A stretch of DNA of 64,000 nucleotides. It comes from a virus. Both the position numbers and the translations under genes were made by a program. Location: positions 64,001 to 128,000 of IMG/VR virus record IMGVR_UViG_3300020477_000001. One strand, written 5' to 3'. Below the pieces are notes generated by a model. The model did no database searches, had not been told where the DNA came from, and saw nothing but the letters and a program-made list of their open reading frames with translations. Shown here in pieces: positions 1 through 64,000 of this stretch; positions within the stretch are counted from its first letter, which is position 1; each line of letters opens with the position of its first letter.

Positions 1-104
1 GATAGATGATTAAAGAGGCCCGCTATCATCCTCTGCTTGCAATCTTGCGTAAGGCTCTAAATCGAAACCAGTACGCCCCCGTTAAGGTTTACACTTTTTA
101 AATT

Positions 105-1199
105 TTATTTTTTTAAAACTTCTCTAAACTTATTAAACAAATACTTACCTATCTCTTCATTATCTTCGAAGAATTTTTTAAAATTGTCAATCCCTTGGTG
201 CTGTTTGGGCATTTCTAGGTTAAGCTCGTTTTTGATTTCTTTAATTAATTCATCTGAGACTGACACCCATGCGCCACTTTTTTTTGCCATATCAAAGGCT
301 AGCAGCGTTTCTACTACCTCATATTCAGCCCAAATACTTTTACCTCCGGTTCTGCCGTATCTGATCGGATACTTCACTACGGTTCCTGTTTTTTCGTTGG
401 GTGTTTTTTTGAAGGTCACTTTACACCAGTGGCCTACCGTTTCTTCTTTGTCGCCGCTCCCCTTGGTAATTAAATCTTTTTTGAATCTTTCTTGAAATTC
501 TAAAATCCAGTCACTGTAATGAAGCAGCGCGTTCCCTCCAGAAGCGTTGGTGACTCTTGGGTCTGTTTTTTCGTAGGGGTTTAGTGAAACCTTTGTTCTT
601 ACTTGTGAGACCATGTAGCAAATATGACCCCTAGTTGTCATTGCGAGTGCCATTTTACGCAAGAAGTCAGAGCTTAGCAACGCTCCAGCGGCAACTTTAT
701 TGGCGTCTTCTGGGCCTTTTTGTAAGTCTGCTTTCGGTACTAGGGAATCCATGGAGTCAATAATGAACATATATTTAATTTTGTTCTTATTGTTTTTTAC
801 TAAATCTCTAATTAGATTAATAACGGATTCATAGGTATTGCTTCTATATTCGAGCCATTTATCTTCGCTTTCGTCTATTCCAGCCCTTTGAAGCATTTCT
901 TTGGAGAGTCTACCTTCCGATTTTACATAAACAACCATGCTCTTTTCTAGTTTTTGAAAATTTCTACCAAACGCTAGGGCGCATGAAGTTTTTCCGCCTT
1001 CAGTTACGCCACTCGCTCTGATAATACCCGGTCTGATGCCACCACTCATTTCAATGTCCAAAACCAAGCTACCGCTAGAGACAACGTAGTTAGTCTCTTC
1101 TTCGAAATTGTAATGATCGTCTTTGTTGTTTTGTAGATACGCTTTTATTTGGTCTACATGACTTACTTCTTCTGTTTGTTCTTTCGCTTTTCTAGGCAT
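105..1199 (-). CDS. uvsX: UvsX/RecA-like recombinase
   Basis: SSGSLVLD...GGIRPG, Walker A GVTEGGKTS, Walker B MFIIDSMDSL, SQVR and SGGNALLHYSD RecA motifs; divergent phage-type sequence. Confidence 0.85.
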   Translation of the reverse strand: MPRKAKEQTEEVSHVDQIKAYLQNNKDDHYNFEEETNYVVSSGSLVLDIEMSGGIRPGIIRASGVTEGGKTSCALAFGRNFQKLEKSMVVYVKSEGRLSKEMLQRAGIDESEDKWLEYRSNTYESVINLIRDLVKNNKNKIKYMFIIDSMDSLVPKADLQKGPEDANKVAAGALLSSDFLRKMALAMTTRGHICYMVSQVRTKVSLNPYEKTDPRVTNASGGNALLHYSDWILEFQERFKKDLITKGSGDKEETVGHWCKVTFKKTPNEKTGTVVKYPIRYGRTGGKSIWAEYEVVETLLAFDMAKKSGAWVSVSDELIKEIKNELNLEMPKQHQGIDNFKKFFEDNEEIGKYLFNKFREVLKK

Positions 1200-1551
1200 C
1201 GTTCAACCAATCTTTTATCGTTTTTGGCTTTTTTTCTTCTACTTTAAAATCTTCTCCAAATTTTTCTTTGCCGACTTCGTTTATAGTTTGCTCTCGAAGG
1301 TTAACTTTTTTAGTTAGCGTGATGTTTTTAATTACTGATTTACCTTCTTCTGTAAAGAACCAACTCAAGTCATTACAGTTTTCGTGAACAGGGAATTCTT
1401 CCCAGAACTTTTCGTCTGGTATCATTTCTAGCATTTTTTTTGCTAGAAACATATTTGTTTTAATTTGCTTAGGGCTGGCCCAAGCACTTGCTTTATCTTT
1501 GTAGAATCTCCCAATAATTTTTTGATATTTATTGGGCTTCCTTTTCTTCAT
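1192..1551 (-). CDS. hypothetical protein
   Basis: ORF overlapping both neighbours in operon; ATG at 1551 preferred. Confidence 0.6.
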   Translation of the reverse strand: MKKRKPNKYQKIIGRFYKDKASAWASPKQIKTNMFLAKKMLEMIPDEKFWEEFPVHENCNDLSWFFTEEGKSVIKNITLTKKVNLREQTINEVGKEKFGEDFKVEEKKPKTIKDWLNDA

Positions 1552-2584
1552 TAAGGTCAAACTCTACCATCTTTTTGATAAGCATGTCAAAGGAAATCTT
1601 TCTTTCCCAGCCTAATTTTTCTTCAGCTTCACTTGGGTCTCCCAGCAATAGTTCAACTTCTGCTGGTCTATAGAATTTGGGATTTATTTTAATTAAATTT
1701 TGCCCTTTTGGGGAATTATTGTAAAATTTTGTTTTAGTGGGTTCTCCTTCTATTTCTGTCCAGCTTCCAGAAATACCAGCATACTTAAAAGCTTTGCTTG
1801 CGAACTCTTTGATGGTGTGGGTTTCTCCGCTAGCTAAAACGTAATCTTCTGGCTTTTCTTGATTTAGCATTAGCCATACGCCTTTCACGAAGTCCTCGCT
1901 GTCGCTCCAGTCTCTTTGGGAGTAGATGTTGCCGAGTTCTATTGGTTCGATTTTTTCTTCTCTATCTATGCATTTTTTAATTCTGGCGACACCTTTGGTT
2001 ATTTTTCTTGTCACAAATTCTTCGCCTCTTTTGGTTCCTTCATGGTTAAAGAGTATTCCGTGTACCGCGTACATATCATACGACTCTCTGTAAACCTTGA
2101 TGATGTGCCTCGCTGAGCATTTAGAAGCTCCATATGGGCTTCTGGGTCTTAGCGGGTGCTTTATGTCTTGCGGTGTGTATGCCACGTCACCGAATTCTTC
2201 ACTGCTGCCCGCGCTGTAGAATCTGCAATTTGGCTGGAAGTGACGTATTGCTTCTAGGCATCTTGTTACTCCATTGGTGTTTACATCGAAAACGTGAAGA
2301 GGCATGTCCCAGCTAATTCCAACAAAAGAGTTTGCTGCAAAATTAATGAAGTAATCTGGTTGAATTTCTTTTACTAATTTTTGTAAGCTTATTTCGTCTG
2401 TTAGGTCGCCGTATACAAGTTGGAAGTTTGGGTGGTTGAGAAATTTTTTGCAGTTTTTAAAATTTGGATTAGCCACCCGCCTAATCATTCCAAATACCTT
2501 AATGTCATTAAATTCACCTAGCAGGTACTCGCACATATTGGCTCCATCTTGGCCAAGCACACCCGTAACTAAAACTTTTTTCAT
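1529..2584 (-). CDS. gmd: GDP-mannose 4,6-dehydratase
   Basis: TGVLGQDG, SSEEFG, PRSPYGASK, GILFNHE, EFVTRKIT, FYRPAEVELLLGDP. Confidence 0.95.
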   Translation of the reverse strand: MKKVLVTGVLGQDGANMCEYLLGEFNDIKVFGMIRRVANPNFKNCKKFLNHPNFQLVYGDLTDEISLQKLVKEIQPDYFINFAANSFVGISWDMPLHVFDVNTNGVTRCLEAIRHFQPNCRFYSAGSSEEFGDVAYTPQDIKHPLRPRSPYGASKCSARHIIKVYRESYDMYAVHGILFNHEGTKRGEEFVTRKITKGVARIKKCIDREEKIEPIELGNIYSQRDWSDSEDFVKGVWLMLNQEKPEDYVLASGETHTIKEFASKAFKYAGISGSWTEIEGEPTKTKFYNNSPKGQNLIKINPKFYRPAEVELLLGDPSEAEEKLGWERKISFDMLIKKMVEFDLNEEKEAQ

Positions 2585-3546
2585 ACGCTTCTTAAATTAA
2601 GTTCATTTTTCTGAAACCAATTATAAGTCGATTTTAATCCTTCTTTTAAATTGGTTTTATGATGCCATCCTAGTTTATGTAGTCTCGAACAGTCTAGCAC
2701 CCTTTTTAGAGTACCATCTGGTTTTGATAGATCAAATTTTATTTTTCCTTTATACCCCACCACTTCAGCAATTAGGTGGGCTAGGTTTTTGATCGAGATT
2801 TCTTCGCCAGTTCCTATGTTTATTTGGGACACTCCTTGGTCGTATATATCTTTAAAATTACAATTTTCAAGAATATGCACACATGCGTCAGCTAGGTCTT
2901 TAACGTGCATAAACTCTCTCATCGCTTCGCCAGTACCCCAAACCTCTACTTCTTCTAGTTCTTTTCCTTTAGCTTCGTGAAACCTCCTCATTAAAGCAGG
3001 TAATACGTGTGAGTTTCTTGGGTGGAAGTTGTCGTTTTCTCCGTATAGGTTTGCTGGCATTACTGACAGGAACTCGTCGGCGTGTTGCCTGTGGTAGCTT
3101 TCGCACATCTTGATTCCTGCTATTTTAGCTATAGCATATGGCTCGTTCGTGGGTTCTAGCGGAGACCTTAGTAGGTATTCTTCTTTGATCGGTTGGTCTG
3201 TGAACTTAGGGTAAATGCAAACGCTGCCCAAAAATAAAAGTTTGTCTATCTGGTATTCGTGTGAGTAGTGGATTAAATTATTTTGTATTTGTAGGTTATC
3301 GTAGATAAACTCAGCGCGATATACATTATTAGAATGTATTCCTCCTACTTTAGCGGCGCAGTCTATAACAACGCTGGGCCAATACTGCTTAAAAAAGCCC
3401 TCAGTTTCTGATTGGTTTGTTAGGTCTAGCTCTTGCCGCGTTTTGGTTATTAAGTTTTCGTAACCTTTAGATTTTAGGTTTTCTAGTACGGCAGAGCCGA
3501 CCATACCCTTATGCCCAGCAACAAAAATTTTAGAGTCTTTTTGCAT
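2581..3546 (-). CDS. fcl: GDP-L-fucose synthase
   Basis: AGHKGMVGSA, AAKVGGI, LEPTNEPYAIAKIAG, MPANLYG, SHVLPAL, KPDGT. Confidence 0.95.
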   Translation of the reverse strand: MQKDSKIFVAGHKGMVGSAVLENLKSKGYENLITKTRQELDLTNQSETEGFFKQYWPSVVIDCAAKVGGIHSNNVYRAEFIYDNLQIQNNLIHYSHEYQIDKLLFLGSVCIYPKFTDQPIKEEYLLRSPLEPTNEPYAIAKIAGIKMCESYHRQHADEFLSVMPANLYGENDNFHPRNSHVLPALMRRFHEAKGKELEEVEVWGTGEAMREFMHVKDLADACVHILENCNFKDIYDQGVSQINIGTGEEISIKNLAHLIAEVVGYKGKIKFDLSKPDGTLKRVLDCSRLHKLGWHHKTNLKEGLKSTYNWFQKNELNLRSV

Positions 3547-3547
3547 C

Positions 3548-4108
3548 TTATTCTTTCTCGTAAACAGCGATTATGTCGTCTCCTCTTCCTTTTATTTCTC
3601 TTATATCATGCACGGTGAACCTTTCGTCTTTTTGGTATAATTCAAGATACTCTGGGTAGACATCTTCAATTATATAAACGGCTCCAGAGTTTAACTTGGG
3701 TTCTAGTAATTCGAATGTAGCTATAGAAAGGTGGTGTACGTGGGATGCATCTTCTATGACTAAATCTAGCCCAGACTCTGGGAACAGGGGGTCTTCTAGG
3801 ATTTTAGGGCTAGTTTGATCGCTGGGAGAAAGCAGTATAAGATTGTTGGTTTCAGCTTGGTTGATTTCAAGTCTGTGGTAACTTTGATCTAAGCCGTATA
3901 TTTTCGCTTTCTTGAAAGCTCTGCAAAGAAAATGAAGACCTCCGCCTCTTTCCGTTCCGACTTCAAGAATGTTCACTTCTTTGTCGTAAAACTTTTCTAA
4001 GAGTTGTGGGTAGATGTGTTCGTATGCATGGTAGCCAGCTTTGTCTGTTAAGTCTAGTTCGCTTGCCGTAATCATGCATTTCTTGATTTCCTCTTGAACT
4101 TCACTCAT
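3548..4108 (-). CDS. class I SAM-dependent (sugar O-) methyltransferase
   Basis: ILEVGT..GGG, DLVIEDASH, GAVYIIEDV. Confidence 0.75.
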   Translation of the reverse strand: MSEVQEEIKKCMITASELDLTDKAGYHAYEHIYPQLLEKFYDKEVNILEVGTERGGGLHFLCRAFKKAKIYGLDQSYHRLEINQAETNNLILLSPSDQTSPKILEDPLFPESGLDLVIEDASHVHHLSIATFELLEPKLNSGAVYIIEDVYPEYLELYQKDERFTVHDIREIKGRGDDIIAVYEKE

Positions 4109-5060
4109 TTTCTTTTATAACTCCTTCAATGGTTCTAACGTATTCTTTTGCTAGTTTTTTCCATTCGAAATTTTCTTTTGCATATTTCACGATTTCTTTT
4201 CTGTTTTCAACCGAAACTTTTCTGTTTCTTTCTATAATGCCTCTCAGTTGATCAGTGTTGTTCATTTCCTCTTCGCTTACTACGTCAATGAAGGGAAGCG
4301 AAAGGTCTAGGTTGGCGGTTGCTTGTTCAGATATTACTAAGCCTAGTCCAGCCATAAGACCCTCTAAGCAAGAAAGAGAGTGAGCTTCTCCGTCGCTTAG
4401 CAGAACCATGTTCGCGTAATCTGTTAGGCTTTCATAGACTTTACTCTTTTCCCATTCCCCTAGGTAGTCTGGGCTACCGTAGTCAAAGTCTGGGTCTTGT
4501 TCGTTCCCTGCAAAGTCAATATTAAGGTTTTTGCCTTGCAGGAAGGACTGTTTTTTTCTTGGGTCGATTTTCGCCAAGCAAATTGACCTGTCTGGTTTCT
4601 GGCATTTCGAATCAAAAAGAAACATATTTGAATTAGCGCCATTTGGCGTTATCTTAATTTTTTCTTCTGGTATTGACAGTTCTCGGATGTATGTCTCCTT
4701 GATTCCCTCTGATAATGCAAATATATGATAATCTATGTTTTTGTAGGCATTGAAGATTTGATTATAGGCTCCGTGCTTTTCTGGTTGCTCTAGGTATGCA
4801 TAGTGACTTGTGACTGCTTTGTTTTTACAGTTAATGAATCTCATCATCGGTACATAGTCATCGTATTGCAAATGTACAAAATCCAAGTCTCTCGAATTAA
4901 TACTCTCTATTACTCCTTGAAAGTCTCTTGAGTTATATATATAGACCTCGTGCCCAAGGTCGATCAAAGCCTCTGAGTAGTCCCAGATTAAAGACTCTAT
5001 GGCTCCCCAGCCTTTTGGTGGGATAGGCATAAAACCCGGTCCGATGATTCCTATTTTCAT
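4101..5060 (-). CDS. GT-B (GT4-like) glycosyltransferase
   Basis: IPPKGWGAIE N-terminus, LVLLSxGE motif, GLGLVISE. Confidence 0.8.
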   Translation of the reverse strand: MKIGIIGPGFMPIPPKGWGAIESLIWDYSEALIDLGHEVYIYNSRDFQGVIESINSRDLDFVHLQYDDYVPMMRFINCKNKAVTSHYAYLEQPEKHGAYNQIFNAYKNIDYHIFALSEGIKETYIRELSIPEEKIKITPNGANSNMFLFDSKCQKPDRSICLAKIDPRKKQSFLQGKNLNIDFAGNEQDPDFDYGSPDYLGEWEKSKVYESLTDYANMVLLSDGEAHSLSCLEGLMAGLGLVISEQATANLDLSLPFIDVVSEEEMNNTDQLRGIIERNRKVSVENRKEIVKYAKENFEWKKLAKEYVRTIEGVIKENE

Positions 5061-6016
5061 TTTTTAATTTTATTTATATTATCTATGTAGACATCAACTA
5101 GGCCGTCCCAAGAAAAATTCTCTAAAGCATATTTTCTTATGTCATTTCTTATGGGTATACATCTTTCTCTGTTTTCTTTAATAACTGAGTTTATGTAATC
5201 TAGGTCGTCTATCTTTGCCTCTGGTATTAAGTCGATAAATGGTAAGTCAAGATTTAATTCAGAACAAGCATATTCTGAGAAAACTATACCTAATCCACAG
5301 GCCAGAGCCTCTTTGATTACTAAGGGCGTGCCATTTTCTCCTGTACTTAACAAAACCATATTCGCGTAGTTTGTGAGCATCGAGAAAAGTTTTTCCCTAG
5401 GCTTGATTTCTCCAAGGTAGTTTGGATTGGAGGTGTCAAAGCTGGTGTTGTGGAATTTGCCAATAAAATCCACGCCTTCTAGGGATTGAAATTTGTATTG
5501 CCTTTTTCTTTCTTCTATTTTTGCTAAATAAACAGATTTATTTGGTAATTCGCAGTGAGTATTAAACGACCAGTTATCGAAGTTGACACCATTTTCTAGG
5601 ATTGAGCATGAATTCGCTTTTGCCCCGCACTCTACGAAGGCATCTCTATCCTTCTTAGAGATACAGAAATTATGAAAACCCTCGTTTCTGGTTAGGAAAT
5701 AAAAAATATGCCCATAGTTATCGGCTTCGTGCTTTTCGAGTTGATCTACATACGGGTAGTGGCTGCTTATGCCTTTGCTTTCGCATTCAATGTGGGGTAT
5801 TAGGTCGTAGAATTGATCATAGTGAACGTGAACAAAGTCCCAGTTTTCAGCGTTGCATTCATTTAGTATTTCATTTCTGTCTGGGGTGTTAATAATCTTT
5901 ACTTCGTGCCCCTTCTTCTCTAGCGTGCAGTAATAGTCCCACATCAAGGATTCAACTGCACCCCATCCATCTGGTGGTATTGGTAATATACCCGGTCCTA
6001 TCAAGCAGATTTTCAT
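5057..6016 (-). CDS. GT-B (GT4-like) glycosyltransferase, paralog of 4101-5060
   Basis: IPPDGWGAVE, ENGTPLVIKEALACG; colinear similarity to neighbour. Confidence 0.8.
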   Translation of the reverse strand: MKICLIGPGILPIPPDGWGAVESLMWDYYCTLEKKGHEVKIINTPDRNEILNECNAENWDFVHVHYDQFYDLIPHIECESKGISSHYPYVDQLEKHEADNYGHIFYFLTRNEGFHNFCISKKDRDAFVECGAKANSCSILENGVNFDNWSFNTHCELPNKSVYLAKIEERKRQYKFQSLEGVDFIGKFHNTSFDTSNPNYLGEIKPREKLFSMLTNYANMVLLSTGENGTPLVIKEALACGLGIVFSEYACSELNLDLPFIDLIPEAKIDDLDYINSVIKENRERCIPIRNDIRKYALENFSWDGLVDVYIDNINKIKK

Positions 6017-6864
6017 AATCTAAATAATTCTTTTATTTTAGTTTTTGTTGGTTCTTCGTAGTGCTCGCTTGGGTCTCTTCTATGTGGGTCCGCATGTAGG
6101 AATATTACGTCCTTCATTTCCTCTTCGAACGGGTTCTTGCCTTTTAGGGTTCCGTCAGTGACTTCTAATTCCATGTGCTCTGGACCCATTGAGCAGTGAT
6201 TTAGTCTGCCACCTAGATCAACTATTTCTTTTTCCGCTATCGCGCTCAAAAAGACTTCATCAGTGATTCCCCGAATGTATTCTTTATAGTTACCATCTGA
6301 ATCTTTATAAACAGAATCGTAGGACTCAAGGACTTTTGAAATTAGTTCTCTGTTTTTGTCTGAGTTTTTATATAGAAATACTCCCCCCGCGTAAAAATTA
6401 CTGTTTATATCTGCGTTGAATGTTAGGAATAGTTCGTGGAAAAAATCTTTGTTTTCTGAAGGCACTGCTTTTTCAAAGAAATCTCTTAGCGTAGGTACGT
6501 AAAAATGCTTTGCTGCTCCTACCCCCTCTCCAATTTCTTCAAACAGTTCCTCAAATCTATTGTTTGCAAGAGCGGTGTCTGTGTCTACATAAACTACGTA
6601 TTCTGTTTCTGCCTCCAGTACGGCTACGTACTTCTGCCTCCAGAACTGGAAGCCGACTTTTTTCTGCGACAAATCTAAGTTGTCTTTCGACTCTAAGATT
6701 TTAACGTTGGGGTAATCGACTGGAAACTTATTGTTTAAATCCAAAACCAAAAAGTTAGTTTCACCTAGAAGGTCCGTTATACTATCTATGCTTGTTTTAA
6801 GGTTCGAATAATGCTCGTCACCTCCTCCGACTATATATACAAATGTGATTTTTTTAGAGTCCAT
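6013..6864 (-). CDS. GT-A (GT8-like) glycosyltransferase
   Basis: VYVDTDT DXD motif, YAGGVFLY, TDEVFL. Confidence 0.65.
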   Translation of the reverse strand: MDSKKITFVYIVGGGDEHYSNLKTSIDSITDLLGETNFLVLDLNNKFPVDYPNVKILESKDNLDLSQKKVGFQFWRQKYVAVLEAETEYVVYVDTDTALANNRFEELFEEIGEGVGAAKHFYVPTLRDFFEKAVPSENKDFFHELFLTFNADINSNFYAGGVFLYKNSDKNRELISKVLESYDSVYKDSDGNYKEYIRGITDEVFLSAIAEKEIVDLGGRLNHCSMGPEHMELEVTDGTLKGKNPFEEEMKDVIFLHADPHRRDPSEHYEEPTKTKIKELFRL

Positions 6865-7835
6865 TATAAGACCTTTAATATTGATTCGATTCTGTTTAGA
6901 TATGTATGATTGTCTTTAACGTATTTCATGCATTCTTCAATAAAAGCGTAGTCTTCTCTTTGAGCCATAGCGTCATGAAAAAGCTGGGCTGGGTCTTCCT
7001 GTAACAGGCAGTGCCCCTCTAGTTCACTGTGAATCTCCTTGGAGTTTGTGATCGGTAGGTGACCCCAGCTAGCTGACTTGAATACCCTACACGGAACGTA
7101 GCCGTTTCTCAAGTGCTCTGGACCCCTTACGTCTGCCGCTAGTATTGATAACTTTGTTCTTTTTTGAACATCTTCCTCTGGGAGTGGATGTCTGAATGGG
7201 TCGTTATGGTAAAAGGGTATACCTGCTTTCCTGCATTCCATTATGAATTGAGAGAATGTGCTAAAGTTTTCGCATCTACCGTCTGGGCTCAGATTTCCGC
7301 AAAAATGTATAACTCTTTCTCTTTCTCTTTTAATTTCTTTAAAATTAAATTCATGAGGTAATAGACTTGCTCCCCAAGTTATGTAGAACTTGTCGTAGTC
7401 TGCGATTTCATACTCATGGTAGTCATTTTTGTATTTTATGGATTTGTTTGACTTTGGCTCGAAGTAGCAAGAGTTCCCGACTTTTTGCGCTTTGGATTTA
7501 TCTAAGGTAAAATCGTATATGTGGTCTTTATGCCATATGTGATTATATCTGAAGTCTATAAATCTCTTTACTTCAGCGTTGATGTATTTTGCTGGGTCTG
7601 GGGGGCCATGTACTAGGTAGGTGCTTGATTTGACTAGCGGAATTTTTGAGTCAGCAAATCCCTCAGTCCAAAAAATACAGTCCTCCCAGTCGAAGTCTTT
7701 GGGGTAGTCCTTGTCGTGGAACCAGAACACTTCGTAGCCTAGGTACGAGAACGCTTTAAAGAAAGCTTCTTGTATGTAGGACATCGTGTGGGAGTGAAGC
7801 GGATGTCCCCAAATAATTATTTTTTGCTTATGCAT
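6864..7835 (-). CDS. putative glycosyltransferase
   Basis: C-terminal GYVPCRVFK..SWG..PITN and HTYLNR resemble CgeB/GT-B proteins; cluster context. Confidence 0.55.
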   Translation of the reverse strand: MHKQKIIIWGHPLHSHTMSYIQEAFFKAFSYLGYEVFWFHDKDYPKDFDWEDCIFWTEGFADSKIPLVKSSTYLVHGPPDPAKYINAEVKRFIDFRYNHIWHKDHIYDFTLDKSKAQKVGNSCYFEPKSNKSIKYKNDYHEYEIADYDKFYITWGASLLPHEFNFKEIKRERERVIHFCGNLSPDGRCENFSTFSQFIMECRKAGIPFYHNDPFRHPLPEEDVQKRTKLSILAADVRGPEHLRNGYVPCRVFKSASWGHLPITNSKEIHSELEGHCLLQEDPAQLFHDAMAQREDYAFIEECMKYVKDNHTYLNRIESILKVL

Positions 7836-8585
7836 TTAGAATCTAGGTAGTGCTAGGGGCCAGTTATGGCCTTGTATTTTAATGCCAAAGAAATCCAAGG
7901 TCTTCCGAATTAATAGCTCATTGCAGTAAGCCCCTGTGTCCTTAACGCATTCTTGCAACGCGAATTCAAACGTGTTAAAAACGCTGGCGTAAGCATCCAT
8001 GTTTTTACTGGAGCTTAGGTTGAGCCAGTCTGAGATCATGCCGTCTGGTTGATTCATGTCCTTGTAATGGACAAGATTAGGGTCGTAGTCTGGAGCATTA
8101 ATTTTTATATACGATATCACGTCTGTTCTTATTTTAATTACGTAATCATATTTAAAGTCATTTTCTAATTCATATGTTTTCTTAAGAATGCTGCTTTTAA
8201 GTAAGCTATACTTAGCGCTGTAATTGTCTCTTATTGTTCTGAATCTGAAGTTTGGTTCTTCTGGGTTGTCTATGGCTCCCTCGAAATATCTTTGTAATGA
8301 TTCATCGAAGTTAATAGTGGAATTCAAAAAGGTCTTGGGCTTTTCTACTTTTAGTGATATTGGCTTGTATAGCTCTTTAAATTTCTCTATAGAGTCGTTT
8401 TTGATTCTTTGATTCTTCCAGCCTCCAGCGCCTCCGTGTTTGTAGGGCTCTGTGCATAGTTCTTCGCTGAACCAAAGGTGAGCAAATACGTCTGCATTAT
8501 TAGGGTCTATCACGTTTTCCTTCATTAATGGGAAACATTCTTCAATAAACCTAGGTTGACCGCAAACTATTATAGCTGTTTTCAT
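7836..8585 (-). CDS. putative glycosyltransferase-like protein (GQPR...RTD family)
   Basis: MKTAIIVCGQPR, DVFAHLW, YDYVIKIRTD; one of three tandem paralogs. Confidence 0.55.
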   Translation of the reverse strand: MKTAIIVCGQPRFIEECFPLMKENVIDPNNADVFAHLWFSEELCTEPYKHGGAGGWKNQRIKNDSIEKFKELYKPISLKVEKPKTFLNSTINFDESLQRYFEGAIDNPEEPNFRFRTIRDNYSAKYSLLKSSILKKTYELENDFKYDYVIKIRTDVISYIKINAPDYDPNLVHYKDMNQPDGMISDWLNLSSSKNMDAYASVFNTFEFALQECVKDTGAYCNELLIRKTLDFFGIKIQGHNWPLALPRF

Positions 8586-9515
8586 TTAAAACTTATTGTC
8601 TCCTTTAAAACCTCTTTTAGTTTTATTTGATCGTCTTTCTTCTGCATCTCTAGGGAATTTGAAGGTTTTTTTGCCTAGAGGAAAAACGTAATTTGGCCAA
8701 ATAAAATTTAACTCCTTAAATAAATAGTAGGGCAATGCAGTGATTTTTTTAACGTCGCATTGTATTTTACTGTTTACAGATAGATGCTTTTCAAGTTGTA
8801 AATGTATTGGTAATTCAATGTAGTCATAGATGTTATCAAAAAACCTCGTATATGAATCCATATTTTTTAAATTTCCGCAAGCAAATAAATCAGAAAATGG
8901 ATAATCTGAACCTAAGTAGCCACCTGTCCCTCCAAAAACGATGCCATTTGAGCAGTATAGGGTATCTTTATCGAGTTTATCGTATTCTAGTCTGTATTTT
9001 ATTGCTAGGTCTGTTCTTGCTAGGATGTAAAAGTCATATTTTTCTTCTGATTTAATCGCTAGTTCTAAGCTGTTTTTTTTTGATTTCCATTGGCTGTATT
9101 CGTTAAAAAAAACTCTATTAGTTCTAACGCCGCTCCAAAGAGGCCCGTTTAGGTCTCTTCCAAGGACTCCAAAATCAGTAATAGGATTCGGGGATTCGCG
9201 CTTTTGTGCATCTTCGTACTGTGAGAAATCAAATTCTTCGATGTCTAAAGGTTTTTCGGTGAGTATTTTTTGGGGTAAATAAAGGTCTTCAAAAATTTTA
9301 TTTTCATTTTCTTGAAATTTTCTCATTAATCGCCCTTCTCTGGCATGTGGGCTTTTTTCGTGGTAGGCTGTTTTTCCGAGCCTATCTTCCCACCAGAGGT
9401 GAGCGTAAACGTCCACCTTTACACCTTCTGTACTTCTTATTATAGTATCAAAGATGTTCACGTAACAAGCTTCTACCTCTCTTGGGAAGCCAAAAAAACA
9501 AAGCGCTACTTTCAT
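8586..9515 (-). CDS. putative glycosyltransferase-like protein (paralog)
   Basis: MKVALCFFGFPR, DVYAHLW, YDFYILARTD, SDLFACG. Confidence 0.55.
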   Translation of the reverse strand: MKVALCFFGFPREVEACYVNIFDTIIRSTEGVKVDVYAHLWWEDRLGKTAYHEKSPHAREGRLMRKFQENENKIFEDLYLPQKILTEKPLDIEEFDFSQYEDAQKRESPNPITDFGVLGRDLNGPLWSGVRTNRVFFNEYSQWKSKKNSLELAIKSEEKYDFYILARTDLAIKYRLEYDKLDKDTLYCSNGIVFGGTGGYLGSDYPFSDLFACGNLKNMDSYTRFFDNIYDYIELPIHLQLEKHLSVNSKIQCDVKKITALPYYLFKELNFIWPNYVFPLGKKTFKFPRDAEERRSNKTKRGFKGDNKF

Positions 9516-10255
9516 TTTTTATCAAAAAATATCCTCCTAGGCATCCCGTCTAGATTGACGAACTCGTCTTTCTTAGGCATGAAGTAGTATATTTCTGGTC
9601 CTATTGCGTAGGTGTCACATCTTGTGTCTTCTAAGTGGAACCTAATCAAGTCGTGCATATGCGGGAATCCTCTTTCAATATAGCTGTCAAACTCTTCGTA
9701 AATTTGGCAATACTTCTGCATGTTTGATTTGGAGCCACAAGCAAACCAGTCTGAGAAAAATCTGTCCCAGCCAGCGGTTCTGCCATCACCAATATATAGA
9801 ATGTCAGAGTTTAGCTCTTCGTATTTGAACTTCTTGGGGAAAAGTAGGTCAGTGCGGCATCTTACATAAAAGTCATAACTTTCATTCGAAGATAGTGCTA
9901 AATCAAAGCTTTTTGCTATCGAATAGTACGCGCTCTTCATATTGAAGTAGCATTTTTCTAAGTCTGACAGCGTCGGGCAGACTCCTATCCTGTCGGAATT
10001 ACAAAATGAGGTGTCGAATTTTATTTGGTTTTCGAATACGCTTTTTTCGGGTTTATAAAGTTTTGCGAATTCTTCATTTGCTTTTTCTAAAAACTTTACC
10101 GAGTTGGGCTTGTACTCTGTGCCAGCCATGTCCTCGCTCCACCAAAAATGGGCATAAACATCTACATCGTAACCATCAATTAAGTTTCTATTGATGTTTT
10201 CGTAGCATTCCTTTAGGTCTCTGGGCTGACCCGAAAAACAAAGAGCTATTTTCAA
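9512..10255 (-). CDS. putative glycosyltransferase-like protein (paralog)
   Basis: MKIALCFSGQPR, DVYAHFW, YDFYVRCRTD, SDWFACG. Confidence 0.55.
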   Translation of the reverse strand: MKIALCFSGQPRDLKECYENINRNLIDGYDVDVYAHFWWSEDMAGTEYKPNSVKFLEKANEEFAKLYKPEKSVFENQIKFDTSFCNSDRIGVCPTLSDLEKCYFNMKSAYYSIAKSFDLALSSNESYDFYVRCRTDLLFPKKFKYEELNSDILYIGDGRTAGWDRFFSDWFACGSKSNMQKYCQIYEEFDSYIERGFPHMHDLIRFHLEDTRCDTYAIGPEIYYFMPKKDEFVNLDGMPRRIFFDKK

Positions 10256-11304
10256 AGTAAGTCCTCCAAGTTTGAGTCGTTTCTTTTAATGTTAATGGCT
10301 TCGCAGCTAGGGTACGGATTACTTTTAGCGTAATCATTAATTATGTATCTTTTGCAATGAAATAGATCGAAGATGATTTTGTGATACTTCAACCCGATCC
10401 TTTCTAGTTGGGATTTGGTTTCTTTTTTGTATCCCCTTTTTCTGGATGTTGTGATTACAACTTGGGCTTTTCCAGAATCGTATAGCTCATTAATTTTTTT
10501 GACGTTAGCAGGAATCGCATCCGTTTCTCCCCAGTATGGAGGAAAGTGTTGTGCGCTATTTTCCACAAGGGTTCCGTCTAAGTCAATGAAGATGCACTTA
10601 TATTTAGATTTAAAATGATTCCAGTCGTCTATTGTCCCCCAGTCGATGAAGTTATTAGTATCGATAGTGGTAAAGCTTTCGCCCTCAATTATCATTTTAT
10701 AAATAACATGAGAGACATAGAGGTCGTCGTAGTGCTTAATCTTGTTGTAGTATTTTCTGAAGTCTCTTGCGTTTTTAAATCCGTAGCACCCCGTGCAGAA
10801 GTCGCTGCTGATTACCTGTTTTTCAACTATGTTGTTAATGTTGTTGTTTTCATCGCAAGAAACGTAGCTTTTGTTGCATGGGTTAAGTAATGTGTGGTTA
10901 TTTAGGTTAGATGTAGATACGAAATTAGAGGCGGTGATTTTAATTTCAAAAAAATTGTCGCAATCTTTAGAGCAGAAAAAGCCTGTTATTTTTTCTTTTT
11001 TTATTGCCTCGAATATTGTCTCTGGTTGACTTAGGGTTGGCTTGCTTAAGTAAGTAATCTTAAAGTTCTTAATGTTGAGTCTAGAGAATTCTTTTTTGAT
11101 TCCTTCGCTAAATTTATATTTACGCTCGTGTTCTTTAAGGCAAACTAGGTACACGCAATCAAAGAAGTCTAAGTTCAGACCTTTGATCGATTCGGTTATC
11201 ATTAGGCTCCCACTGGGGTGAGTGGAGAGCCATTTGGGTTTTACGTCGGGATACCTGCTGGATTTACCCGCTACCGGAAGGATTAAGCTTCTCATGTTTC
11301 TCAT
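10252..11304 (-). CDS. nucleotidyltransferase fused to HAD phosphatase
   Basis: ILPVAGKSSRY..KP NTP-transferase motif, DWGT; C-terminal FIDLDGTL HAD motif I. Confidence 0.75.
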   Translation of the reverse strand: MRNMRSLILPVAGKSSRYPDVKPKWLSTHPSGSLMITESIKGLNLDFFDCVYLVCLKEHERKYKFSEGIKKEFSRLNIKNFKITYLSKPTLSQPETIFEAIKKEKITGFFCSKDCDNFFEIKITASNFVSTSNLNNHTLLNPCNKSYVSCDENNNINNIVEKQVISSDFCTGCYGFKNARDFRKYYNKIKHYDDLYVSHVIYKMIIEGESFTTIDTNNFIDWGTIDDWNHFKSKYKCIFIDLDGTLVENSAQHFPPYWGETDAIPANVKKINELYDSGKAQVVITTSRKRGYKKETKSQLERIGLKYHKIIFDLFHCKRYIINDYAKSNPYPSCEAINIKRNDSNLEDLL

Positions 11305-12323
11305 TTTATATTCTCTAGTACGTAGTTGTACACCCTGCTAATCCCCTCCTCAATGTTGAATTTCGGCTCCCAGTTTAGCTCTTTTTTACACTTTGACATA
11401 TCTGCTATAGAGTTTTTGTGTACTTCCTGTTGTATTCTGTGGGTAGAAAGTTGATTGGTGCAGTTGAATAAAGATTCATATTTATCCCAGTAGTTTTCGG
11501 GTTTTTTGAATTTAGCTTCAATATCTTTACCAGAAACTTCTAAAAATATTTGGTACAGCTTCGGTACTGAGAACCCTGCTCCCGTTCCTATGTTGTAGAT
11601 TCCCATTTGATCGCTTTTAGCGGCTATCTCTGTGACGAGGGATATTAGGTCTTCTACAAAAATATAGTCTCTCTCTGCTGTCGATTGATTGTATAACGTA
11701 GGGGCTTCGTTCTTTGCTAGGCATTTTGCTACGTATCCAGTGAATGGCGGTTGCTTTCTTAGGAAATCTTGGTGGGCTCCGTAGACATTAAAGAATCTGA
11801 GTACAGCTATGCTCATTCCGTAGTTATTAATGTAAGATAGGCATAGATTTTCCCCCGCCCTTTTAGTCATTGCGTAGGTAAGGTCTGGATTTACTGGGTC
11901 GTGTTCGGCGTACCCTGTACTGTACCCTCTTTTCTGTGTTGACTTGGTGTTTTCGTAAACCGCTGAAGTTGACGCGAAGAGGATTCGCGGTACGTTCTTT
12001 TTTCTGCAAGCTTCTAGCACGCTCGCTAGCCCACCTACATTTACACTATAGGCTCTCTGGGGGTCTGTTTGGCAGTCGGGTAGGGGTGCGATTCCAGCTA
12101 GGTGAATAACTAGCTCGCAGTCAGAAAGGGTATTTTCTAGCTCTGGCTGATTTCTTACGTCGCATTCGTGTAGCGTTCCGAAAGTTTTACCATCTATCGT
12201 GAGGTTGTCTTTTTGCCCGTAGCTAAAGTCGTCCAAAAGATGAACGTCGTGACCTAAGTTGTGGTAGTAATGGCCTAGTTGGGAGCCTATAAACCCTGCA
12301 CCTCCTGTGATAACTACCTTCAT
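11301..12323 (-). CDS. NAD-dependent sugar epimerase/dehydratase
   Basis: TGGAGFIG, ASTSAVY, YAMTK, RFFNVYG. Confidence 0.9.
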   Translation of the reverse strand: MKVVITGGAGFIGSQLGHYYHNLGHDVHLLDDFSYGQKDNLTIDGKTFGTLHECDVRNQPELENTLSDCELVIHLAGIAPLPDCQTDPQRAYSVNVGGLASVLEACRKKNVPRILFASTSAVYENTKSTQKRGYSTGYAEHDPVNPDLTYAMTKRAGENLCLSYINNYGMSIAVLRFFNVYGAHQDFLRKQPPFTGYVAKCLAKNEAPTLYNQSTAERDYIFVEDLISLVTEIAAKSDQMGIYNIGTGAGFSVPKLYQIFLEVSGKDIEAKFKKPENYWDKYESLFNCTNQLSTHRIQQEVHKNSIADMSKCKKELNWEPKFNIEEGISRVYNYVLENIK

Positions 12324-13111
12324 AACTTGCTAACTATATCAGAGAGAACGCCTCTTAGGTAGTTAATTTTTTTAAGTTTTCTGGTGTACGGAAGAATTCT
12401 GGCGAAGTTTAAAAATTGAAATAAAAGGTAGTATTTCTTATAGCTTTTGATACTTAAAAAACTGTCATGTAGTCTGACATCCAAGTAGTCTAGGCTTATA
12501 TTTATTTTATTTTTATCGAAGCTTTTTTGGTATAGGTCTAGTGACCACTTATAGCGAGTGTCCTGTCTTAATTTGGCTACATCTATTAGTGGCGTTTCAA
12601 TGAATCCATCTAAGAAGTCAATTAGTATTAGCTTGTTTTTTTGGAATATTATATTACTTAGAGTTAGGTCTCCATGGCATGTGCCTATTGGAATCTCTAG
12701 TTTGTCCGGTAGGAGGTCTATGAACTTTAGTAGGCAGAGTATTTTTTTCTTGTTGTATATTTGTAGTATTTTATTCTTGATTACTTTAGAGTCGATCTCT
12801 TGAGTCTCGGAAAAAGATATGCTCTCTTGCACATAAGAGAATATATCCTCTGAAAATTTGTCTATTTCTTTTTTACCCGCTTCGGAGAGGAACGAGACGA
12901 AGTCCTTACCTGCTGCGTACTCCATGGAAAAAGAGTTTTCGGTGCTGTCTAGCACTTTGGGTGTGCTTAGGAATTTAAGGCCGCTTTTGAATTTGCTTTG
13001 CTTGAGCCTTTGCTTCTTGAGTCTGTCGTTGTACTGGAAACTTGGCGAGGTTTTAATTACCTTGCCATTTTTAAGTTCTACTTCGCATCCAGAAAAACCC
13101 TTGAGGTTCAT
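12320..13111 (-). CDS. APH/choline-kinase-like phosphotransferase
   Basis: CHGDLTLSNI Brenner motif, LIDF, DVAKLRQD. Confidence 0.75.
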   Translation of the reverse strand: MNLKGFSGCEVELKNGKVIKTSPSFQYNDRLKKQRLKQSKFKSGLKFLSTPKVLDSTENSFSMEYAAGKDFVSFLSEAGKKEIDKFSEDIFSYVQESISFSETQEIDSKVIKNKILQIYNKKKILCLLKFIDLLPDKLEIPIGTCHGDLTLSNIIFQKNKLILIDFLDGFIETPLIDVAKLRQDTRYKWSLDLYQKSFDKNKINISLDYLDVRLHDSFLSIKSYKKYYLLFQFLNFARILPYTRKLKKINYLRGVLSDIVSKL

Positions 13112-13833
13112 TTTACTCCTTTAAACCTAGGGTAGTCCTTCATGTTTTTGTCCTTGTGTATGAGTAGTTTTGGGAAAACCATTTCCCAGTTCTCTGGGTA
13201 TGCGAACCCGCTGTGGAAAACCGTTACCCTGTCTTTAAAGTCTATGAATCCTTTGTTTAGGTGAGATTCGTCGTGCCACCTCGCTACAACGTTAACCGAC
13301 AGGTCGTCGTCAATTCTTTGCTTCATTAAATTAATGAATTCTAATATGTCTGGGTTCTTGCCACCCCAGAAGCAGCCTTGCTTGTAAGCTGTGTTTTCAT
13401 TCGTTGTGCCAGCGGGCACGCAAGCCAGAGACTCTTCATTTGTTTCGAAATCTGCTAAACCGTATATGGCTTGACCGGGGTGCTGGACTCCAAATAGGCT
13501 ATGATACATGGAGAGCCAGTCTTCTGATATTTCATCGACGGCCTCCATGTCTGAGTCAATGAAAATTATATCTGAGTACTCTTTAAGTTTTTCTTCCTGT
13601 TTTAGTATGTAGTGAAACCTTTTAAGTGTTACGTATGGCCATTCTTCGTGTTCTATTTCAGTGATGATTAAGTTGTCTACCTTTAGTGAGTCGTGCTCTG
13701 GCTGATCTGTGAACACAAAAAAATCTTTGTGAGTTTTGGGTAGAAAAAATTTATTAATAGAACTGTAATAAGATTCAAAAAAATCTATATACTTCTTAGT
13801 TCCGATGAAGATTATGGCTATACGAGGTTCCAT
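13108..13833 (-). CDS. GT6 family glycosyltransferase (alpha-1,3-Gal/GalNAc transferase-like)
   Basis: IGTKKY, FVFTD, WP.VTL.RF, FIDSD, QGCFWGG, WHDESHLN. Confidence 0.85.
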   Translation of the reverse strand: MEPRIAIIFIGTKKYIDFFESYYSSINKFFLPKTHKDFFVFTDQPEHDSLKVDNLIITEIEHEEWPYVTLKRFHYILKQEEKLKEYSDIIFIDSDMEAVDEISEDWLSMYHSLFGVQHPGQAIYGLADFETNEESLACVPAGTTNENTAYKQGCFWGGKNPDILEFINLMKQRIDDDLSVNVVARWHDESHLNKGFIDFKDRVTVFHSGFAYPENWEMVFPKLLIHKDKNMKDYPRFKGVK

Positions 13834-14657
13834 GTTGTCGGTATTAGGTCTTTTATGTAGTTATACCCGTTGTCTAGGTTGTATATTTTGGGGGTATGTT
13901 CGTCTGTAAACCAGTTCTTGGGGGCGCATACCTTCTTGTTCGTGTTCTTATTTAGGTATGCTGCCCACCAGCTAAAGCTAGAGTTGCATATGATTGAGTC
14001 TTTGAATTTACTCATAAGCGCAAACTCAATTAAATCCTCTCTGAGGAAGTGCTGTGACTCATTTTCGGAGTCTTGAGTGGTAGGGTTTTTTGAGTGTTCT
14101 CTTTCAGATATGAATTCGCAGTTGTATGAAGAGAAGGTTTCTTTGCACCAGTCTATATCATCAGAGAATACGGCAAATTTACTGCACCCGATGAAGTTGA
14201 GACAGTTATTGTAATAGTCTACACTTTGTGATTCATATACCGCCGAAAGGGTTTCGTAGTCACCTCTTCTTACATGGACGAACGCTGAGCATTCTCTTAG
14301 TGTGTCTGAGTACTTTTCGGAAATATAGTTTTCTATTTCGCTAGAGAATTCGAAAATTTTTCTAATTTCTTTTTCTGAGTTTTCAAAATACTTATAAGAT
14401 TGAAAGTATCCATTAAGACCTATTGGCCTAACTGGCTCTGGTAACTTTATCTCTTGGTAGTTGCAGTATTTTTCTTGTAGAATGTCTCTTACTAGTATTT
14501 TCGCTGTTGGGAGGCGATTTTTAAAAAATTGCTGATAATCCCATTCGGGAAAAATAGCTAACTGGTTGCTGGTTTTAGCAATACCAATTGTGGAGGATAT
14601 TTGGAATAATTGATTACCAAGTCTTCCTAATTTTCCTAGGTTTGGAAAGGATATCAT
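13818..14657 (-). CDS. GT11 alpha-1,2-fucosyltransferase
   Basis: GRLGNQLFQ, GYFQSYKYF, HVRRGDY, FSDDIDWCK, NSSFSWWAAYL. Confidence 0.9.
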   Translation of the reverse strand: MISFPNLGKLGRLGNQLFQISSTIGIAKTSNQLAIFPEWDYQQFFKNRLPTAKILVRDILQEKYCNYQEIKLPEPVRPIGLNGYFQSYKYFENSEKEIRKIFEFSSEIENYISEKYSDTLRECSAFVHVRRGDYETLSAVYESQSVDYYNNCLNFIGCSKFAVFSDDIDWCKETFSSYNCEFISEREHSKNPTTQDSENESQHFLREDLIEFALMSKFKDSIICNSSFSWWAAYLNKNTNKKVCAPKNWFTDEHTPKIYNLDNGYNYIKDLIPTTWNLV

Positions 14658-14658
14658 T

Positions 14659-15612
14659 TTAGATGTTCTCCTCTATCCATTTAAATAGCTCGCACTTCGG
14701 TTCCCAGCCAAGCATTTTTTTTGCCTTGGAGTTGTCGCACAACGTTTTCCTTGGTTCAAATCTTGGGTCTATGTGTTTAATTTCTCCTCCAATTTTTTTT
14801 GCAATGTCGAGAATCTTGTAGTCTTTTCCGTTACCTATATTGAATACGTGGAAGCCTTCGTCTGTTTCTGGTCGCGTTGCGGCTAGTATATTCGCGTCAC
14901 AGATATCTCTGACATTAACGAAGTCTCTGGACTGTAGGCCATCCCCAGTAATAGTTAAAGGTTTGCCTTCATTCTTCAATCTCTTAAAAATACCCATAAT
15001 TGGGACATATGGACCTTCAGTCGGCTGTCTGTATCCGTAGGCATTAAAGTACCTCAAAGCTACGCTGTTTAATTTAAATAAATTAAAAAATAATTGCAAG
15101 TATACCTCCCCGATGAGCTTGTGTGCAGCGTATGGGCTAAGCGGGTCACTCGGCATGTCTTCTGGTGTGGGGAGCGTTTTTGCGTCACCGAGTACTGCGC
15201 TTGTCGAGCTAAAGATAACTTTTTGTACTTGCGCTTTTTTTGCAGCCAAGAAAACATTTAGTGAGCCGTTGACATTGACATCATGGAATGTGACGGGGTC
15301 TTGTATTGACTGCTCAACCCTTGGTCTGGCAGCTAAGTGGAAAACGTATTTTGAGTTGCGGAAAACCTTGTATAGCTCTTGAACGCCGTCTCTTATGTCC
15401 ATTTTGTGGATAGTGACCATATCTGGATCGCTCTCTGACTCTTTTATATTTGCACCTAGCACTACTTGATTCGGGAAGTGCAAGGGCAAGCCTTCGTAAG
15501 TTGAGTAATCGTCAACCACATGTACGTCGTACCCTAGGTCAAAGAGTTTTTTCGTGAGGTTACTTCCTATGAATCCGCAGCCTCCAGTAACTATAACCTT
15601 GTCTTTAGCCAT
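14659..15612 (-). CDS. NAD-dependent epimerase (UDP-hexose/HexNAc 4-epimerase-like)
   Basis: TGGCGFIG, SPYAAHK, RYFNAYG, GDGLQSRDFV. Confidence 0.9.
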   Translation of the reverse strand: MAKDKVIVTGGCGFIGSNLTKKLFDLGYDVHVVDDYSTYEGLPLHFPNQVVLGANIKESESDPDMVTIHKMDIRDGVQELYKVFRNSKYVFHLAARPRVEQSIQDPVTFHDVNVNGSLNVFLAAKKAQVQKVIFSSTSAVLGDAKTLPTPEDMPSDPLSPYAAHKLIGEVYLQLFFNLFKLNSVALRYFNAYGYRQPTEGPYVPIMGIFKRLKNEGKPLTITGDGLQSRDFVNVRDICDANILAATRPETDEGFHVFNIGNGKDYKILDIAKKIGGEIKHIDPRFEPRKTLCDNSKAKKMLGWEPKCELFKWIEENI

Positions 15613-16564
15613 ATTTCTTTACCATTTTGTTGTATAGGGGGCATCCACTTTCATACCAGTCTACAGAGTCTCTAAGTATGCCTCCGTATTTGGAAAGTAG
15701 ATTTTGGTATGCTATTGTTATGAAAAAGTTTCCGAAATGGACTCTCAGCCCATATCTTAGTACGTCTGCACATTCCGCTTCCATTCCCTTGTGTAGGAAA
15801 GATTCTGCAAATTTAGCTATATCTTCTGGTGTGTTTTCCCAGTTTAGCTGGGTTACCCAGTTTTGACTTCTGTTTTCTCTTCTGTATCTAACCACCCTGC
15901 CGACAGATGTGTATTTGGCGTCATCGTGAAAGGATACCATTTTGTGATTGTGTTTGATTTTGAATCCAGATTCCCTGCACCTTAAAGCGAAGTCAGTATC
16001 TTCGTTGTGCTTACCCTTCCTGTAATCTTCCATGTTTGACATGTTGTAGAATCCGTAAGTCTCAGAATCCCACTGTAACCTTTCGAATACATGCCTTTTC
16101 ATGACCCAAGCCATACCTCCAGACATGTAGATATAATCTGAATCCTCTTCTGGCTCCAGCATTACGTGACCCCTTTCGGGGTCTAAATAGCAGCAGTGAT
16201 CCCAGAATCTAGTGCCATCTGGTAGCTTTACTCGCGATGTTAGTATGTCGAAGTCGTTTCCGTATTTAGTGAACTCAGAATACCAATCTTCAGACAAAAA
16301 CATGTCATCGTCTAAAACCAGAATATTATCAAATTTGGCTGCTGAGCACGCTAGGTTTCTCATTTCTGCCAGATTTCCAGAATCAGCAGCTTTTTTAGCG
16401 TTAACGAATTTATACTCTCCTTTTTGCTTCCAGATTCCAGAGATTATGATTTCAAAGTTAGGAATATTTTGGGAAATTATGGAGTTTATTACCCTGTTTG
16501 TTTGTACGGGTTTTTTTCCATTCGTTATGATTATGCAAGATAAATCCATAAATGTATAGCTCAA
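15605..16564 (-). CDS. GT2 family glycosyltransferase
   Basis: RNLAC..AKFD.ILVLDDD, EDTDFALR. Confidence 0.75.
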   Translation of the reverse strand: MSYTFMDLSCIIITNGKKPVQTNRVINSIISQNIPNFEIIISGIWKQKGEYKFVNAKKAADSGNLAEMRNLACSAAKFDNILVLDDDMFLSEDWYSEFTKYGNDFDILTSRVKLPDGTRFWDHCCYLDPERGHVMLEPEEDSDYIYMSGGMAWVMKRHVFERLQWDSETYGFYNMSNMEDYRKGKHNEDTDFALRCRESGFKIKHNHKMVSFHDDAKYTSVGRVVRYRRENRSQNWVTQLNWENTPEDIAKFAESFLHKGMEAECADVLRYGLRVHFGNFFITIAYQNLLSKYGGILRDSVDWYESGCPLYNKMVKKYG

Positions 16565-16608
16565 GGCTGATACATTATATAGGATTTTTTAAGGAAAGCA
16601 ACAGCGTT

Positions 16609-16908
16609 TTAGCTGCGATTATTGGTTAAATGATCGATTTTTTCTTCGATTCTATCAAACCTGTGGTGGACTACTTTTACTAGGTCTTGGAAGTCTGACT
16701 TAGATACGTATTTTTCTGGAAGGCTGAGCGCTAGGTCGTTTATTTTTTGCCTAGCTTCCTTAAGGTCGTTCTCGTGGTGTTCCCATAGTTTATCTATGTC
16801 TTTGGCGTTTTCTTGGGTTTTAGCCCACACCACTTTAAGAATCCAACCACCAAAGAAGGTTATTAATCCTATCACTACATTCATGAAGAACTGAAAATCA
16901 ACTTCCAT
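16609..16908 (-). CDS. small membrane-anchored coiled-coil protein (holin-like?)
   Basis: N-terminal TM helix then coiled coil ending FDRIEEKID; preceded by GTGTAATT motif. Confidence 0.5.
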   Translation of the reverse strand: MEVDFQFFMNVVIGLITFFGGWILKVVWAKTQENAKDIDKLWEHHENDLKEARQKINDLALSLPEKYVSKSDFQDLVKVVHHRFDRIEEKIDHLTNNRS

Positions 16909-16991
16909 ACTTTTAATTACACATTTTTAAGGTTTTTAAATTTTTTTTTTTTAATAATAGGGTGTAAGTATCTTGTGTGTGAAGCTTTTTT

Positions 16992-17843
16992 ATGCTCATT
17001 TCTGTGGAAGAATTCATGACTAATATAAAAAAATACCTAGCTAAATACCAAGGAATTAAGGTCAAGTATGTGCCAAACTCCGGTAACGCTGGGGATTCTT
17101 TTATAGGATTTGCTACCGTGCAGATGTTCAAGGAGTTGAATCTCGATTACAAAATCTGCAAGCATGACGAGGTATTTGAAGGGGATAGTATAATTTACGG
17201 AGGCGGTGGAAGCCTAATACGTAAGTATAGTGGTTCTAGGAATTTTTTGTTAAAAAACCACGAGAAGAATGATATCGTAGTTCTTCCCCATTCTTTCCAT
17301 GATTGCGATGATTTGCTAGCTTCTCTCTCGGAGAGAGTTACCTTGATCGCTAGAGAAAAAATTTCTTATAATTATATAAAGTCCAAGGCTAATTATTTGA
17401 GTAATTGTTTATTGTCGCATGACATGGCTTTCCACATCAAAGATATAAGTAGATACAGGGACAGGAGTTGCGTCGGTGTATGTAACTCGTTTAGGGTTGA
17501 TGACGAGCTTAGAGACAGTAAAGATCGAGTTAAAGTCCCAGAAGGCAACAAGGACATATCAATAGACTTTCAACGACCAATGTTCATGAGGAATTGGGGT
17601 ATTCCTAATGATACAAATACTCAAGTAGAAAAAAATCTGAGCGTTGCAACTGATAATATGTTTTCTTATCTTTCGAAATTTGAGAAAATTAATACTAATC
17701 GTTTGCACGTTGGAATTGCCGCAGCGCTAATAGGTAAGGAGGTTAATTTGTATCGGGGTTCTTATCATAAGATTGTGGGGATATATGAATTTTCTATCGC
17801 AGGTAAGTTTGATAACGTTGTATTTCATAATAGTAATCCATGA
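16992..17843 (+). CDS. polysaccharide pyruvyl transferase family protein
   Basis: GNAGD, GGGGS, LPHS, ARE..SY, HDMAF, TNRLHVGI. Confidence 0.8.
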   Translation: MLISVEEFMTNIKKYLAKYQGIKVKYVPNSGNAGDSFIGFATVQMFKELNLDYKICKHDEVFEGDSIIYGGGGSLIRKYSGSRNFLLKNHEKNDIVVLPHSFHDCDDLLASLSERVTLIAREKISYNYIKSKANYLSNCLLSHDMAFHIKDISRYRDRSCVGVCNSFRVDDELRDSKDRVKVPEGNKDISIDFQRPMFMRNWGIPNDTNTQVEKNLSVATDNMFSYLSKFEKINTNRLHVGIAAALIGKEVNLYRGSYHKIVGIYEFSIAGKFDNVVFHNSNP

Positions 17844-18763
17844 AGTATTATCTGTCAGCAGCTTTAACAATAAAAACGAAGTGGTTCGACTCCCTCAAAG
17901 AGTGGTTTCTGTGGAATAAGTTCATAGGTGTAGAGCATTTTTATATTGTTGATGACAATAAAGGTAAGCCTCTGAGAGACTTTTTTAGAAACTTCTCTAG
18001 TGATATTACTTTTATAGAAGATGTCGAGGCTGATAGCAACATCCCCCAAAGAGATTTATTTAAAAAGATATATAACGAGTACAATCATGAATCGCACTGG
18101 TTGGCATTTGTAGACGATGATGAATACATAATGTCTTTGCAGGAGTTAAGCTTTTTAGATTTCTTAAGGTCTGTGGAGAACAGGAACGGTGTAGAATTAG
18201 CTTCTAGGTTTTTCGGGCCTCATGGTTATGAAAAGCACGAAGGGTTAAAGTGTCATGAGAATACATTAACTCTAGACAGGTATTGGCTTTATGAGTCTAA
18301 ACCTATTCTGAAAACCATAGTAAACTCTAGGATCGTTGGGAATTTAAGTGATGGCGGAAGTGTTCATAGATTGCTATCCGAGGGTGCAGTTGACTGTTTC
18401 GGGAATCAAGTAGAGTCCATTAATGAAACTCAAATACATAATAACTGGGGCTTCGATGACAAGGTGGTTAATGACGCAGGGAGGATTCATAATCCTAGAT
18501 TTGTAATCAATCATTATGGTCTTAGGAGTCTGGAAGAAATAGAATACAAGTTGTTTGAAAGAGGCTTTGCGGAAGGGGAGAGAATCTCGGATGGAGGAGT
18601 GACGTATAGGGCTCATAAACTACTCAAGCAACTCTTTTCTACAACTAAGCATAATAATTTAAACCATAGGGGCAATTTTAATAATTTTTATTTTAAATCA
18701 TGTCTACCTAACACTAGGTCTGAGTTTCTTGATTACTATAATAAGAATCGAGGTAAATTCTAA
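17840..18763 (+). CDS. GT92/GT2-like glycosyltransferase
   Basis: LKEW...GVEHFYI.DD, WLAFVDDDEY, INHY. Confidence 0.7.
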   Translation: MKYYLSAALTIKTKWFDSLKEWFLWNKFIGVEHFYIVDDNKGKPLRDFFRNFSSDITFIEDVEADSNIPQRDLFKKIYNEYNHESHWLAFVDDDEYIMSLQELSFLDFLRSVENRNGVELASRFFGPHGYEKHEGLKCHENTLTLDRYWLYESKPILKTIVNSRIVGNLSDGGSVHRLLSEGAVDCFGNQVESINETQIHNNWGFDDKVVNDAGRIHNPRFVINHYGLRSLEEIEYKLFERGFAEGERISDGGVTYRAHKLLKQLFSTTKHNNLNHRGNFNNFYFKSCLPNTRSEFLDYYNKNRGKF

Positions 18764-19771
18764 CTAAAAATCATCTACTAGCACCCCAGAGCTCTGATAA
18801 TCTTTAACTTTTCTCTCAAAGAAGTTAGTCATAGCTCCGGTATCTACAACTTCAGACAGCCAAGGGAACGGGTTGTTATCGCTGTCGAAGCGATAGTCAA
18901 TCCCGATACCCTCAAGCCGCCTGTTGCCGATATATTGCATATAGTCAACGAACATATCTGCATTTAGTCCAAGGATGCCACGAGGCAGGACATCGTGAGC
19001 GTATTTAATTTCAAGCTCTACGGCTTTTTTAATATGCTCTACTGTTTCTTCCTCGAACTTTTTCGTCCACACCGATGAGTATTGTTCTTTAATTGTGTTA
19101 ATTAAGTATGTGCCGAACTTAATGTGTAGGCTTTCATCCCTTAACGTGTATCTGATTTGATCGGAAAGACCGGGTAATTTGTTTTGACGACCAAGGGCGA
19201 GTAACATCGCGAAGCCGCTAAAGAAAAATGTTCCTTCGCATACAATATAGTAAGTAATTAAGTTCCTTAAGAATTCTTTTTTGCCTTCTGTTGTTTTAGT
19301 TGAGAAATCTTGCCTGTTGACATCAGACGTTATGCTAATTAAAAAGTCGTCTTTAGCTTTTATTGACTCTATGTTGTTGTAAGCTTCGTATACTTCAGAT
19401 ACTTTGAGTCCGTAGCTATCACAGCATGTGACTACGGTCCAGTTATGTAGTGATTCTTCATATGCTTGGCGCATTATGTATTGACCGCACTCCGCGTCAG
19501 TTATCCATTTTGCGACATTAAGTAGTAAATTATTGCCAACCAAGGACTCACTTCCAGCGAAAAAGCCAAGGCATCTTTTAACGAGTAGTTTTTCATCTTT
19601 TGATAGCGTTCCGTCTTTCCATTGTTCGATATCATTGGACATGTTTATTTCTGCTGGGGACCAACTATTGGCTACTCCCTTAAGAAACAAGTCCCAAGCA
19701 AATTGATGTTTATGAGGGAGTATTTGGTTTACTCCAGTCGTGTTCTCCTCTAATAATAATCCACTTTTCAT
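18764..19771 (-). CDS. nrdB: ribonucleotide reductase small subunit (class Ic-like R2)
   Basis: FFAGSE, EESLHNWTV, EGTFFFSGF, RDESLH, NFFERKV.DY. Confidence 0.92.
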   Translation of the reverse strand: MKSGLLLEENTTGVNQILPHKHQFAWDLFLKGVANSWSPAEINMSNDIEQWKDGTLSKDEKLLVKRCLGFFAGSESLVGNNLLLNVAKWITDAECGQYIMRQAYEESLHNWTVVTCCDSYGLKVSEVYEAYNNIESIKAKDDFLISITSDVNRQDFSTKTTEGKKEFLRNLITYYIVCEGTFFFSGFAMLLALGRQNKLPGLSDQIRYTLRDESLHIKFGTYLINTIKEQYSSVWTKKFEEETVEHIKKAVELEIKYAHDVLPRGILGLNADMFVDYMQYIGNRRLEGIGIDYRFDSDNNPFPWLSEVVDTGAMTNFFERKVKDYQSSGVLVDDF

Positions 19772-19808
19772 TCGTGTCGCATCCGTGTTGATTCTGTGTT
19801 TTAGTTCC

Positions 19809-22265
19809 TCATTGGCAGCTTTCGCATGTTGGGTCTAATATGCTACAAGCAGTTTGACCGCTTAGAGCTTCGTGTTTGCTTGCTATTTGATCCGCCATTT
19901 GTGTGTTGGTGGACTTTTCAATTTTGCTTGCCGATTTATTTCTTAGATAATAAGTGCTCTTCAGACCTCTATTCCTCGCATGAATATAGAGATCATTCAA
20001 ATATTTTAAAGATGTTTCTTTATTAAATAAATTTAAAGATTGCCCCATGTCGATCCATTTTTGCTTAGCGGCAGCTAAGTCAACTAATTTAAATTGGTCG
20101 TGATTAAAGGCAGTACAATATCGCTCTTTGAGGTCTTCTGGGATTTCACCATTAAGCATCGATAAGTCCCCGTCAACTGACTTAATGGCTTCAACCATGG
20201 ATTGATTCCATATTCCCCTGTCTTTGCATTCCTTAATGAACCATTCATTTACTATCGTAAGATTTCCGCTTTTATTCTCGTAAACAAAAAGTACTGAAAA
20301 GTCTGGCTCAATGCATGGGGAGCATCCTTGGATGTAAGAAATAGTAGCAGTTGGTGCTATTGCCATTGTGTTGCTGTTTCTCATTCCAGACTCCGAAATA
20401 GAATCCCTAACGACCTTCCAGTCTAGCTCTGGGCAGAATTTTTTACCTCTGTGAATGATTGGTTTTTCACCGAGGTACTCCATGAGGTTTTTGTATGTGT
20501 CAATTGGCAGAACGTTTTGACTCCATAGTGAGCCTTCATAGGTGGGGTACGTTCCTCGTTCTTTGGCTAGCTTGCTTGAATTAAAGATACAGTGGTAAGA
20601 GATAAACTCGTATAATTCATCTGAAAACTTAACTGCCTCGTCTGAGGAGAAGTTTACTTTGTAAGAGTGAAACACATCAGCCCAACCCATGCTGCCAGCG
20701 CCGACTGGTCTGTGCTTTAAGTTGGAGTTTTCTGCTTCCTTGGTTGGGTAAAAGTTTAGATCGATTACGTTGTCAAGCATCCTCATCTGGGTTTTGATAG
20801 TCTTGGCGAGGAGCTTAAAGTCTAGTGTTCCGTTCTCTTTTAGATGTTGTTTTAAGTTTACTGAGCTTAAGTTGCAGACGGCTGTTTCTCCTACTTCAGA
20901 CTTTTCTCCCTCGTTGAATAAGGATGGTTTGGTGTGTAGGAATATTTCAGTGCATAGATTAGAACTATGAACGATGCCTTCGTGGATGTTTGAGTATCGG
21001 AAGTTAGCATTGTCTTTAAAGGTCATCCAAGGGTGACCTGTTTCGAACAGAACTCTTAACATTTTTTTCCAGAGTTCTTTTGCTTTTATTTTTTTAAAAT
21101 TATTTAATTCTCCCTTATCTGCCATCTTGCAGTACTTCTTGTATTTTTTGTCAAACTCCGTACCGTAGCATTCATGTAGGTCTCTCGTGTCGGATGGAGA
21201 GAACAAGTACCAGTCTTCATCTGATTTGATTTTCCTAATGAAAAGGTCTGGTATCCAGTTAGCGGTGTTCATGTCATGACACCTTCTTCTTTCATCTCCC
21301 GTGTTCTTCTTTAGGTCTAGGAAGTCTTCGATATCTAAGTGCCAAGGCTCAAGATAGGCGCACCCAGCACCCGGTCTTTTTCCGCCTTGATCAACCGCTA
21401 TGAGTGTATCGTTATAAATCTTTAGCCAAGGAATTAGGCCAGAAGATTTTCCATTAGTGCCTTTGACATAAGAATTAGAAGCCCTAAAGTTGCTAACATC
21501 GAAACCCAAACCTCCAGCGAACTTACTTTTTCTGGCTTCCTGCCAGAGACCCTCAAAAATACCATCAATGGAATCATCAAAAGTATTAAGATAGCAGCTA
21601 GAAAGCTGGCTATGAGTGCTGCCGCTGTTGAAAAGAGTAGGAGTAGAGCAGCACAAGCGAAAAGTAGAAAGTACATCGTAGAATTCGATAGCTTTTTCAT
21701 TTTTATTATCCTCGTTTATAGCTAGACCCATTGCTACTCTCATCCAGAATGCTTGAGGTGTTTCTACCCTAATCTCGTCAATGCAATGAAGGTATCTGTC
21801 GTAAATTGTTTGTAAGCCTAGGTACTTAAACATTAAGTCTCTGCTTGGATCAATAGCCTCAGAGAGTCGCTTGAGGTCAAAGTCTAGGAGTTCTTCGGAA
21901 ATTATATCTTCTTTTGTGAGTTTTTTTAAATTTGATACAAAACAAACTCTATATTGCTCATTAAAGTTTTCCGCATTTCTGCTCTCTCTAAATACCTCCT
22001 TGTGTATCGTGCCTAACAAAAGCTTTGAAGCGACATAGGCGTAATTTGGTTCTTTTTCTATCTTTTGCCTCGCGCTCATGATGAGGGCAGAGTCTATTTC
22101 CTTTGTTGTAATCTTATCGTAAAGTTGAACGTGGGCATCTAATACTACTTCGCTCGCTGAAACATTCTCTAGGTCTTCACAAGACCTTTCGGCGCATAAG
22201 TTAATTTTGTTAATGTTGAGGGGCTGAAGTCTTCCATTTCTCTTCTTTACGTTGATTGAGCTCAT
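19809..22265 (-). CDS. nrdA: ribonucleotide reductase large subunit with ATP cone
   Basis: VKKRNG ATP cone, STPTLFN, LSSCY, SNLCTEI, AIAPTAT, GLKSTYY, C-terminal CESCQ. Confidence 0.95.
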   Translation of the reverse strand: MSSINVKKRNGRLQPLNINKINLCAERSCEDLENVSASEVVLDAHVQLYDKITTKEIDSALIMSARQKIEKEPNYAYVASKLLLGTIHKEVFRESRNAENFNEQYRVCFVSNLKKLTKEDIISEELLDFDLKRLSEAIDPSRDLMFKYLGLQTIYDRYLHCIDEIRVETPQAFWMRVAMGLAINEDNKNEKAIEFYDVLSTFRLCCSTPTLFNSGSTHSQLSSCYLNTFDDSIDGIFEGLWQEARKSKFAGGLGFDVSNFRASNSYVKGTNGKSSGLIPWLKIYNDTLIAVDQGGKRPGAGCAYLEPWHLDIEDFLDLKKNTGDERRRCHDMNTANWIPDLFIRKIKSDEDWYLFSPSDTRDLHECYGTEFDKKYKKYCKMADKGELNNFKKIKAKELWKKMLRVLFETGHPWMTFKDNANFRYSNIHEGIVHSSNLCTEIFLHTKPSLFNEGEKSEVGETAVCNLSSVNLKQHLKENGTLDFKLLAKTIKTQMRMLDNVIDLNFYPTKEAENSNLKHRPVGAGSMGWADVFHSYKVNFSSDEAVKFSDELYEFISYHCIFNSSKLAKERGTYPTYEGSLWSQNVLPIDTYKNLMEYLGEKPIIHRGKKFCPELDWKVVRDSISESGMRNSNTMAIAPTATISYIQGCSPCIEPDFSVLFVYENKSGNLTIVNEWFIKECKDRGIWNQSMVEAIKSVDGDLSMLNGEIPEDLKERYCTAFNHDQFKLVDLAAAKQKWIDMGQSLNLFNKETSLKYLNDLYIHARNRGLKSTYYLRNKSASKIEKSTNTQMADQIASKHEALSGQTACSILDPTCESCQ

Positions 22266-22376
22266 TATACTTTACAGGATAGGTAGATTAGATTACATCT
22301 TTTTTTAATGGAGGAAAAGAAAAAAAACCTTGTTGGGGAATTTTGTTGAAGAGCAACTTAAATATGTGTAATTAAG

Positions 22377-22721
22377 TTAAGTATTTGTATCGTTTTGGTG
22401 CTTCATTCCGTTCCTTTTGGCTGAGTAGTTTTTAAAGTGCTTTTCTTTAACGCTATCTTTACCCTCGCTCTTAGTTCTTGCTTCGCTTGCTTCTCTGGAT
22501 GCGTCCCAAAGGTCACCGAAAGTTCCTTTTTTATTTTCGGTTTTCCTCATGAAGCTTTCAAGTGATCCATCTACTCGTGTGTCTATTGAGCTATTTGGGG
22601 AAGTAAATACTCTGCGCCATTCTACTCCATCTGGGCTAGTGTACGAGTGGTCGTCTTTCATGGATTGAACTATTTCAATTATTTCTCCTGTTTCTGGATT
22701 TTCAAATTCGTAGATAGGCAT
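22377..22721 (-). CDS. FmdB-like small protein (zinc-ribbon Cys absent)
   Basis: MPIYEF..P.TG...E N-terminus, RRVFTSP. Confidence 0.55.
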   Translation of the reverse strand: MPIYEFENPETGEIIEIVQSMKDDHSYTSPDGVEWRRVFTSPNSSIDTRVDGSLESFMRKTENKKGTFGDLWDASREASEARTKSEGKDSVKEKHFKNYSAKRNGMKHQNDTNT

Positions 22722-22722
22722 C

Positions 22723-23802
22723 TTATTTTATCCTAATATATACATCTTCATAATCAAGTAAATCATCCAGCCTGTCTTTGGCTGATTTATAATTAAAGAA
22801 GCAGTATTCTTTCATGTACCAGTAGAGGAATTTGTCGCTGAGCTCCTTGTCGAACCAAGATTCCGTGTCTATGGCTCTATGTAGGTCGCAGATTTTCCTT
22901 AAGTCGTAAGTTATCCAGTGGTATTCTGGCTGACAAAAGGATATAATTGGCTTAGAGTGCATCATCGCTTCAAATCCCGCTCCAGAGTTTCCTACTATTA
23001 CACATTTACTATTGGGTAGAAAGTCATGTATTGATCGAAAGCCAGTGTGAACTTCAATGCTTGGGCTTATTTTTTCAAGTTCGTATTTTATTTTATTATC
23101 TAACTGCTCATCTTCACTACAGAATTCACCTTTTTCTTTGCCATTCATGTATGGGTGAAGTTTTACAATTATTTTGTCTTTAGAGATTTTAGAAAGCTTT
23201 TCGCATATACCTCTTAGTTTGTAATAATAGGTGAATTCAAAATCCTGTTCGGATACCACCGTATCCCCAAAGCACTGGCCTACTATTAAGAAATAATCAG
23301 TATCTCGTATTGAGCCTTTCTTCTCTAAGGTATTTCTGCAAAACTTTGAGTCGTTTTTCGTCACCCACTCGTAAACGTCTTTGTGAAAGAACTTGTATAC
23401 GTCTTCGTAACTCACGTCCTCAAAGTCTGGCCTGTGGTATGTGATTGAAGAGTATGAGCCGTATCCAAGCTCATCCAGAGTCGCTTGATTTAGGTCCGGT
23501 ACTGTGGGTTTTAAAAATAAATTTAAATTAGAATTTATTTTAAAATTAGATACTTCATCTACTGTGGAGTGATTGTATATGCAAACGTCGAACTGAATAC
23601 TCTTTGCTTCTTCTGTTGAGATGCTTCGTATATGTCGCGGAGACAGTGACTCGAATTTATTGCAGTCTATGCTTAGGTCGTTTAGCTTATATATCTCATA
23701 CCCTTTGTCTGCTAAGGATTTGCATAGCCATTCGTACCTACATGCCCAGTCGATTAAGATGACATCAATCTTGTGACTGTGTAAGAGAGCCTTTGGTTTC
23801 AT
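22723..23802 (-). CDS. KpsS/KpsC-like capsular polysaccharide glycosyltransferase
   Basis: GQCFGD, IVKLHP, NSGAGFEAMMHSKP. Confidence 0.6.
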   Translation of the reverse strand: MKPKALLHSHKIDVILIDWACRYEWLCKSLADKGYEIYKLNDLSIDCNKFESLSPRHIRSISTEEAKSIQFDVCIYNHSTVDEVSNFKINSNLNLFLKPTVPDLNQATLDELGYGSYSSITYHRPDFEDVSYEDVYKFFHKDVYEWVTKNDSKFCRNTLEKKGSIRDTDYFLIVGQCFGDTVVSEQDFEFTYYYKLRGICEKLSKISKDKIIVKLHPYMNGKEKGEFCSEDEQLDNKIKYELEKISPSIEVHTGFRSIHDFLPNSKCVIVGNSGAGFEAMMHSKPIISFCQPEYHWITYDLRKICDLHRAIDTESWFDKELSDKFLYWYMKEYCFFNYKSAKDRLDDLLDYEDVYIRIK

Positions 23803-23820
23803 TTCGTCGGCCTCTTTTCA

Positions 23821-24897
23821 TTAAAGGTGAGAAAGTATTTGGTCTAGGGTCTTGGAGTAGGTGAATTCTTCTTTTAACTTTACCCCTTCTTCGTTAATTG
23901 GGTTGCTTTTATACCTCTTAACCGCTTCTTCGCAAGCAGAAATAAATTCGTCTTCGTTGAAATCGAATATATTGCCTTGATTGAAGGGGGAGTCTTTTTT
24001 GAAGAATACGCCGTCTTCTGCTGGTATTTTGCCTGTAGGATTTACTAGTACTGAGTTGCTTTCATTTGCCCACATCTTGTATGAGTGAGCGTTCAGTATG
24101 ACCGCGTGTTTACCTAAGCAGACTGACTGAAACTCTGGTAAGCCCCAGCCTTCACCGCCAGACATGCCAACTACAATGTTTCCGCAGTTTAGGTAGTCAT
24201 TGTACATCGTATTAAGGGGCATAAAGCCGAGCATGTTGACGTTAAAGTATTCTTTTCCGCCTAAGCTCCTCTTGATTAATTCTGAATTTTTCGCTGGATC
24301 AAGGAACGTATTGAATACAGCGCAGTTTAGGTAGTAATTTTTATTGTTACCAAACTTCTTGACCCAAGAACTAATTACTTTTTCGTGGTGCTTGCGTTTC
24401 TCGAACTTGCCTACTAGGTTGAATACTATCTTTTTATCGACGAAGTAATCTCTGTTTGTGTTGTGGAAATTTACATCATCGAACCCAAGTTTGACTACGC
24501 TTGATTCAACTCCAGATTTTGCGAAGGTATTTTTTGAGTAGTCGGATGTGAATAGTAGCCTATGATTATTCTTAGCTATGTTTACTTCTGTCTCCGTAGG
24601 TTTATCTAGCTCATGGAATGTAATTAAGATTTGCTTTTCGCTAAAAGATTCTAGTGAGCCGTTTAGATGCCATAGCTTAATTACCGGAGTGGACCTGTCA
24701 TGTTCTTTTGAGGACTTATTTATACATGATTGAATCCATTCGAAGAATTCTTTGTCTTGCGGTTGGGACGAGAGGTCCACGTTGCCAACAGGAAACAGAC
24801 AAGGATGCATATCCCTTTTGTACATCTCCCTCAAAAGGGATACACAAACTTGCCCGAACGAGACGGAATTAATTGGGAAGTTTAGCGAGAAGTCCAT
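23821..24897 (-). CDS. GT4-like glycosyltransferase
   Basis: VGKFEKRK, SGGEGWGLPEFQS; start taken at MDFSL. Confidence 0.75.
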   Translation of the reverse strand: MDFSLNFPINSVSFGQVCVSLLREMYKRDMHPCLFPVGNVDLSSQPQDKEFFEWIQSCINKSSKEHDRSTPVIKLWHLNGSLESFSEKQILITFHELDKPTETEVNIAKNNHRLLFTSDYSKNTFAKSGVESSVVKLGFDDVNFHNTNRDYFVDKKIVFNLVGKFEKRKHHEKVISSWVKKFGNNKNYYLNCAVFNTFLDPAKNSELIKRSLGGKEYFNVNMLGFMPLNTMYNDYLNCGNIVVGMSGGEGWGLPEFQSVCLGKHAVILNAHSYKMWANESNSVLVNPTGKIPAEDGVFFKKDSPFNQGNIFDFNEDEFISACEEAVKRYKSNPINEEGVKLKEEFTYSKTLDQILSHL

Positions 24898-24904
24898 AGG
24901 TGAC

Positions 24905-25198
24905 CTATAGTAGTTCCTCGCATTCCTCCGTCTCCTCAACAGATTCTTTCACTACTTGAACCTTCTGTTGTTGGTTGTTGTTTCTCTGGGTGGATTCGTA
25001 GATTCTAAGAAAGGGTTGGTTACTGCCTTCAGTGTGGTACTTATTGTTGAAGACGGTAAGTTTTACCTCACCTGCTTCAACCCACTTTTTTGCCAGTTCC
25101 TTAGTTACCTTGATGTTTCCACCATAGTACTCTTCCTTGCTGTCGTTTCTCATTTCTCTTTTCCAGAGAGCCCCTAGTTCATTTTCTTTATTTGCCAT
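24905..25198 (-). CDS. hypothetical protein (ELGALW motif, acidic tail; possible ssDNA-binding)
   Basis: ELGALWK..., QP.LRIY, acidic C-terminus. Confidence 0.45.
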   Translation of the reverse strand: MANKENELGALWKREMRNDSKEEYYGGNIKVTKELAKKWVEAGEVKLTVFNNKYHTEGSNQPFLRIYESTQRNNNQQQKVQVVKESVEETEECEELL

Positions 25199-25221
25199 AG
25201 CTACGAACTTTATTGCGTTTT

Positions 25222-25824
25222 TTAATTGTTGTCAATTTCTTTCTTGTACTGCTGTAAGAAATTTTTAATATGATTTTCTAGGGACTCGTTAAGCCCTTCA
25301 CTGACAGTTTTCCATTGAACTTTGTAGTCAGAGTTCATAAACAGGTGAGGGTCGTTCCTTAACTCTTCTTCGTTTGCGCCTTTTAAAAATATTTTAAAAT
25401 TATCTTCATTAAGGTCATACCTACCTATGTAAACTAGCTTTCCTTTGAGTTCGTGCTTGAGCCAAGAAAGCTCGTCATGTTCATAATCGCAGTACCTTAT
25501 GTCGGTTATTACTGCAATTGTTTTAGGTGAATCAAATTCTTTTATTTCTTTTTCTATTCTAGAAATCCAGTATCTGCCTTCTGTCTCTTCCCTTTTCCTT
25601 TTCGCATGAGCCACGAGGGTGTTTCTGATTTTATTTTTATCTTCAATCGAGCAATTAGTTGGATCGATTCCGTATTTACTAACACAGTAATCCTTGCATT
25701 CTTCCTTTAGTTTATCAGCCAAACTAAACCTCTTGACTTCAAAACTTGTACTTGCAAGTCTCTTTAAAATGCTAAAAAAAGTATCTTTTCCTGCTCCAGC
25801 AACACCAGTAATTCCAAGTATCAT
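25222..25824 (-). CDS. deoxynucleoside monophosphate kinase (T4 gp1-like)
   Basis: GITGVAGAGKDT P-loop, SLADKLK, VITDIRY. Confidence 0.75.
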   Translation of the reverse strand: MILGITGVAGAGKDTFFSILKRLASTSFEVKRFSLADKLKEECKDYCVSKYGIDPTNCSIEDKNKIRNTLVAHAKRKREETEGRYWISRIEKEIKEFDSPKTIAVITDIRYCDYEHDELSWLKHELKGKLVYIGRYDLNEDNFKIFLKGANEEELRNDPHLFMNSDYKVQWKTVSEGLNESLENHIKNFLQQYKKEIDNN

Positions 25825-26045
25825 TTAACTTCCCATTTGTATTTCATTAATTTTTCAAGTATCTTGTCCCTCTTTACCCTAGCGCTTTCTACATCATCAA
25901 CCCTTAAGCTTTTTCTAATTCTCTCGGAAGTCCCGTCGTCGTACTGGACCATAAAGTGAATCCACCAATACCTCCCGTTCCTCCAGATATGGTGGTTAAG
26001 GTTGGACTCATCTACCTTTACTGAACCTTTGAATCTTCTACTCAT
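25821..26045 (-). CDS. hypothetical protein
   Basis: NLNHHIWRNGRYWWIHF...RIRKSL...AR.KRD. Confidence 0.55.
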   Translation of the reverse strand: MSRRFKGSVKVDESNLNHHIWRNGRYWWIHFMVQYDDGTSERIRKSLRVDDVESARVKRDKILEKLMKYKWEVK

Positions 26046-26100
26046 TATTGTATCATTAACTGCTTTGCATATCCTAACTTTCTTTAGGATAAATTAGATA

Positions 26101-26124
26101 CAAAACCCCCCGCGAAGGGGGGCT
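26101..26124 (-). terminator. intrinsic terminator
   Basis: AGCCCCCC TTCG CGGGGGGTTTT on - strand. Confidence 0.6.
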
Positions 26125-26410
26125 TGCATATCCAACTTTCTTCTAGGGCTTTTTTTGTTAAGGTGTAAGCATCACCGATACGCATCGATAATATCGAAGT
26201 CATCTCCCATACAGGGTGAGAAACTGTGCTTAAAAACTCATTACAATGACTAACCACAACACGCCGGGGTATTGCGATGGGAATTACCCATCAGTTTTTT
26301 GTTAAAGCCGCCTTTCGAATGAAGCTGATGGCGCAGCTACCGCGATGGTCATTCTTAGGAAACCCTACCGTTTACTCTCGGCGGGCTAAAGGAGGTTCTG
26401 ACCCCTTGAT
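26101..26410 (-). ncRNA. unidentified ~300-nt structured RNA
   Basis: Phage-type promoter TTGACT-N17-TACCTT (26444-26416, - strand), several hairpins, GC-rich terminator at 26101-26124, no sense ORF of credible length. Confidence 0.6.
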
Positions 26411-26436
26411 GGCCGAAGGTATATGTTTTTTTAATG

Positions 26437-26880
26437 TCAGTCAATATCATTTTCGTCTTCTTCCTCTTTTTCTTTTTTAGCTAAAGTATTCTTGAAATGA
26501 GAATACATAATTAAGAGGTTCTTAACGTCTTTTTCTTTTATGTCTGTTGATTGACAGTAATCAGAGTGGTCATTAATCATGTCACAAAATTCGTTTATCT
26601 CCCTAGCAATAGCCATACATAAAGTTTCATTTAACTCTACTGTCTGTTTATAAGATTCTATTCTTTTTTCAAGAACCCAAAAATCCCTACTCTCGTGATT
26701 TACTTTTTTAATTAATTTATATTCTTCTAAAGAATCCAAAGCACCCCTCACCACTGCGTCCCTCTCCTCGGTATCTTCCACAATAGGCTCCAGAATTTCC
26801 GAAGATTTTTTCATAGTAAACACAGCCTCGTTTTCCCTAAACCAAGAAAGAAGCTTGTCTGAGCAATCAGAAATATTCAT
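26437..26880 (-). CDS. hypothetical protein
   Basis: ORF; ATG at 26880 follows a TTGACT promoter on the - strand. Confidence 0.6.
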   Translation of the reverse strand: MNISDCSDKLLSWFRENEAVFTMKKSSEILEPIVEDTEERDAVVRGALDSLEEYKLIKKVNHESRDFWVLEKRIESYKQTVELNETLCMAIAREINEFCDMINDHSDYCQSTDIKEKDVKNLLIMYSHFKNTLAKKEKEEEDENDID

Positions 26881-26965
26881 GCCTCGAACTATATGTTTAA
26901 ATTTTAAAAAAGTCAAAAAATGGATATTGACCACTTTAAAAAGTATGTTACTCTTAACTTAAATT

Positions 26966-27193
26966 ATGAGTAATAAAGCCACCAAGGAAAGAAAACAAAG
27001 AGTAGTAATCGATTGGCCAGAGAACCAGTTTTCTGCGGAAGAGGTCTACGAAGCCTTCAAACAAAGAATTTCTAGGGTTTCCGTCCACAGCAAAATCAAT
27101 AAAGCGGTGTCGAACGGAGAGCTCGAAGTCGTAGGTAAGTCCCAGCCACGCACGGGTCGCCCTCGAACCATCTATAAGAAGAGTAATGGATAA
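26966..27193 (+). CDS. small winged-helix-like DNA-binding protein
   Basis: SRVSVHSKINKAV..G.LE...TGRPRTIY. Confidence 0.5.
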   Translation: MSNKATKERKQRVVIDWPENQFSAEEVYEAFKQRISRVSVHSKINKAVSNGELEVVGKSQPRTGRPRTIYKKSNG

Positions 27194-27614
27194 AGACTCC
27201 TCCGGTAGATTATCTTGGGAAAACTATGCGCTGAAGCTGGCTAAAACAGCGAGCGAAAGAAGTGAAGACCCCTACGTAAAAGTAGGGGCTTGCGCGTTAG
27301 GTTGGAGCCATGAGGTCTTAGGTCTGGGTTACAATGGCTTAATGTCGGGTAAAGATGTTGAGCCCTCGTTCTGGGAGGACAGAGATTCACGCAGACCATA
27401 CATGATTCACGCCGAAGTTAATTGCCTTGCTGGAGTCGAAAGAAATAAATGTAAAGTCTTAGCAGTGACACTCTTACCTTGCGCGTATTGCGCCACCTTA
27501 ATAGCTGCACATGAAATACGACACGTAGTTTATGGAGATACTTACGACAGAGACACCAAGGCTTTAGAAATTTTTGATTTTTATGGAATTAAATTACTTA
27601 AATTGGATTTATGA
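27186..27614 (+). CDS. dCMP deaminase family protein
   Basis: RSEDP..KVGAC, GYNG, HAEVN, PCAYC. Confidence 0.85.
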   Translation: MDKDSSGRLSWENYALKLAKTASERSEDPYVKVGACALGWSHEVLGLGYNGLMSGKDVEPSFWEDRDSRRPYMIHAEVNCLAGVERNKCKVLAVTLLPCAYCATLIAAHEIRHVVYGDTYDRDTKALEIFDFYGIKLLKLDL

Positions 27615-27963
27615 CTTTATACTATTTGCATCCTTAAACTTATTGCTGCTTATAGTATGGTTCCAGACGAATGCCTTCATCGAGTACGCCAAGATTCTTG
27701 TCGTAGGAAATAAATTTCTTAAAACTGAAGAGTTCGAAAAGGAGTCACAAATGACTGGAATCAACTATCCAGAGTTTCTTCAATTAAATTATAATTGCTT
27801 TTTAACAAGATTAATGTCTTGCCCCTATTGTATTGTATTTTGGCTTTGCGTGTTTCAATCAATAATGATAGATAAACCCCTAATTGGAGTAGTCGTTTAC
27901 TACCCAACGATACTACTATATTTTTTATTACAATTAATTCTAAAAAAAATTAACGAGGAATAA
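27574..27963 (+). CDS. membrane protein with CPYC motif
   Basis: Hydrophobic helices, LMSCPYCIVFW. Confidence 0.5.
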   Translation: MIFMELNYLNWIYDFILFASLNLLLLIVWFQTNAFIEYAKILVVGNKFLKTEEFEKESQMTGINYPEFLQLNYNCFLTRLMSCPYCIVFWLCVFQSIMIDKPLIGVVVYYPTILLYFLLQLILKKINEE

Positions 27964-27966
27964 AAG

Positions 27967-28254
27967 GTGAAAAAACTAGACCAAGAATCCTTAGTGAGAC
28001 TAATGGAAAAGAATCCAGAGCTTACCGAAGTGCTACCTTGGTCAGAAATGCTAATTAAATACCACAACGGAATCAATAAAGGTTGCTCATGCAATAAAAC
28101 CAAAAGAGCTAAAGCAGCAGAGAATCTTTATGTAGACATAGTAACAAACTTCGTTTCACCGAATAATGACGTAAAAGACTACTTAAAAGACTTCTTTACA
28201 GGTGACAAAATTTTATTTACAAAAGGCGACGAAATTCTACTCACCATTGAATGA
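27967..28254 (+). CDS. hypothetical protein
   Basis: ORF in operon; GCSCNK. Confidence 0.5.
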   Translation: MKKLDQESLVRLMEKNPELTEVLPWSEMLIKYHNGINKGCSCNKTKRAKAAENLYVDIVTNFVSPNNDVKDYLKDFFTGDKILFTKGDEILLTIE

Positions 28255-28711
28255 TGCCCAAAAAGAAGCAAAGTAAAAACAAGCAAAAAAAACCTTCTGG
28301 CGCTGGCAAAGGTGATAAAGCAAGAAATTGTTATAGCAAAAATTTCAAAGACAACTATGACTCCATAGATTGGGGGAAGAAAAAGAAAAAAAGTAAATGA
28401 AAAAAATAATTATTGTCAGTTTATTGATTTGCATTGGATGCGTAAATAACAGCAAATATCGCTACGAGGTTCACCTTAAAGATGGTGACGGAATGATGCA
28501 TCTTTATACAGGTGAAAACTACAAAGACGCAATATCATACATCAAAGAGTATGAAAAAAGCCATGGAGACATGACCCTAATCAAAATGGTGAAAGACTAA
28601 AATAAACATGCAATCCATTCTAACGCTTGCAATTATACTTTTCCCTTTTGCAATTTTATTTTTAACCGCATTTCTCATAATTGATTTATTCGTGGACTTG
28701 TTTAATGATTT

Positions 28712-28788
28712 GGGAAAGTAGCTCAACTGGATAGAGCAACGGTCTTCTAAACCGTAGGTTCTGGGTTCAAGTCCCAGCTTTCCTGCCA
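28712..28788 (+). tRNA. tRNA-Arg(TCT)
   Basis: Acceptor GGGAAAG/CTTTCCT, anticodon arm ACGGT-CTTCTAA-ACCGT, GTTCAA T-loop, encoded CCA. Confidence 0.93.
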
Positions 28789-28795
28789 GACTTGC

Positions 28796-28870
28796 GGGCG
28801 GTTAACTCAGCGGTAGAGTGTCTCGTTTACACCGAGGTTGTCGGGGGTTCGAATCCCTCACCGCCTACCA
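28796..28870 (+). tRNA. tRNA-Val(TAC)
   Basis: Acceptor GGGCGGT/ACCGCCT, anticodon loop TTTACAC, GTTCGAATC, encoded CCA. Confidence 0.93.
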
Positions 28871-28878
28871 TTTTTAAA

Positions 28879-29301
28879 ATGAAAGTTAAATACAAAAAAC
28901 TAAACGACGACGCAATCACTCCAGTTCAAGCGACTAGCGGTGACGCGGGTAATGACTTGTTCTCCACCGAAACAGTTGAGCTAGACCCGCTTCAAAGGAA
29001 GATCGTTAAAACTGGAATTTCTGTAGCCATCCCAGAAGGATACTATGGAAGAGTAGCGCCTCGCAGCGGGCTAGCAGTTAAGCATGGAATAGATGTTTTA
29101 GCTGGCGTGATAGACGCTGGCTACCGAGGCGAAGTCGGAGTAGTGCTAATTAACTTTTCCTCAGATAAAGTAATCTTTGAAAAAGGCTCTAAAATAGCTC
29201 AGCTAATAATAGAAAAGTGCCACGCAACAGAATGGGAAGAAGTTAGCAACCTTTCTGAAACCGAAAGGCTTGATGCAGGTTTTGGTAGCACTGGAGTTTA
29301 A
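28879..29301 (+). CDS. dut: dUTPase (trimeric)
   Basis: AGNDL, PRSGLA, GVIDAGYRGE, KIAQL, GFGSTG; start at ATG 28879 after the tRNA. Confidence 0.93.
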   Translation: MKVKYKKLNDDAITPVQATSGDAGNDLFSTETVELDPLQRKIVKTGISVAIPEGYYGRVAPRSGLAVKHGIDVLAGVIDAGYRGEVGVVLINFSSDKVIFEKGSKIAQLIIEKCHATEWEEVSNLSETERLDAGFGSTGV

Positions 29302-29320
29302 ATAAGTGTAATAACTATAT

Positions 29321-29584
29321 GTGAAAGATATAATTGAAGACTACACCGATGTCTTTGAATCGAATATCTGCGACCCAGACGCCTCTTGGGAAAAATGCTT
29401 CAATAATTTCTGTGACATCATTGCTCTACTCAGAAGCAACAGATACGATGAGAAAAGAATATCAAAATTTTTAATTTGGGCCTCCCAGCTTTTACAAATG
29501 AAAAAAACCATCACCACCCCAGTCGGCACTAGCTTTGTTAACTGGAGAAAAGATTATTCTAGAAAAAATATCTGGAAAGAGTAA
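29321..29584 (+). CDS. hypothetical protein
   Basis: ORF preceded by GTGTAATA motif. Confidence 0.5.
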   Translation: MKDIIEDYTDVFESNICDPDASWEKCFNNFCDIIALLRSNRYDEKRISKFLIWASQLLQMKKTITTPVGTSFVNWRKDYSRKNIWKE

Positions 29585-29614
29585 TAATAGTGTAATTCTT
29601 TCTGGAGGCGAAAA

Positions 29615-29842
29615 ATGAGAACGCCGTTAAAAAAAATTTTTATTAATGATTTAGAAATTAGAGTTTACAGCTTGTCGGAAGCGCTAGGCTCCCCTGTTGC
29701 AGAATCAGTAACCATAATTGACCACTTTAACGATGTTTCCTATGAAGAAGCTGAGCTTATATTTGATTACTTAATTCATGAAGGCTTCATAGAGTCACAA
29801 AACGCTAAATTAGAAATAGCTAAAAATTCTTATTTTAATTAA
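29615..29842 (+). CDS. hypothetical protein
   Basis: ORF with GGAGG SD and upstream GTGTAATT. Confidence 0.55.
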   Translation: MRTPLKKIFINDLEIRVYSLSEALGSPVAESVTIIDHFNDVSYEEAELIFDYLIHEGFIESQNAKLEIAKNSYFN

Positions 29843-29896
29843 AATTTAAAAGTTATAAGCTTGCCGTAACTTAAAAAGTTTCATATAATAGAACAC

Positions 29897-30130
29897 ATGA
29901 AAGACATCAAAGCACTCCACGACAGGATAAACCTACTCAACGAGTCCATACTGTTTGCCGACAAAGAAATCGACAGGTGTGCCACAGAGCTAGAAAAAAT
30001 CGAAGTACTACCAGACACAGATTACATAATGGCTAAAAGAGAAAAGTTTGTTAATTGTGTGACACTCATGTTCAAAAGGGTTAGGATGGATAAAGAAGAA
30101 CTCAGAAAAATAGAGAAGTCTCTTGGATAA
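29897..30130 (+). CDS. hypothetical protein
   Basis: ORF after sigma70-like promoter. Confidence 0.5.
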   Translation: MKDIKALHDRINLLNESILFADKEIDRCATELEKIEVLPDTDYIMAKREKFVNCVTLMFKRVRMDKEELRKIEKSLG

Positions 30131-30743
30131 AGACTTAACCCAATTACCGGAAAAAAATCTAGTCGCCCTCTCAAAAAAGGGCGACTGTTTTGCGTTTGAG
30201 GAGCTACTCAAAAGAAATAAAGATTTAGTTTTCGCCACCATTATCAGAAGACTCACGACAATAAGGCTCCCCCACATCAACAGAGGCAGTTCAGACGAAG
30301 AAGACATTTTTAGCATCTCGTCGTTTAAAGCTTGGAAGAATATAAAAAAGTTCAAAGGAGACTCCAAGTTTTCTACTTGGTTAACCCGTATAGCGATAAA
30401 TGAGATCACAGATGAAACCAGAAAAAATCTTAGAAAGCACTCACTCTCCCTCGACTCCCTAATTGAATCCACTGGAGACAAATCTGCGCTTCAATATTGC
30501 GAACAATCAACCAACCAAGCATTCGACAATTTATCGCATAAAGATATCAGAAAAATTTACGAAAAAGCTTTAACCAAATTATCCCCACAGCAAAGAATGG
30601 CGATCCATCTTTTTGTAAACGATGGTTTAACCTACGGAGAGATTTCTAAGGTCTGCTGCGTCCCAATAGGGACAATAATGTCTAGGCTTTTCTATTCTAG
30701 AAAAAAACTAAAAAAAGAAATAGAATTGCTTCTCAATAAATAA
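30123..30743 (+). CDS. ECF (RpoE-like) RNA polymerase sigma factor
   Basis: AFEEL, FKGDSKFSTWLTRIAIN region 2, GLTYGEIS...PIGTIMSRLFYSRKKL region 4. Confidence 0.9.
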   Translation: MDKDLTQLPEKNLVALSKKGDCFAFEELLKRNKDLVFATIIRRLTTIRLPHINRGSSDEEDIFSISSFKAWKNIKKFKGDSKFSTWLTRIAINEITDETRKNLRKHSLSLDSLIESTGDKSALQYCEQSTNQAFDNLSHKDIRKIYEKALTKLSPQQRMAIHLFVNDGLTYGEISKVCCVPIGTIMSRLFYSRKKLKKEIELLLNK

Positions 30744-30762
30744 TTAAAAAAAGTGTAATTAT

Positions 30763-31104
30763 ATGTTGAAGAAGATGACTCAAAAACTACTATCTAAGGT
30801 ACGTGATATCATGGGCACATGCGATACGCTAGACAACCCACTTGATAGAACTCTTTCTGTAGACGGAGACTCTTTCATACTTAAAAACCGACAAAACGGT
30901 AAAAGTATATTAATAGGCGAGGCTTACATAATACCCAAAAAAGAAGGCGGGCATAAACACATACTAGCTTTCAAAATAAATTCTAAAAAATGGAAGTGGG
31001 CAGAAAGCGAAGGCTTTACTAGGGACGAAATAATTGATATATTCGCAAATGAGATTTTTGAAGAACTGCATATCGATGACGCAACAGACTACTTAACGTC
31101 TTAA
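30763..31104 (+). CDS. hypothetical protein
   Basis: ORF directly after GTGTAATT motif. Confidence 0.55.
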   Translation: MLKKMTQKLLSKVRDIMGTCDTLDNPLDRTLSVDGDSFILKNRQNGKSILIGEAYIIPKKEGGHKHILAFKINSKKWKWAESEGFTRDEIIDIFANEIFEELHIDDATDYLTS

Positions 31105-31277
31105 AATGAAAGACCCGAAAATAAAGAATTTGAAAAAGTTGATCGGTCACTTACTTGAGAAGGCCCAACAAGAAGATTTGATTCACAAAAAGAAATCACT
31201 AGAATCAAATAAAGCCTCAGAAGCAATAGGTGATAGCTTCTGGGTGTTTCACTTAAAGGAAGCTCAACGACTCATAA

Positions 31278-32006
31278 ATGATATCGAAAGATAAAAACAT
31301 ATACCTCTTTGACATAGATGGCACACTCACTGAGCCTCTATCCAAGATGGATTCCAGTTTTACTTATTCTTTTCTTTCATGGATGGCCGATAAAAAAGTG
31401 TTCTTAGTAGGGGGCAGCGATTTTAAAAAAATATCATTACAAGTTCCTCAAAGCGTAATTAGCAGATGTTCTGGAATTTTTTCTTGCATGGGAAATGAAC
31501 TTAGAACTAAAGAAGGAATAAAATATCAAAAAGAATGGAAAGCCCCAGTTAAGTTGCTCGACGAATTACTAGAGATAAGGAAGTCTTCTAGATACGAAAA
31601 CAAACGTTCCAAATATATAGAATCAAGGCGCGGCATGATTAATTTCTCTGTGGCTGGCCGAGACTCAAGCGAGGAAGAAAGAAAAGATTACTTTCTCTGG
31701 GACCAGAAAAGTAAAGAAAGAATAGTAATTTCGAAAAATTTAAAACGCAAATTCCCAGAGCTAGATATCTGCATAGGCGGCATGATAAGCTTAGACATCC
31801 AACCTCGCGGATGGGATAAAGCCCAAGCTGTAGACTGGATAAAAAGTCAAAGACAGTACGAAAACTGCAAAATGTTTTTCTTCGGAGATAAGTGTCACAA
31901 CGGGGGCAACGACGAGTCCCTGTTTAAGAGGGTTACGAAAGAAGGCGGGGAAGCATACAATGTAGAAGGCCCGAAAGAGACACTAGAAATAATCAGCAGA
32001 CTTTAG
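31278..32006 (+). CDS. phosphomannomutase-like HAD (eukaryotic PMM-type)
   Basis: FDIDGTLT, VGGSD, RRGMINFS..GR, IGG.IS.DI.P.GWDK, FFGDK..GGND. Confidence 0.8.
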   Translation: MISKDKNIYLFDIDGTLTEPLSKMDSSFTYSFLSWMADKKVFLVGGSDFKKISLQVPQSVISRCSGIFSCMGNELRTKEGIKYQKEWKAPVKLLDELLEIRKSSRYENKRSKYIESRRGMINFSVAGRDSSEEERKDYFLWDQKSKERIVISKNLKRKFPELDICIGGMISLDIQPRGWDKAQAVDWIKSQRQYENCKMFFFGDKCHNGGNDESLFKRVTKEGGEAYNVEGPKETLEIISRL

Positions 32007-32313
32007 AGAGACTCTTTATTTGGCCTGTTAGATTTAAGGCGTTCTCGCAGCTAATAGAACTTGTTCTAATTGTCATTGGGTAGTTTAATTCCGTATCCAA
32101 TCGTATTCCTTCAATTTTCCATTCTGGATAAACAAAGTCATCAACGAAATCTATCCATCCCTTAGACTTCAAGGTCTTATAGTATGCATCTACTTCCTTC
32201 TGCCTAGCCTCAACCAGAACGTCTAGACCGATTTCCTCCTTAGATATCATTGTAACGTACCTAAAAAACAAACCCTCATTGCAAGTCAAATTTGACACAA
32301 CAATCAGATTCAT
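31993..32313 (-). CDS. hypothetical protein
   Basis: ORF; ATG 32313 follows GTGTAAAA motif. Confidence 0.5.
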   Translation of the reverse strand: MNLIVVSNLTCNEGLFFRYVTMISKEEIGLDVLVEARQKEVDAYYKTLKSKGWIDFVDDFVYPEWKIEGIRLDTELNYPMTIRTSSISCENALNLTGQIKSLSKVC

Positions 32314-32332
32314 ATAGTATTTTACACTGAAA

Positions 32333-32593
32333 ATGGACCAAATTAACAGCTTTTTCATATCAGTTGCAGGAATTTTTTATTTTTTAAATTTATTTAAATT
32401 ATACAAAGACAAAGACGTAAAAGGTATTAGTGTCCTAAGTATTATGTTCTTTAGTTTTTGGAATTTCTGGACTTTATATTTTTTCTGGGGCACAGAATTT
32501 CTGTTAACTAAGTATGCATACATAGTCGTCTCCTTCGCCAACTTTCTTTACCTTTGCTTACTTTTTCGATACAAAGTGCTTGACAAGGATTAA
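32333..32593 (+). CDS. PQ-loop/SemiSWEET-like 3-TM membrane protein
   Basis: Three hydrophobic helices, KLYKDKDVKGIS. Confidence 0.5.
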   Translation: MDQINSFFISVAGIFYFLNLFKLYKDKDVKGISVLSIMFFSFWNFWTLYFFWGTEFLLTKYAYIVVSFANFLYLCLLFRYKVLDKD

Positions 32594-32616
32594 AAAAAAC
32601 ATTTTAATTCCCTCAC

Positions 32617-32820
32617 ATGACAGAAGTAAAAATCGAAAAAGGAATGACAGTAGACAGAGCGCTCAAACTTCTCAAGAAAAAATTAGACAGAGAAGGCACT
32701 CTAAAAGAAGTAAAAGAGAGAAAGCATTTTACCCCGAAAAGCAGGATTAGATACGACAAAAAAAGAACCGCCAAGTACAACGCGAAGCAGCAAGCGATTA
32801 GAGATAAGTACTGGAGATAG
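32617..32820 (+). CDS. rpsU: ribosomal protein bS21
   Basis: VDRALKLLKKKLDREG.LKEVKERKHF.PKS. Confidence 0.85.
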   Translation: MTEVKIEKGMTVDRALKLLKKKLDREGTLKEVKERKHFTPKSRIRYDKKRTAKYNAKQQAIRDKYWR

Positions 32821-32828
32821 ACGCCTAC

Positions 32829-33374
32829 ATGAGCCACCCCAACCTGCTTGAAAAAACTAAGACCTACCTCGTGGGTCATATGCAGTACGCCAGCGGTAGA
32901 GATTGGCGAACACAGGTGGAGCTAGAGCTTGAAAAGCTAAACATCACAACTTTCAATCCCTACAGGAAGCCCTTCGTAAAAGACGTAGATGAAGCCGAGG
33001 GTGCTCGCGAAAAGCTGCACGAAGATATGGAGAATGGCTTTTACAATGATGTTGCTAGCTATATGAGCGTAATTAGGAGCTATGATTTAAATCTAGTCGA
33101 TAGATCAGACTTCATTATTGCTCACTTATTGCCAGATGTTGCAAGTTGGGGTAGCGCAGAAGAGCTAGTCACCGCAGTCAGAATGAAAAAACCCATATTC
33201 ATCTCCATGGAAGGCGGCAAAAACAAAACCCCTCTCTGGATGATGGGAATGATTCCACATAACTATATCTACAATAGCATCGAAGAAGTCTTAAAAATAA
33301 TTAAACAAATTGACTCTGGAGAAAAAACAATAGATAGCGACAGATGGAGGCTTTTGAGGAAAGATTTACGTTAA
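32829..33374 (+). CDS. nucleoside 2-deoxyribosyltransferase-like protein
   Basis: YLVGHM...DWR, FNP, DLNLVDRSD, GSAEE, KPI. Confidence 0.65.
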   Translation: MSHPNLLEKTKTYLVGHMQYASGRDWRTQVELELEKLNITTFNPYRKPFVKDVDEAEGAREKLHEDMENGFYNDVASYMSVIRSYDLNLVDRSDFIIAHLLPDVASWGSAEELVTAVRMKKPIFISMEGGKNKTPLWMMGMIPHNYIYNSIEEVLKIIKQIDSGEKTIDSDRWRLLRKDLR

Positions 33375-33420
33375 TTTTTTTTGACTTAATTAAAAACATA
33401 TATTACAGTTAATTAAGAAA

Positions 33421-33702
33421 ATGAGAATGGATAAGATAGTACTGGGTAGGTTTTACTTTGATAAAGAGGAAGAGCACGTTGTACAGGCTCGACAGAAAGC
33501 GAATACGTCGTCAATTTTAGCCACTAGACACAGCCCAACGCCTTTTTTTGTGAAAGCCTCGACTTTGAGGGAAGCCTCAAAACAAGAAGTAGATCAGTAC
33601 AAAGAAGAGACAGAGCAAAGAAAAAACAATAACTTTAAACTCCAGAAGCGCACAGCTAAAGTCAAATCTATTAAGAAGAAGAAGAAGGAGGAGGTTGCTT
33701 AA
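33421..33702 (+). CDS. hypothetical protein
   Basis: ORF with upstream TTGACT promoter and downstream terminator. Confidence 0.55.
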   Translation: MRMDKIVLGRFYFDKEEEHVVQARQKANTSSILATRHSPTPFFVKASTLREASKQEVDQYKEETEQRKNNNFKLQKRTAKVKSIKKKKKEEVA

Positions 33703-33730
33703 AGGGTGGAGTCGAAGTGGTAACCACGAA

Positions 33731-33769
33731 CCCCCGTCGTCTCCCCCACTTAGGACGGCGGGGGTTTTT
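33731..33769 (+). terminator. intrinsic terminator
   Basis: CCCCCGTCGTC...GACGGCGGGGG followed by TTTTT. Confidence 0.6.
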
Positions 33770-33800
33770 AGTTTAGAGACAACAGTACGCACAAGAAATA

Positions 33801-34898
33801 ATGGTAAAAGATAACGAAATAAATATATCCCCAGAAGAGTGGCTGCGGTTAAATGAGTCTTTCCCTAAAGAGGAAATTAAGAAAATGATCTCTGACGCCA
33901 TAGGAGACAATAACTTACCTATGCCCATGAGAAAAATCTCCGAGATGGACTCTATCTCAGACTTCGACAAACTAATCTCCTTTGACGATAAAGAAATAAT
34001 TAAAAAAGAAGAGTGGTTCACTAGGTACGATTATAGCAGTAAGTATCCATTGTCGAATGTTCTTTTTTCGACATGTAATACTGGCAACAAAGCCTCCGAC
34101 TACTACCAGCAAGAAAACCGTTGGCGATGCGATAGCATAAACTCCCCAAGCCCATACAGAACTTGGACCACGGAAAAATTTAGAATGACGCTCCTAAACG
34201 CCCTATGGAGTCTTAAGCTAGAAGAGGTAAACTCAAAAAATCTTAGAGCGTGTATCGCACTTAGAAAATACATAGCAAACCAGTTTAGACCTTCCGCAGC
34301 CAAAGCAATTTACAACTATTTCGGTGCTCAAAAAACATTAGATTTTAGCTCTGGGTGGGGAGACAGATTGTGTGGCTTTTTGGCTAGTGACGCAGAATCT
34401 TATGTAGGAATAGACCCCAATGAAAAATTATTTTCTGGCTATGAAAATATGTACGACATGTTCCTAGGGGAAAAGGAAATAGAAATCATAAATTGCTGCG
34501 CGGAAGATGTAAAGCTACCCGATAATGATTTTGACTTGGTATTTACATCTCCTCCATACTTTAATATAGAAAGATACACCCAAGAAGATAATCAATCTTG
34601 GAAGAAATACAGGAAAATTAATTCTTGGCTTGAAAACTTTTTATTCGTAGCACTGCAAAAGTCTTGGGATAGCTTGATAAATGGAGGATACTTGGCTATA
34701 AATATAAGTGATGTATACTCAAATCATACTATAAATAAAATTTGTGACCCAATGAACGATTTTATATCTGAATTAAAAAATTCTAAATACATTGGCTGCT
34801 ACGGGTATCAAATGAGAAAAAGGCCGAGTAGTGGAGCGTTAAAGGGCAAAAAAGGTAAATTCGCTGAGCCGATTTGGGTTTGGCAAAAAATAAAATGA
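33801..34898 (+). CDS. amino (N4-C/N6-A) DNA methyltransferase
   Basis: LDFSSGWG SAM motif, YVGIDPN, FTSPPY catalytic motif; no cognate restriction enzyme adjacent. Confidence 0.8.
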   Translation: MVKDNEINISPEEWLRLNESFPKEEIKKMISDAIGDNNLPMPMRKISEMDSISDFDKLISFDDKEIIKKEEWFTRYDYSSKYPLSNVLFSTCNTGNKASDYYQQENRWRCDSINSPSPYRTWTTEKFRMTLLNALWSLKLEEVNSKNLRACIALRKYIANQFRPSAAKAIYNYFGAQKTLDFSSGWGDRLCGFLASDAESYVGIDPNEKLFSGYENMYDMFLGEKEIEIINCCAEDVKLPDNDFDLVFTSPPYFNIERYTQEDNQSWKKYRKINSWLENFLFVALQKSWDSLINGGYLAINISDVYSNHTINKICDPMNDFISELKNSKYIGCYGYQMRKRPSSGALKGKKGKFAEPIWVWQKIK

Positions 34899-35209
34899 GA
34901 TTATTTTTATTTAAATTACTATTTAAGATAACTTGGTGGATCGCGCCCGATCAACGCCGCGTAAATAGGCTATTTGAAATGTACTTAGAGTACATTAAAG
35001 CAGAAGAAGATTACATTGCTTGCCAGAAAAGACAAGCCGAAATGGATGCTTGCATCCAGCCCAGAACCGAGACTTACGAGCATCTCACCACTAAAAAACA
35101 AAGAGACCTATATCGCGCAAGTATGCCCCCTAGGTCTTCTGATTCGAGTCAACCAAGAAGCCATTATTCTGACTATGAAGAAGCGAAAGCCTACCATGAA
35201 GGCCGATAA
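34895..35209 (+). CDS. hypothetical protein
   Basis: ORF coupled to the MTase stop. Confidence 0.45.
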   Translation: MRLFLFKLLFKITWWIAPDQRRVNRLFEMYLEYIKAEEDYIACQKRQAEMDACIQPRTETYEHLTTKKQRDLYRASMPPRSSDSSQPRSHYSDYEEAKAYHEGR

Positions 35210-35552
35210 AATGTCCAAAGATTTTGAAGATATTAAGTACTACATCAAACAAGCAGAAGAATATGGCCTCCTGCAAGAAGTAATAATTACTGCGATTAAA
35301 ACTGCACAAGTAAACCCCAACTACGAACCAGAGGTTATAATGGACATGGCCTGTGACGACTGGGATATCTAAAGCTACTTCTTTCCTACCCTAAAAGCTA
35401 TCACGCACACACCGATTGCCGTAGCGAGCTTACACAAAGAATCCAAAATGGCCATAGTTAATGCTAGTTCATTCATAAATATAATTACACTTAAAAAAGT
35501 TATACAATTAAAAATATTATATTGATAACCGCAACACGGTGTATATATTTAT

Positions 35553-35780
35553 ATGGCCTCGAAAGAAGACAAGTACGAAGACAATGTAGCTGGTAAATTT
35601 TACGTTGATACGGAATGCATTGATTGTAATTTATGCCGAGAATTAGCGCCAGAAAATTTCACCAACCACGAAGACGGATACTCTTACGTCTACAAACAAC
35701 CGAAAGAACAAGGTGAAGCAGACGCTTGCTTAGAAGCAATGGATAACTGCCCCGTCGAAGCCATAGGTGACGATGGATAA
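35553..35780 (+). CDS. single-cluster [4Fe-4S] ferredoxin
   Basis: CIDCNLC...CPVEAI. Confidence 0.9.
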   Translation: MASKEDKYEDNVAGKFYVDTECIDCNLCRELAPENFTNHEDGYSYVYKQPKEQGEADACLEAMDNCPVEAIGDDG

Positions 35781-35851
35781 AAGAAGCTCAAAACTTACGC
35801 CACAGAAGCCTTAAAGAAGTGTAATTAATTTTAATTAAAAAAGGAATTAAC

Positions 35852-37078
35852 ATGCCCCTTCCGTCTCCAAATAAAGGACAAAAAAAAGAAGAATTCGTAA
35901 ACATCTGTATGGACAATACTAAAATGCTAAACGAATTCCCAGACGACAAACAAAGAGCCGCTGTATGCTACTCCCAGTGGGACAAGTCAAATGGCTCCGT
36001 AGAGATGGATTTTTCGGGGCAGTACGTTCAAGCCAAGGAAGGCAAAACCCTAAACAAGCCATTCAGAACGCCAAAGGGTCCAAAGAAATTTTCTGTGTAC
36101 GTTAAGAACGAAAAAGGCAACGTAGTAAAGGTTAACTTTGGCGATCCGAACATGGAGATTAAGAGGGACGACCCGAAACGCAGAAAGAACTTCAGAGCAA
36201 GACATAACTGCGAAAACCCCGGTCCTAAAACCAAAGCTAGATACTGGTCCTGCAAGATGTGGAGCAAGAAGAGCGTTACCAAAATGACCAAGGGCTCAGA
36301 AGACTGCGAATGGGATGGCGAAACTTTTTTCGATCACGACGAACTATTAACCCTTAACCCATCATTAGCCTTCGTAGAAACAGAAATCACCGAAAATGAC
36401 GACATCTGCGAGTGCGAACCCAATGAGGCTACTCTCGCCAAGAAGGAAAAAACCCTTCCGCCCGCCCTCCAAAAACAAATCTTAAAGAAAAAGGGCAAGA
36501 AAAAAGAAGAGAATTCTAAAGAGGAAGAAGAGAAAGCTGAGAATAAATCCAAGGCAGACGAAGACGATAAAGTAGTGCTTCCATACTTGAGGCAGAAAAA
36601 AACTGCCGACGCTTACGAAATGAGTTACAATGAGTACAATCAAGTAATGAATTTCAATGACGCAGTAGAGACTAGGGATGACTTGCCAGTAGAAGACCTA
36701 GAAGAGGCTATTTCTGCGAAGCGTAGAGGACCAAAGTCTTCAGCGCAAACACCAGCTAAGCCCAGTGAAAGAAAAAAAGGTTCATCCAAAAATAAAAAAG
36801 GTAGCGCTGGCAAGAGCGGACCCGCAATTACTTTCTCAGCAAAAGTAACTGAGTCTCTAAAAAACAAAGTAAAAGAACACAACTCAAAATACCCTAAAAA
36901 AGTAACACTAAGCCAACTTAAAAAAGTATACAGAAGAGGTGCAGGAGCTTTCTCTTCATCGCACAGACCGGGTAAAACAAGAGGTCAATGGGCTATGGCC
37001 AGAGTCAACATGTTCTTAAAAATGAAAGCTGGTAAAAAAGTAAAAGACAGCTACAGAGCGGCTGACGGAGACATATAG
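35852..37078 (+). CDS. multidomain basic phage protein
   Basis: N-terminal MPLPSP...QRAAVCYSQW module, central KPFRTP.GPKKF.VYV...VNFGDP...RARHNC...ARYWSC module, C-terminal VYRRG.GA...SHRPG...QWAMARVN module. Confidence 0.55.
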   Translation: MPLPSPNKGQKKEEFVNICMDNTKMLNEFPDDKQRAAVCYSQWDKSNGSVEMDFSGQYVQAKEGKTLNKPFRTPKGPKKFSVYVKNEKGNVVKVNFGDPNMEIKRDDPKRRKNFRARHNCENPGPKTKARYWSCKMWSKKSVTKMTKGSEDCEWDGETFFDHDELLTLNPSLAFVETEITENDDICECEPNEATLAKKEKTLPPALQKQILKKKGKKKEENSKEEEEKAENKSKADEDDKVVLPYLRQKKTADAYEMSYNEYNQVMNFNDAVETRDDLPVEDLEEAISAKRRGPKSSAQTPAKPSERKKGSSKNKKGSAGKSGPAITFSAKVTESLKNKVKEHNSKYPKKVTLSQLKKVYRRGAGAFSSSHRPGKTRGQWAMARVNMFLKMKAGKKVKDSYRAADGDI

Positions 37079-37079
37079 A

Positions 37080-37517
37080 ATGATATACTTGCTCTACGGT
37101 CAGCCAGCTTCTGGTAAGACGACCCTAGGCAAATTACTATCCGAATATTTAGACTCTCCGTTTTTCATAGACGGAGACGAGTTTCGCTCTTTATTTTCCA
37201 ATGAAGACTATGGCCCAAGCGGGCGGTATTCTAACATCAAAAACGCAAACGCAGCTTGTACGTATTTAAACAAAGGTTTAAATTATGACGTGGTATTATC
37301 TTTGGTCAACCCATACGAAAGCCTCAGAAAAGAACTAAAGGAAAACAACCCAGACGAAGTTCTTGAGATTTTTTTACACTCAGAAAGAGAACTCAGAAAA
37401 GAATTCCACGTACAAGAATTCGAAATAGGTAATCCAGACATAACAATCAGTACTGATAAGCCTACAGAGATCACCTTCGTAAGCTTACTAGCTTACATAT
37501 CTGTCACTCTAAATTGA
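37080..37517 (+). CDS. adenylyl-sulfate kinase-like P-loop kinase
   Basis: GQPASGKTT, IDGDEFR, SLVNPY...R. Confidence 0.7.
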   Translation: MIYLLYGQPASGKTTLGKLLSEYLDSPFFIDGDEFRSLFSNEDYGPSGRYSNIKNANAACTYLNKGLNYDVVLSLVNPYESLRKELKENNPDEVLEIFLHSERELRKEFHVQEFEIGNPDITISTDKPTEITFVSLLAYISVTLN

Positions 37518-37566
37518 TTTTTTAATTGACTTAAATTAAAAAACAAAATACCTTGTTACGCACGAC

Positions 37567-37914
37567 ATGGAAAAAGAGAAATGCGACAAGTGTGACTGCG
37601 AGGTGACAACTGAGAACTGCGCCATAACTATGCACGCAATTGCATGGGACGAGCCTTACGCTGGGTTATTTGCTAGGCGTAGGTGCATCAACTGCTCTCC
37701 ATCAAGAGCGCAGCACATTGTTCACCCAGACTTTCCGCCAGTAGTAGACGACAGGGAGCAGTTCGACAAACGCAATCGGGAAGTATTCCCCGCAGAGGAA
37801 AAGGTAAGAGAGTTTGAAAAACGATGGACCGCTGCATGGCTTATGTGCCAACACCCAGAGGTAGCGGAAGCGCAACTACAAAAACTCGCAGCGACATGGA
37901 AGTCGCCCGATTAA
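37567..37914 (+). CDS. hypothetical Zn-finger protein
   Basis: CDKC and CINC pairs; own promoter. Confidence 0.5.
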   Translation: MEKEKCDKCDCEVTTENCAITMHAIAWDEPYAGLFARRRCINCSPSRAQHIVHPDFPPVVDDREQFDKRNREVFPAEEKVREFEKRWTAAWLMCQHPEVAEAQLQKLAATWKSPD

Positions 37915-38125
37915 TTATGAACGGAATCGAAATAAATGGAAAATACGTGCGAGCCTTTAAGTCTGGCAAGTTACCGAACGGCAAGCCTAGATGGGCCGTA
38001 GGTCTATGGGAGTTCGGGGATAGTGAAACAGAATACACGTACCCTAAAAGTTTTGAGAGTAAGGAAGACGCCCAAGTCTTCATAGCAGAACTAAACATAA
38101 GAGAATCGTAGAATTAGATTATAGA

Positions 38126-38473
38126 ATGAAAGACTTAGCCCCCGATATATGTAGACAGAGGATCGTTATTGAAGGTACTCTTTATAACGCTTTCAGCCCA
38201 GAAGACATGGACAGGTACTGCCGCGAAATGACCAAAGTCTTAGGTATGACTGAAGTCACCGCCCCATTCTGCAATCATGACCCCCAGTATGGATGGTGTG
38301 CTTACGCACACTGGAAAGAAAGCGGAATGCATGTTTATGCATGGGACAACAGAAAGCCTCCGTTTTTCTCTGTTGATGTTTATACCTGCAAGCCATTTAA
38401 CCCAGATCATGCAGTAAACTTCACAAGAGAGTTTCTTGGGGAGAATCTAATTGAGCTAGCATGGAAAGAGTAA
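38126..38473 (+). CDS. speD: S-adenosylmethionine decarboxylase proenzyme
   Basis: W.ESG.H.Y.W self-cleavage motif, SVDVYTCKPF. Confidence 0.75.
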   Translation: MKDLAPDICRQRIVIEGTLYNAFSPEDMDRYCREMTKVLGMTEVTAPFCNHDPQYGWCAYAHWKESGMHVYAWDNRKPPFFSVDVYTCKPFNPDHAVNFTREFLGENLIELAWKE

Positions 38474-38735
38474 CAAAAAAATACTGGAACCATGACGGTC
38501 CTCCCTCCCATTATCATGTTGAGGTAGATGGAGAGTTGGCCTTTAGAGGTAGCTATGACCAAGGGATACTGTTCATAAAGTCGCTCGACAACAATGGCAT
38601 GATAAACTTTAAAGACGACTTCATTCCCTATGCTGATATGCTTTGCAAAAGATATTACAGAGCCTTGATGTGCGAAAGGGAATTAAGGCGAGAAATAATT
38701 AAATTAAAAAAAGAAATAAAAAATAAAGCATCGTA

Positions 38736-39650
38736 ATGTCTTTAGTTAGATACAAAATTTATTACAAAGGAAAGCCTTGTCACGAGGTTAATGCACTTAA
38801 CAGACAAGACGCTGCCAGAAAGGCAAAATACTGGTTTTACAAACGTGTCGATAGAGGTGAGCTCAGCGGTAAGGTAAGAATGGTACTAACCATAGATGAC
38901 CCAAATAAAGAGGGCGAGTTTGTCCCGAACTTTAACGTACAGTTAGCTAAAAATAACTTCTTCCTAAAAGAAGACGCCGATAGGATAATCCAGCAGTCCA
39001 ATGGAATGCTAAGATACTCCACCAAAAGAGAAATAGAAAAAGCTTCTCAAAAAATCGGACACATAACGCAGTTTACTCGCATAAAAAGGCACAGGGTATT
39101 ACCTAAAAAAGTTAAAGGAATCCCTTACCTCTATAAATGGTACGATAATTACTACTACAATATTACTTTCAAAAATCAAAAAACCGTAGGCACAGTTTGG
39201 AGGAAAGGCGGCTCCCTAAATGTTGAGAGTAGCCCCAGATGGGAAGGTGACGGAAGAAAAGTTTGGAATAGCAAATCAATTAAAAAATCACCTGCTTGCA
39301 TCAAAAAAGGCAAAATGACCAGCAAGCACCGGAGTAAGCTACTGAGATTACAATCACCCACGGAGCTTGAGGCCATTTCCGAAATCCTAGACAAAAGACT
39401 TTACGAACTAGACAAATCTAGGGATGTAAAGAAGAAGATCGAAAAGATCAGAGACGCTAAATTAGAACTACAATTAAAAGAGGCGTTATCCTTCTTCCCT
39501 AATCTATGCAATATGCAAACCTCAGCCATCCTAAAAGATGGTATGAAAATCATAAATAATAAAGTATTCTACAGTAAAGACTGGCTTAGATTAATTGTAA
39601 ACGACGAACAACAACTCTACTCTGCTATCCGCAGCTTAATCAGACCATGA
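38736..39650 (+). CDS. hypothetical basic protein
   Basis: 304-aa ORF in operon. Confidence 0.55.
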   Translation: MSLVRYKIYYKGKPCHEVNALNRQDAARKAKYWFYKRVDRGELSGKVRMVLTIDDPNKEGEFVPNFNVQLAKNNFFLKEDADRIIQQSNGMLRYSTKREIEKASQKIGHITQFTRIKRHRVLPKKVKGIPYLYKWYDNYYYNITFKNQKTVGTVWRKGGSLNVESSPRWEGDGRKVWNSKSIKKSPACIKKGKMTSKHRSKLLRLQSPTELEAISEILDKRLYELDKSRDVKKKIEKIRDAKLELQLKEALSFFPNLCNMQTSAILKDGMKIINNKVFYSKDWLRLIVNDEQQLYSAIRSLIRP

Positions 39651-39997
39651 TAAAATATACAATTCAAGAAAGATTCTTCATTTTCCTAGGTTTAGTGTGT
39701 CTCGGCATGGTGTCTATTAATCACTATTACTTAAACAAGTACGATAAAGATATACAGGAGTCCTTAAATGAAAATTACGATATCTCTAAAAGACATATAG
39801 CAAACTCAATCAACAAAAGCATGGCCATAGAACACTGGAAATCCATGTACCTTGGCCAAAAAAGTTACTGCGAAATGCTAGAAAAACAGGTCAACGTAAT
39901 AAATGACTACTGGGGCAAAGAAAATTTAAAATTGAAAGATGAGCTTTTCGATCTAAAACACTCAAATACAAACAACTCAACCACCCCTAAAAAATGA
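39647..39997 (+). CDS. membrane-anchored coiled-coil protein
   Basis: N-terminal TM helix. Confidence 0.45.
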   Translation: MIKYTIQERFFIFLGLVCLGMVSINHYYLNKYDKDIQESLNENYDISKRHIANSINKSMAIEHWKSMYLGQKSYCEMLEKQVNVINDYWGKENLKLKDELFDLKHSNTNNSTTPKK

Positions 39998-40503
39998 ATC
40001 GTAGAGACTTTATAAAGTCAACAAGTGCGAGCGCGGTAGCACTCGCAACAGTACCCGCATCTATAGCAAGCGAATCAGAGCACTCTCCTCCAAGGCTAAA
40101 GCCAGAGTATCCTTATTTTGTAAATTGCTATATTCAAAATCAAAGATATTGGCCCCTAGAGGAATACAAAGATGGTATTTTTGGCGGTGATCATGAAGGT
40201 ATAAAAGATGAGGGGTACATGGGAGAAAAATGGATTGACGGTCAATTACGTTTTAATAGTTTCGGTGCAGCGGTTGAGTTTATAGATGTTCATAGCTTGG
40301 TAGTTCCTTTTTATAATGAAATTATGTATGAAGTATTTCATGAGAGAGTAAAAGACCAAATGGTTCCGCCAAAACATATTTTTAATTACTGGGTTAAATT
40401 AATGCCCGATGGTTTGGTGGATAACTTTCCAGAAACTATTAGGTGGATTCACCCAGACTATATTGATCACACTGCTGATGGAGCCTTAATTGAATATGTA
40501 TAG
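39994..40503 (+). CDS. protein with twin-arginine (Tat) signal peptide
   Basis: MNRRDFIKSTSASAVALATVPASIA. Confidence 0.6.
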   Translation: MNRRDFIKSTSASAVALATVPASIASESEHSPPRLKPEYPYFVNCYIQNQRYWPLEEYKDGIFGGDHEGIKDEGYMGEKWIDGQLRFNSFGAAVEFIDVHSLVVPFYNEIMYEVFHERVKDQMVPPKHIFNYWVKLMPDGLVDNFPETIRWIHPDYIDHTADGALIEYV

Positions 40504-40518
40504 AAGTTAAAGATCGCA

Positions 40519-41058
40519 TTATTTAGCTTCGCCCTCAATGTTGTCTTTGTATATTACCCCATACCAAGAATCAGACCTGTTATCCCCAATTACCCAATAT
40601 TCGTCTTTCTTTAGTTTGGCGAATTTTACATTTTCATTTTCATATACGATTTGATTCGTTCTCCAATCTCTTAAAGGGATTCCTGCTGCGCCGACAAGCA
40701 TTACTCTTATTTTTTGGTGACTGAATTCGTCTTTGTGCAAAATCCCGTCTATATATATATCGCCATCAATTATTTCAATCACTTCATTAGGTAAACCTAT
40801 TATTCTTTTGATCATGTACTCATCATCTTTCCTGCTAACGAAAACAACCACATCCCCACGTTTAATTTGATTCATTTTGTGAGTAGTTTTATCCACCATA
40901 ACAGTCTCGCCATCGGCATAACTCCCCTTCATGCTTCCACCCACTACTTTAAATTTTTTATAACCTACATTTATTATCACGCCGAATACTAAAAGCAGAA
41001 CAAAAAGCCTAAAATATTTATTTTTAAAATTTATTTGATTTAAAACGTCTTTTTTCAT
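40519..41058 (-). CDS. lepB: signal peptidase I
   Basis: TM anchor, GGSM (catalytic Ser), RGDVVVF, IKRIIGLP (catalytic Lys), GDNR..S. Confidence 0.85.
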   Translation of the reverse strand: MKKDVLNQINFKNKYFRLFVLLLVFGVIINVGYKKFKVVGGSMKGSYADGETVMVDKTTHKMNQIKRGDVVVFVSRKDDEYMIKRIIGLPNEVIEIIDGDIYIDGILHKDEFSHQKIRVMLVGAAGIPLRDWRTNQIVYENENVKFAKLKKDEYWVIGDNRSDSWYGVIYKDNIEGEAK

Positions 41059-41126
41059 AGCTATACCCCTAAGCTGTACATTTTTATTCCGGTACTTTAA
41101 TTACACTTGTATTGAGTTTTTTGCTA

Positions 41127-41915
41127 TTAAATTGATTCGCGTTTTATATTTGGAAATGGTTTGAAGTAATTTTTTTCGTAATTCCACATTAATTGGTCTA
41201 CATCTTCAATAGTATTTACTTTTGAATCATTTTTGCACATTTTGATAAACATATCTCTATCGTTGCTCCATCTAGTGCCGTCCCAAAATTCGAATCCTTG
41301 AAAGGAGCTTTTGTAAACGCAAATGTTTTCGTATGCGGGCATTATATATACATAGTTTAAACCTTTTTCCTTCGCCACTTCCAGTTCTTTTATCATACTG
41401 TATTTGCCTAAGAACATTTTGGGTTTATGATAATCCCAACAAAATTGTATCGAAGTCATCGCCTTTGAGTTGCGATGCATTCTACAAATAGTAAAAGCCC
41501 TAAGAATCCCTTCGTCCCTGTGCTCTAGGATATATTTGTCTTCGATGTCTAAATCATATAAATCTTTTATTTCCATATCATGACCAAAGCCACGTAGGTT
41601 TTGATATTTCTCATGTATGCGACTCAAGTCTTTTAAATTTGATTCTTTAAGTGGTTTGAATTCGGACTTTATATTTGCACAAGGCTTTAGCATTTTTCTT
41701 GTTTTTTTATTATATTTTAATTCAGAAACTTTTAATCTGGTTTGCCTACCTTGAATCCAAACTCTTTGCCTTTCATCTTTGGCCCACTCGTATATAAACC
41801 ACCCATTGTCCAGAGCGTACTCTTCTTCTTCTGGGTCGAAGTAAGCGCATACCTCGCAAAAAATGACGCTGGCATTCGACATCTTCCCACAGACGTGTTG
41901 AAAAAATAGTTTCAT
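41127..41915 (-). CDS. aminoacyl-tRNA--protein transferase (ATE1/Bpt-like)
   Basis: ALDNGW...R.RL; C-terminal WDY..P...LGKYS...E.E.AKE.GL.YVY.......YKS.F...E. Confidence 0.65.
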   Translation of the reverse strand: MKLFFQHVCGKMSNASVIFCEVCAYFDPEEEEYALDNGWFIYEWAKDERQRVWIQGRQTRLKVSELKYNKKTRKMLKPCANIKSEFKPLKESNLKDLSRIHEKYQNLRGFGHDMEIKDLYDLDIEDKYILEHRDEGILRAFTICRMHRNSKAMTSIQFCWDYHKPKMFLGKYSMIKELEVAKEKGLNYVYIMPAYENICVYKSSFQGFEFWDGTRWSNDRDMFIKMCKNDSKVNTIEDVDQLMWNYEKNYFKPFPNIKRESI

Positions 41916-42227
41916 TTATTTGGGGCAGCAAATGGGGCACTGTTCGCCTTTAGTTTTATCGCAGTCACATTCTTTATTATCTTTCATTTTTTTACTCCAA
42001 GGTCTGGGGTTAGTTTTGGGTTTTTCATGATAAGGTATCCCGAAAGTCTCATTCCCGCAGACCCTCAAATCGTTAGAATCGAAATGTTTGACCATTCCAG
42101 AATCAGTTAAAAAAACCACCCAGATAGTATTAAAATCTGGACTATAATCTATAACTAATTGAGCCCACCCCTCGCCCAGCGGGGTTTCTACTGGTATAGG
42201 CGGATTAAGCTGAAGCATGTTCATCAA
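41916..42227 (-). CDS. hypothetical phage protein
   Basis: QLNPPIPV.TP.G.GWA..VIDY; preceded by GTGTAATT. Confidence 0.55.
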   Translation of the reverse strand: MMNMLQLNPPIPVETPLGEGWAQLVIDYSPDFNTIWVVFLTDSGMVKHFDSNDLRVCGNETFGIPYHEKPKTNPRPWSKKMKDNKECDCDKTKGEQCPICCPK

Positions 42228-42315
42228 TAATAATTACACCTAAATAAAAAAAGGTATTGACCTTTGCTAAAAATCTGTATATTATGCATTTCCTCCCATT
42301 GAGAGGAACATATAT

Positions 42316-42537
42316 ATGAAAACCATTAAATACCTAGTATTAGGCGCTGTTATTGCCACTTTTTCGGTGGGATGCGCCTTTACCAACAAGCTCCCCTCCG
42401 TTACAGTTGGTGGAGCAGCAAACAAAGATGCGGTCTTAGACGCAAAAGTTAACAAGCAAGGCGCTGCTTTGACATTGCCCCTAGTTAACGTGGATGTCCC
42501 ATTCCCGTCTGTTAAAACTGGTGACGACGTTAAGTAA
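42316..42537 (+). CDS. lipoprotein
   Basis: Signal peptide with lipobox SVGC; SD GAGG; own promoter and terminator. Confidence 0.65.
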   Translation: MKTIKYLVLGAVIATFSVGCAFTNKLPSVTVGGAANKDAVLDAKVNKQGAALTLPLVNVDVPFPSVKTGDDVK

Positions 42538-42562
42538 AACTAACGTCTATTTCCCCTTAGCA

Positions 42563-42592
42563 CCCCCCCTTTACAGGGGGGCTTTTTTTTTT
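42563..42592 (+). terminator. intrinsic terminator
   Basis: CCCCCCT TTAC AGGGGGG followed by poly-T. Confidence 0.7.
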
Positions 42593-42639
42593 GCTATATA
42601 TTAAATTAGAAAATGAGCTAATTATGTGTAATTAAATAA

Positions 42640-42780
42640 GTGAGAATACAACCGACAACCCCCATAACCCCCATGAATTCTAACGACAAAAAATCCTGTC
42701 AATGTGGCTGCGGCTGTAAAACTTGCAATGATAGCTGCTCTTGTAAAGAGGGTTGTTCTTGCAAAAAACAAGAGGAATAA
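42640..42780 (+). CDS. metallothionein-like Cys-rich peptide (not in ORF track)
   Basis: GTG 42640 or ATG 42673 to TAA 42780: MNSNDKKSCQCGCGCKTCNDSCSCKEGCSCKKQEE; GTGTAATT motif just upstream. Confidence 0.6.
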   Translation: MRIQPTTPITPMNSNDKKSCQCGCGCKTCNDSCSCKEGCSCKKQEE

Positions 42781-42893
42781 ATGATCCTACCACACGACGC
42801 AGACAAAGGGAAGCCGCCCAAAGACGCAAAAGCGTTTGGCTTTTTTGTTGTTTTAGTTATTGTTATTATAGGTGTAGTAATCTACAACATGTG

Positions 42894-43286
42894 ATGGCTA
42901 AAAAAGATAAAATAACTTACAATAGCGAGCTAGACTACTTAGATATACAGGTAGACAGAAAACAGTGCAGCGATGTTTTTATTTCTAAGCCCCATCAAAA
43001 TGTTAGCCTAACTTTCAACAAAGACACGGGCGGTCTCATACAAGTAATGATTTCCGACTTCTTTGAAGTGATAAAACACTCTGATGGCGCTGTCAATTGG
43101 GACATGGACTCTGACTCGCTATCCGTTAGTTTAACAAAAGATCACACAGTCGATGCTCTTTGCGACTTGGTTTATTTCGATGACAAGACCCAGACAATGG
43201 TAACCTTAAACAGAAATGAATATGGAAACCTAACGGGCATGGAAATAATTAATGTCCACAAACTCATCAAAAAATTCTCGACTTAA
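42894..43286 (+). CDS. tandem DUF2283-like domain protein
   Basis: Internal duplication Y.S.LDYL.I...G.LI.V.I / WD.DSDSL.V...G.L.G.EI; start at ATG 42894. Confidence 0.5.
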   Translation: MAKKDKITYNSELDYLDIQVDRKQCSDVFISKPHQNVSLTFNKDTGGLIQVMISDFFEVIKHSDGAVNWDMDSDSLSVSLTKDHTVDALCDLVYFDDKTQTMVTLNRNEYGNLTGMEIINVHKLIKKFST

Positions 43287-43324
43287 TAATTGACTTAAAT
43301 TAAAAAAAGCCTCTTAATGTTTTC

Positions 43325-43801
43325 ATGAGGTTTATGAAAGTCATTTTATTTATTTTATTTTTTAATTTCAGCTTACAAGCTCAAGACTTAACGCCTCAGC
43401 AGCGCATACTTACAGAGACGATTCTCGGAGAAGCGCGTGGCGAGGGGGAAGCTGGTATGTATGCAATCGCCTGTATTGTGAAGCGTCGTATGGAGCTAAA
43501 GAGCTACCCCAACACAGCAATTGGAGTTTGCCTTGAGCCTAGCCAGTTTGATTACTGGACACAGCACAAGCGTGTAAAGTGGGACGACCAAAACCGCGCT
43601 AACGTGCGCCGACTCATGAAGGGCAACAATAAGCTTGTGCGCTATGCTAAGATGCTTGCCGTTAATATAGATAAAGTAGACTTAAACTATATAAACAACG
43701 CTGATCACTACTGCGCTCTAAGGACTCATAATTATTGGACTAAAAAAAATAAACCTGTAAAGATCATTGGTAATCATAAATTCTTTAAATTAAGAAACTA
43801 A
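43325..43801 (+). CDS. SleB-like cell wall hydrolase (lytic transglycosylase)
   Basis: Signal peptide, TILGEARGE..AGM.A.A, YP.....V, QF, IGNHKFF. Confidence 0.85.
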   Translation: MRFMKVILFILFFNFSLQAQDLTPQQRILTETILGEARGEGEAGMYAIACIVKRRMELKSYPNTAIGVCLEPSQFDYWTQHKRVKWDDQNRANVRRLMKGNNKLVRYAKMLAVNIDKVDLNYINNADHYCALRTHNYWTKKNKPVKIIGNHKFFKLRN

Positions 43802-43880
43802 TTGATATTATAACAATGTATACTATATTGTGGTGGCTTTCTGTGTTGGGTTGTTTCAAGAGCACAGTCGTCGCCAGTGA

Positions 43881-43913
43881 AGGGAGCGGGCTTTTGCCCG
43901 CTCTCTTTTTTTT
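43881..43913 (+). terminator. intrinsic terminator insulating the RNA-guided effector unit
   Basis: AGGGAGCGGGC TTTT GCCCGCTCTCT followed by T-run. Confidence 0.75.
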
Positions 43914-43922
43914 AAAAACTTC

Positions 43923-43951
43923 TTGACCGAAATTAAAAAACCATATAGCAT
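43923..43951 (+). promoter_or_regulatory. sigma70-type phage promoter for scaffold RNA and effector
   Basis: TTGACC-gaaaTTAAAAAAccata(17)-TAGCAT; predicted +1 near 43958. Confidence 0.7.
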
Positions 43952-43957
43952 AATCCC

Positions 43958-44120
43958 CAGTCGCTAACAGACTGCTACGGTGGGTTGCACCGGAAGGGGA
44001 GGGAAACCTCCAAATGCCGAATAGGTATGGTTCGCTTGCGAAGCAGATTCGGAAAGTTCCTAGGGGTCAACGGGGGGAGGATCATCCCGATCCTCCTCCC
44101 GCCCCCAAACCCTACAACAC
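43958..44120 (+). ncRNA. putative tracr/omega-like scaffold RNA of the TnpB/Cas12f-like effector
   Basis: Hairpins CAGTC/GACTG, CGGTG-GGTTG-CACCG, GGAGG-GAAA-CCTCC, CCGAAT/ATTCGG enclosing TTCG-CTTG-CGAA, long GC stem 44071-44101; ends in repeat-like CTACAACAC. Confidence 0.7.
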
Positions 44121-44129
44121 ATCTTTAAA

Positions 44130-45638
44130 ATGAAAAAAAAATCTAAACTTCAAAAGGTTGAACAAGAAACTATTCCTGTTAAATACCGAATCTACCCAAA
44201 CCTTAAGCAACGCAAATACCTTGACAGATGCTTTCTTTCCAGCCGAATCGTATGGAACTGGCTGCTAGGAGTACAGAAAGATTATGACCGTGGTCTTACT
44301 GAATGGGTAAAAGAAAAGTATGCCAAAGAGCTACAGAAATTCTGCAAGAAAGAAGGCTTCGAATTAAGCAGTCCATTTGAGCACGAAAAAATAAAAGAAT
44401 TAAAAAAAGGAGAAGCGAAAAAATTTCACACGGAAGTCATTCGCCTCAAGAAGGAGGAAGTTTTCCCCTCTGTCTTAGGGATAGAACTCCTTAAAGCCAT
44501 TATTCCTAATGCAGAAGAAGACGAAATCAAGAAGATGATAGTCAACAAAAAGAATCCTTCCGCTTCTAACAAGACTATCAACATCATGGACTTAAAAAGG
44601 CAAGTAAAAAACCTTCGAGAAGATAAACCAATCTTAAACCAAGTCGCATCCCAAGGAATCCATCACGTACCGCTTAACCTAGCTAAAGCTTGGAAGGCGT
44701 GCTACGACAAGAACCGCCCAGATTCCGGTGAGCCTAAATTCAAGAACAAATTCGCGAAGCAGTCATTCACTTTTGACACAGCAAAGCTTCAAGGAAATAA
44801 GTTATTCCTCCCGCCTAAAAGCAAAAACATTTTCATTAAAACAAAAGTCCATCGAGAGATGGAGGGTGAGCAAAAAACAATTACTGTTACTAAAAGCAAA
44901 ACAGGAGAATACTACGCCTCAGTTAACTTTAGGCAAGATGTATTCTTCCCGAAGCCCAAAAGTTTTAGTAAATCGAGCACGGTTGGCATTGACCTAGGAA
45001 TTAAAGATGACTACATCATTATGTCTAACGACATGGGGTCAATCAAAAACCCAAAATTTTTCAAGAAGCATGAGCGCAAAATCGCAATGCTAAATCGAAA
45101 ATTATCGCGCTCCCAGCCGAATAGCAATTCACGCAACAAAGTTCTACACGAGCTTAACCGCGAGTACGAGAAGCTCTCTAAAGCAAGGGAAGATTTTCAG
45201 CATAAGGTAACACACCAGATCGTAACTAACCCAAACATCAAGGCGGTGGCTGTCGAGGACTTGAATGTGAAGGGCATGACAGCTAAGAACAAACCAAAGG
45301 AGGGCGAAAATGGCCACTACTTACCAAACAATCAGTGCGCCAAACGAGGACAAAACAAAGCCACTCTGGACGCTGGGTTTGGAAGAGTTAGGCAGATGCT
45401 TGACTACAAATGTAAGCGCAATGGCAAAACGTTTGGAAAAGTTGACAGGTTCTTTGCATCCTCCAAAACATGCAACAACTGCGGTCATATCAATAAAGAG
45501 CTCAAAGTTTCCGACCAGTACTGGACCTGCGAAAAATGTGGCGAGCATCACGAGAGGAACTTTAATGCGGCAAATAACGTGCGAGATGAATTTATACGCG
45601 CAAGCAAGCAGAAAAAGAAAACCAAGAACTCGAAATAA
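44130..45638 (+). CDS. tnpB: TnpB/Cas12f-like RNA-guided protein, RuvC-III Asp replaced by Asn
   Basis: YRIYP...SRIVWNW N-terminus, GIDLG (D288), VEDL (E376), SSKTC..C, C..C zinc ribbon, HERNFNAANN (N477); no tnpA nearby. Confidence 0.85.
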   Translation: MKKKSKLQKVEQETIPVKYRIYPNLKQRKYLDRCFLSSRIVWNWLLGVQKDYDRGLTEWVKEKYAKELQKFCKKEGFELSSPFEHEKIKELKKGEAKKFHTEVIRLKKEEVFPSVLGIELLKAIIPNAEEDEIKKMIVNKKNPSASNKTINIMDLKRQVKNLREDKPILNQVASQGIHHVPLNLAKAWKACYDKNRPDSGEPKFKNKFAKQSFTFDTAKLQGNKLFLPPKSKNIFIKTKVHREMEGEQKTITVTKSKTGEYYASVNFRQDVFFPKPKSFSKSSTVGIDLGIKDDYIIMSNDMGSIKNPKFFKKHERKIAMLNRKLSRSQPNSNSRNKVLHELNREYEKLSKAREDFQHKVTHQIVTNPNIKAVAVEDLNVKGMTAKNKPKEGENGHYLPNNQCAKRGQNKATLDAGFGRVRQMLDYKCKRNGKTFGKVDRFFASSKTCNNCGHINKELKVSDQYWTCEKCGEHHERNFNAANNVRDEFIRASKQKKKTKNSK

Positions 45639-45649
45639 TTTTTGCCCAA

Positions 45650-45703
45650 GTGGCTGGCGGCGGCAGAGACTTTTATCTCTTCGGTCCTTGCTCCGCCAGC
45701 CAC
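45650..45703 (+). terminator. long GC-rich hairpin after the effector gene
   Basis: GTGGCTGGCGG...CCGCCAGCCAC followed by ATTTT. Confidence 0.45.
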
Positions 45704-45839
45704 ATTTTAAAATAAATAAAAATGAAAAGCGACAATCCAAACCGAGGCAACGGCAAGCACATTCATAAGTCACCAATCAATATGGACAATCCACAAAAAA
45801 AAGAGGATAGTGACTGGTGGGCAGAATTGTGTAAAAAAC

Positions 45840-46412
45840 ATGGAGCAAAAAACGCTTGGAAAAAAGAGAACAAAAAGAAGGTATGACTACGCTCATGGCT
45901 CTGAATCAGCAGTGATCGCCAGAGATGAATACCTCGAAAGAATAAAATGGAAGCCGCACGAATATGAAGTCATAAAAAACAATTACAATAATCATTCTGA
46001 TGCGGAAATAAGCCTCAAGTTCCTGCCTCACCGCACACCCGAATCAATAAGAAGATGTAGGCGCTCAATGAAATGTCACAGAAAGCCGAGCCACCAAATT
46101 TGGACAGAAGAAGAATTAGAATTACTGTATATCCATTGGAGAGACTACGACCAGAGGGAGCTTAAGGAAAAATTCTTCCCAAACAAAACCGTTGAGCAGG
46201 TTAGGAATGCTAAAATGCATCGCGGGCTAAAGAAGCCCCCAGTCTGGACCAATGAAGAGAGAGGCTTGCTGATAGACCACGGAGCGAACTATGACAGAGG
46301 ACAGCTACAGAAGCTGTTTTTCCCAAATAAAACCAAGGACCAAATAAGCCACATGAGAAAGCACCTCGGAATCAGAAGAAACCTAGGCGATAAAGAGATT
46401 AAAAAAGTGTAA
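45840..46412 (+). CDS. Myb/SANT-like repeat protein
   Basis: Three ~48-aa repeats: W.P.E..., WTEEE.ELL...FP.KT..Q, WTNEE..LL...FP.KT..Q. Confidence 0.65.
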   Translation: MEQKTLGKKRTKRRYDYAHGSESAVIARDEYLERIKWKPHEYEVIKNNYNNHSDAEISLKFLPHRTPESIRRCRRSMKCHRKPSHQIWTEEELELLYIHWRDYDQRELKEKFFPNKTVEQVRNAKMHRGLKKPPVWTNEERGLLIDHGANYDRGQLQKLFFPNKTKDQISHMRKHLGIRRNLGDKEIKKV

Positions 46413-46742
46413 TTGATATTGATGAAATCAGAGTATTTCCCTATTCTAATGCTTCTGTCATTTTTATTTTTATTATTTTTTGTCTTGAGATGGAATCGAA
46501 TTAAGATGAAGAATTTCCCAGAGGATATCTCCTTCAAGGATACGCTTAAACAAGTTTTCTTCATTGAGTCTTGACATAGATTAAAAAATCCCCCACCCTA
46601 CACTCCTTGAAAGAAAAAGACAGCCGCATTAAAAGTTGCGAAAAATGTGGCGTATCAATGCTAAAGATGTTTAATGCTTGCCCGTACTGCGGTTTCTGCC
46701 AAAAGCAAAAAACTAAATTAGCGCAGACAACTAAGGAGAAAC

Positions 46743-47177
46743 ATGAGGAAAAACAAGATTTCATTAGTAAGCGGCGGATTTGATCCAATTCACGTTGGAC
46801 ACATAGAACTCTTTAACAGGGCTAGAGAAATCTCTGACGGGCTATTCGTGATCTTGAATAGTGATAGGTTCCTCACAGAAAAGAAGGGCAAGCCCTTCAT
46901 GCAGCAACCAGAAAGAAAAGTCATTATTGAAAACTTACAGATGGTTGACTTGGTTATACCTTCAATAGACGAAGACCAAACGGTTTGTGCTACCCTGCGA
47001 AAACTAGCTAGCCTCAAGGACGCAGTTGACTCTGAATTATATTTCTGCAATGGTGGAGACAGGACGGACGGCGAGAACACGCCAGAACACAAAGTCTGCG
47101 AAGAAGTCGGAATACACAACGTTTATGGATTAGGTGAAAAAATCCAAAGCAGTAGTTGGCTTACGAAAGGGAACTGA
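46743..47177 (+). CDS. cytidyltransferase-like (HIGH) protein
   Basis: SGGFDPIHVGH, NGGDR, KIQSSSWL. Confidence 0.8.
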   Translation: MRKNKISLVSGGFDPIHVGHIELFNRAREISDGLFVILNSDRFLTEKKGKPFMQQPERKVIIENLQMVDLVIPSIDEDQTVCATLRKLASLKDAVDSELYFCNGGDRTDGENTPEHKVCEEVGIHNVYGLGEKIQSSSWLTKGN

Positions 47178-47199
47178 AACACATAAAATCACCGTCGCG

Positions 47200-47751
47200 A
47201 TGAAGAATTTAACCTGCGATAGCAAGAAGGGGAGAGAGTATGAAGCTCACGAAGAGAAAGCTATACTCTATATACAAGAGAAAAGAAATGTTGTAATAAC
47301 CTCTACGAGGTCAGAGCTCAATGAGGAATCAAAAATCCTAGAACAAGATATCTTAATCTCCAAAAAAGATGAAAGAGGAATCTTCAGACTAAGGGCGGTA
47401 GGCGAATTTAAGAACAGGAATGAATTCAAAAGAGGCTCTGGAATCCCGTTGACGCTAGAGAAGCTAAAAGGAGATAGACCTAATGACGGCTACATGATTA
47501 GCCTCAGAAAGCTAAAGAGTGGCCAAGCAATGTCTACGTCCCTAAAGGTTCCTTTCGTTGTTATTGTTAATTTAATGAATGATAAATACATTCTCTGCTG
47601 GAAGCTGACCAACGAGAAAGGTCAATGGGTTAAAAGACCGGAATCACTCAAACAAGAGACGCAGAAGAACATTGCAGGGGGAAATAAGCTTGACGACGTA
47701 GTTTATCTTAAATTATCAGAAACAGCTTTTCAACTTGAAAAAAACTACTAA
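47200..47751 (+). CDS. putative PD-(D/E)XK-like nuclease
   Basis: QDILI...VGEFKNR. Confidence 0.4.
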   Translation: MKNLTCDSKKGREYEAHEEKAILYIQEKRNVVITSTRSELNEESKILEQDILISKKDERGIFRLRAVGEFKNRNEFKRGSGIPLTLEKLKGDRPNDGYMISLRKLKSGQAMSTSLKVPFVVIVNLMNDKYILCWKLTNEKGQWVKRPESLKQETQKNIAGGNKLDDVVYLKLSETAFQLEKNY

Positions 47752-47780
47752 TAGGTTAAACTGAGAAAACTTAAAAAATT

Positions 47781-48143
47781 ATGAGCGAAGATAACAATAA
47801 CTCTAATACCGAAGAAACTACAAAAAACTCCAAAGACTTTTCGAGGCAAGAGGAAAACTGGAAAATTATGATTTTCTGTAATATTTCTTGGGAAGAGGCT
47901 TCGAAGGTAGAAGGCGACGACAGGGAGTTCCTTTTGCTGAAGGCTGACGAGCAGAAAGTAGAAGTACTCAAAAGGAAAAAAGAGTTGGCCGAGCAACAGA
48001 TGGCAGAGCAGCAGCAACAGGCCATGATGCAACAGCAAGCCTTGATGCAACAGCAGCAAATGATGCCCCAGCAGATGCCAATGCAGCAGCAAATGCCTAT
48101 GAACGGCGGCGGTATGCCTCCCCAGATGCCCCAGAGAGTCTAG
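47781..48143 (+). CDS. protein with Q/M/P-rich low-complexity C-terminus
   Basis: QQQQAMMQQQ...QQMPMQQQMPMNGGGMPPQMP. Confidence 0.55.
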   Translation: MSEDNNNSNTEETTKNSKDFSRQEENWKIMIFCNISWEEASKVEGDDREFLLLKADEQKVEVLKRKKELAEQQMAEQQQQAMMQQQALMQQQQMMPQQMPMQQQMPMNGGGMPPQMPQRV

Positions 48144-48150
48144 AGGGAGC

Positions 48151-48468
48151 ATGGATGGCCATTTAAAGCTTCTAAATCCGAAAAGGATAAGAGTTAAGTC
48201 GCTGTGCTGCTCTTATTGTGATCTTTCTTATAACAGAGAACACTATAAGGCTTTATTCGAGGCTAAAAAATTAATTTATTTTAAATCTCTAGATACAAAC
48301 ATATTTAGAGAGAAGGAAATAATTTGCCATGACTGTTTAGTTAATCTAGCAGACAAAGAGTCACTTTCATTCAAAGTAGAAACAGATACACATATTCTTA
48401 AATTAGATATAGACCCAACGATAGGCAATAAAGGCGACACAGATGACTTTTTAGATGATTTAATATAG
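48151..48468 (+). CDS. hypothetical Zn-binding protein
   Basis: CSYC / CHDC. Confidence 0.45.
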   Translation: MDGHLKLLNPKRIRVKSLCCSYCDLSYNREHYKALFEAKKLIYFKSLDTNIFREKEIICHDCLVNLADKESLSFKVETDTHILKLDIDPTIGNKGDTDDFLDDLI

Positions 48469-48506
48469 ACTTGACTTAACTTAAAAAACTCTATATCTTC
48501 CTATGC

Positions 48507-49430
48507 ATGTACAATTTGTGCTGCATATCAAATTCATTAGCCAAAGAGGGTCACAAGTTTCAGACCATGACTTGGGCTAGGTTCTCCAAGTTACCCCGCG
48601 AAGAAGCTATTGCAATCGTTTCTGCTCGCACTCTTAACAATCTGAAAGTTACGCGCAAGATTCTTGAGCAGTGTGCAGAGCATGGCTGGGGCTATCGCGT
48701 TAGCTCTGCTTTATTTCCACTTCTTACTTACGATGTAGCAGAACTCAAAATTCAAGACTACCCAGACTGGATTGACATACAAGCTGCATTTGCAGACTGC
48801 AATATGTTCATCAATGACAATCGTATCCGCATCTCATGTCATCCAGATCAGTTCAATGTTCTTGCAAGCTTGGGTAAAGCGCAGGTAGAAAAGACTATCA
48901 AAGAACTCAATCATCATGGTTGGTTCATGGATATGCTTGGTGCTCCTCGCGACTATCGCGCACCCATCAACATTCATGTCAACAACACCAAAGGCGAGCC
49001 TTCAGAAATTGCTGACCGTTTTATGCTCAACCTTTACAAGTGCGACCAATCTGTACGCTCACGACTAGTCATAGAGAACGAAGACAAAGGCATCTGGACT
49101 CCAGCGTTACTTGTCGAGCATTTCACCACATTGCCCATTACTTACGACAACCTACACCACAAATGCTTACCCGATGGCCTCACAGAGGATGAAGCCTATC
49201 GCTTGTGCTATAACACATGGCAAGATAACGGTTACTTCAAACCACTGTTTCATTACTCAGAGTCTCACCCAGACAAAAACAATCCACGTAGCCATGCCGA
49301 CACACCCACCGAGATACCGCTGGACGGCGGACATTCTTTCCCTGTTGACTACGACATAGAACTCAAGTCAAAAGATGACGCCATTAAAGAGATACAAAGA
49401 TTAGAACTGAAGGGGTTAATAAATGGATAA
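48507..49430 (+). CDS. uvsE: UV damage endonuclease
   Basis: LCCI, RVSS.LFP, HPDQF.VL.S, INIH, RLVIENED, YDNLHH, HYSES, HAD, IELKSKD. Confidence 0.9.
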   Translation: MYNLCCISNSLAKEGHKFQTMTWARFSKLPREEAIAIVSARTLNNLKVTRKILEQCAEHGWGYRVSSALFPLLTYDVAELKIQDYPDWIDIQAAFADCNMFINDNRIRISCHPDQFNVLASLGKAQVEKTIKELNHHGWFMDMLGAPRDYRAPINIHVNNTKGEPSEIADRFMLNLYKCDQSVRSRLVIENEDKGIWTPALLVEHFTTLPITYDNLHHKCLPDGLTEDEAYRLCYNTWQDNGYFKPLFHYSESHPDKNNPRSHADTPTEIPLDGGHSFPVDYDIELKSKDDAIKEIQRLELKGLING

Positions 49431-50340
49431 AAAAGAGAAAACAAAATCGACAGATAGAAATATAGTTTGCATAGATTGCGGGGAGGAGTTTACAGGATGC
49501 TATAGAACCAAGAGATGCAAACCCTGCGCGAAAGAGAGGGCGAACGCTTTAGCTAGAAAGAGGAGGGCAGCTAACCCAGAGAAATATCGCACTTACGATA
49601 GAGCTAGATATGCCGCCTCCCCGAAGAGACGTGAGCAATCGCTTGCAAGTCAGCATCGCAATATAGAGAGAACTAGAGCAACCAGAAGAAAGAGTTACAA
49701 TAATAATAGAGATAAAATTTTAGCCAAAGCAAAATCGGATCGCGAGGCTAACCCAGAGAAATATCGTGAACGGAAGAGGGTTGCTTACCGCGCTAACCCA
49801 GAGAAACACCGAAAAGAGGCAAGAGACCGAAGGGCGGCTAATCCAGAAAAGTACCGCGCCCAAGCTAAGGCTAGGTATCATGCCAACCCGCAAAAATTCC
49901 GCGATCAAAGGAAAAAGTCTTTTGAAAACAACCGAGAGGAAGTAAACAGACGAGCTAAGGAGAAAAGGGCAGCTAACCTAGAGAAATATCGCGCTAGAGA
50001 CAAAGAGGCTGAAAAAAGACGACCTGCTGGGCAAGCACTGGCGAAATCCAATGCGAGAAAAGCACTTAAACAGTCTGCAATCTTACCTACAACAGATTTT
50101 GATAAAATAAAAAATCTTTACAAAGAAAGGACTAGACTAACAAAAAAAACAGGCATAGAGCATCACGTTGATCATATAATCCAATTAACCCTAGGAGGCG
50201 CACACCATCAAGACAATTTGCGCGTGATAACAGCAAAAGAAAACCTCACAAGGGGTTACGACTACGACCCCACTCTTGGTGGTGTATGGGCAAACAATGA
50301 CCGAGCAAGGAAAACTAAGAAAAAATTAGGAATCAAATAA
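49423..50340 (+). CDS. HNH endonuclease with N-terminal Zn finger and helical repeats
   Basis: CIDC/CKPC, repeated (R)AANPEKYR, HVDHII....GG.H...NL.VI...EN. Confidence 0.8.
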   Translation: MDKKEKTKSTDRNIVCIDCGEEFTGCYRTKRCKPCAKERANALARKRRAANPEKYRTYDRARYAASPKRREQSLASQHRNIERTRATRRKSYNNNRDKILAKAKSDREANPEKYRERKRVAYRANPEKHRKEARDRRAANPEKYRAQAKARYHANPQKFRDQRKKSFENNREEVNRRAKEKRAANLEKYRARDKEAEKRRPAGQALAKSNARKALKQSAILPTTDFDKIKNLYKERTRLTKKTGIEHHVDHIIQLTLGGAHHQDNLRVITAKENLTRGYDYDPTLGGVWANNDRARKTKKKLGIK

Positions 50341-50508
50341 TGATAACGCCCCCGAAGATCATAGGTTTTATATGGGTAGCATTCTTAACACTGTTTTACT
50401 TCTTCGCCTCAATAGCTGTTTTTATTGTTACTTCAATCGCTAATATTTTTAAAAAAGAATAAATAAAAAACCTTGACTAAAGTTAAAAAACTCTCTATTA
50501 TATTACCC

Positions 50509-51390
50509 ATGAAGAGAATTGATACTTATTTCGCAAAAGAGTACGAGGCAGACACACCCACTGCCTCTATGCGTAAGTTGCGCCCAGTGGCTGAAGCAGC
50601 TAGTGCTGCTGGTTACGCAAACATCTTGAAGACATCCTCCAGCGAAGGCGTTAGCGACAAGCTAAAAAAAATTCACAATGCAGATTACGTGGAAGCCTTC
50701 TCTAACGGTACTTATCCGCTCAGCGAAAGCAATGGATGGGGCTGGAGCAAAGAGATTAGGGACGGCGTTTTCAGAATTAACACAGGGCAGCTTGACGCTG
50801 CTAAAGCTGCGTTAAGCAACGGCATTGCAGCAAATGTAGCGCAGGGGTTTCACCATGCTGGAATCGAAAGAGGCTGCGGTTATTGTACCTTCAATGGGTT
50901 AGCACTAGTCGCTAATGAATACAAGACCAAGAAAGTATTCGTTTTAGACTGCGATGAGCATGGAGGCAATGGTACGGCTGAGTTTACCAACATACTGGAC
51001 AACTTATCGCAGGTAACCATCAACGGCTCTAATTTCGGAACCGAAGAGAACCCCCGCAGCCGATGCATTACTCTTCCTCGAATCACTAACCGATTTGAGC
51101 TTTACGAAGATGCACTGGAAGAAGGCTTCTCTATAATGGATAGGTTCGAGCCCGACTTGGTTATCTACCAAGCTGGTGCTGATCCTCACATTGACGATCC
51201 CTTGGGCTCTCTGGGTATGACAACCGAACAAATGTACAACAGAGACAAGAAAGTATTTACGAAGCTCAAAGCTTCAAATATACCGACAATGTTCGTACTG
51301 GCGGGGGGCTATCAAACCCCGATTGAGGAAAAACTTGTACCGCTGCACTTGAACACCTTCAAGGCTGCTCACGAAGTATACAACAATTAA
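50509..51390 (+). CDS. histone deacetylase family (Zn-dependent deacetylase)
   Basis: GFHHA, GYCTFN, LDCDEHGGNGT, QAGADP..DDPLG, LAGGY. Confidence 0.88.
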   Translation: MKRIDTYFAKEYEADTPTASMRKLRPVAEAASAAGYANILKTSSSEGVSDKLKKIHNADYVEAFSNGTYPLSESNGWGWSKEIRDGVFRINTGQLDAAKAALSNGIAANVAQGFHHAGIERGCGYCTFNGLALVANEYKTKKVFVLDCDEHGGNGTAEFTNILDNLSQVTINGSNFGTEENPRSRCITLPRITNRFELYEDALEEGFSIMDRFEPDLVIYQAGADPHIDDPLGSLGMTTEQMYNRDKKVFTKLKASNIPTMFVLAGGYQTPIEEKLVPLHLNTFKAAHEVYNN

Positions 51391-51435
51391 AGGAACAACA
51401 ACACAGCACCAAAGATACTATCTCCGTAGCATACT

Positions 51436-51846
51436 ATGAACATCAAAAGAGAAACAACAACAGCATGGGTAGTTTTCCCAGAATATACCCAATGGGAAAA
51501 CAAGGACAATAAAATGTTCTGGGATGAAGATTACGACCTAGAAGCTGCCGCAGATGCTGCCGTAAAACATTCATGGAAAAAGCCCATAATGACTAGAAAA
51601 TGGCCTCGGCCTGTCACTTTCGGTGACTTTGTGCTTGTTACCAATAGCAATTCAAGCGAGTGGTTTAAGATGATTCGCTGTAAAGGCGGATGTAATGGCT
51701 ATGAGTGGCAAGTCTCATCTTGGGAAGAGGTTTTTGGCGAAGAGGCGGCAGTTAGGAAAGACATGAAAGGATACCTTGAAGACGCTGCTAAAGTAAATGA
51801 CGCCCTAACTGAATTTGAGGAGAAACAATGCACAACGGAAAAGTAG
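51436..51846 (+). CDS. hypothetical protein
   Basis: ORF in operon. Confidence 0.5.
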   Translation: MNIKRETTTAWVVFPEYTQWENKDNKMFWDEDYDLEAAADAAVKHSWKKPIMTRKWPRPVTFGDFVLVTNSNSSEWFKMIRCKGGCNGYEWQVSSWEEVFGEEAAVRKDMKGYLEDAAKVNDALTEFEEKQCTTEK

Positions 51847-52262
51847 GATTTACTTGTAGCTGCTTTGACCTTTTACACGCTGGCCACTGCTTGATGCTGA
51901 AGGACTGCAAAGAGCAGTGCGACTGGCTTGTCGTTGGCCTCCAAACCGACCCCAGCGTCGATAGACCAGAGAAAAACAAACCAGTCCAGTCACTTGAAGA
52001 AAGAAAGATACAATTAGAAAGCATAAAGTACGTTGATCAAGTGCAAATATACGAAACAGAATCAGACCTAGTAAAACTGATTGAGGATGTCCATCCAGAC
52101 GTAAGGATACTCGGTAGCGATTATATAAATAAAAAATTCACTGGCGATCACCTAGACATTCCCGTATACTACCACGAAAGAAACCACGATTGGTCCACTA
52201 GCGATTTAAGAAAAAGAATCAAAGGGGAATGGCCTCACCATACAGACTATCTGGATGACTAA
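51828..52262 (+). CDS. glycerol-3-phosphate cytidylyltransferase-like protein
   Basis: FDLLHAGH, VGLQTDP..DRPEKNKP, RNH.WSTS.LR. Confidence 0.8.
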   Translation: MHNGKVGFTCSCFDLLHAGHCLMLKDCKEQCDWLVVGLQTDPSVDRPEKNKPVQSLEERKIQLESIKYVDQVQIYETESDLVKLIEDVHPDVRILGSDYINKKFTGDHLDIPVYYHERNHDWSTSDLRKRIKGEWPHHTDYLDD

Positions 52263-52490
52263 CCAGCGTACTGCAACACAATAAAAAAACGCGATTAATA
52301 AAATAATGAAAGCCTTTCCTTTAGTTCTTTTAATTTTATTTATTTTTATTTCTGGCCCTTTAGTTACCATTTGGATGCTTAATACTCTATTTTCTGTAGA
52401 TATTCCATACACTTTGGAAACTTGGGCTGCTGCTTTTGTATTAGGAGCCGCGCTTTACGGTCCTAACGCAAGGAAAGAACTACGCGATAA

Positions 52491-52769
52491 ATGAAGAGAG
52501 TAGATATACAAAATCATATAAATGAACACTACCCAGAAATGGATGAAGATATTCTTTTAGCTGATGGATTCGAGAAAGCTTTTTTGGGGATTGCTAATAG
52601 TTATTGCTCCGCGCCCAGAGCTTGCTATGATGCTGATAAATGTATAGAAATCCTAGAAAAGAGAGACGGAATGAGTCATGAGGAAGCTATTGAATTTTTT
52701 AATTTTAATGTTTCTTCTGCTTATGTCGGGGAGTTTACGCCAGCATTTATGAAATTGGCGCATAGTTGA
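52491..52769 (+). CDS. conserved hypothetical phage protein
   Basis: LLADGF..AF.G...YD..KCI..L...GM..EEA.EFF.FNV..AY.G..TP. Confidence 0.6.
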   Translation: MKRVDIQNHINEHYPEMDEDILLADGFEKAFLGIANSYCSAPRACYDADKCIEILEKRDGMSHEEAIEFFNFNVSSAYVGEFTPAFMKLAHS

Positions 52770-53039
52770 TATTTCTTGACACTGTTTTTGTTTATGTTAT
52801 TTTTTCGGCCATGAGAATGGCCGACTTCGTGAAAGGGCATAATAAGCTGAAAATTAGCAGTTTTCAGTACCTTTGTGCGTTTCAAGCTGGCCACTTAGAT
52901 AAAGACAAGGATGATTCTTATTGTCCTTATACATTTCCGCCGCAAATAGAAGCATATTTTCAAGGTAAAAAAAATAAAAACAAAAAAATTATTAACAAAT
53001 TCTTGACTTAATTAAAAATGAATGGAATAGTGGGACTCC

Positions 53040-53993
53040 ATGAGTAGCTACCTAGAAGAAAAGTCGTCGGAAGATTTATATTTTAATGAAATTTCAAGAT
53101 ACGATTTAATCTCCTCGGATCGAGAAAAAGAGTTAGCAAAAAAAATAAAAAAAGGCGGAAGAACTGGCAAAAAAGCCCTTGAAGAATTAGTTAATGCTAA
53201 TTTAAGATTAGTCGTAAAGATAGCTGGAGAGTTCAAAGGCTTTGGGTTGGATTCTGGCGATTTAATCAACGAGGGAAACCTCGGATTGATGAGGGCCGCT
53301 GAAAAGTATGATGGCCGCGAAGGCGTTAAGTTTTCAACATATTCCGCGTATTGGATAAGGCAAAGTATCTACAGAGCCCTCTCGAATAAGAGCAGAACAA
53401 TTAGGCTTCCCGTTCATGTTTGCGCTGCTAATTCTAAAATAATTAAATTTATTTCAAAATACCAAGAATCCAACAATGGAAAAAAGCCTTCAGTTAAGCA
53501 GATAGCGAAAGCCACCAACGCAACAGAAAGATTGGTGTCGGATGTAATAAATGGTGGAGTGACCAACGTAAACTCTCTAGACAGAGAAATCGGAACTGAT
53601 GACAGCGGCTCTAAAGAGACCCTAGGGAACATAATTGAGGACCAAAACGCTGAATCCCCCGACCAAATCTGGAAAAACGTGGAAGATGTTAGTATTCTAT
53701 TAAAATTGATACAAAAATTAAATAATAGAGAAAGATACATAATTTGCAATAGATATGGAATAGGAACCAAGACCCCAAAAACTCTAGAAGAAATTGGGGA
53801 ACACTTCGGCGTTACTAGGGAAAGAATAAGGCAGGTACAAAAAGTAGCAATGATGAAGTTAAAAAACTACATGGATAAGTATTATAGATACAAGCCAGAG
53901 GTTGAGGATCATTATGTTGAAGGCCGAAGATTTGTAGCAAGGGTTAAAAGAGAAGAAAAAGCCAGAGAAAAGAAAAAAAAGGTTAAAAAATAG
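53040..53993 (+). CDS. sigma-70 family (RpoD/RpoS-like) sigma factor
   Basis: ANLRLVVKIA, DLINEGNLGL, KFSTY..YWIRQ, RTIRLPVH, TLEEIG...VTRERIRQ. Confidence 0.92.
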   Translation: MSSYLEEKSSEDLYFNEISRYDLISSDREKELAKKIKKGGRTGKKALEELVNANLRLVVKIAGEFKGFGLDSGDLINEGNLGLMRAAEKYDGREGVKFSTYSAYWIRQSIYRALSNKSRTIRLPVHVCAANSKIIKFISKYQESNNGKKPSVKQIAKATNATERLVSDVINGGVTNVNSLDREIGTDDSGSKETLGNIIEDQNAESPDQIWKNVEDVSILLKLIQKLNNRERYIICNRYGIGTKTPKTLEEIGEHFGVTRERIRQVQKVAMMKLKNYMDKYYRYKPEVEDHYVEGRRFVARVKREEKAREKKKKVKK

Positions 53994-54245
53994 TGTAATT
54001 TTTTTAAGAACTGCTACACTGGTTCAATAATAGAATAACAATCAAACTAAATATGTAAACACAACAACAATAAAGGGGGCGCATGAAAGATTCAGAATTA
54101 TTATTAAGGGAGGTTTCTTTTGAGTTATTAGGCAAGTTGAACGATACTTACGAAAGTGATTCCGAATATGCGGCGGGGCAAAGGTTTGCATACCTTAAAT
54201 CAATTTTAATCATTAAAAAGAAACTATCTGAAACTAGGAATAATA

Positions 54246-54815
54246 ATGCCAAGACACCCAATTGATGATGAGGTTTACACGTTCGACGATATAGGCAAAA
54301 ATGCGCCAAGGTTGAGCTACAATCGTAAAATTAAAAAGATCGTCTTCGAGAACTACGAAGCTTTCTGGCTTTTGCTTCACGCCACAAAACACCCAGATAT
54401 TATTAATGGAGTTATCTTTGAAACAGATGACAACTTCAAGGCTCATTATATAAAACAAACAGGGGATAAAGACTTAAATAATCTTTATATAAATAAATTT
54501 ATTTTAAAAGAGATGATGGAGGCTATGAACATAAGCGACCAGCATGATACCTTCCAAGGGTCATTCCAAGATAAGAATATGCACCTCTGGATGACCAACC
54601 AAAATGAATCCGAGAACATGGAGGATGCCAAGGTTCTCAGCAGTAAGTCTCAGTCAGAGCGGCAGAAGAGATTTGATCAAAAGACCAAGGAGAGAGAGCA
54701 ACAAGGAGAAGAAAGAATGAACGCACAAGAATTCCTTGAGTGGTCATCGGAGCATGTAGAAGAAGACTTAAAAAAGAGAATAGATGCAGGAGACACAAAT
54801 TGGAAATTCTTATAA
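54246..54815 (+). CDS. hypothetical protein
   Basis: 189-aa ORF. Confidence 0.5.
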   Translation: MPRHPIDDEVYTFDDIGKNAPRLSYNRKIKKIVFENYEAFWLLLHATKHPDIINGVIFETDDNFKAHYIKQTGDKDLNNLYINKFILKEMMEAMNISDQHDTFQGSFQDKNMHLWMTNQNESENMEDAKVLSSKSQSERQKRFDQKTKEREQQGEERMNAQEFLEWSSEHVEEDLKKRIDAGDTNWKFL

Positions 54816-55682
54816 TGCAAAAGCCAGACAACAAAATGAAGCGCTGGCTAAACTCTCAGACCAAAGATTTAAAAAAAATTAATTTTAATTCTCTGGTAAA
54901 TTCATTCAAAGACAAGTTTAAGGTCAGTATCAACGATGCTCGTATGTACGTGATGCAATGGGACCACGACAGAAACAAGCATTAAACCGCCGTATTAGAT
55001 GCTTGACATATATTAAAAAACTCCTTATCATATATCTACAGACATACCTTAAGATATATATAGGAACAAACAATGGACTTAATATTTGCGGCAATAGTGA
55101 TATACTTCTTCTGCTTTGCTTTTAAGCAGCTAGTCAAGGATTTGTAAATCGAGGGGGAGCTACAACACAACAAATTGTGAAAACAATAGCCCTGTTTTTA
55201 CGAGCTTTTTACACATTTTTTAAAACACTCACAGTGAACTACAACACTATAAGCTAGTATGGAACTAATAAACACAATAAAGCATTTCAAAAGAATAAAA
55301 TAAAATATTGAAGTGTATTAAAATGGGTTAATGTGGGGTGCATATTATATATATATCCGTCAAGCATTAAATTTAAAAACTATTCACATATTTATTAACA
55401 CTGAAACCACGTCAAGCAAAAACAACAAAAAACAATAAAAAACTTATTAATATTTTCTAAGTCAAGAAAAAACAAACAAAAACTTAAAAAATTATTATTG
55501 ACTATATAGCAAATATATGGGCTTAAAACCAAGAAAAGAAGGAGAAGCAAAAAGAATAGCAACATACATAATATTAATCATATATGGAATTGTTATACTT
55601 ATAGTTTATCTATTAAATAAATTATTTTCTTGACACAGATAAATGGAATTAAAACACAATAAAGAATAGAGGGTTTTTTTTG

Positions 55683-55792
55683 TTGACTTAACTTAAATAA
55701 ATTAGTATAATGTTTCCAAAGGGGCTTCATCACAACAAAGGTAAGATTTTTCTTGACTTAAGTTAAATAATATATTAAAATTTTCCAAAGGG
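55683..55792 (+). promoter_or_regulatory. tandem near-duplicate sigma70 promoters upstream of the repeat field
   Basis: TTGACTtaacttaaataaattagTATAATgtttccaaaggg and TTGACTtaagttaaataatatatTAAAATtttccaaaggg. Confidence 0.7.
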
Positions 55793-56101
55793 ATTTTTTT
55801 TATTTTTTTTAATTCTTATAATAGGAATTATTTTTTTCTTGACAAGTAAATAATGTTTCTTATTCTTATTATGCTTAAGGAGCTACACCACGTTATTAAC
55901 ACCAACGTACACGGAACTACACCACCCATTTGCCGACGATTGATTTTTAAGGAACTAAAGCACGGATTCGAACTCACGTCTGGAACTACGACACCCATTT
56001 ACCAAGGAGCCGCAACACGTCGAATGCAGTGGTATATTTGTGAACGCAATCGAGCCAAATAATAGGAACTAAATACACGAGGTCGGGAGTTCAGAAAAGC
56101 C

Positions 56102-56130
56102 TTGACTCATCTTAAAAAACTCTTCATAAT
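56102..56130 (+). promoter_or_regulatory. promoter of the CRISPR array
   Basis: TTGACT-catcTTAAAAAActctt(17)-CATAAT. Confidence 0.7.
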
Positions 56131-56226
56131 AGTCCCCAGATTAAGAAACTGATCTTTGACATAGGCACTGCAACACACGAGGCCAAAGACATTCAAGGGA
56201 CTACAACACAACATTATGGTATTCCT

Positions 56227-56777
56227 TAGCAATTTAAGGGACTGCAACACAGTAAGGCGATTATAACATCGCGCTCGACGGTTCGCACTGGTACTAATTT
56301 AAGGGACTGCAACACTGCAACCATGCTAACTAACGTGGTTACACAGCTTCGCACTGGTAGCAATTTAAGGGACTGCAACACTGTTACACACATCGCTGCG
56401 ATGAAGCGGCGGCTTCGCACTGGTACAGATTTTAGGGACTGCAACACCGTATCAGAACGAGATATCGTCCCGCCTTGGGCTTCGCACTGGTAGCAATTTA
56501 AGGGACTGCAACACTTAGTCGAACCGCATAACGTCGAGTGTCTGCTTCGCACTGATAGCAATTTAAGGGACTGCAACACAATGAGGCAGATAATGGAAGG
56601 GGTAGCTAGCTTCGCACTGATAGCAATTTAAGGGACTGCAACACAAAACTGCACCAACAGGAAGCGGAATCACAGTTTTGCACTGGTACTAATTTAAGGG
56701 ACTGCAACACAAGGGGTGACGTAGTGGAAGCGACCACATAAGCTTCGCACTGGTACAGATTTTAGGGACAACAACAC
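56227..56777 (+). CRISPR. CRISPR array: 8 full 36-nt repeats plus 1 partial, 8 spacers of 29-31 nt
   Basis: Consensus GCTTCGCACTGGTAGCAATTTAAGGGACTGCAACAC at 56280, 56346, 56412, 56479, 56544, 56609, 56675, 56742; unique spacers. Confidence 0.93.
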
Positions 56778-56797
56778 AGTAAAGAACCCTACGTACA

Positions 56798-57659
56798 TAT
56801 TTGTGAATGATTTTTGGACAAATAAAGGAACAACAACACTGAATCTCTAGGCGATATTTGTGAATGATTTTAAGGCAAATAAAGGGAACTACAACACTCT
56901 GTTAAAGTCCGTCCAACACGAGGCGGCGAGAATTGATGCCGATCAAAATACTTAATTATTGATTGACTAATTTTTTTGTCGCTCATTTGTGAACGTCAAA
57001 GAGGCAAATAATATAGGGGAATTAAATTAGATATTTTAGATTAATAGGGACTAATTAAACACGATGCTCAATCCCAATATTGTTAATTTATGAATGATTT
57101 TTTGCCAAATAAGGGTTATTTAACATAAGGGAATTTCGTATACAAGAAAAATGTTGCCCCGGAGAAAACACCCCCTTATAAGAAATATATTAAAGGAACT
57201 AAAACACAACAAAAGTGATGAAGAATTTAATTTTAATTATTATTATTTTAATTATTACTGGTTGTTATACAGCCAAGGAAAGAGTAATGCCTCTTGGTCC
57301 CCATGATGATAGCTATGGTAAGAATTGGGTAAGTAATTAAGGAACTGTAACACCAAATCCAGCATGGCGTTTAGATATTTTGGGAACTAAAACACGGGTA
57401 TAGCTCATTTGAAATAGGAACTAGAACACATGTGGTGCGCCATTATATTTGTGAACGCGATTTTTGCAAATAAAGGAACTACAACACCAGCGGTTTCAGA
57501 AGCTATCTGTGAACGCGATTTTTGCAAATAAAGGAACTACAACACCCGTCATGGAATTATAACACTAACTCCTCAGATGGAACTACAACACGTTGAGATA
57601 CTGCTTTCGCGGGAGCTATCTGTGAACACAATTTTTGCAAATATAGGGAACTACAACAC
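56798..57659 (+). repeat. second repeat class: hairpin TATTTGTGAA..TTTTGCAAATA followed by GGAACTACAACAC
   Basis: Copies near 56035, 56798, 56856, 57446, 57504, 57617; degenerate copies near 56984 and 57085. Confidence 0.75.
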
Positions 57660-57890
57660 GACGGGAACTCACGACGGAGAGTTAATCAAGGAACAACAAC
57701 ACGAAAACTTTTTCTGTATTCTTGATCTTGTAATGGAACTACAACACTCAAGGGCGGCTCATTTTAATTTAAAATAAAAAAGGGAACTACGACACTTGCT
57801 ATTATTAATTGTATCTTTAATTAGTGTAATTATTATTGTCTATAAGTTTTTATTGACTGTAATTAAATTGCTCTATATAAAAGGATACAC

Positions 57891-58127
57891 ATGAAAAAAA
57901 AGAAACTATCCCCGCAAGCCCAAATATACGAGAAGGCTTGGAACGACGTAGTGTCCGAAATGAGTGACCATAAAAGAAATATTATTATTAATAATTTTAC
58001 TGTTGTCAGTGGTCATCATGTATATGAGAATAAATATGATCAAAGGGTAGCAGATGAAGCAGCTAAGGAAGCCCGTATACGAGGTGACCAACAAATAGAA
58101 GCACTGTTTCCAACTGGCAAGTATTAA
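57891..58127 (+). CDS. hypothetical protein
   Basis: ORF with promoter and AAGGA SD; mini-repeat follows the stop. Confidence 0.55.
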   Translation: MKKKKLSPQAQIYEKAWNDVVSEMSDHKRNIIINNFTVVSGHHVYENKYDQRVADEAAKEARIRGDQQIEALFPTGKY

Positions 58128-58278
58128 AGGTACTACAACACGAGCGGGCACTACAGTGGTAGGAACAACAACACAGTCCCCTGCTATAATCTATGGAACT
58201 AAAGCACGAGTGCATATAGTAGAAAAAAATAAAAAAAAATAATTGACTTAAATTAAAAAAAACTTCATACTGGTCGCC

Positions 58279-58521
58279 ATGAAGAGAAAAGGTTCTGGCA
58301 AAACAAAGGGAGCGACCAGCTTCGTACAAGTGACACTGGGAGAGCTCAACCGCGTACTCAAAGAGGGTGCAGTGGTTGTGGTCAGTCGCAAGTACGCCGA
58401 GCAACTGGAGCTCGATTCTAAGCCCATGTATTCTAATTACAAGAATCTTGAGGCCCACTCAAACCAAATCGATGTCAAGATCGATGAACCGGAGGACACA
58501 ATTGATTTCAAAGTAGAATAA
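58279..58521 (+). CDS. hypothetical protein
   Basis: Leaderless-type start after TTGACT promoter. Confidence 0.6.
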   Translation: MKRKGSGKTKGATSFVQVTLGELNRVLKEGAVVVVSRKYAEQLELDSKPMYSNYKNLEAHSNQIDVKIDEPEDTIDFKVE

Positions 58522-58594
58522 TGGAATAACAACACGAACGAAAAGACTTCATAAAAGTCTTGACCTAACTTAAAAAACTATATAATATATCCCT

Positions 58595-59554
58595 ATGACG
58601 AACGAACGAACTATCCCCAACCCTTTCGAGGGTATCATTGGCCAAAAGAAGGCTAAGAAACAGATAAACTTTTACAGGCGAGGCTACAATGCCACAGGTA
58701 TTCTTCCTCACCTATTGTTTGTTGCTCCGAAAGGATGCGGCAAGACCATGCTGGCTAAGGCTGTTAAAGACACTCTTATGTCCAGAGAGAACCCAGAGAA
58801 AGCTAAGAAGTTTCTGGAGATTAACTGCTCTACGCTTCGCAACGTCAAGCAGTTCTTTAATCAAATCATGATTCCTCATGTTCAACACGAGGAAGTCACA
58901 ATCTTATTCGATGAATCCTCTGAGATTCCTCACGATGTTTCGATGGCACTGCTTACGTGCTTAAACCCGAACAAGCATAATCGTAACGAGTTCTCTTACG
59001 AGGACTATACGGTAGAGATTGACTTCTCGCGACACACTTTCATGTTCGCCACCACCGAGGTGCAGACCATGTTCCACGCTCTTATTGACCGATGCAAGCG
59101 CATCGATCTACAGGAGTACTCTTTAAAGCAACTCGGACAGATTCTCAAGGTTAACCTTGAGGGTATCGAGTTCGAGGAGGGTCTGATGCCCGACATCGCC
59201 TCTACTCTTAGGGGCAATGCTCGTAAAGCAGTTCAGACTGCCAACGACATTTCCTCGTACATGGCGGCGGAGGAGCGAGGTTACTTCACTCGCAAGGACT
59301 GGAACCTGTTCAAAGATGAGCTAGGAATCGAGCCACTCGGATTGTCTCCGATTGAGATTCAACTCTTAGAGATTCTCAACGACAAACCAGAGTGCAGCTT
59401 GACCTACCTGTCAGCCAAGACTGGCATGACCAAGGCGGCAGTACAGAGGGACATTGAGATGTACCTTCTCAAGAACGATCTAATGGAGATCGGCACTGGC
59501 GGACGCAAGATCACCAACAATGGACGTGAGACCTTGGAGGTCATCAATGGATAA
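58595..59554 (+). CDS. ruvB: RuvB-like AAA+ ATPase (Holliday junction branch migration)
   Basis: IIGQ..AK, PHLLF.AP.GCGKT, LFDE, ATT, RGNAR, GL...E...L, C-terminal E.YL.....I...GR.IT. Confidence 0.75.
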   Translation: MTNERTIPNPFEGIIGQKKAKKQINFYRRGYNATGILPHLLFVAPKGCGKTMLAKAVKDTLMSRENPEKAKKFLEINCSTLRNVKQFFNQIMIPHVQHEEVTILFDESSEIPHDVSMALLTCLNPNKHNRNEFSYEDYTVEIDFSRHTFMFATTEVQTMFHALIDRCKRIDLQEYSLKQLGQILKVNLEGIEFEEGLMPDIASTLRGNARKAVQTANDISSYMAAEERGYFTRKDWNLFKDELGIEPLGLSPIEIQLLEILNDKPECSLTYLSAKTGMTKAAVQRDIEMYLLKNDLMEIGTGGRKITNNGRETLEVING

Positions 59555-59885
59555 AGTTACTGCGGAACAGCTTAAGAGAGAGCCATCGGCTCCCTTCGAT
59601 AGAATCGTTCGTCATATGGAGGATTTCCTCGCTGCGCGGATGTGCAGCGAGGAGTCCTTCAACCAAGTGAAGCGTAACACCTACAAGTACACAGACTGCG
59701 GCGCTTGGATTGACGAGGACGAGAACGGTATTACTGTAGGAAGTATTGTCGAAGGAGCAGACTACGGAACCTCGACTTACGTTTTAATCTACCCATTCAA
59801 GATTCAAGAATTCTGGGATGCATTGAATGAAGTAGAGATGGAGGCTAAACAAATCTGGGAGGAGGTCAATGGAGAAGAACAATGA
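59547..59885 (+). CDS. hypothetical protein
   Basis: ORF coupled to ruvB; YKYTDCGAW, GSIVEG. Confidence 0.55.
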   Translation: MDKVTAEQLKREPSAPFDRIVRHMEDFLAARMCSEESFNQVKRNTYKYTDCGAWIDEDENGITVGSIVEGADYGTSTYVLIYPFKIQEFWDALNEVEMEAKQIWEEVNGEEQ

Positions 59886-60216
59886 CATAGACTTCGCAAT
59901 ATTAAACCAAAAAAGATATGAAAAATATAAAGGAATTAATTTAAGTACTTGTTTCTTAGTACATGAATCAGAAAAGGGACACATGAAGGACTGGACTTGT
60001 ATCACGCGGAATGATGACTTCTTTAGAGTAAACATTATCGCAGGTATGGTCTCAATGATGAGAGGAGAAACAGAGTACGACATTACGGGACCAGCAACAA
60101 ATATACTAAACCCCGTACTAGGATTACAGAACAAAGAAGATTTGGAAAAATGTAAATTCTCTGATATAAAGAAGTTTATGAAATGGAGAATCAATAAAGA
60201 TAACTATATAGAATAA
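59869..60216 (+). CDS. hypothetical protein
   Basis: ORF in operon. Confidence 0.45.
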   Translation: MEKNNDIDFAILNQKRYEKYKGINLSTCFLVHESEKGHMKDWTCITRNDDFFRVNIIAGMVSMMRGETEYDITGPATNILNPVLGLQNKEDLEKCKFSDIKKFMKWRINKDNYIE

Positions 60217-60405
60217 GATTATGAATAAGAAAGATACAAATACATATGTTGTTAAGATGACCGAAACCAGCAACGGAGTGGTCGTAGACTCAGTGCAGCA
60301 ACTCGTACAAGTGCTCGGTGTAGATCGTGAGAAGTATAAGACTATCGACAAGCGCGACTTCACCAGCAAGCATCTCAATACTGTTACTAAATTCACAGCG
60401 CGTTA

Positions 60406-60633
60406 ATGAAGAAGTCTCACTGGAAAGAAGGTCTTGAAATACCCAAGCCACCAAAGGGAATCACTCACGCCCAAATAAAGTGTGGCAAGAAGAAGTCTAC
60501 CGTAACTATAAACGACTTCGACACTTTCCGAGGGGTAGAGGGAATGGTGCGCTGGGGTAAGCAAAAGAAGAACAGTAAAACAATTGAATTAATAGGAGAA
60601 GAATTCTTTTGGGACGGATTTAAAGTAGAATAG
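60406..60633 (+). CDS. hypothetical protein
   Basis: ORF; its stop overlaps a mini-repeat. Confidence 0.5.
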   Translation: MKKSHWKEGLEIPKPPKGITHAQIKCGKKKSTVTINDFDTFRGVEGMVRWGKQKKNSKTIELIGEEFFWDGFKVE

Positions 60634-61207
60634 GAACTACAACACAACATAATATTCGCGACTCGCAAGGGAACTACAACACGTTCAAGGACTTGGTATA
60701 AAAATTTCCTCCCAAACCGTGGGCTATCCCAACCCCACACCGGAGTCGATGGAATAGAGGCGGAAGAGAGCTCCGCACTAGCGATGGGGATATCGCTACG
60801 TTTAACACCATCGGCTCCTTGACTTCTTTCAAATAACCTCGTATACTAATACCAGCAAACCAAATAATACAATTTTATCTTTCCTGTATTATTGAAAGTT
60901 CAAACTTCTTAATGTCTCTATGCAATTTAGGGACAACTTCTGCCCTTCATCGGCAAACAAAAATGAATCAAATAACACCAAATAAAAGCGAACCATATAC
61001 GAACAAATAATAGACAAATAAAATAGATATAAGAATATAAGAATATAAAATTTGGCGGGTGACCCTATAATAATAGAACAACAATTGTTAATAACTTTTT
61101 AATAATGTTAATAATTTTTTCTTGACTTAAACATACAGAAAAACGGAATAACAATTATTTTTTTCTTGACAAGCAAAATCGTGTAGAAAATTTTTTATAT
61201 TTTTTTG

Positions 61208-61269
61208 TTGACTCGAAAACCTCGGCGCGAGACAATTGCATTGTCGCCCGCCACGTTTTGGCCTGTCAA
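61208..61269. repeat. palindromic intergenic element, copy 1
   Basis: TTGAC..GGCGCGAGACAAT-loop-ATTGTCGCCCGCC..GTCAA. Confidence 0.8.
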
Positions 61270-61686
61270 GCATTTAATTAAATTATTTTACCAAGCCACA
61301 GTACCTTTCGTATTACTATTAATACAAGTAATATTATTATAAGATTATTATAGTTCATTTATTCTAGTGATAAGATTGTCGATTCCGTCTTGCTTCTTTT
61401 GGTAGCTCTCTTTATCTCTGCCTATGTGGGGACTTAAGTCACTAAGGAAAGACACACGCCACCGCTGCCATTCTAATAAAGAAACCTTTAATAATTCTAG
61501 TTCTTGTTTTGATATTTCTATTTTCATTATTGTTATAAGATTCGAAGGGTTTACCCGCCCCCATTACGGGGGCGGGGTGGGCGCAGATACTATCGCGTGA
61601 GCTTTTCCATCTCACAAAACAATACTATCAACACATACGCCCCGATGATGTATCCGAATATTTCGCCACGCATCACCTCCTTCCAA

Positions 61687-62433
61687 CTACTTCCACTCAA
61701 CAAAGCCAGTGATTTGCTCTGGTTGACGTAGAAACTTTTTGATATTCCCAATCTCAGCAATGCTAGGCTTGTATTTAAGGCCCACGATTTTACCAATTGG
61801 GTCTGTAAAGCGCAAGTCTGATTCATCGCCGTTAATCACTTCCCAACCCCCGAAGTCTGTAGCAGGTAGTTCACCCGCGTATACTACAGCAACATTGACG
61901 CCCCAGCCCAGAAATTGCGCTACTTGCTCGTCACTGGTGTTTTCACTGCGGGAATAAGTTAGGTGGTAGTTCTTGGGCAGTTTACCCTGTGCATATTCTA
62001 CAACGCGGGAAATGTGCTTGGTATAATCATAGAACTGTAAATTGGGGAAAGCTTCAAAGATGTTCTGCCCGTCCAGCTTGTAATCCTCCCAACGTAAATC
62101 ACTTGTACCGTTGAGACGTTCGCAGGGAATGAGATTCTTTTTATTGGATAGCTTGATATGATTTGCTGTTTCCTTCCATAGTTGACGCAAAAATGCTTCT
62201 TCATCATTGACAAGAAACTTTGTCTTTTTGATTCGTGCCTCTTGAATTGGATTCATGCGCCCACGGCCAGAAGTAAACAAACACGCCTTGCGGCATTCTT
62301 TGGATGCGCTTGTGCAGGTGTTCGTTACTCCGCTGACGTTACTTGGGGCAAGGTAAATGATGGCGGTGGAGTATTGCTTTTTGCGTCCTTTGACAGTCTT
62401 TGCGTTGTTATCGATACCGAGAATCTTTTGCAT
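61687..62433 (-). CDS. phage gp88-like (Fe-S/radical-SAM-like) protein
   Basis: YLAP....NTC..AS..C...CL..SGRG, RLNGTSD..W, FYDYTK, NYHLT.S.SE, GD.SD.RF.D. Confidence 0.6.
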   Translation of the reverse strand: MQKILGIDNNAKTVKGRKKQYSTAIIYLAPSNVSGVTNTCTSASKECRKACLFTSGRGRMNPIQEARIKKTKFLVNDEEAFLRQLWKETANHIKLSNKKNLIPCERLNGTSDLRWEDYKLDGQNIFEAFPNLQFYDYTKHISRVVEYAQGKLPKNYHLTYSRSENTSDEQVAQFLGWGVNVAVVYAGELPATDFGGWEVINGDESDLRFTDPIGKIVGLKYKPSIAEIGNIKKFLRQPEQITGFVEWK

Positions 62434-62501
62434 GAGTAGATTATAGGGATAAGAATAAAGAGAGTCCAGAATAAAATTTAATTATTTTTAAAATTAAATG
62501 C

Positions 62502-62565
62502 TTGACTCTGAAAACGCGGCGCGAGACAATCTCTGATTGTCGCTCGCCGAGCTTTAGCGTGTCAA
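62502..62565. repeat. palindromic intergenic element, copy 2
   Basis: Same core as 61208-61269. Confidence 0.8.
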
Positions 62566-62916
62566 TAAAAAAAGCCCACCTTTCGGCGGGCTGTGAATTG
62601 CAAGAACTAAATTAAGCCGAGTAGCCTAAGCCAGCTATCTGGATGGTCTGGCTCTACTGGGTCTCCGTCTGGCGTTTCGCATACAGAGTCCCAGACCCAT
62701 TCCTCAATTTGTTCCATGTCGGGAGTCATAAATTCCCGCCCTTGCCATGTTATTACTTTAGGTATCATAATATTTTAGTCCTCCAATCTTTCGTTATCGC
62801 GAGCCATGTTCTCAAGTTTGCCCCGCTTGTCTTCACTGAGTTTCTCCATTTCTTCGCGGTTTAACTCCTCATCCCATAATATGTCTTCTCTTGATACACT
62901 CATTGTTTTCCTTTGG

Positions 62917-63111
62917 TTAGTCGTTAAAAATGTTCATTGCCCTCTCCAAGCCTTGTCGAACTTCGTATGGGTAAGAGCTATGTTGCTCTATGATTCTCTT
63001 GGCTTGATGCTCTACGGTTTCGGCAACCTCAAGTGATATTCTGAGCTTCTGGGTGATTTCTTGCATTTGCCTCACCCTTTCGTCTTGCTTCTCGCGTTCT
63101 TCGTTCGACAT
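62917..63111 (-). CDS. hypothetical protein
   Basis: ATG 63111 follows TATAAT on the - strand. Confidence 0.45.
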   Translation of the reverse strand: MSNEEREKQDERVRQMQEITQKLRISLEVAETVEHQAKRIIEQHSSYPYEVRQGLERAMNIFND

Positions 63112-63188
63112 GGTTCTATTATAGGGACACGAATAAGGAACACAAGAAAAAAAGAAAAAAAGTTTTTTTAAAAAAGAGAAGAATAAGC

Positions 63189-63252
63189 TTGACCCAAAAA
63201 ACGCGGCGCGAGACAATCTTCGATTGTCGCCCGCCGAGCTTTCGCTCGTCAA
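63189..63252. repeat. palindromic intergenic element, copy 3
   Basis: Same core as 61208-61269. Confidence 0.8.
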
Positions 63253-63259
63253 GCTTTTT

Positions 63260-63511
63260 TTATCGCTGCGGCGGAAGTTCTATCGAGTCGCCGCCAGAGA
63301 AGTCAAGATTATCTTCATCTGGGTATGATTGTTGCCACGCGATAAAATCCAGCATTATTTTTTCGGGGTTCGGCGTATTCCGCACAACCCTGCTCAACTT
63401 ACAAGCTACCTCGTATGCGTTGGGGCTTTCGTCTTTTATGATTTTATTGTCAAATTTGTATTCAACTGCGCGAGTTTTGTCATTTAATAGAATTGCAAAG
63501 TGTTTGTCCAT
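63260..63511 (-). CDS. hypothetical protein
   Basis: ORF between a hairpin and a palindromic element. Confidence 0.5.
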   Translation of the reverse strand: MDKHFAILLNDKTRAVEYKFDNKIIKDESPNAYEVACKLSRVVRNTPNPEKIMLDFIAWQQSYPDEDNLDFSGGDSIELPPQR

Positions 63512-63688
63512 AATGTTTCGGGGATTTGCCCCGCCCCGAAAGGGGCGAGGCTTTTGTTTTTGTTTTAATTAAAGGCATCCCAAAAGATTGCCAGCATTAT
63601 TATTAGTAGGAACCACGAGGCATCGCCAACGCATCACCTCCCTTCATCTTAAAAAGTTCCCCGCCCCCGAAGGGGCGGGGTGTGATTG

Positions 63689-64000
63689 TTAAGCCTCGAC
63701 GGCTACGAGTTCCTCCTCTTTAGGAGCCTCGACCTTGAGCACTAGCTCGGAGCGATTCTCTGGAATCGCGAGCCGATTTACTGCCTTGGTGAACCGCTGA
63801 GTCAGCGTGTTCGCTTGCAGGTAGCGACCATCCGCAACGCTGGTTTGGTGCGTGAAGTGCTGAGTGCCAGCATTCAGCAGATTCCACAAGTTGCGGTCAC
63901 TGTCCTCCTCATGGCGAGGATCGTTCCAGACTTGCGCGATGCCCTCGCGGACAACCTCGCTCACCACTTTGTCCTTCACCATGTGCTGAAGGATGTTCAA
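63689..64000 (-). CDS. DUF932-like protein, C-terminal part (truncated by window)
   Basis: NLWNLLNA.T...TH motif. Confidence 0.45.
   Translation of the reverse strand: MNILQHMVKDKVVSEVVREGIAQVWNDPRHEEDSDRNLWNLLNAGTQHFTHQTSVADGRYLQANTLTQRFTKAVNRLAIPENRSELVLKVEAPKEEELVAVEA

Follow-up and report, generated by a model that had tools for sequence, protein, structure and literature searches.

A marine phage locus with a TnpB-derived effector, a scaffold RNA, a CRISPR array and dozens of bare 13-nt handles

Cas12j/CasPhi and Cas-lambda, compact type V effectors of phages, are active nucleases that work without a tracrRNA and with repeats of full length. TldR proteins have one fixed guide by the gene, are often truncated at the C-terminus, and have had their promoter targets identified. 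TranC systems are reported to have been originally described in a Cell paper of 2025. They are transposon-CRISPR intermediate systems, represented structurally by LaTranC (PDB 9jfo and 9jfq), and some are phage-borne (10.64898/2026.03.27.714800). TldRs are TnpB-like, nuclease-dead repressors in which loss of the RuvC active site is under selection, and some are encoded by phages (10.1101/2023.11.30.569447; PMC13622181). The dCas12f-sigmaE systems occur in bacteria (Bacteroidetes) with genetically linked ECF sigma factors, and they switch transcription on (PMC13472631).

The stretch of DNA analysed here (the window; 64,000 nt, positions 64,001 to 128,000 of IMG/VR record IMGVR_UViG_3300020477_000001) is held by a complete marine phage genome of 158,301 bp. 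We consider it probable that the window encodes a phage-borne, tracrRNA-dependent, TnpB-derived type V/TranC-like system, the effector of which acts as a multiplexed DNA binder and is itself probably nuclease-dead.

The effector and its scaffold RNA

Three features on one strand make up the core of the locus:

43923..43955, + strand: phage-type promoter (TTGAC, 5 nt, TTAAAAAA, then a -10 box), one of 19 genome copies
43958..44120, + strand: scaffold RNA (tracrRNA/omega-like), from fold and conservation, its start coordinate taken from the promoter
44130..45638, + strand: TnpB-derived effector of 502 aa, from domain, alignment, model and dN/dS evidence

The preliminary description had called the effector a standalone TnpB-family gene with a mutated RuvC site, and both points held. 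The protein contains HTH_OrfB_IS605, OrfB_IS605 and Cas12f1-like_TNB domains and matched the NCBIfam model guided_TnpB at 2.8e-67, with C2c8 scoring 136 bits, below its cut-off of 350. Neither Cas1, Cas2 nor Y1 TnpA was found across the whole 158-kb phage, which also contained no second TnpB-like gene or other Cas effector candidate that might explain the array. In an AF2 model the nearest structure was ISDra2 TnpB, and the fold match to dCas12f was weak (rank 38). An insertion of ∼110 aa follows the N-terminal HTH, and the RuvC domain carries a Cas12n-like insertion that aligns with Cas12n 9j09.

Alignment to ISDra2 TnpB (D191, E278 and D361) indicated that RuvC-I D288 and RuvC-II E376 are retained and that the RuvC-III Asp is replaced by N477, giving HERN instead of HDRD. 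HERN is invariant in 10/10 known clade members, which share 40–95% identity, whereas ordinary TnpBs and the sister lineage retain the Asp. H474 and the zinc ribbon are kept and the C-terminus is intact. Position E475, two residues upstream of N477, is invariant in the Asn clade and is His in the sister lineage; the predicted loss of cleavage turns on a single substitution, for which E475 could in principle compensate. The dN/dS of the clade is 0.03–0.14, which reflects strong purifying selection. Judged from these residues, the effector is probably nuclease-dead.

The extended phage-type promoter is present in 19 copies genome-wide, and the same class lies ahead of the array at 56102. The copy at 43923..43955 is predicted to drive transcription of the scaffold, and probably that of the effector gene too. 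Region 43955–44120 folds at -71 kcal/mol (z = -3.5), in agreement with the earlier claim of a structured RNA with its own promoter 5' of the effector. The scaffold elements named at that time were placed exactly: a hairpin loop GGTTG (43983–43987) and an anti-repeat AGTTCCT (44055–44061), both invariant and unpaired, and a handle-like 3' end (44112–44120). The scaffold is found upstream of the effector in every clade locus, with 35 consensus pairs, 11 of them compensatory. Compared with the relative L172, 4 of ∼166 positions differ (∼2%), while the adjacent gene has a dS of ∼1 (55% of synonymous sites differ). The compensatory pairs, together with this contrast in rates, support the scaffold as a functional RNA.

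Handles, pairing and lineage

The remaining features are handles, alone or within repeats, and a promoter:

55156..55657, + strand: outlying bare handles at the left island edge (55156, 55235, 55645), from 13-mer matches
55839..56100, + strand: promoter and bare-handle mini-array, guides of 11–25 nt, including conserved guide families A (55892) and B (55926, 55995), matched in the second sub-lineage
56102..56130, + strand: phage-type promoter ahead of the canonical array, from promoter-class match
56215..56777, + strand: canonical CRISPR array of ten 36-nt repeats, the first degenerate, spacers of 29–31 nt, each repeat ending in the handle
56799..57795, + strand: hairpin-type repeats (∼41 nt, handle-ended) and bare handles, guides of 7–55 nt, including conserved guide family C (56840)
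58129..58227, + strand: three bare handles with an exact 33-bp period and 20-nt guides, starting 1 nt past a stop codon; guide 58175 is conserved in the relative L170
58523..58535, + strand: handle 1 nt past the stop of ORF 58279–58521, the downstream sequence entering the next promoter
60633..60682, + strand: two perfect handles, the first overlapping the stop of ORF 60406–60633
51392..51404, + strand: intercistronic handle, 1 nt past the stop of a deacetylase-like gene and 31 nt ahead of the next ATG
47170..47182, + strand: handle overlapping the stop of a cytidylyltransferase-like gene, in the same place in the relative L173
19796..19808, - strand: sole close minus-strand handle of the window (1 mismatch), directly behind the stop of a minus-strand ribonucleotide reductase gene

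With ≤2 mismatches allowed, the window contains 42 matches to the 13-mer, where 1.1 would be expected (shuffles gave 5 at most); all but one of them are on the plus strand (41), which bears out the one-strand scatter first reported. The 36-nt-repeat array was likewise confirmed, with ten repeats. The whole genome holds 45 copies on the plus strand and 2 on the minus strand. Handle units number ∼44–45 altogether, including ∼35 bare-handle guide units. The guide repertoire had been described as genome-dispersed; instead, ∼38 of 44 units sit within one 3.4-kb non-coding island (55156–58535), and the remainder directly follow stop codons of genes that are transcribed. Spacers of 7, 11 and 13 nt between some handles are too short for guides.

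Handle and scaffold are matched in sequence, with AGGAACU facing AGUUCCU in the window's clade. In the sister lineage, handle UAGGACU faces scaffold AGUCCUA, each side being one base shorter than in AGGAACU/AGUUCCU, and in L175 handle GGGAU faces AUUCC, where a U-A pair replaces C-G. Across 100 units, handle positions 3–5 carried 65 wobble-compatible transitions versus 9 other changes, and the two handle G residues that face C were 95% fixed. Covariation of scaffold and handle, proposed earlier as a check in relatives, was thus found in two independent lineages, and these co-changes support pairing of the handle with the scaffold anti-repeat. A predicted loop-to-repeat-end pseudoknot, CAAC:GGUUG, is consistent with the data, and is without covariation because both of its sides are invariant. 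A GGAAU/GCAAC-like motif likewise closes the Cas12f repeat.

In each of the ten clade members with enough contig flank, the effector is accompanied by scaffold and handles on the same strand. Effector, scaffold, array and bare 13-mers form one system, as had been proposed, since related loci all carry them together on a single strand. Relatives hold 22 handle units in 10.7 kb (L010) and 18 in 5.4 kb (L170), and in the other sub-lineage (effector ∼40% identical) the island adjoins the effector gene. In the sister lineage, array (10–22 repeats), scaffold and effector follow in a row and the catalytic Asp is kept; outside its array, neither the two IMG/VR records (28–34 kb) nor the L184 contig (13.7 kb) showed bare handles. 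Bare handles accompany the Asn lineage. The tree placed the Asn clade in one group (SH-aLRT 80) and joined it to the sister lineage (SH-aLRT 99). Because the sister already combines array, tracrRNA and an effector with the catalytic Asp, the bare-handle Asn lineage is, on this phylogeny, a derived offshoot rather than the TnpB-to-type-V intermediate first suggested.

Guide conservation and possible function

Four to five of the window's bare-handle guides are matched in the ∼40%-identical sub-lineage, versus 0.02–0.14 expected from shuffles. Differences in conserved guides track codon third positions, and handles are kept at fixed positions across genomes with saturated synonymous sites. Among ocean populations the mini-array at 55839–56100 is near-invariant. 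Spacers of the canonical array are replaced between populations, contigs joining 56315 to 56760 over a different spacer and run X5 carrying yet others; other populations have a unit-sized deletion (57353–57400) or substitutions limited to one guide at 57546–57576. Guide targets were not found in the phage's own genome, among 50,697 cultured phages or in IMG/VR; one guide searched against 185,579 species genomes gave chance matches only, in the wrong frame, and matches of guides to 401 Pseudomonadota genomes were at control level. Conserved guides with codon-like variation point to external coding targets.

We infer that the scaffold RNA would be made from its dedicated promoter, immediately 5' of the effector gene, and would then bind the 502-aa protein. 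Guide RNAs from the same strand would have three sources, namely the 36-nt-repeat array, the hairpin-type repeats and the bare handles, the last either grouped in mini-arrays that have promoters of their own or placed directly after stop codons of phage genes. Contact between handle and scaffold would be GGAAC:GUUCC, probably with CAAC also engaging the GGUUG loop, and this pairing would position the 16–25 nt after the handle as the guide. The complex would most likely bind complementary DNA uncut and block transcription, a natural multiplexed CRISPRi; binding without cutting appears most likely because the RuvC-III Asp is Asn lineage-wide and purifying selection acts strongly on the remainder of the protein. 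Hard-wired guides, since they are conserved in distant relatives, would probably be aimed at conserved genes, whether those of the host or those of a common rival element, and the small, fast-changing array probably at variable targets.

It is possible, if rather unlikely, that the effector of the same RNA-guided system is still a nuclease, its RuvC site being rearranged or weakened with E475 in place of the lost Asp. Like other compact type V systems of phages, it would then cut the DNA of the host, of plasmids or of competing phages. The invariance of E475 in the Asn clade, the retention of D288, E376, H474 and the zinc ribbon, a presumably active sister lineage with 10–22 repeats, and a spacer turnover as expected of an arms race would all suit such an enzyme. 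However, the residue aligned to catalytic D361 is Asn in every member, and the many hard-wired, conserved guides confined to the Asn lineage suit regulation better than interference.

An action mainly on RNA in cis, with handle recognition leading to processing of polycistronic mRNA or to translational control of the next cistron and DNA targeting secondary or absent, is improbable for the system as a whole. Six handles (≤2 mismatches) begin no more than ∼8 nt from the stop codon that ends an annotated ORF on their own strand, including the sole close minus-strand handle behind its minus-strand gene, and several lie 10–31 nt ahead of the next start codon. At 47170, 12/13 handle positions are kept in L173 and the next 20 nt have diverged (13/20); for this handle and others solitary between cistrons, an RNA-level role therefore fits better than trans guiding, and the searched genome collections yielded no trans target. 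Such a role as the main one is countered by the ∼38/44 units in a non-coding island, by arrays with 18–30-nt spacers and their own promoters, by the several guides conserved over deep divergence with codon-like variation, and by a sister that is an ordinary CRISPR array system.

Still less probable is RNA-guided activation, in which a dead effector would recruit the phage sigma-70-family factor (53040–53993) to guide-specified sites, as dCas12f does with ECF sigma. There is published precedent (PMC13472631), the sigma-70 gene lies 7.4 kb downstream within the window, and contigs of relatives give sigma-factor matches too, with a clear sigma-70 gene beside P0003 and a weak region-2 match in the sister's L184. 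The window's gene, however, is not adjacent to the effector and is a four-region sigma-70 rather than an ECF type, sigma factors are common in large phages, and the phage's own genome has no guide-matching sequences to serve as activation sites. That the bare 13-mers are remnants of decayed arrays without a function, or RNA decoys against a host type V system (solitary repeat units serve as anti-CRISPR-like decoys in other phages), and in either case do not guide the phage effector, is very improbable: some units are very short or irregular in spacing, but handles are conserved at fixed positions despite saturated synonymous sites and vary in step with pairing to the phage's own scaffold, the guides are conserved, and the phage itself supplies an effector and a scaffold to match.

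Comparison with known systems

Like Cas12j/CasPhi, Cas-lambda and the viral mini-arrays, the locus pairs a virus-encoded effector with a small array and has no Cas1/Cas2; to our knowledge, no 13-nt handle that has promoters of its own or lies in a 3'-UTR has been described for these. With dCas12f-sigmaE it shares a nuclease-dead miniature type V relative (here probable) and gene regulation by natural guide RNAs, but it belongs to a marine phage, its sigma-70 gene is 7.4 kb off, and the fold match is weak. TldRs are likewise TnpB-derived with conserved loss of the RuvC active site, and RNA-guided transcriptional repression is the action expected here; the phage effector differs in its intact C-terminus and zinc ribbon, split tracrRNA/crRNA, CRISPR array and ∼45 guide units. 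Cas12f (Cas14) and Cas12n have a TnpB-like fold and a tracrRNA with an anti-repeat and a loop that pairs with the repeat end. Sequence matches of the effector to Cas12f are, however, marginal (E 1e-4 to 1e-5), that to Cas12n spans residues 300–495 only, and the catalytic Asp is lost here relative to both.

TranC resembles the locus in having an effector nearer to IS605 TnpB than to all of the named Cas12 proteins, a CRISPR array with 36-nt repeats, a tracrRNA resembling the front part of omega/reRNA, and no Cas1/Cas2. It is unlike it in that the phage system has lost the RuvC-III Asp and carries dozens of bare 13-nt-handle units and conserved, hard-wired guides. LaTranC matches the effector at E 1.5e-18 over the C-terminus only, more weakly than ISDra2 TnpB does; TranC is a candidate relative of the phage system.

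Effector clade and phage setting

The 158,301-bp IMG/VR record, of which the window forms positions 64,001-128,000, carries direct terminal repeats and is rated complete. PHROG matches include a DnaE-like polymerase, DnaB helicase, ribonucleotide reductase, large terminase and tail fibre, with the large terminase (TerL) and DnaE-like polymerase sharing just 24-31% identity with those of cultured phages, and the phage sequence occurs in marine metagenomes of 11 studies, with no RNA run among the public runs listed. Neither Cas1, Cas2 nor a Y1 TnpA was found in the complete 158-kb genome, where the effector is the sole TnpB-like gene. The genome has 19 copies of an extended, phage-specific promoter, which consists of TTGAC, 5 nt, TTAAAAAA and a -10 box in that order; one copy precedes the scaffold RNA and another the array.

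Features of the window, with one counterpart in a relative and one feature elsewhere in the genome
28712-28870: two phage tRNA genes, Arg-TCT and Val-TAC
43923, 46571, 48471, 50473, 55003, 56102, 58243, 58560 and others: copies of the extended promoter (19 genome-wide)
44130-45638: effector ORF, 502 aa, three TnpB Pfam domains, NCBIfam guided_TnpB at 2.8e-67
48507-49430: UvdE UV-endonuclease gene, early region
50473-51390: histone-deacetylase-family gene, early region
53040-53993: sigma-70-family factor, regions 1.2, 2, 3 and 4
56215-56777: canonical array, ten 36-nt repeats with 29-31-nt spacers
57218-57306: small lipoprotein-like ORF, signal peptide with terminal Cys, 10 nt behind a handle
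4707-4815 of related contig L170: small lipoprotein-like ORF, signal peptide with terminal Cys, ~32 nt behind a handle
11595-25973 of the genome, outside the window: 4,792-aa ORF in the structural block

Many promoter copies are followed by the start ATG of a gene only ~7-10 nt past the -10 box, which suggests that the mRNAs are leaderless. A clear homologue of the sigma factor adjoins the effector of one relative (P0003), and a weak region-2 match was seen on a contig of the sister lineage (L184); the UvdE gene also adjoins the effector in L170. On the minus strand of the window (105-16564), ~20 ORFs follow one another head to tail without a break, with lengths of 186-364 aa and, for a further one, 122 aa; in many, stop and start codons overlap.

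The effector combines an HTH domain, OrfB_IS605 (RuvC) and a zinc ribbon (Pfam, NCBIfam), and the best structural match of its AF2 model (pLDDT 72) is ISDra2 TnpB (8h1j, E 3e-17). Two residues of the RuvC triad are retained (D288, E376), and the third Asp is replaced by N477 in 10/10 clade members, all of which read HERN where ordinary TnpBs read HDRD. This Asn aligns with the catalytic D361 of ISDra2, and the alignment predicts a loss of nuclease activity. The dN/dS values of 0.03-0.14 across five pairs (a sixth being saturated at synonymous sites) argue that the Asn proteins are not decaying. Syntenic neighbours flank the gene in relatives, and it is present as a single copy in the window's phage genome.

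A word-indexed search returned nine full-length relatives of ~500 aa, at identities from 95% down to 39%, beyond which the next matches were ordinary, mostly cyanobacterial TnpBs of 390-415 aa. When 1.84 billion representatives were searched exhaustively with a profile, just three clusters matched strongly over the full length; P0123 and P0249 were weaker full-length matches outside the clade. The third cluster, P0122 (500 aa), contains both clade insertions and reads HRD, and therefore retains the catalytic Asp. The ten Asn proteins grouped together in a quick maximum-likelihood tree (SH-aLRT 80), and P0122 was their sister (99), a topology that fits a single loss of the Asp. Arrays are present in three related lineages. 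P0123 (475 aa, catalytic Asp retained; L186 4573-6330) belongs to another CRISPR-associated TnpB-like lineage, and directly downstream of its gene come a structured region and three 37-nt repeats of its own.

Scans of IMG/VR and JGI data with effector peptides gave, among the matches listed, only ordinary TnpBs, and two narrow DNA patterns designed for further relatives had zero matches in IMG/VR. A wider repeat pattern in IMG/VR led to the sister lineage and to L190, a 73-kb contig that carries, at 341-640 and 1556, a small array with repeats of the same type as in the window and bare handles (copies of the 13-nt repeat end that lack the full repeat). No effector was found within the 10.4 kb of L190 examined.

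Scaffold RNA, handles and their layout

The scaffold, which lies 5' of the effector gene and was present at every clade locus with upstream sequence, is predicted to be a conserved RNA. The region 43955-44120 folds far below shuffled controls (z = -3.5), and an alignment of eight copies supports 35 consensus pairs, 11 with compensatory changes. Between the window and L172 only 4 of ~166 scaffold positions differ, versus 55% of the synonymous sites in the adjacent gene. The loop GGTTG and the stretch GGAAAGTTCC remain unpaired in the consensus; of the two, the loop does not vary in the eight-copy alignment, and GGAAAGTTCC varies in L175 only, which branches first within sub-lineage 2. No Rfam family matched the scaffold.

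Three lines support the predicted pairing of handle with scaffold, namely two covariation events and a wobble pattern. Where the window has AGGAACT/AGGGACT in the repeat and AGTTCCT in the scaffold, the sister lineage has TAGGACT and AGTCCTA, with one base missing on both the repeat and the scaffold side. In L175 the repeats carry GGGAT and the scaffold ATTCC instead of GTTCC, a C-G to U-A exchange. Among 100 distinct units, handle positions 3-5 show 65 changes of the A-to-G or C-to-T type, which preserve pairing with U, U and G, and 9 others; the two leading G, opposite C, are 95% fixed. Both sides of a proposed second contact, between CAAC and the GGUUG loop, are invariant. The 3' end of the scaffold (44112-44120) resembles a handle, which would fit a residual single-RNA form. 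At ~1795-1819 of L175, the contig end is Illumina adapter sequence, an assembly artefact.

All four parts named in the preliminary description (effector, scaffold, array and 13-mers) are in place at exactly the coordinates it gave, the linkage drawn among them holds, and the covariation of scaffold and repeat that it had proposed to look for in relatives was seen in both the sister lineage and L175. As far as sequence goes, these parts and the links among them are established, and together they make up a phage-borne, CRISPR-like system that derives from TnpB and depends on a tracrRNA.

With up to 2 mismatches the window holds 42 copies of the handle, where 1.1 are expected; 41 of these are on the plus strand, and genome-wide 45 are on the plus and 2 on the minus strand. 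The guide units come in three grades: full 36-nt repeats, hairpin-type repeats of ~41 nt and bare 13-mers. Where bare units stand in tandem the guides are mostly 18-30 nt, with one trio at an exact 33-bp period; a few gaps between handles (7, 11 and 13 nt) fall below a guide-capable length. The repertoire had been described as dispersed through the genome, which overstates its spread: ~38 of 44 units lie within a non-coding island (55156-58535) that contains several phage promoters, and six of the others begin no more than ~8 nt from the stop codon of a same-strand gene. One of these six, the sole close minus-strand handle of the window, sits right behind the minus-strand reductase gene. Since the gene-end handles, including this one, match the strand of their genes, the strand bias follows transcription.

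The array is 10.6 kb from the effector gene in the window and directly 3' of it in L010, L170 and L177. In these and other loci of sub-lineage 2 a handle overlaps or abuts the effector stop codon, the 36-nt array is immediately next, and bare and hairpin-type units come after it, all on the coding strand. The sister lineage has the order array (10-22 repeats), promoter, scaffold and effector, with the array directly 5'. No handles outside the array were found in its L184 contig (13.7 kb) or in two IMG/VR records of 34.4 and 28.4 kb. Because the sister loci have handles in the array only, bare handles were seen only in the Asn lineage, a single contrast that carries no statistic. The earlier view of the system as a TnpB-to-type-V intermediate was thus too strong, as the lineage is a derived offshoot of a complete array system.

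Guides, targets and mode of action

For four to five guides of the window, sub-lineage 2 has counterparts, where shuffled guides give 0.02-0.14, even though the effectors of that group are only ~40% identical to that of the window. The counterparts differ along codon third positions, which points to conserved protein-coding targets. In our reading of the frames, family A is sense (V-I-N-T-N/D), family B antisense at a gene start (M-I/V-G-K-W) and family C antisense (R/H-L-E/K-I); this mixture of strands points to DNA rather than mRNA as the target. The mini-array at 55785-56141, which holds families A and B, differs by two letters across ocean samples. The canonical array is not common even to close relatives (L170 vs L177), and in contigs from other ocean samples 56315 is linked to 56760 by a different spacer, or other spacers are present. 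A resemblance of guides 55964 and 56079 to a tRNA T-arm was dropped, as the implied stem does not pair.

No guide matched the 158-kb phage genome beyond 16/18. Two array spacers reached that level (56645-56662 against genome position 2491; 56778-56795 against window position 27261) with no extension, and both are probably chance, as ~0.3 such matches are expected. The peptide motifs implied by families A and B were absent from the open frames of the phage. Guide searches against the cultured phages of INPHARED returned AT-rich noise only, and an exact search of IMG/VR with one array spacer returned nothing. A degenerate family-A search of IMG/VR gave four matches, one in a dicistrovirus-like RNA virus, which we attribute to chance since their contexts are unrelated. 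The two matches of a family-B guide among 185,579 GTDB species genomes, both in gut alphaproteobacterial MAGs, are likewise ascribed to chance because they are in the wrong reading frame. A set of 401 Pseudomonadota genomes yielded 1 match against 3 for the reversed-pattern control. A search for cross-targeting between the Asn phages and those of the sister lineage gave nothing above chance, and the contigs of the clade itself held no targets either. The absence of any found target is the main gap in the case.

We consider it probable that the effector is a nuclease-dead DNA binder mediating a natural form of multiplexed repression, since the Asn is invariant under strong purifying selection and many conserved, hard-wired guides are what a regulator would need. 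More tentatively, a lytic marine phage may here use its dead effector as natural multiplexed CRISPRi, silencing conserved host or rival genes during takeover with one tracrRNA, ~45 guides and a 13-nt handle; this fuller scenario we rate at somewhat below even. Many guides would then be hard-wired ones that distant phages have kept in common, released from mini-operons of their own or from the 3' ends of mRNAs, and the small, fast-evolving array would track variable targets. Repeats would have shrunk to a bare tracr-pairing handle at the time when the effector went from cutting DNA to binding it.

The main rival is a residual or rearranged nuclease activity, for which the invariant E475, two residues upstream, could substitute for the lost Asp, and which the fast-changing array would suit; we find it unlikely. 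The intercistronic handles could have an RNA-level role, which may coexist with binding or nuclease activity. At 47170 the handle is kept in L173 (12/13) and the next 20 nt have diverged (13/20), suggesting that at least this solitary unit may act at the RNA level; as a general account we regard the idea as improbable. Recruitment of a sigma factor is a slimmer prospect still, as the nearest sigma gene, with regions 1.2, 2, 3 and 4, is 7.4 kb away. That the handles are decoys or debris is very improbable beside guides conserved between sub-lineages.

If the effector is indeed a dead binder, one viral lineage would hold both states, an Asp-keeping sister with a classical array only and an offshoot that lost the Asp and carries a small array with dozens of minimal-handle guides. 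It would represent a new evolutionary route and a natural experiment in the passage from CRISPR nuclease to multi-guide regulator, and it also informs on the minimal repeat required by a tracr-dependent effector. Should the 13-nt handle suffice, it would offer very compact guide multiplexing for miniature effectors; should the conserved guides silence host genes, they would constitute a virus-encoded, RNA-guided mechanism of host takeover in the ocean.

Comparison with known systems

TnpB is the known ancestor of the CRISPR nucleases Cas12 and TranC and, on a separate path, of the dead single-guide repressors TldR and dCas12f. A literature search found no description of this effector clade or of guide units with a 13-nt handle. 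The effector shares with TnpB the HTH/OrfB_IS605/zinc-ribbon architecture and the fold, but its RuvC D-E-D triad is not intact, and it lacks the insertion-sequence setting with TnpA or several mobile copies, as well as an omega RNA that overlaps the gene at its 3' end. As in type V CRISPR-Cas, a single RuvC effector is linked to a CRISPR array, although without Cas1/Cas2, an adaptation module that many compact or virus-borne type V systems can do without. The C2c8 score was 136 bits against a cut-off of 350 (NCBIfam), and matches to Cas12f (E 1e-4 to 1e-5), Cas12m (1e-5) and Cas12n (C-terminal half only) likewise place the effector, by sequence, outside Cas12f, Cas12n, Cas12m and C2c8.

Loss of the RuvC site is common to TldR, dCas12f and the window effector, yet the window system, unlike both, retains the C-terminus, uses a tracrRNA and has an array and ~45 guide units. 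TldR has one adjacent fixed guide matching the promoter or 5' region of a host gene, whereas here there are an array and ~45 units with no target found, and the tight ECF sigma linkage of dCas12f-sigmaE is not seen. TranC, in turn, is a CRISPR-associated effector nearer to TnpBs than to any Cas12 and accompanied by an array, as is the case here, and its guide consists of a separate tracrRNA and crRNA joined by repeat:anti-repeat pairing, as predicted in silico for the scaffold and handle. TranC-like is therefore the best functional label suggested for the system on the basis of these features.

What the first reader, a model, noticed from the sequence alone, without database searches (positions are those of the whole stretch)
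43958..44129. Scaffold RNA lies upstream of the effector and ends in a built-in repeat whose 'guide' would be the effector's own start region
SEEN: five to six stems beginning at the predicted +1, including GAAA and CUUG tetraloops. TAGGG (44061-65) can pair with CCCTA (44110-14), closing a long hairpin and leaving CAACAC free, as in a natural single guide. The next bases (ATCTTTAAAATG) include the start codon. From memory, segments GGTGGG.TTGCA, AATG.CGA and TTCGGAAAGT resemble, in order, the Un1Cas12f1 tracrRNA; this needs alignment. KNOWN: IS605 omega RNAs normally lie at the 3' end of tnpB. INFERENCE: the 5' UTR can fold in cis, so protein binding would occlude its own translation start (autoregulation), or act in trans with array-derived crRNAs.
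Basis: partly seen in the sequence, partly recalled or inferred. Interest (0 to 1): 0.75.

Follow-up and report, generated by a model that had tools for sequence, protein, structure and literature searches.

The report
Phage tracrRNA leader with built-in half-repeat
The folded RNA in front of this marine phage's small TnpB-like CRISPR protein is the system's helper RNA (tracrRNA), made as the leader of the protein's own message, and it still ends in half a CRISPR repeat, so it looks like a transposon guide RNA only partly split into two.

Summary
Window 43959-44120 is a structured RNA of about 162 nt. It starts at the +1 of a phage promoter and runs, with no terminator or second promoter, into the 502-aa TnpB-like effector gene.

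Homologous leaders precede every relative found, in six clades. In 11 curated leaders (W, M, D1, D2, E), eight helices show 93% pairing and compensatory changes.

It is a tracrRNA. Its anti-repeat co-varies with the local CRISPR repeat in four ways:
- AGUUCCU:AGGGACU
- UAUUCCU:AGGGAUA
- AGUCCU:AGGACU
- AAUCCUC:GAGGAUU

An invariant loop, GGUUG, faces the repeat's CAAC.

The "built-in repeat" is real. The tail CUACAACAC equals the 3' end of this phage's commonest mini-repeat. Distant clade F carries a complete built-in mini-repeat, and clade E has lost it.

- The TAGGG:CCCTA helix is possible but clade-specific. Covariation supports GGGG:CCCC instead.
- The Un1Cas12f1 strings exist but are not conserved. 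The protein is TnpB-like, not Cas12f-like.

Autoregulation through the cis "guide" over the start codon is plausible but untested. No second target exists in the genome.

This is a new variant of the published TnpB-to-CRISPR intermediates (TranC). The scan has noted similar fused tracrRNA-repeat layouts in other phages.

The parts
43879..43918 (+). Intrinsic terminator of the upstream cell-wall-hydrolase gene. It isolates the leader and effector as their own transcription unit.
   Evidence: 13-bp G+C-rich stem followed by a T run.
43923..43951 (+). Promoter, TTGACC-17 nt-TAGCAT, of the phage's own promoter family. Predicted +1 at about 43959.
   Evidence: Consensus scan. The genome has 21 family copies, 11 with a start codon at offset 35-37. 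The same CCCC|AG start context precedes the CRISPR array at 56102.
43958..44044 (+). tracrRNA body: helices S1-S5. S2 (43978-92) presents the invariant loop GGUUG (43983-87), the proposed pseudoknot partner of the repeat's CAAC.
   Evidence: Curated helices with compensatory changes. Covariance model R1 finds the leader in all relatives.
44055..44061 (+). Anti-repeat AGUUCCU. It pairs with AGGGACU or GGAACU of the repeats and mini-repeats.
   Evidence: Duplex -9.2 kcal/mol. Co-variation with the repeats in clades D2, E and F.
44063..44105 (+). Terminal hairpin: S6 (GGGG:CCCC) enclosing the 12-bp S7. No U-tract follows.
   Evidence: S6 and S7 change compensatorily between clades.
44106..44120 (+). 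Tail: linker CAAACCCUA plus the built-in half-repeat CAACAC. With the preceding CUA it is identical to the mini-repeat's 3' end.
   Evidence: Homologous tails occur in clades M, D1, D2 and F and are absent in E.
44121..44140 (+). The cis 'guide' position: the first 20 nt after the handle, including the effector start codon (44130-32).
   Evidence: Read from the sequence. There is no second match in the 158-kb genome beyond chance.
44130..45638 (+). Effector, 502 aa, TnpB fold with an enlarged helical N-terminal part. RuvC-I D288 and RuvC-II E376 are kept; RuvC-III is N477 instead of D.
   Evidence: Pfam. PDB sequence and fold matches to ISDra2 and ISFba1 TnpB. Alignments. Model pLDDT 94.
45650..45709 (+). 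Terminator-like long hairpin after the effector gene.
   Evidence: Read from the sequence. Not scored by the simple scan.
56102..56897 (+). Family promoter plus the CRISPR array: 36-nt repeats ending GGGACUGCAACAC, 29-31-nt spacers, flanked by degenerate and minimal repeats.
51392..60682 (+). Zone holding all 24 GGRAY..CAACAC handles of the genome, all on the + strand. These are the trans partners of the leader.
   Evidence: Genome-wide regex search. RCAACAC occurs 40 times against 10 expected.

Best explanation
Window 43959-44120 is the tracrRNA-type scaffold of a phage-borne, TnpB-derived (TranC-like) CRISPR system. It is transcribed from a phage promoter as the 5' leader of the effector's own mRNA.

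In trans it serves about 35 crRNA units, from the remote 36-nt-repeat array and the scattered 13-nt mini-repeats. The anti-repeat AGUUCCU pairs with GGGACU or GGAACU of the handle. The invariant loop GGUUG pairs with the handle's CAAC. This matches the pseudoknot formed by nt -6 to -2 of the ISDra2 omegaRNA.

In cis the leader keeps the pseudoknot-forming half of a repeat (CUACAACAC) after its terminal hairpin. The leader-mRNA is therefore an incompletely split omegaRNA whose 'guide' is the translation start region.

The most likely consequence, which is inferred and not shown, is negative feedback. Effector that loads on its own message covers the start codon, 10 nt after the handle, or exposes the coding part to decay. 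That leaves a stable scaffold RNA.

Sub-confidences:
- tracrRNA role: 0.9
- tail derived from a repeat: 0.85
- tail functional in cis: 0.45
- autoregulation specifically: 0.3
For: Structure. Eight helices, 93% paired against 39-50% in slid controls, with compensatory changes in each. The fold z-score is -3.9.

Conservation. Every full-length relative whose upstream DNA could be read has the leader in front of the gene. These relatives share 26-95% protein identity and form six clades.

Anti-repeat and repeat co-vary:
- W and D1: AGUUCCU:AGGGAC(U)
- D2: UAUUCCU:AGGGAUA
- E: AGUCCU:AGGACU, one base lost on each side
- F: AAUCCUC:GAGGAUU

Loop GGUUG is invariant in all 11 curated leaders and is kept in clade F (L041, L044, L047). 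The handle's CAAC sits at -6 to -3, where ISDra2 forms its pseudoknot (PMC10097598).

One transcription unit. A terminator lies before the promoter, nothing promoter- or terminator-like lies between the scaffold and the ATG, and a hairpin follows the ORF.

Tail:
- W: 9 of 9 nt identical with the local mini-repeat.
- D2: the tail equals the local repeat's UUUU...AACAACAC.
- F: a complete cis mini-repeat (AGGAUUACGACAAC), identical to a repeat variant in L044's array.
- D1: the 3' module folds as a closed long hairpin with AA(A/G)CAC left free.

Tree. (W,M)+(D1,D2) is sister to E, and F lies outside. The cis repeat therefore looks ancestral and was kept across lineages that are about 60% divergent in protein.
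Against: - No expression data.
- Clade E works, judging by its large arrays, without any CAACAC tail. The tail is therefore dispensable for tracrRNA function.
- In D1 the tail is imperfect (CAAACAC or CAAGCAC), leaving only a 3-bp pseudoknot.
- The cis closing helix uses different registers in W, D1 and F. Each is only weakly better than shuffles (p about 0.004-0.17).
- The GGUUG:CAAC pairing never varies, so covariation cannot test it.
- The distance from handle to AUG varies (9, 20, 24-27 nt), so a fixed occlusion geometry is not conserved.
Confidence: 0.45

Rival explanations
1. tracrRNA only. The leader acts solely in trans after processing or decay of the mRNA part. The CAACAC tail is a decaying relic of the unsplit omegaRNA or of a neighbouring repeat, and has no cis function.
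For: - Clade E lacks the tail yet keeps the scaffold, the terminal hairpin and arrays of about 10 to more than 20 repeats.
- D1 tails carry an insertion or substitution.
- L044's built-in repeat is degenerate (AGGAUUAUAAUU).
- No second target exists for the cis guide.
Against: - The tail has been kept in W, M, D1 and D2 across about 60% protein divergence.
- In W and D2 it matches the local repeat variant base for base.
- The variants seen in the tails (CAAACAC, AAGCAC, CAGCAC) also occur in working repeats and mini-repeats.
Confidence: 0.4
2. The cis guide directs the RNP to DNA. Either it represses a promoter through a partly matching site, as tracr-L and CreR do, or it cuts or marks related phages that lack the element, as in homing.
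For: - Precedents exist: a natural single-guide tracr-L (10.1101/2020.05.21.102756) and cr-like regulators (10.1101/2023.03.03.530964, 10.1101/2023.03.10.532045), seen.
- One mini-repeat unit of this phage (51392) has a perfect 19-nt self-target next to a promoter, so self-regulation by guides does occur here.
Against: - The leader's 18-20-nt guide has only low-complexity matches with 3-4 mismatches elsewhere in the 158-kb genome.
- The clade F guide of L047 has none in its record.
- At its own locus the 5' flank is the handle itself, not the ..CCTT flank of the one self-target.
- The guide lies inside the element (the effector's own start), not in flanking DNA, so it does not fit homing.
Confidence: 0.07
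3. The leader is a diverged homologue of the Un1Cas12f1 (Cas14a1) tracrRNA, and the system is type V-F.
For: Four short strings are shared in order with a published Cas14a1 sgRNA. Both repeats end in GCAAC, which pairs with a hairpin loop.
Against: - The protein matches TnpB far better than Cas12f: phmmer 1e-30 against 1e-4 to 1e-5, and Foldseek 8h1j, 8iaz and 8exa rank first.
- UUCGGAAAGU is GUUGGAAAGU, GUAGAAAAGU or GCAACAAAAU in the sister clades. In Un1 it belongs to a hairpin (CUUUC-UUCG-GAAAG) that is absent here.
- No Rfam family matches.
Confidence: 0.05
4. It is not an RNA gene. It is either an N-terminal coding extension, as gene callers made in two relatives, or a generic structured 5' UTR.
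For: The called ORFs of P0003 (556 aa) and P0004 (531 aa) run through the leader.
Against: - Loop and helix length changes of 1-3 nt, compensatory pair changes and a 28-nt inserted hairpin are incompatible with coding.
- The anti-repeat co-varies with the repeats.
Confidence: 0.02

Closest known systems
TranC, transposon-CRISPR intermediates (Jin et al., Cell 2025, doi 10.1016/j.cell.2025.09.004). Known to me through PMC13565253 and bioRxiv 10.64898/2026.03.27.714800; LaTranC structures 9jfo and 9jfq.
   Same: A TnpB-like effector of about 500 aa without cas1/cas2 or tnpA, a CRISPR array with 36-nt repeats, and a guide split into tracrRNA and crRNA. Some published TranCs are phage-borne.
   Different: LaTranC matches only over the zinc-ribbon part (E 1e-18), so clade membership is untested. 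Here the tracrRNA is the 5' leader of the effector mRNA and keeps half a repeat in cis. The array lies 12 kb away with many 13-nt mini-repeats. RuvC-III is N.
ISDra2 TnpB omegaRNA/reRNA (PMC10097598)
   Same: The protein's closest solved relatives by sequence and fold. The same guide-pseudoknot-stem logic: bases -6 to -2 pair with a 5' region, and the single RNA acts as a 'natural sgRNA'.
   Different: The omegaRNA overlaps the 3' end of tnpB and the transposon's right end, and its guide is flanking DNA. Here the scaffold lies 5' of the gene, there are no transposon ends or tnpA, and the cis guide is the gene's own start.
Un1Cas12f1 (Cas14a1) tracrRNA/sgRNA (sequence as printed in PMC12955468)
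   Same: A hairpin loop pairs with the repeat's terminal GCAAC, a second repeat:anti-repeat duplex lies nearby, and a few short strings are shared.
   Different: The shared strings are not conserved in this family. The effector is much closer to TnpB. Cas12f tracrRNAs are separate genes, not effector leaders.
tracr-L of type II-A (natural single guide that represses Pcas; 10.1101/2020.05.21.102756) and CreR / cr-like RNAs (10.1101/2023.03.10.532045; 10.1101/2023.03.03.530964)
   Same: A scaffold or repeat-like RNA encoded next to the effector gene that could feed back on effector expression.
   Different: Those RNAs base-pair with a PAM-flanked promoter site on DNA. No such site exists for this guide, so any feedback here would act on the mRNA itself.
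TldR, TnpB-like nuclease-dead repressors (as summarised in PMC13565253)
   Same: A TnpB derivative with a damaged RuvC site. One guide of this phage has a self-target next to a promoter.
   Different: Only one of the three catalytic residues is changed (D to N). The guides come from CRISPR-like arrays plus a tracrRNA, not from a single adjacent guide RNA.
IscB omegaRNA (recalled from my own knowledge, not checked here)
   Same: The guide-RNA scaffold is encoded upstream of the effector ORF.
   Different: A different protein family. The guide is at the 5' end of the scaffold and points away from the gene.

Membership tests
tracrRNA of a type V / TranC-like system | An anti-repeat complementary to the CRISPR repeat, kept by co-variation. 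| tested here: met
   Four matched pairs of anti-repeat and repeat across clades. The own-versus-foreign duplex matrix favours the own pair in D2.
tracrRNA of a type V / TranC-like system | A conserved secondary structure encoded beside the effector. | tested here: met
tracrRNA of a type V / TranC-like system | Expressed as an RNA that is bound by the effector and needed for guide use. | not testable with these tools
No biochemistry is available.
TnpB omegaRNA (natural single guide) | The scaffold is continuous with a pseudoknot-forming strand and a guide. | tested here: inconclusive
   The tail supplies CAAC at -6 to -3 opposite the invariant GGUUG. Clade F has a full cis repeat. The pairing never varies, and clade E lacks the tail.
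TnpB omegaRNA (natural single guide) | Overlaps the 3' end of tnpB and ends at the transposon's right end, with tnpA or IS ends present. | tested here: not met
   The scaffold lies 5' of the ORF. No Y1 transposase is present in the complete genome.
Type V-F (Cas12f) system / Un1Cas12f1 tracrRNA | The effector groups with Cas12f, and the tracrRNA is homologous. | tested here: not met
   TnpB structures rank first by sequence and fold. The shared strings are not conserved.
tracr-L / CreR-type autoregulator | The guide is partly complementary to a PAM-flanked site in the effector's promoter. | tested here: not met
   No match in the promoter region or elsewhere beyond AT-rich chance hits.
Adaptive CRISPR-Cas locus | The cas1/cas2 adaptation genes. 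| tested here: not met
   No Cas1 in the complete 158-kb genome. cas2 was not searched.
TldR-like nuclease-dead effector | Loss of RuvC catalytic residues. | tested here: inconclusive
   RuvC-III is D to N in W, M, D1 and D2, while D288 and E376 are kept. E and F keep DRD. Activity is unknown.
Any Rfam family | A score at or above the gathering threshold. | tested here: not met
   Searches gave only chance hairpin hits.

The most novel reading that the evidence does not exclude
The leader is a dual-use RNA caught midway through the omegaRNA-to-tracrRNA split. In trans it is the tracrRNA for dozens of minimal crRNAs. In cis its retained half-repeat lets newly made effector load on its own mRNA, with the start codon inside the guide channel. 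This sets effector dosage by blocking translation or by trimming the message, and turns each spent mRNA into a scaffold RNA. The series F (full cis repeat), W/M/D (half) and E (none) within one protein family would then record the split step by step.
Probability: 0.25. Interest if true: 0.75.

Novelty: new variant of a known kind. Interest (0 to 1): 0.58.

Why it matters
It gives a natural, graded series of the proposed RNA-splitting step that turned transposon guide RNAs into tracrRNA plus crRNA, all within one small phage protein family. It does this in an unusual layout, where the scaffold is the effector's own mRNA leader.

If the cis tail is functional, it would be a form of effector autoregulation that acts on the mRNA rather than on a promoter. 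It would also offer a compact design in which scaffold and nuclease come from one transcript.

The matched anti-repeat and repeat variants also define exactly which bases a minimal 13-nt handle needs.

Tried and rejected
- Viral-contig search with the protein found nothing.
- A first DNA pattern found nothing in viral contigs. It gave 25 metagenome loci, of which only 5 were real: L020, L024, L027, L030 and L031. L020 is the same contig as L002. The rest were chance matches and were rejected by nhmmer and by the covariance model.
- GenBank phages hold no close effector relative and no protospacers for the array.
- Spacers and mini-repeat guides from all the loci held do not hit one another or this genome. 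The only hits were tRNA false positives. No PAM could therefore be derived beyond the single self-target flank.
- MAFFT and the first covariance model both misaligned the W-clade terminal hairpin. Helices were therefore cut by position in a script. Because I defined them from the sequences, the slid control is biased in their favour.
- The whole record behind L041 is not held.
- A weak internal promoter before the D1 start codon was considered. It was dropped because the hexamers are poor and it is absent in W.
- A terminator role for S7 was dropped for W, because no U-tract follows.
The Un1Cas12f1 comparison was therefore done by eye against the printed sgRNA.

Full report
**Setting.** The window is bases 64001-128000 of a complete 158,301-bp virus record with direct terminal repeats. 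ORF 44130-45638 encodes a 502-aa protein with the three TnpB/Cas12f Pfam domains. About 12 kb downstream lies a CRISPR array. Its 36-nt repeats end in GGGACUGCAACAC, and its spacers are 29-31 nt. Around the array, between 51392 and 60682 and only on the + strand, lie all 24 handles of the form GGRAY..CAACAC in the genome. Many are bare 13-nt mini-repeats. The genome has no Cas1 and no Y1 transposase.

**The observation.** The 172 nt fold better than all 200 shuffles (z -3.9) and form a G+C-rich island. A strong intrinsic terminator (43879-43918) ends the upstream gene, and a promoter (43923-43951) follows.

That promoter belongs to a family with 21 copies in the phage. Eleven copies place an ATG or TTG start of an ORF of 58 aa or more 35-37 nt after the TTGAC, which implies leaderless mRNAs. 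This fixes the likely +1 at about 43959. The copy in front of the CRISPR array has the same CCCC|AG start context. Nothing promoter-like or terminator-like separates the scaffold from the ATG, and a long hairpin follows the ORF. The scaffold is therefore the 5' leader of the effector's own message.

**Relatives.** The protein family is very small. Among 1.84 billion cluster representatives only three are full-length relatives. The scores then drop to ordinary TnpBs of about 400 aa. Contigs for these relatives, and for others found by DNA pattern, all carry a homologous leader in front of the gene:

| Clade | Members | Protein identity to the window |
|---|---|---|
| W | window, L002-5 | 95% |
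| M | L006 | 68% |
| D1 | L009-13, L024-31 | about 40% |
| D2 | L008 | 43% |
| E | L039, L043, L045 | 39% |
| F | L041, L044, L047 | 26-28% |

Covariance model R1 recovers all of them and rejects the chance pattern matches.

**Structure.** I cut the leaders into helices by position:
- Eight helices are shared: S1-S5, an inserted hairpin in D and E, and S6 and S7.
- 426 of 460 cells pair (93%), against 39-50% when the 3' partner is slid by 1-3 nt.
- Every helix has positions that change on both sides. For example, S2 reads CGGUG/CACCG, CCGUG/CACGG and CUGUC/GACAG around an invariant loop, GGUUG.

**It is a tracrRNA.** The single-stranded stretch after S5 contains AGUUCCU, which pairs with AGGGACU or GGAACU of the repeats. 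This pairing co-varies with the local repeats:
- D2 has UAUUCCU with repeats AGGGAUA.
- E has AGUCCU with repeats AGGACU. One base is lost on each side.
- F has AAUCCUC with repeats GAGGAUU.

The handle's CAAC lies at -6 to -3 from the guide, opposite the invariant GGUUG. In the ISDra2 omegaRNA, bases -6 to -2 form the pseudoknot with a 5' region, and that paper calls guide-pseudoknot-stem the common plan of Cas12 guides (PMC10097598). GGUUG:CAAC never varies, so covariation cannot test it.

**The built-in repeat.** After the terminal hairpin, the leaders end as follows:

| Clade | 3' end of the leader | Relation to the local repeat |
|---|---|---|
| W | CAAACCCUACAACAC | last nine bases equal the 3' end of the phage's commonest mini-repeat |
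| M | CUACAGCAC | - |
| D2 | UUUUAACAACAC | its own repeat (UUUUAGGGAUAACAACAC) without AGGGAU |
| D1 | CAAACAC or CAAGCAC | variants also seen in working repeats |
| E | no such motif | - |
| F (L041) | complete mini-repeat AGGAUUACGACAAC | identical to a repeat variant in L044's array; the L041 MFE pairs it with the anti-repeat |

In D1 the 3' module folds into one long closed hairpin and leaves AA(A/G)CAC free.

The effector tree places (W,M)+(D1,D2) as sister to E, with F outside on a long and poorly placed branch.

The particular TAGGG:CCCTA helix is possible only in W and M, and it excludes S6 (GGGG:CCCC), which is the helix that changes compensatorily to GAG:CUC. Analogous closing helices exist in D1 and F but in other registers, and each is only weakly better than shuffles.

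**The Un1Cas12f1 resemblance.** A published Cas14a1 sgRNA does contain GGUGGG, UUGCA, AAUGUCGA and UUCGGAAAGU in that order (PMC12955468). In the sister clades these strings differ, and UUCGGAAAG belongs to a hairpin in Un1 that is absent here.

The protein matches ISDra2 TnpB at E 1e-30 and Cas12f at only 1e-4 to 1e-5. A confident model (pLDDT 94) is closest to the ISDra2 and ISFba1 TnpB structures, with Cas12f, LaTranC and Cas12p behind. The likeness is therefore architectural, not a family tie. Rfam has no matching family.

**The effector.** RuvC-I D288 and RuvC-II E376 are kept. The RuvC-III aspartate (ISDra2 D361) is asparagine in W, M, D1 and D2, while E and F keep DRD. This bears on function: the branch that keeps the half-repeat tail may bind rather than cut, but activity is unknown.

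One mini-repeat unit (51392) has a perfect 19-nt match about 20 bp upstream of a family promoter elsewhere in the genome. At least one guide therefore points at the phage itself.

**How it most likely works.**

Shown by sequence:
- The leader is the tracrRNA.
- It is co-transcribed with the effector.
- It retains a repeat-derived tail.

Inferred:
- Effector can load on the leader-mRNA as on an omegaRNA, with the start region (AUG at +10 to +12 in W) in the guide position. This would block initiation or lead to trimming of the message.
- Such loading would also explain how scaffold RNA can outnumber intact mRNA.

Against the cis function:
- Clade E manages without the tail.
- The D1 tails are imperfect.
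- The handle-to-AUG spacing varies.
- No RNA data were available.

A DNA target for the cis guide is unlikely. There is no second match in the genome, and at its own locus the 5' flank is the handle.

**Comparison and novelty.** The system fits the published concept of transposon-CRISPR intermediates (TranC) and the RNA-splitting model. Membership in a named TranC clade could not be tested.

The new features are the leader position of the tracrRNA, the retained half-repeat over the start codon, and the graded series across clades. Earlier notes of this scan report fused tracrRNA-repeat layouts in other phages. I did not test those. They do not change the evidence here, but they suggest that the layout recurs.

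Noticed in passing
window 51392-51428; target at genome 134317-134335 (window coordinate about 70317-70335, outside the window): A mini-repeat unit (handle ...ACAACACAGCAC) is followed by a guide with a perfect 19-nt match to the minus strand. The target lies at the 3' end of an ORF, about 20 bp upstream of a family promoter (TTGACT). Its 5' flank is ..CTCCTT. This is a candidate self-regulatory target and the only hint of a PAM.
   Followed up: partly
whole genome; in the window e.g. 43290, 48471, 50473, 53003, 58243, 58560: A promoter family, TTGACn-(taaatTAAAAAAc)-TAnnnT, with 21 copies. Eleven copies have the start codon of an ORF of 58 aa or more exactly at the predicted +1, which suggests widespread leaderless mRNAs. 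Five copies (43923, 55003, 56102, 26444 minus and 190 minus) have no ORF start within the scanned 30-59 nt.
   Followed up: partly
window 45558-45560 (codon N477 of the effector): The RuvC-III catalytic Asp is Asn in clades W, M, D1 and D2, but Asp in clades E and F. D288 and E376 are kept. The effector may be nuclease-impaired.
   Followed up: partly
window 55995-56018; L011:2010-2095, L012:885-965, L009:1-103: Mini-repeat units carry a 'spacer' that is conserved between phages whose effectors are only 40% identical (CCCAYTTRCCNA...). This points to a conserved but unidentified target.
   Followed up: no
window 56800-57700: A second grade of repeat: a different 5' part (TGTGAAYG...CAAATAAAGG) joined to the same 13-nt handle.
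   Followed up: no
L010:1647, L011:3905, L012:2810, L013:7650, L008:1660: In clades D1 and D2 the array starts at or over the effector's stop codon (for example TAG-GAAUUACAACAC). This is the position where a TnpB omegaRNA would end.
   Followed up: no
L055:1-50 (Salibacteraceae MAG contig end): A weak, cut-off covariance-model hit (E 0.0099) to the 5' part of the leader at the end of a 98-kb contig of a Flavobacteriales MAG. It may hint at the host or may be a mis-binned phage contig.
   Followed up: no
L011:1715-1965: Three tRNA-like genes lie directly upstream of the mini-repeats and leader in a clade D1 phage.
   Followed up: no

What the first reader, a model, noticed from the sequence alone, without database searches (positions are those of the whole stretch)
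44130..45638. Effector likely nuclease-impaired: RuvC-III RD to RN (N477), plus a large N-terminal insertion
SEEN: RuvC-I D288 (GIDLG) and RuvC-II E376 (VEDL) are intact, but the canonical H(D)RDxNAAxN reads HERNFNAANN (codon AAC, 45558-60). The protein is roughly 100 aa longer than typical IS605 TnpB, with extra helical sequence after the N-terminal HTH-like segment. KNOWN: nuclease-dead TnpB/Cas12 derivatives act as RNA-guided transcription regulators (TldR, Cas12m, sigmaE-associated dCas12f). INFERENCE: the phage may use it to silence or activate host or competitor genes rather than cut. Short guides in the mini-repeat field (often 11-21 nt) fit binding without cleavage. Caveat: AAC is one base from GAC.
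Basis: partly seen in the sequence, partly recalled or inferred. Interest (0 to 1): 0.8.

Follow-up and report, generated by a model that had tools for sequence, protein, structure and literature searches.

The report
Phage Cas12-like effector with altered nuclease site
A marine phage carries a CRISPR-linked, TnpB-derived RNA-guided protein whose DNA-cutting centre has lost two of its charged residues in every known member of its lineage, so it most likely binds rather than cuts DNA, though this has not been tested.

Summary
ORF 44130-45638 encodes a 502-aa TnpB-family protein. N477 (AAC, 45558-45560) aligns with catalytic D361 of ISDra2 TnpB, while D288 and E376 are intact.

The Asn is not an error or a recent mutation:
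- All 51 clade sequences that include this region have Asn, down to 39% identity, using both AAC and AAT codons.
- 258 of 259 other relatives have Asp.
- The exact protein recurs on 14 contigs.

I also found two co-substitutions. The TNB-domain Arg (98% conserved) is Gln463, and the Asp two residues upstream is Glu475.

The gene is not decaying. dN/dS is 0.03, and the RuvC and zinc-finger motifs are its most conserved parts.

The protein is a CRISPR effector, not a transposon gene. It has a conserved upstream scaffold RNA and 36-nt-repeat arrays in every sufficiently long locus. A sister lineage with the same system keeps Asp.

Array spacers turn over quickly, whereas guides behind bare 13-nt cores are conserved between distant phages. 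No targets were found.

Best reading (about 0.55): an RNA-guided DNA binder that cleaves poorly or not at all, working like Cas12m. A rearranged but active nuclease remains possible (about 0.25). The proposed ECF sigma link has no support.

The same system was noted earlier in this scan, on this genome only.

The parts
43879..43908 (+). Terminator-like hairpin with T-run that closes the upstream transcription unit
   Evidence: Consensus scan, 13-pair stem.
43923..43951 (+). Sigma-70-type promoter-like site in front of the scaffold RNA and effector
   Evidence: TTGACC-17-TAGCAT, 9 of 12 matches. The same position holds a TTGAC-type site in homologous loci. Function is inferred only.
43958..44129 (+). 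Conserved structured scaffold (tracrRNA/omega-RNA-like) RNA directly upstream of the effector, ending in a repeat-like ...CAACAC handle
   Evidence: Alignable across six loci, including the Asp sister lineage. 12 of 38 predicted pairs keep pairing through changes on both sides.
44130..45638 (+). Effector gene: 502-aa TnpB-derived, CRISPR-associated (type V-like) protein
44286..44564 (+). REC-domain insertion (residues ~53-145), helical
   Evidence: Absent from ordinary TnpBs in A1. Predicted helices, pLDDT 82-95. It is the least conserved part of the protein, at 0.41 identity.
44991..44993 (+). RuvC-I Asp288 codon (intact)
   Evidence: Aligns with ISDra2 D191. Invariant in 269 of 269 sequences.
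45255..45257 (+). RuvC-II Glu376 codon (intact)
   Evidence: Aligns with ISDra2 E278. Present in 268 of 269 sequences.
45285..45353 (+). 23-aa insertion after RuvC-II (residues 386-408)
   Evidence: Shared with RdCas12n (PDB 9J09) and a subset of TnpBs.
45471..45539 (+). CCCC zinc finger of the TNB domain (C448, C451, C467, C470), intact
   Evidence: Invariant or nearly invariant columns.
45516..45518 (+). Gln463 codon (CAG) at the position of the near-universal TNB-domain Arg
   Evidence: Arg in 98% of 259 relatives, including ISDra2 TnpB and RdCas12n. It is Gln in 9 and His in 1 of 10 clade representatives, and Lys in the Asp sister.
45552..45554 (+). Glu475 codon, two residues before the altered catalytic position
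   Evidence: Asp in 240 of 259 relatives and Glu in 10 of 10 clade representatives.
45558..45560 (+). Asn477 codon (AAC) at the RuvC-III catalytic Asp position
45650..45705 (+). G+C-rich hairpin after the stop codon, probably the terminator of the effector unit
   Evidence: Read from the sequence. Conserved with compensating changes in L007-L009. Not scored by the consensus scan.
56215..56777 (+). Canonical CRISPR-like array: 36-nt repeats ending GGGACTGCAACAC, period ~65, spacers ~29-31 nt
   Evidence: Homologous arrays lie directly beside the effector gene in L001, L006, L169-L172 and L004.
55156..58174 (+). Field of bare 13-nt cores (GGRACTRCAACAC-like) and hairpin-type repeats, each followed by a short guide. 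It surrounds the canonical array. Further units lie at 47170, 51392 and 60633-60682.
   Evidence: 35 matches against 0.14 expected, 34 of them on the + strand. The 5' parts of the guides are conserved between distant phages.

Best explanation
The gene encodes the effector of a phage-borne type V-like CRISPR system derived from TnpB. Its partners are a conserved scaffold RNA encoded just upstream and guides that follow a 13-nt handle. These guides sit either in a regular 36-nt-repeat array or as dispersed mini-units. In this lineage the RuvC centre has been specifically remodelled. The metal-binding Asp of RuvC-III is Asn477, the TNB-domain Arg is Gln463, and the Asp two residues upstream is Glu475. 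D288, E376, the zinc finger and the rest of the pocket are kept under strong purifying selection. The most likely consequence is that RNA-guided DNA binding is retained while cleavage of the target DNA is lost or strongly reduced. The phage would then interfere with its targets by occupancy, blocking transcription or replication as Cas12m does. The preserved half of the active site would serve a non-cleaving role, such as metal-mediated holding of the displaced strand or RNA handling.

Shown here: the substitutions, their fixation, the selection on the gene, and the CRISPR and scaffold-RNA association.

Inferred: loss of cleavage, the binding mode, and the role of the retained residues.
For: - N477 aligns with ISDra2 D361.
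- Asn is present in 51 of 51 clade sequences, with AAC and AAT codons, against Asp in 258 of 259 relatives.
- A second active-site-region residue is lost: Arg to Gln463. In Cas12f an arginine of the same Nuc/TNB domain sits in the RuvC site, and its alanine mutant does not cleave (PMC8053092).
- Mutating any residue of the DED triad abolishes TnpB cleavage, according to the literature summarised in 10.1101/2023.11.30.569447.
- Related effectors with non-canonical triads bind without cutting: Cas12m2 has an HDD triad, and the Cas12m clades include NED and DND forms (PMC10442227; PMC11013384).
- The sister lineage P0122, with the same array and scaffold RNA, keeps Asp, so the change is a derived, lineage-specific state needing only one change on the tree.
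- The gene is functional: dN/dS is 0.03 at dS of about 1.
- It is CRISPR-associated and holds a fixed syntenic place in diverged phages.
- Conserved mini-guides were seen only in loci of the Asn clade.
Against: - No cleavage or binding data exist.
- Only one of the three triad residues is changed, and Asn can still ligate a metal.
- Glu475, perfectly co-substituted, could supply a carboxylate. Published screens for dead TnpBs excluded single-residue cases because catalytic residues can sit at alternate positions.
- Altae-Tran et al. argue that conserved specific replacements often keep nuclease activity.
- The RuvC-I, RuvC-III and TNB motifs are the most conserved parts of the protein (0.74-0.76 identity against 0.57 overall; RuvC-II 0.66). 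This differs from the decaying, truncated sites of TldR and dCas12f.
- I could not verify structurally that Q463 is equivalent to Cas12f R490.
- No target of any guide was found, so the mode of interference is untested.
Confidence: 0.55

Rival explanations
1. The protein is still a DNA nuclease with a rearranged RuvC-III. Glu475, alone or with Asn477, takes over metal binding, perhaps with changed metal preference, rate or strand preference (for example a nickase or slow cutter). The system is then an ordinary cleaving anti-competitor CRISPR system.
For: - The Asp-to-Glu change at position -2 is strictly coupled to the Asp-to-Asn change (10 of 10 clade representatives).
- D288, E376 and the zinc finger are invariant and the pocket is the most conserved region.
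- Selection is strong on the RuvC half (dN/dS 0.029).
- Hypervariable array spacers are typical of interference systems.
- The literature warns about alternate catalytic positions and about conserved replacements that keep activity.
Against: - The -2 position is already acidic (Asp) in 93% of canonical relatives and is not counted among their catalytic residues. Asp to Glu there is therefore a conservative change rather than a new carboxylate.
- No other clade-specific acidic residue appears in the RuvC/TNB half, apart from a loop Asp shared with the Asp sister.
- The conserved TNB Arg is lost as well.
Confidence: 0.25
2. The RuvC site is kept mainly for RNA work. It would release the many guide units from long phage transcripts, including units embedded between genes, while target DNA is only bound.
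For: - Dozens of handle-plus-guide units lie in intergenic stretches of co-directional genes and would need processing.
- Bare 13-nt cores offer little duplex for RNase III.
- The RuvC pocket is under strong constraint despite the Asn.
Against: - In Cas12m, pre-crRNA processing is RuvC-independent (PMC11013384).
- An Asn at a metal ligand would impair RNA hydrolysis too.
Confidence: 0.12
3. The protein works as an RNA-guided transcription activator together with the phage ECF-type sigma factor at 30123-30743, as in dCas12f-sigmaE.
For: The ORF at 30123-30743 has sigma-70 regions 2 and 4_2. Related phage contigs also encode sigma factors within 5-7 kb of the effector.
Against: - The defining operonic adjacency of rpoE and dcas12f, and the C-terminal truncation of the effector (PMC13472631), are both absent.
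- The sigma gene is 14 kb away on the other side of unrelated genes.
- Sigma genes are common in large phages.
- No interaction was tested.
Confidence: 0.04
4. N477 is a sequencing error, an assembly artefact or a recent inactivating mutation in a decaying IS605-type tnpB.
For: AAC is one base from GAC.
Against: - The identical protein occurs on 14 contigs from independent sources.
- Asn is present in 51 of 51 clade sequences with two codons.
- dN/dS is 0.03.
- No tnpA was seen nearby, and the gene holds a fixed syntenic position in diverged phages.
Confidence: 0.01

Closest known systems
IS200/IS605 TnpB (ISDra2, ISFba1)
   Same: Best structural matches (Foldseek TM 0.78-0.84 by target) and the best family scores. 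The domain order is the same: WED/HTH-like, REC, RuvC, CCCC zinc finger, RuvC-III.
   Different: There is no transposase and the gene is not mobile. It is associated with CRISPR arrays. The scaffold RNA lies upstream of the gene rather than overlapping its 3' end. The REC domain is enlarged by ~93 aa. The RuvC-III motif reads ERN instead of DRD, and the TNB Arg is Gln.
Cas12n (type V-N, formerly V-U4; RdCas12n, PDB 9J09)
   Same: Second-best solved-structure sequence hit (E 1.6e-31) and it shares the insertion after RuvC-II. The best PADLOC model is Cas12u4 at 215 bits. Size is similar and the catalytic residues sit at nearly the same positions (D287/E386/D484 against D288/E376/N477; PMC12216341). 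It uses a tracrRNA plus crRNA.
   Different: Cas12n has an intact DED triad and cleaves dsDNA. Its tracrRNA region overlaps the ORF. The characterised members named in the paper come from Rothia and Actinomadura, not phages. The profile score is barely above generic Cas12f and TnpB models, so membership is not established.
Cas12m (type V-M)
   Same: A small TnpB-like CRISPR effector with naturally non-canonical RuvC triads (HDD, HEK, NED, DND). It interferes by tight DNA binding and transcriptional silencing without cleavage, and the remaining site residues hold the displaced strand through one Mg ion. This is the functional model proposed here.
   Different: Sequence relation is only distant (E about 1e-5, C-terminal part only). 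Cas12m needs no tracrRNA. Its altered positions are RuvC-I and/or RuvC-II, whereas here RuvC-III is changed. Cas12m is host-encoded.
TldR (TnpB-like nuclease-dead repressors)
   Same: A TnpB derivative with an altered RuvC triad, often carried by prophages, that uses adjacent guide RNAs to bind DNA and repress genes.
   Different: [quoted passage not shown] They have single fixed guides and no CRISPR arrays. Here the C-terminus is complete and highly conserved, and arrays are present.
dCas12f-sigmaE RNA-guided transcription system
   Same: A nuclease-altered small type V relative, and a sigma-70-family ECF-like gene is present in the same genome.
   Different: There is no operonic linkage to the sigma gene, no C-terminal truncation, and the promoters are sigma-70-like rather than the Bacteroidetes context of that system.

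Membership tests
TnpB superfamily (RNA-guided endonuclease TnpB family) | Sequence match to curated family models above cutoff | tested here: met
   NCBIfam NF040570 scores 227.7 bits against a cutoff of 100. Pfam PF12323, PF01385 and PF07282 are all above their gathering scores.
TnpB superfamily (RNA-guided endonuclease TnpB family) | Intact D-E-D RuvC triad | tested here: not met
   D288 and E376 are present. The third position is Asn477 in the whole clade.
IS200/IS605 transposon-borne TnpB | Location in a mobile IS element with tnpA and/or transposon ends, and an omega RNA overlapping the 3' end of the gene | tested here: not met
   No TnpA-type gene appears among the called neighbours. The gene has a fixed syntenic position (Hydrolase_2 gene upstream, Thy1/CTP-transferase genes downstream) in phages 68-95% identical. 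The conserved RNA lies upstream. NF038281 scores 220 bits, below its cutoff of 425.
Type V CRISPR effector (Cas12 in the broad sense) | TnpB-like RuvC protein genomically linked to a CRISPR array | tested here: met
   Arrays of 36-nt repeats with ~30-nt spacers lie 10.6 kb downstream in the window and immediately beside the gene in L001, L006, L169-L172 and L004.
Type V CRISPR effector (Cas12 in the broad sense) | Spacer turnover between related genomes | tested here: met
   Loci with effectors at least 90% identical share no canonical spacers (L006 against L169). L172 retains 2 of the 6 spacers of L169.
Cas12n (V-N / V-U4) | Sequence membership | tested here: inconclusive
   PADLOC Cas12u4 is the best model at 215 bits, but Cas12f (203) and Cas12u2 (182) are close and there is no curated cutoff. 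RdCas12n aligns only over residues 300-495.
Cas12n (V-N / V-U4) | DED triad with dsDNA cleavage, and a tracrRNA region overlapping the ORF | tested here: not met
   The triad is DEN and the scaffold RNA is upstream of the ORF. Cleavage itself cannot be tested with these tools.
Cas12m (V-M) | Sequence membership and crRNA-only guide | tested here: not met
   Only weak C-terminal similarity (E 1e-5 to 4e-4). A conserved scaffold RNA is present, whereas Cas12m lacks a tracrRNA.
Cas12m (V-M) | Binding without cleavage | not testable with these tools
   This requires biochemical or in vivo assays.
TldR | Deteriorated RuvC, often with C-terminal truncation, and a single adjacent fixed guide targeting a promoter | tested here: not met
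   One triad residue is changed, the C-terminus and zinc finger are complete and conserved, and arrays are present. Conserved mini-guides exist but their targets are unknown.
dCas12f-sigmaE | Operonic adjacency of the effector gene and rpoE, and a C-terminally truncated effector | tested here: not met
   The sigma gene is 14 kb upstream and the effector is full length.

The most novel reading that the evidence does not exclude
A family of ~160-kb marine phages has turned a TnpB-derived CRISPR nuclease into a binding-only, RNA-guided DNA regulator. The conversion came from a coupled Asp-to-Asn and Arg-to-Gln change in the active site. The phages program the protein with two kinds of guides. One is a fast-evolving CRISPR array directed against rivals. 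The other is a set of evolutionarily fixed mini-guides scattered between phage genes and directed at conserved external (host or competitor) sequences. This would amount to a phage-encoded natural CRISPRi system for takeover or exclusion.
Probability: 0.3. Interest if true: 0.88.

Novelty: new variant of a known kind. Interest (0 to 1): 0.72.

Why it matters
Naturally cleavage-deficient TnpB and Cas12 derivatives (Cas12k, Cas12m, Cas12c, TldR, dCas12f) each revealed a new use of RNA-guided DNA binding, and each supplied a compact tool.

This lineage would add three things:
- A phage-borne case with a different lesion (D-E-N plus loss of the TNB Arg).
- An otherwise intact, strongly constrained pocket.
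- A close Asp-bearing sister with the same RNA partners, which makes a natural matched pair for asking what the third carboxylate and the Arg do.

The split between hypervariable spacers and conserved mini-guides suggests that one effector serves both adaptive and hard-wired targeting. If the protein turns out to cleave, it would be a documented example of a tolerated or rearranged RuvC-III. That would matter for bioinformatic screens that call "dead" nucleases from the triad alone.

Tried and rejected
- **Protospacer searches.** All failed.
  - blastn of the window and L001 arrays against 50,697 phage records gave only chance-level hits.
  - Three exact 22-mers from canonical spacers found nothing in IMG/VR.
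  - One conserved mini-guide 21-mer found nothing in the GTDB species genomes.
- **Repeat search.** A repeat-consensus pattern found no such arrays in the GTDB species genomes.
- **gp8 lead.** A degenerate mini-guide pattern hit gp8 baseplate genes of T4-like cyanophages in IMG/VR. I rejected it for three reasons:
  - About 1.7 chance hits were expected.
  - The variable guide positions are not the wobble positions of the gp8 reading frame.
  - Guides match six cultured cyanophage gp8 genes at only 12-16 of 20-21 positions.
- **Self-targeting.** No seed-anchored matches of any guide occur in the phage's own 158-kb genome beyond expectation.
- **More clade members.** Scans of IMG/VR and JGI metagenomes returned only ordinary TnpBs at 40% identity or less.
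- **Host or close cultured relative.** The RecA-like protein has at most 29% identity to isolates, and relatives cannot be drawn for a virus record.
- **Read support and RNA ends.** Recurrence of the exact protein on 14 contigs was used instead.
- **Compensating acidic residue.** None was found other than Glu475.
- **Effector-sigma complex prediction.** Not run, because I do not claim that they bind.
Full report
**What is there.** ORF 44130-45638 (+) is open and encodes 502 aa.
- It carries the three Pfam domains of TnpB-type proteins and passes the NCBIfam model for RNA-guided TnpB-family endonucleases. It does not pass the models for IS200/IS605 TnpB, IS607 TnpB or C2c8.
- Against solved structures, the ISDra2 TnpB alignment places D288, E376 and N477 on D191, E278 and D361. 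These are the catalytic triad of that enzyme (PMC10097598).
- The codon at 45558-45560 is AAC.
- Compared with ordinary 390-415-aa TnpBs, the protein has about 93 extra residues (53-145) directly after the HTH-like segment, and 23 extra residues after RuvC-II.
- An AlphaFold2 model built on a 50-sequence alignment is confident (mean pLDDT 90.4) and shows the first insertion as additional REC helices.
- Foldseek finds TnpB structures as the closest folds, followed by Fanzor2, Cas12p, TranC, Cas12f and Cas12m.

**Is the Asn real and fixed?** A search of 5.8 billion proteins found nine full-length relatives at 39-95% identity, then thousands of ordinary TnpBs that lack the REC insertion.
- All ten clade representatives read E-R-N at RuvC-III.
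- Of 55 clade sequences checked (the ten representatives plus listed members of six 90%-identity clusters), all 51 that include this region have Asn.
- The Asn codon is AAC in the window and L007 but AAT in L001 and L002.
- The exact window protein is recorded on 14 contigs from NCBI, JGI, ENA, Logan and Tara.
- A profile search of 1.84 billion cluster representatives found only one further full-length relative of the same architecture, P0122 (41% identity), and it has Asp.
- In a maximum-likelihood tree, P0122 and the Asn sequences form a clade with 100/100 support. One Asp-to-Asn change is enough to explain the distribution, although monophyly of the Asn group against P0122 is only weakly supported at 68/57.

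The substitution is an old, lineage-wide state.

**More than one residue has changed.** I listed the columns conserved in at least 85% of the 259 relatives and asked what the Asn clade has there. Three of the differences lie in or next to the active-site motifs.
- Asp to Asn at 477.
- Asp to Glu at 475 (Asp in 240 of 259 relatives, Glu in 10 of 10 clade representatives).
- Arg to Gln at 463 (Arg in 98% of relatives; Gln in nine and His in one of the clade representatives; Lys in P0122).

The Arg lies in the TNB zinc-finger domain, two residues before the conserved Trp. It is present in ISDra2 TnpB and RdCas12n in the alignments. In Cas12f an arginine of the same domain (R490) sits in the RuvC site opposite the acidic triad, and its alanine mutant does not cleave (PMC8053092). 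I could not verify residue-level structural equivalence, so this link is an inference.

No other clade-specific acidic residue appears in the RuvC/TNB half, apart from a loop Asp that the Asp-bearing sister also has.

**The site is not decaying.**
- Within the Asn clade, RuvC-I, RuvC-III and the zinc-finger region are the most conserved segments (0.74-0.76 identity to the window protein). RuvC-II is at 0.66, the overall value is 0.57 and the REC insertion is at 0.41.
- D288, E376 and the four Cys are invariant.
- dN/dS between the window gene and its 95%-identical relative is 0.03 at dS of about 1, and 0.029 for the RuvC/TNB half alone.

This differs from TldR and dCas12f, whose triads deteriorate and whose C-termini are often truncated. 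Whatever the altered pocket does, it is still selected.

**What system it belongs to.** The gene is not in an IS element.
- Its neighbours (an S24-type peptidase gene, a cell-wall hydrolase gene upstream, Thy1 or cytidylyltransferase genes downstream) are the same in contigs whose effectors are 68-95% identical.
- Members of the other subclade sit on contigs of about 158-161 kb, like the 158-kb genome of the window.
- A structured RNA gene directly upstream is alignable across all lineages, including P0122. 12 of 38 predicted pairs keep pairing through changes on both sides.
- Arrays of 36-nt repeats with spacers of about 30 nt lie at 56215-56777 in the window. They lie directly next to the effector gene in L001, L006, L169-L172 and L004.

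This is a type V-like CRISPR system carried by uncultured marine phages. The nearest named subtype is Cas12n (V-U4/V-N):
- RdCas12n is the second-best solved-structure hit and shares the insertion after RuvC-II.
- The PADLOC Cas12u4 model scores best.
- Its catalytic residues D287/E386/D484 fall at almost the same positions.

Membership is not established. The score margins over generic models are small, Cas12n has a DED triad, and its tracrRNA region overlaps the ORF. [quoted passage not shown]

**Guides.** The 13-nt core GGRACTRCAACAC occurs 35 times in the window against 0.14 expected, with 34 copies on the + strand. Comparing loci gave a result that bears on function.
- Spacers behind full repeats are completely different between loci whose effectors are at least 90% identical, and one locus has lost four of six.
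- Guides behind bare cores are conserved in their first 10-14 nt between subclades whose effectors share only about 42% identity. There are nine anchored 12-mer pairs with at least 10 matches, none in an offset control, and a mean of 0.15 in shuffles.
- The order of these units differs between genomes, so this is not simple synteny.
- The 13.7-kb locus of the Asp sister shows only regular repeats. That is a single locus.
- None of the guides has a seed-anchored match in the phage's own genome, and no external target was found.
- A hit of one degenerate guide pattern in cyanophage gp8 genes proved to be at chance level and in the wrong reading frame.

**How it most likely works.** In the two-metal RuvC mechanism, metal B is held by the RuvC-I and RuvC-II residues (PMC10442227). 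By standard knowledge of RNase H-fold enzymes, not tested here, the RuvC-III Asp together with the RuvC-I Asp holds metal A, which activates the nucleophile.
- Cas12m2 has an HDD triad. It keeps metal A, loses metal B, does not cleave, and uses the remaining site to hold the displaced strand.
- Other Cas12m clades carry NED or DND triads, and binding without cleavage is general in that family.
- The triad here, D-E-N with loss of the TNB Arg, is the mirror case.

I therefore consider a binding-competent effector that cleaves poorly or not at all the best reading (about 0.55). It would interfere by occupancy, and the preserved half-site would serve strand holding or RNA handling.

The main rival (about 0.25) is a rearranged but active site using Glu475. 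Two sources warn explicitly against calling single-residue variants dead, and the strong conservation of the pocket fits this rival equally well. Against it, position 475 is already acidic in canonical enzymes, and the Arg is lost too.

A RuvC kept mainly for guide processing is possible but unsupported. A partnership with the sigma factor fails both defining features of the known dCas12f-sigmaE system.

**Verdict.** The finding is real and stronger than reported. The Asn is fixed and selected, and it is accompanied by loss of a second conserved active-site-region residue, in the effector of a bona fide phage CRISPR system that has a matched Asp-bearing sister lineage. The functional claim, binding instead of cutting and regulation of host or competitor genes, remains a well-motivated hypothesis. 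This is a new variant of a known kind: a naturally nuclease-altered type V/TnpB effector. The same locus was noted by other first-stage notes of this scan, on this genome only.

Noticed in passing
window 55156-58174 compared with L001, L006, L169-L172: There are two classes of guide units. Spacers behind full 36-nt repeats turn over completely between near-identical effectors. Guides behind bare 13-nt cores (for example GTTATYAAYAC, CCATTTRCC, GTCGAATGCA, TGAATCTYYARG, AGTCYCCTGCT) are conserved between subclades with only ~42% identical effectors.
   Followed up: partly
window 51392-51435 and genome position 134317-134335 (outside the window, minus strand): The 31-nt stretch between the bare core at 51392 and the next start codon shares an exact 19-mer with the region just upstream of a minus-strand ATG 19 kb beyond the window's end (82.9 kb from the core). 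BLAST E is 1e-5, but the match begins at guide position 6, not at the seed.
   Followed up: partly
L004:3580-4180 and L004:4424-5926: The Asp-bearing sister effector P0122 has its regular 10-repeat array upstream of the scaffold RNA and gene. It shows no dispersed bare cores in 13.7 kb, unlike all Asn-clade loci. This rests on one locus only.
   Followed up: partly
L169:6455-6973 (also L170-L172): A gene with a Pfam PF26128 Gad2 domain lies about 1 kb downstream of the array in subclade-B phages.
   Followed up: no
window 42640-42780 (+): A 46-aa Cys-rich ORF (repeated C-x-C and C-x-x-C) resembling a small metallothionein, 1.3 kb upstream of the effector unit.
   Followed up: no
window 50473-51390 (+): A phage gene with a histone-deacetylase-family domain (Pfam PF00850, E 9e-32), immediately followed by a bare-core guide unit.
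   Followed up: no
window 45810-46412 (+): The 200-aa ORF directly downstream of the effector has an internally repeated sequence and a sub-threshold Myb-like DNA-binding match (21.4 bits against a cutoff of 24.4).
   Followed up: no
P0004 and P0005 (L002:2345-2548): The N-terminal ~68-aa extensions of these database proteins are gene-calling artefacts. The ORF call runs through the conserved scaffold RNA upstream of the true start.
   Followed up: yes
window 47170-47200 and 57195-57230: Two bare cores sit 10-17 nt upstream of ORFs that begin with the same ATGAAGAATTTAA. Several cores lie just upstream of start codons, including the scaffold RNA's own 3' handle 9 nt before the effector ATG.
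   Followed up: no
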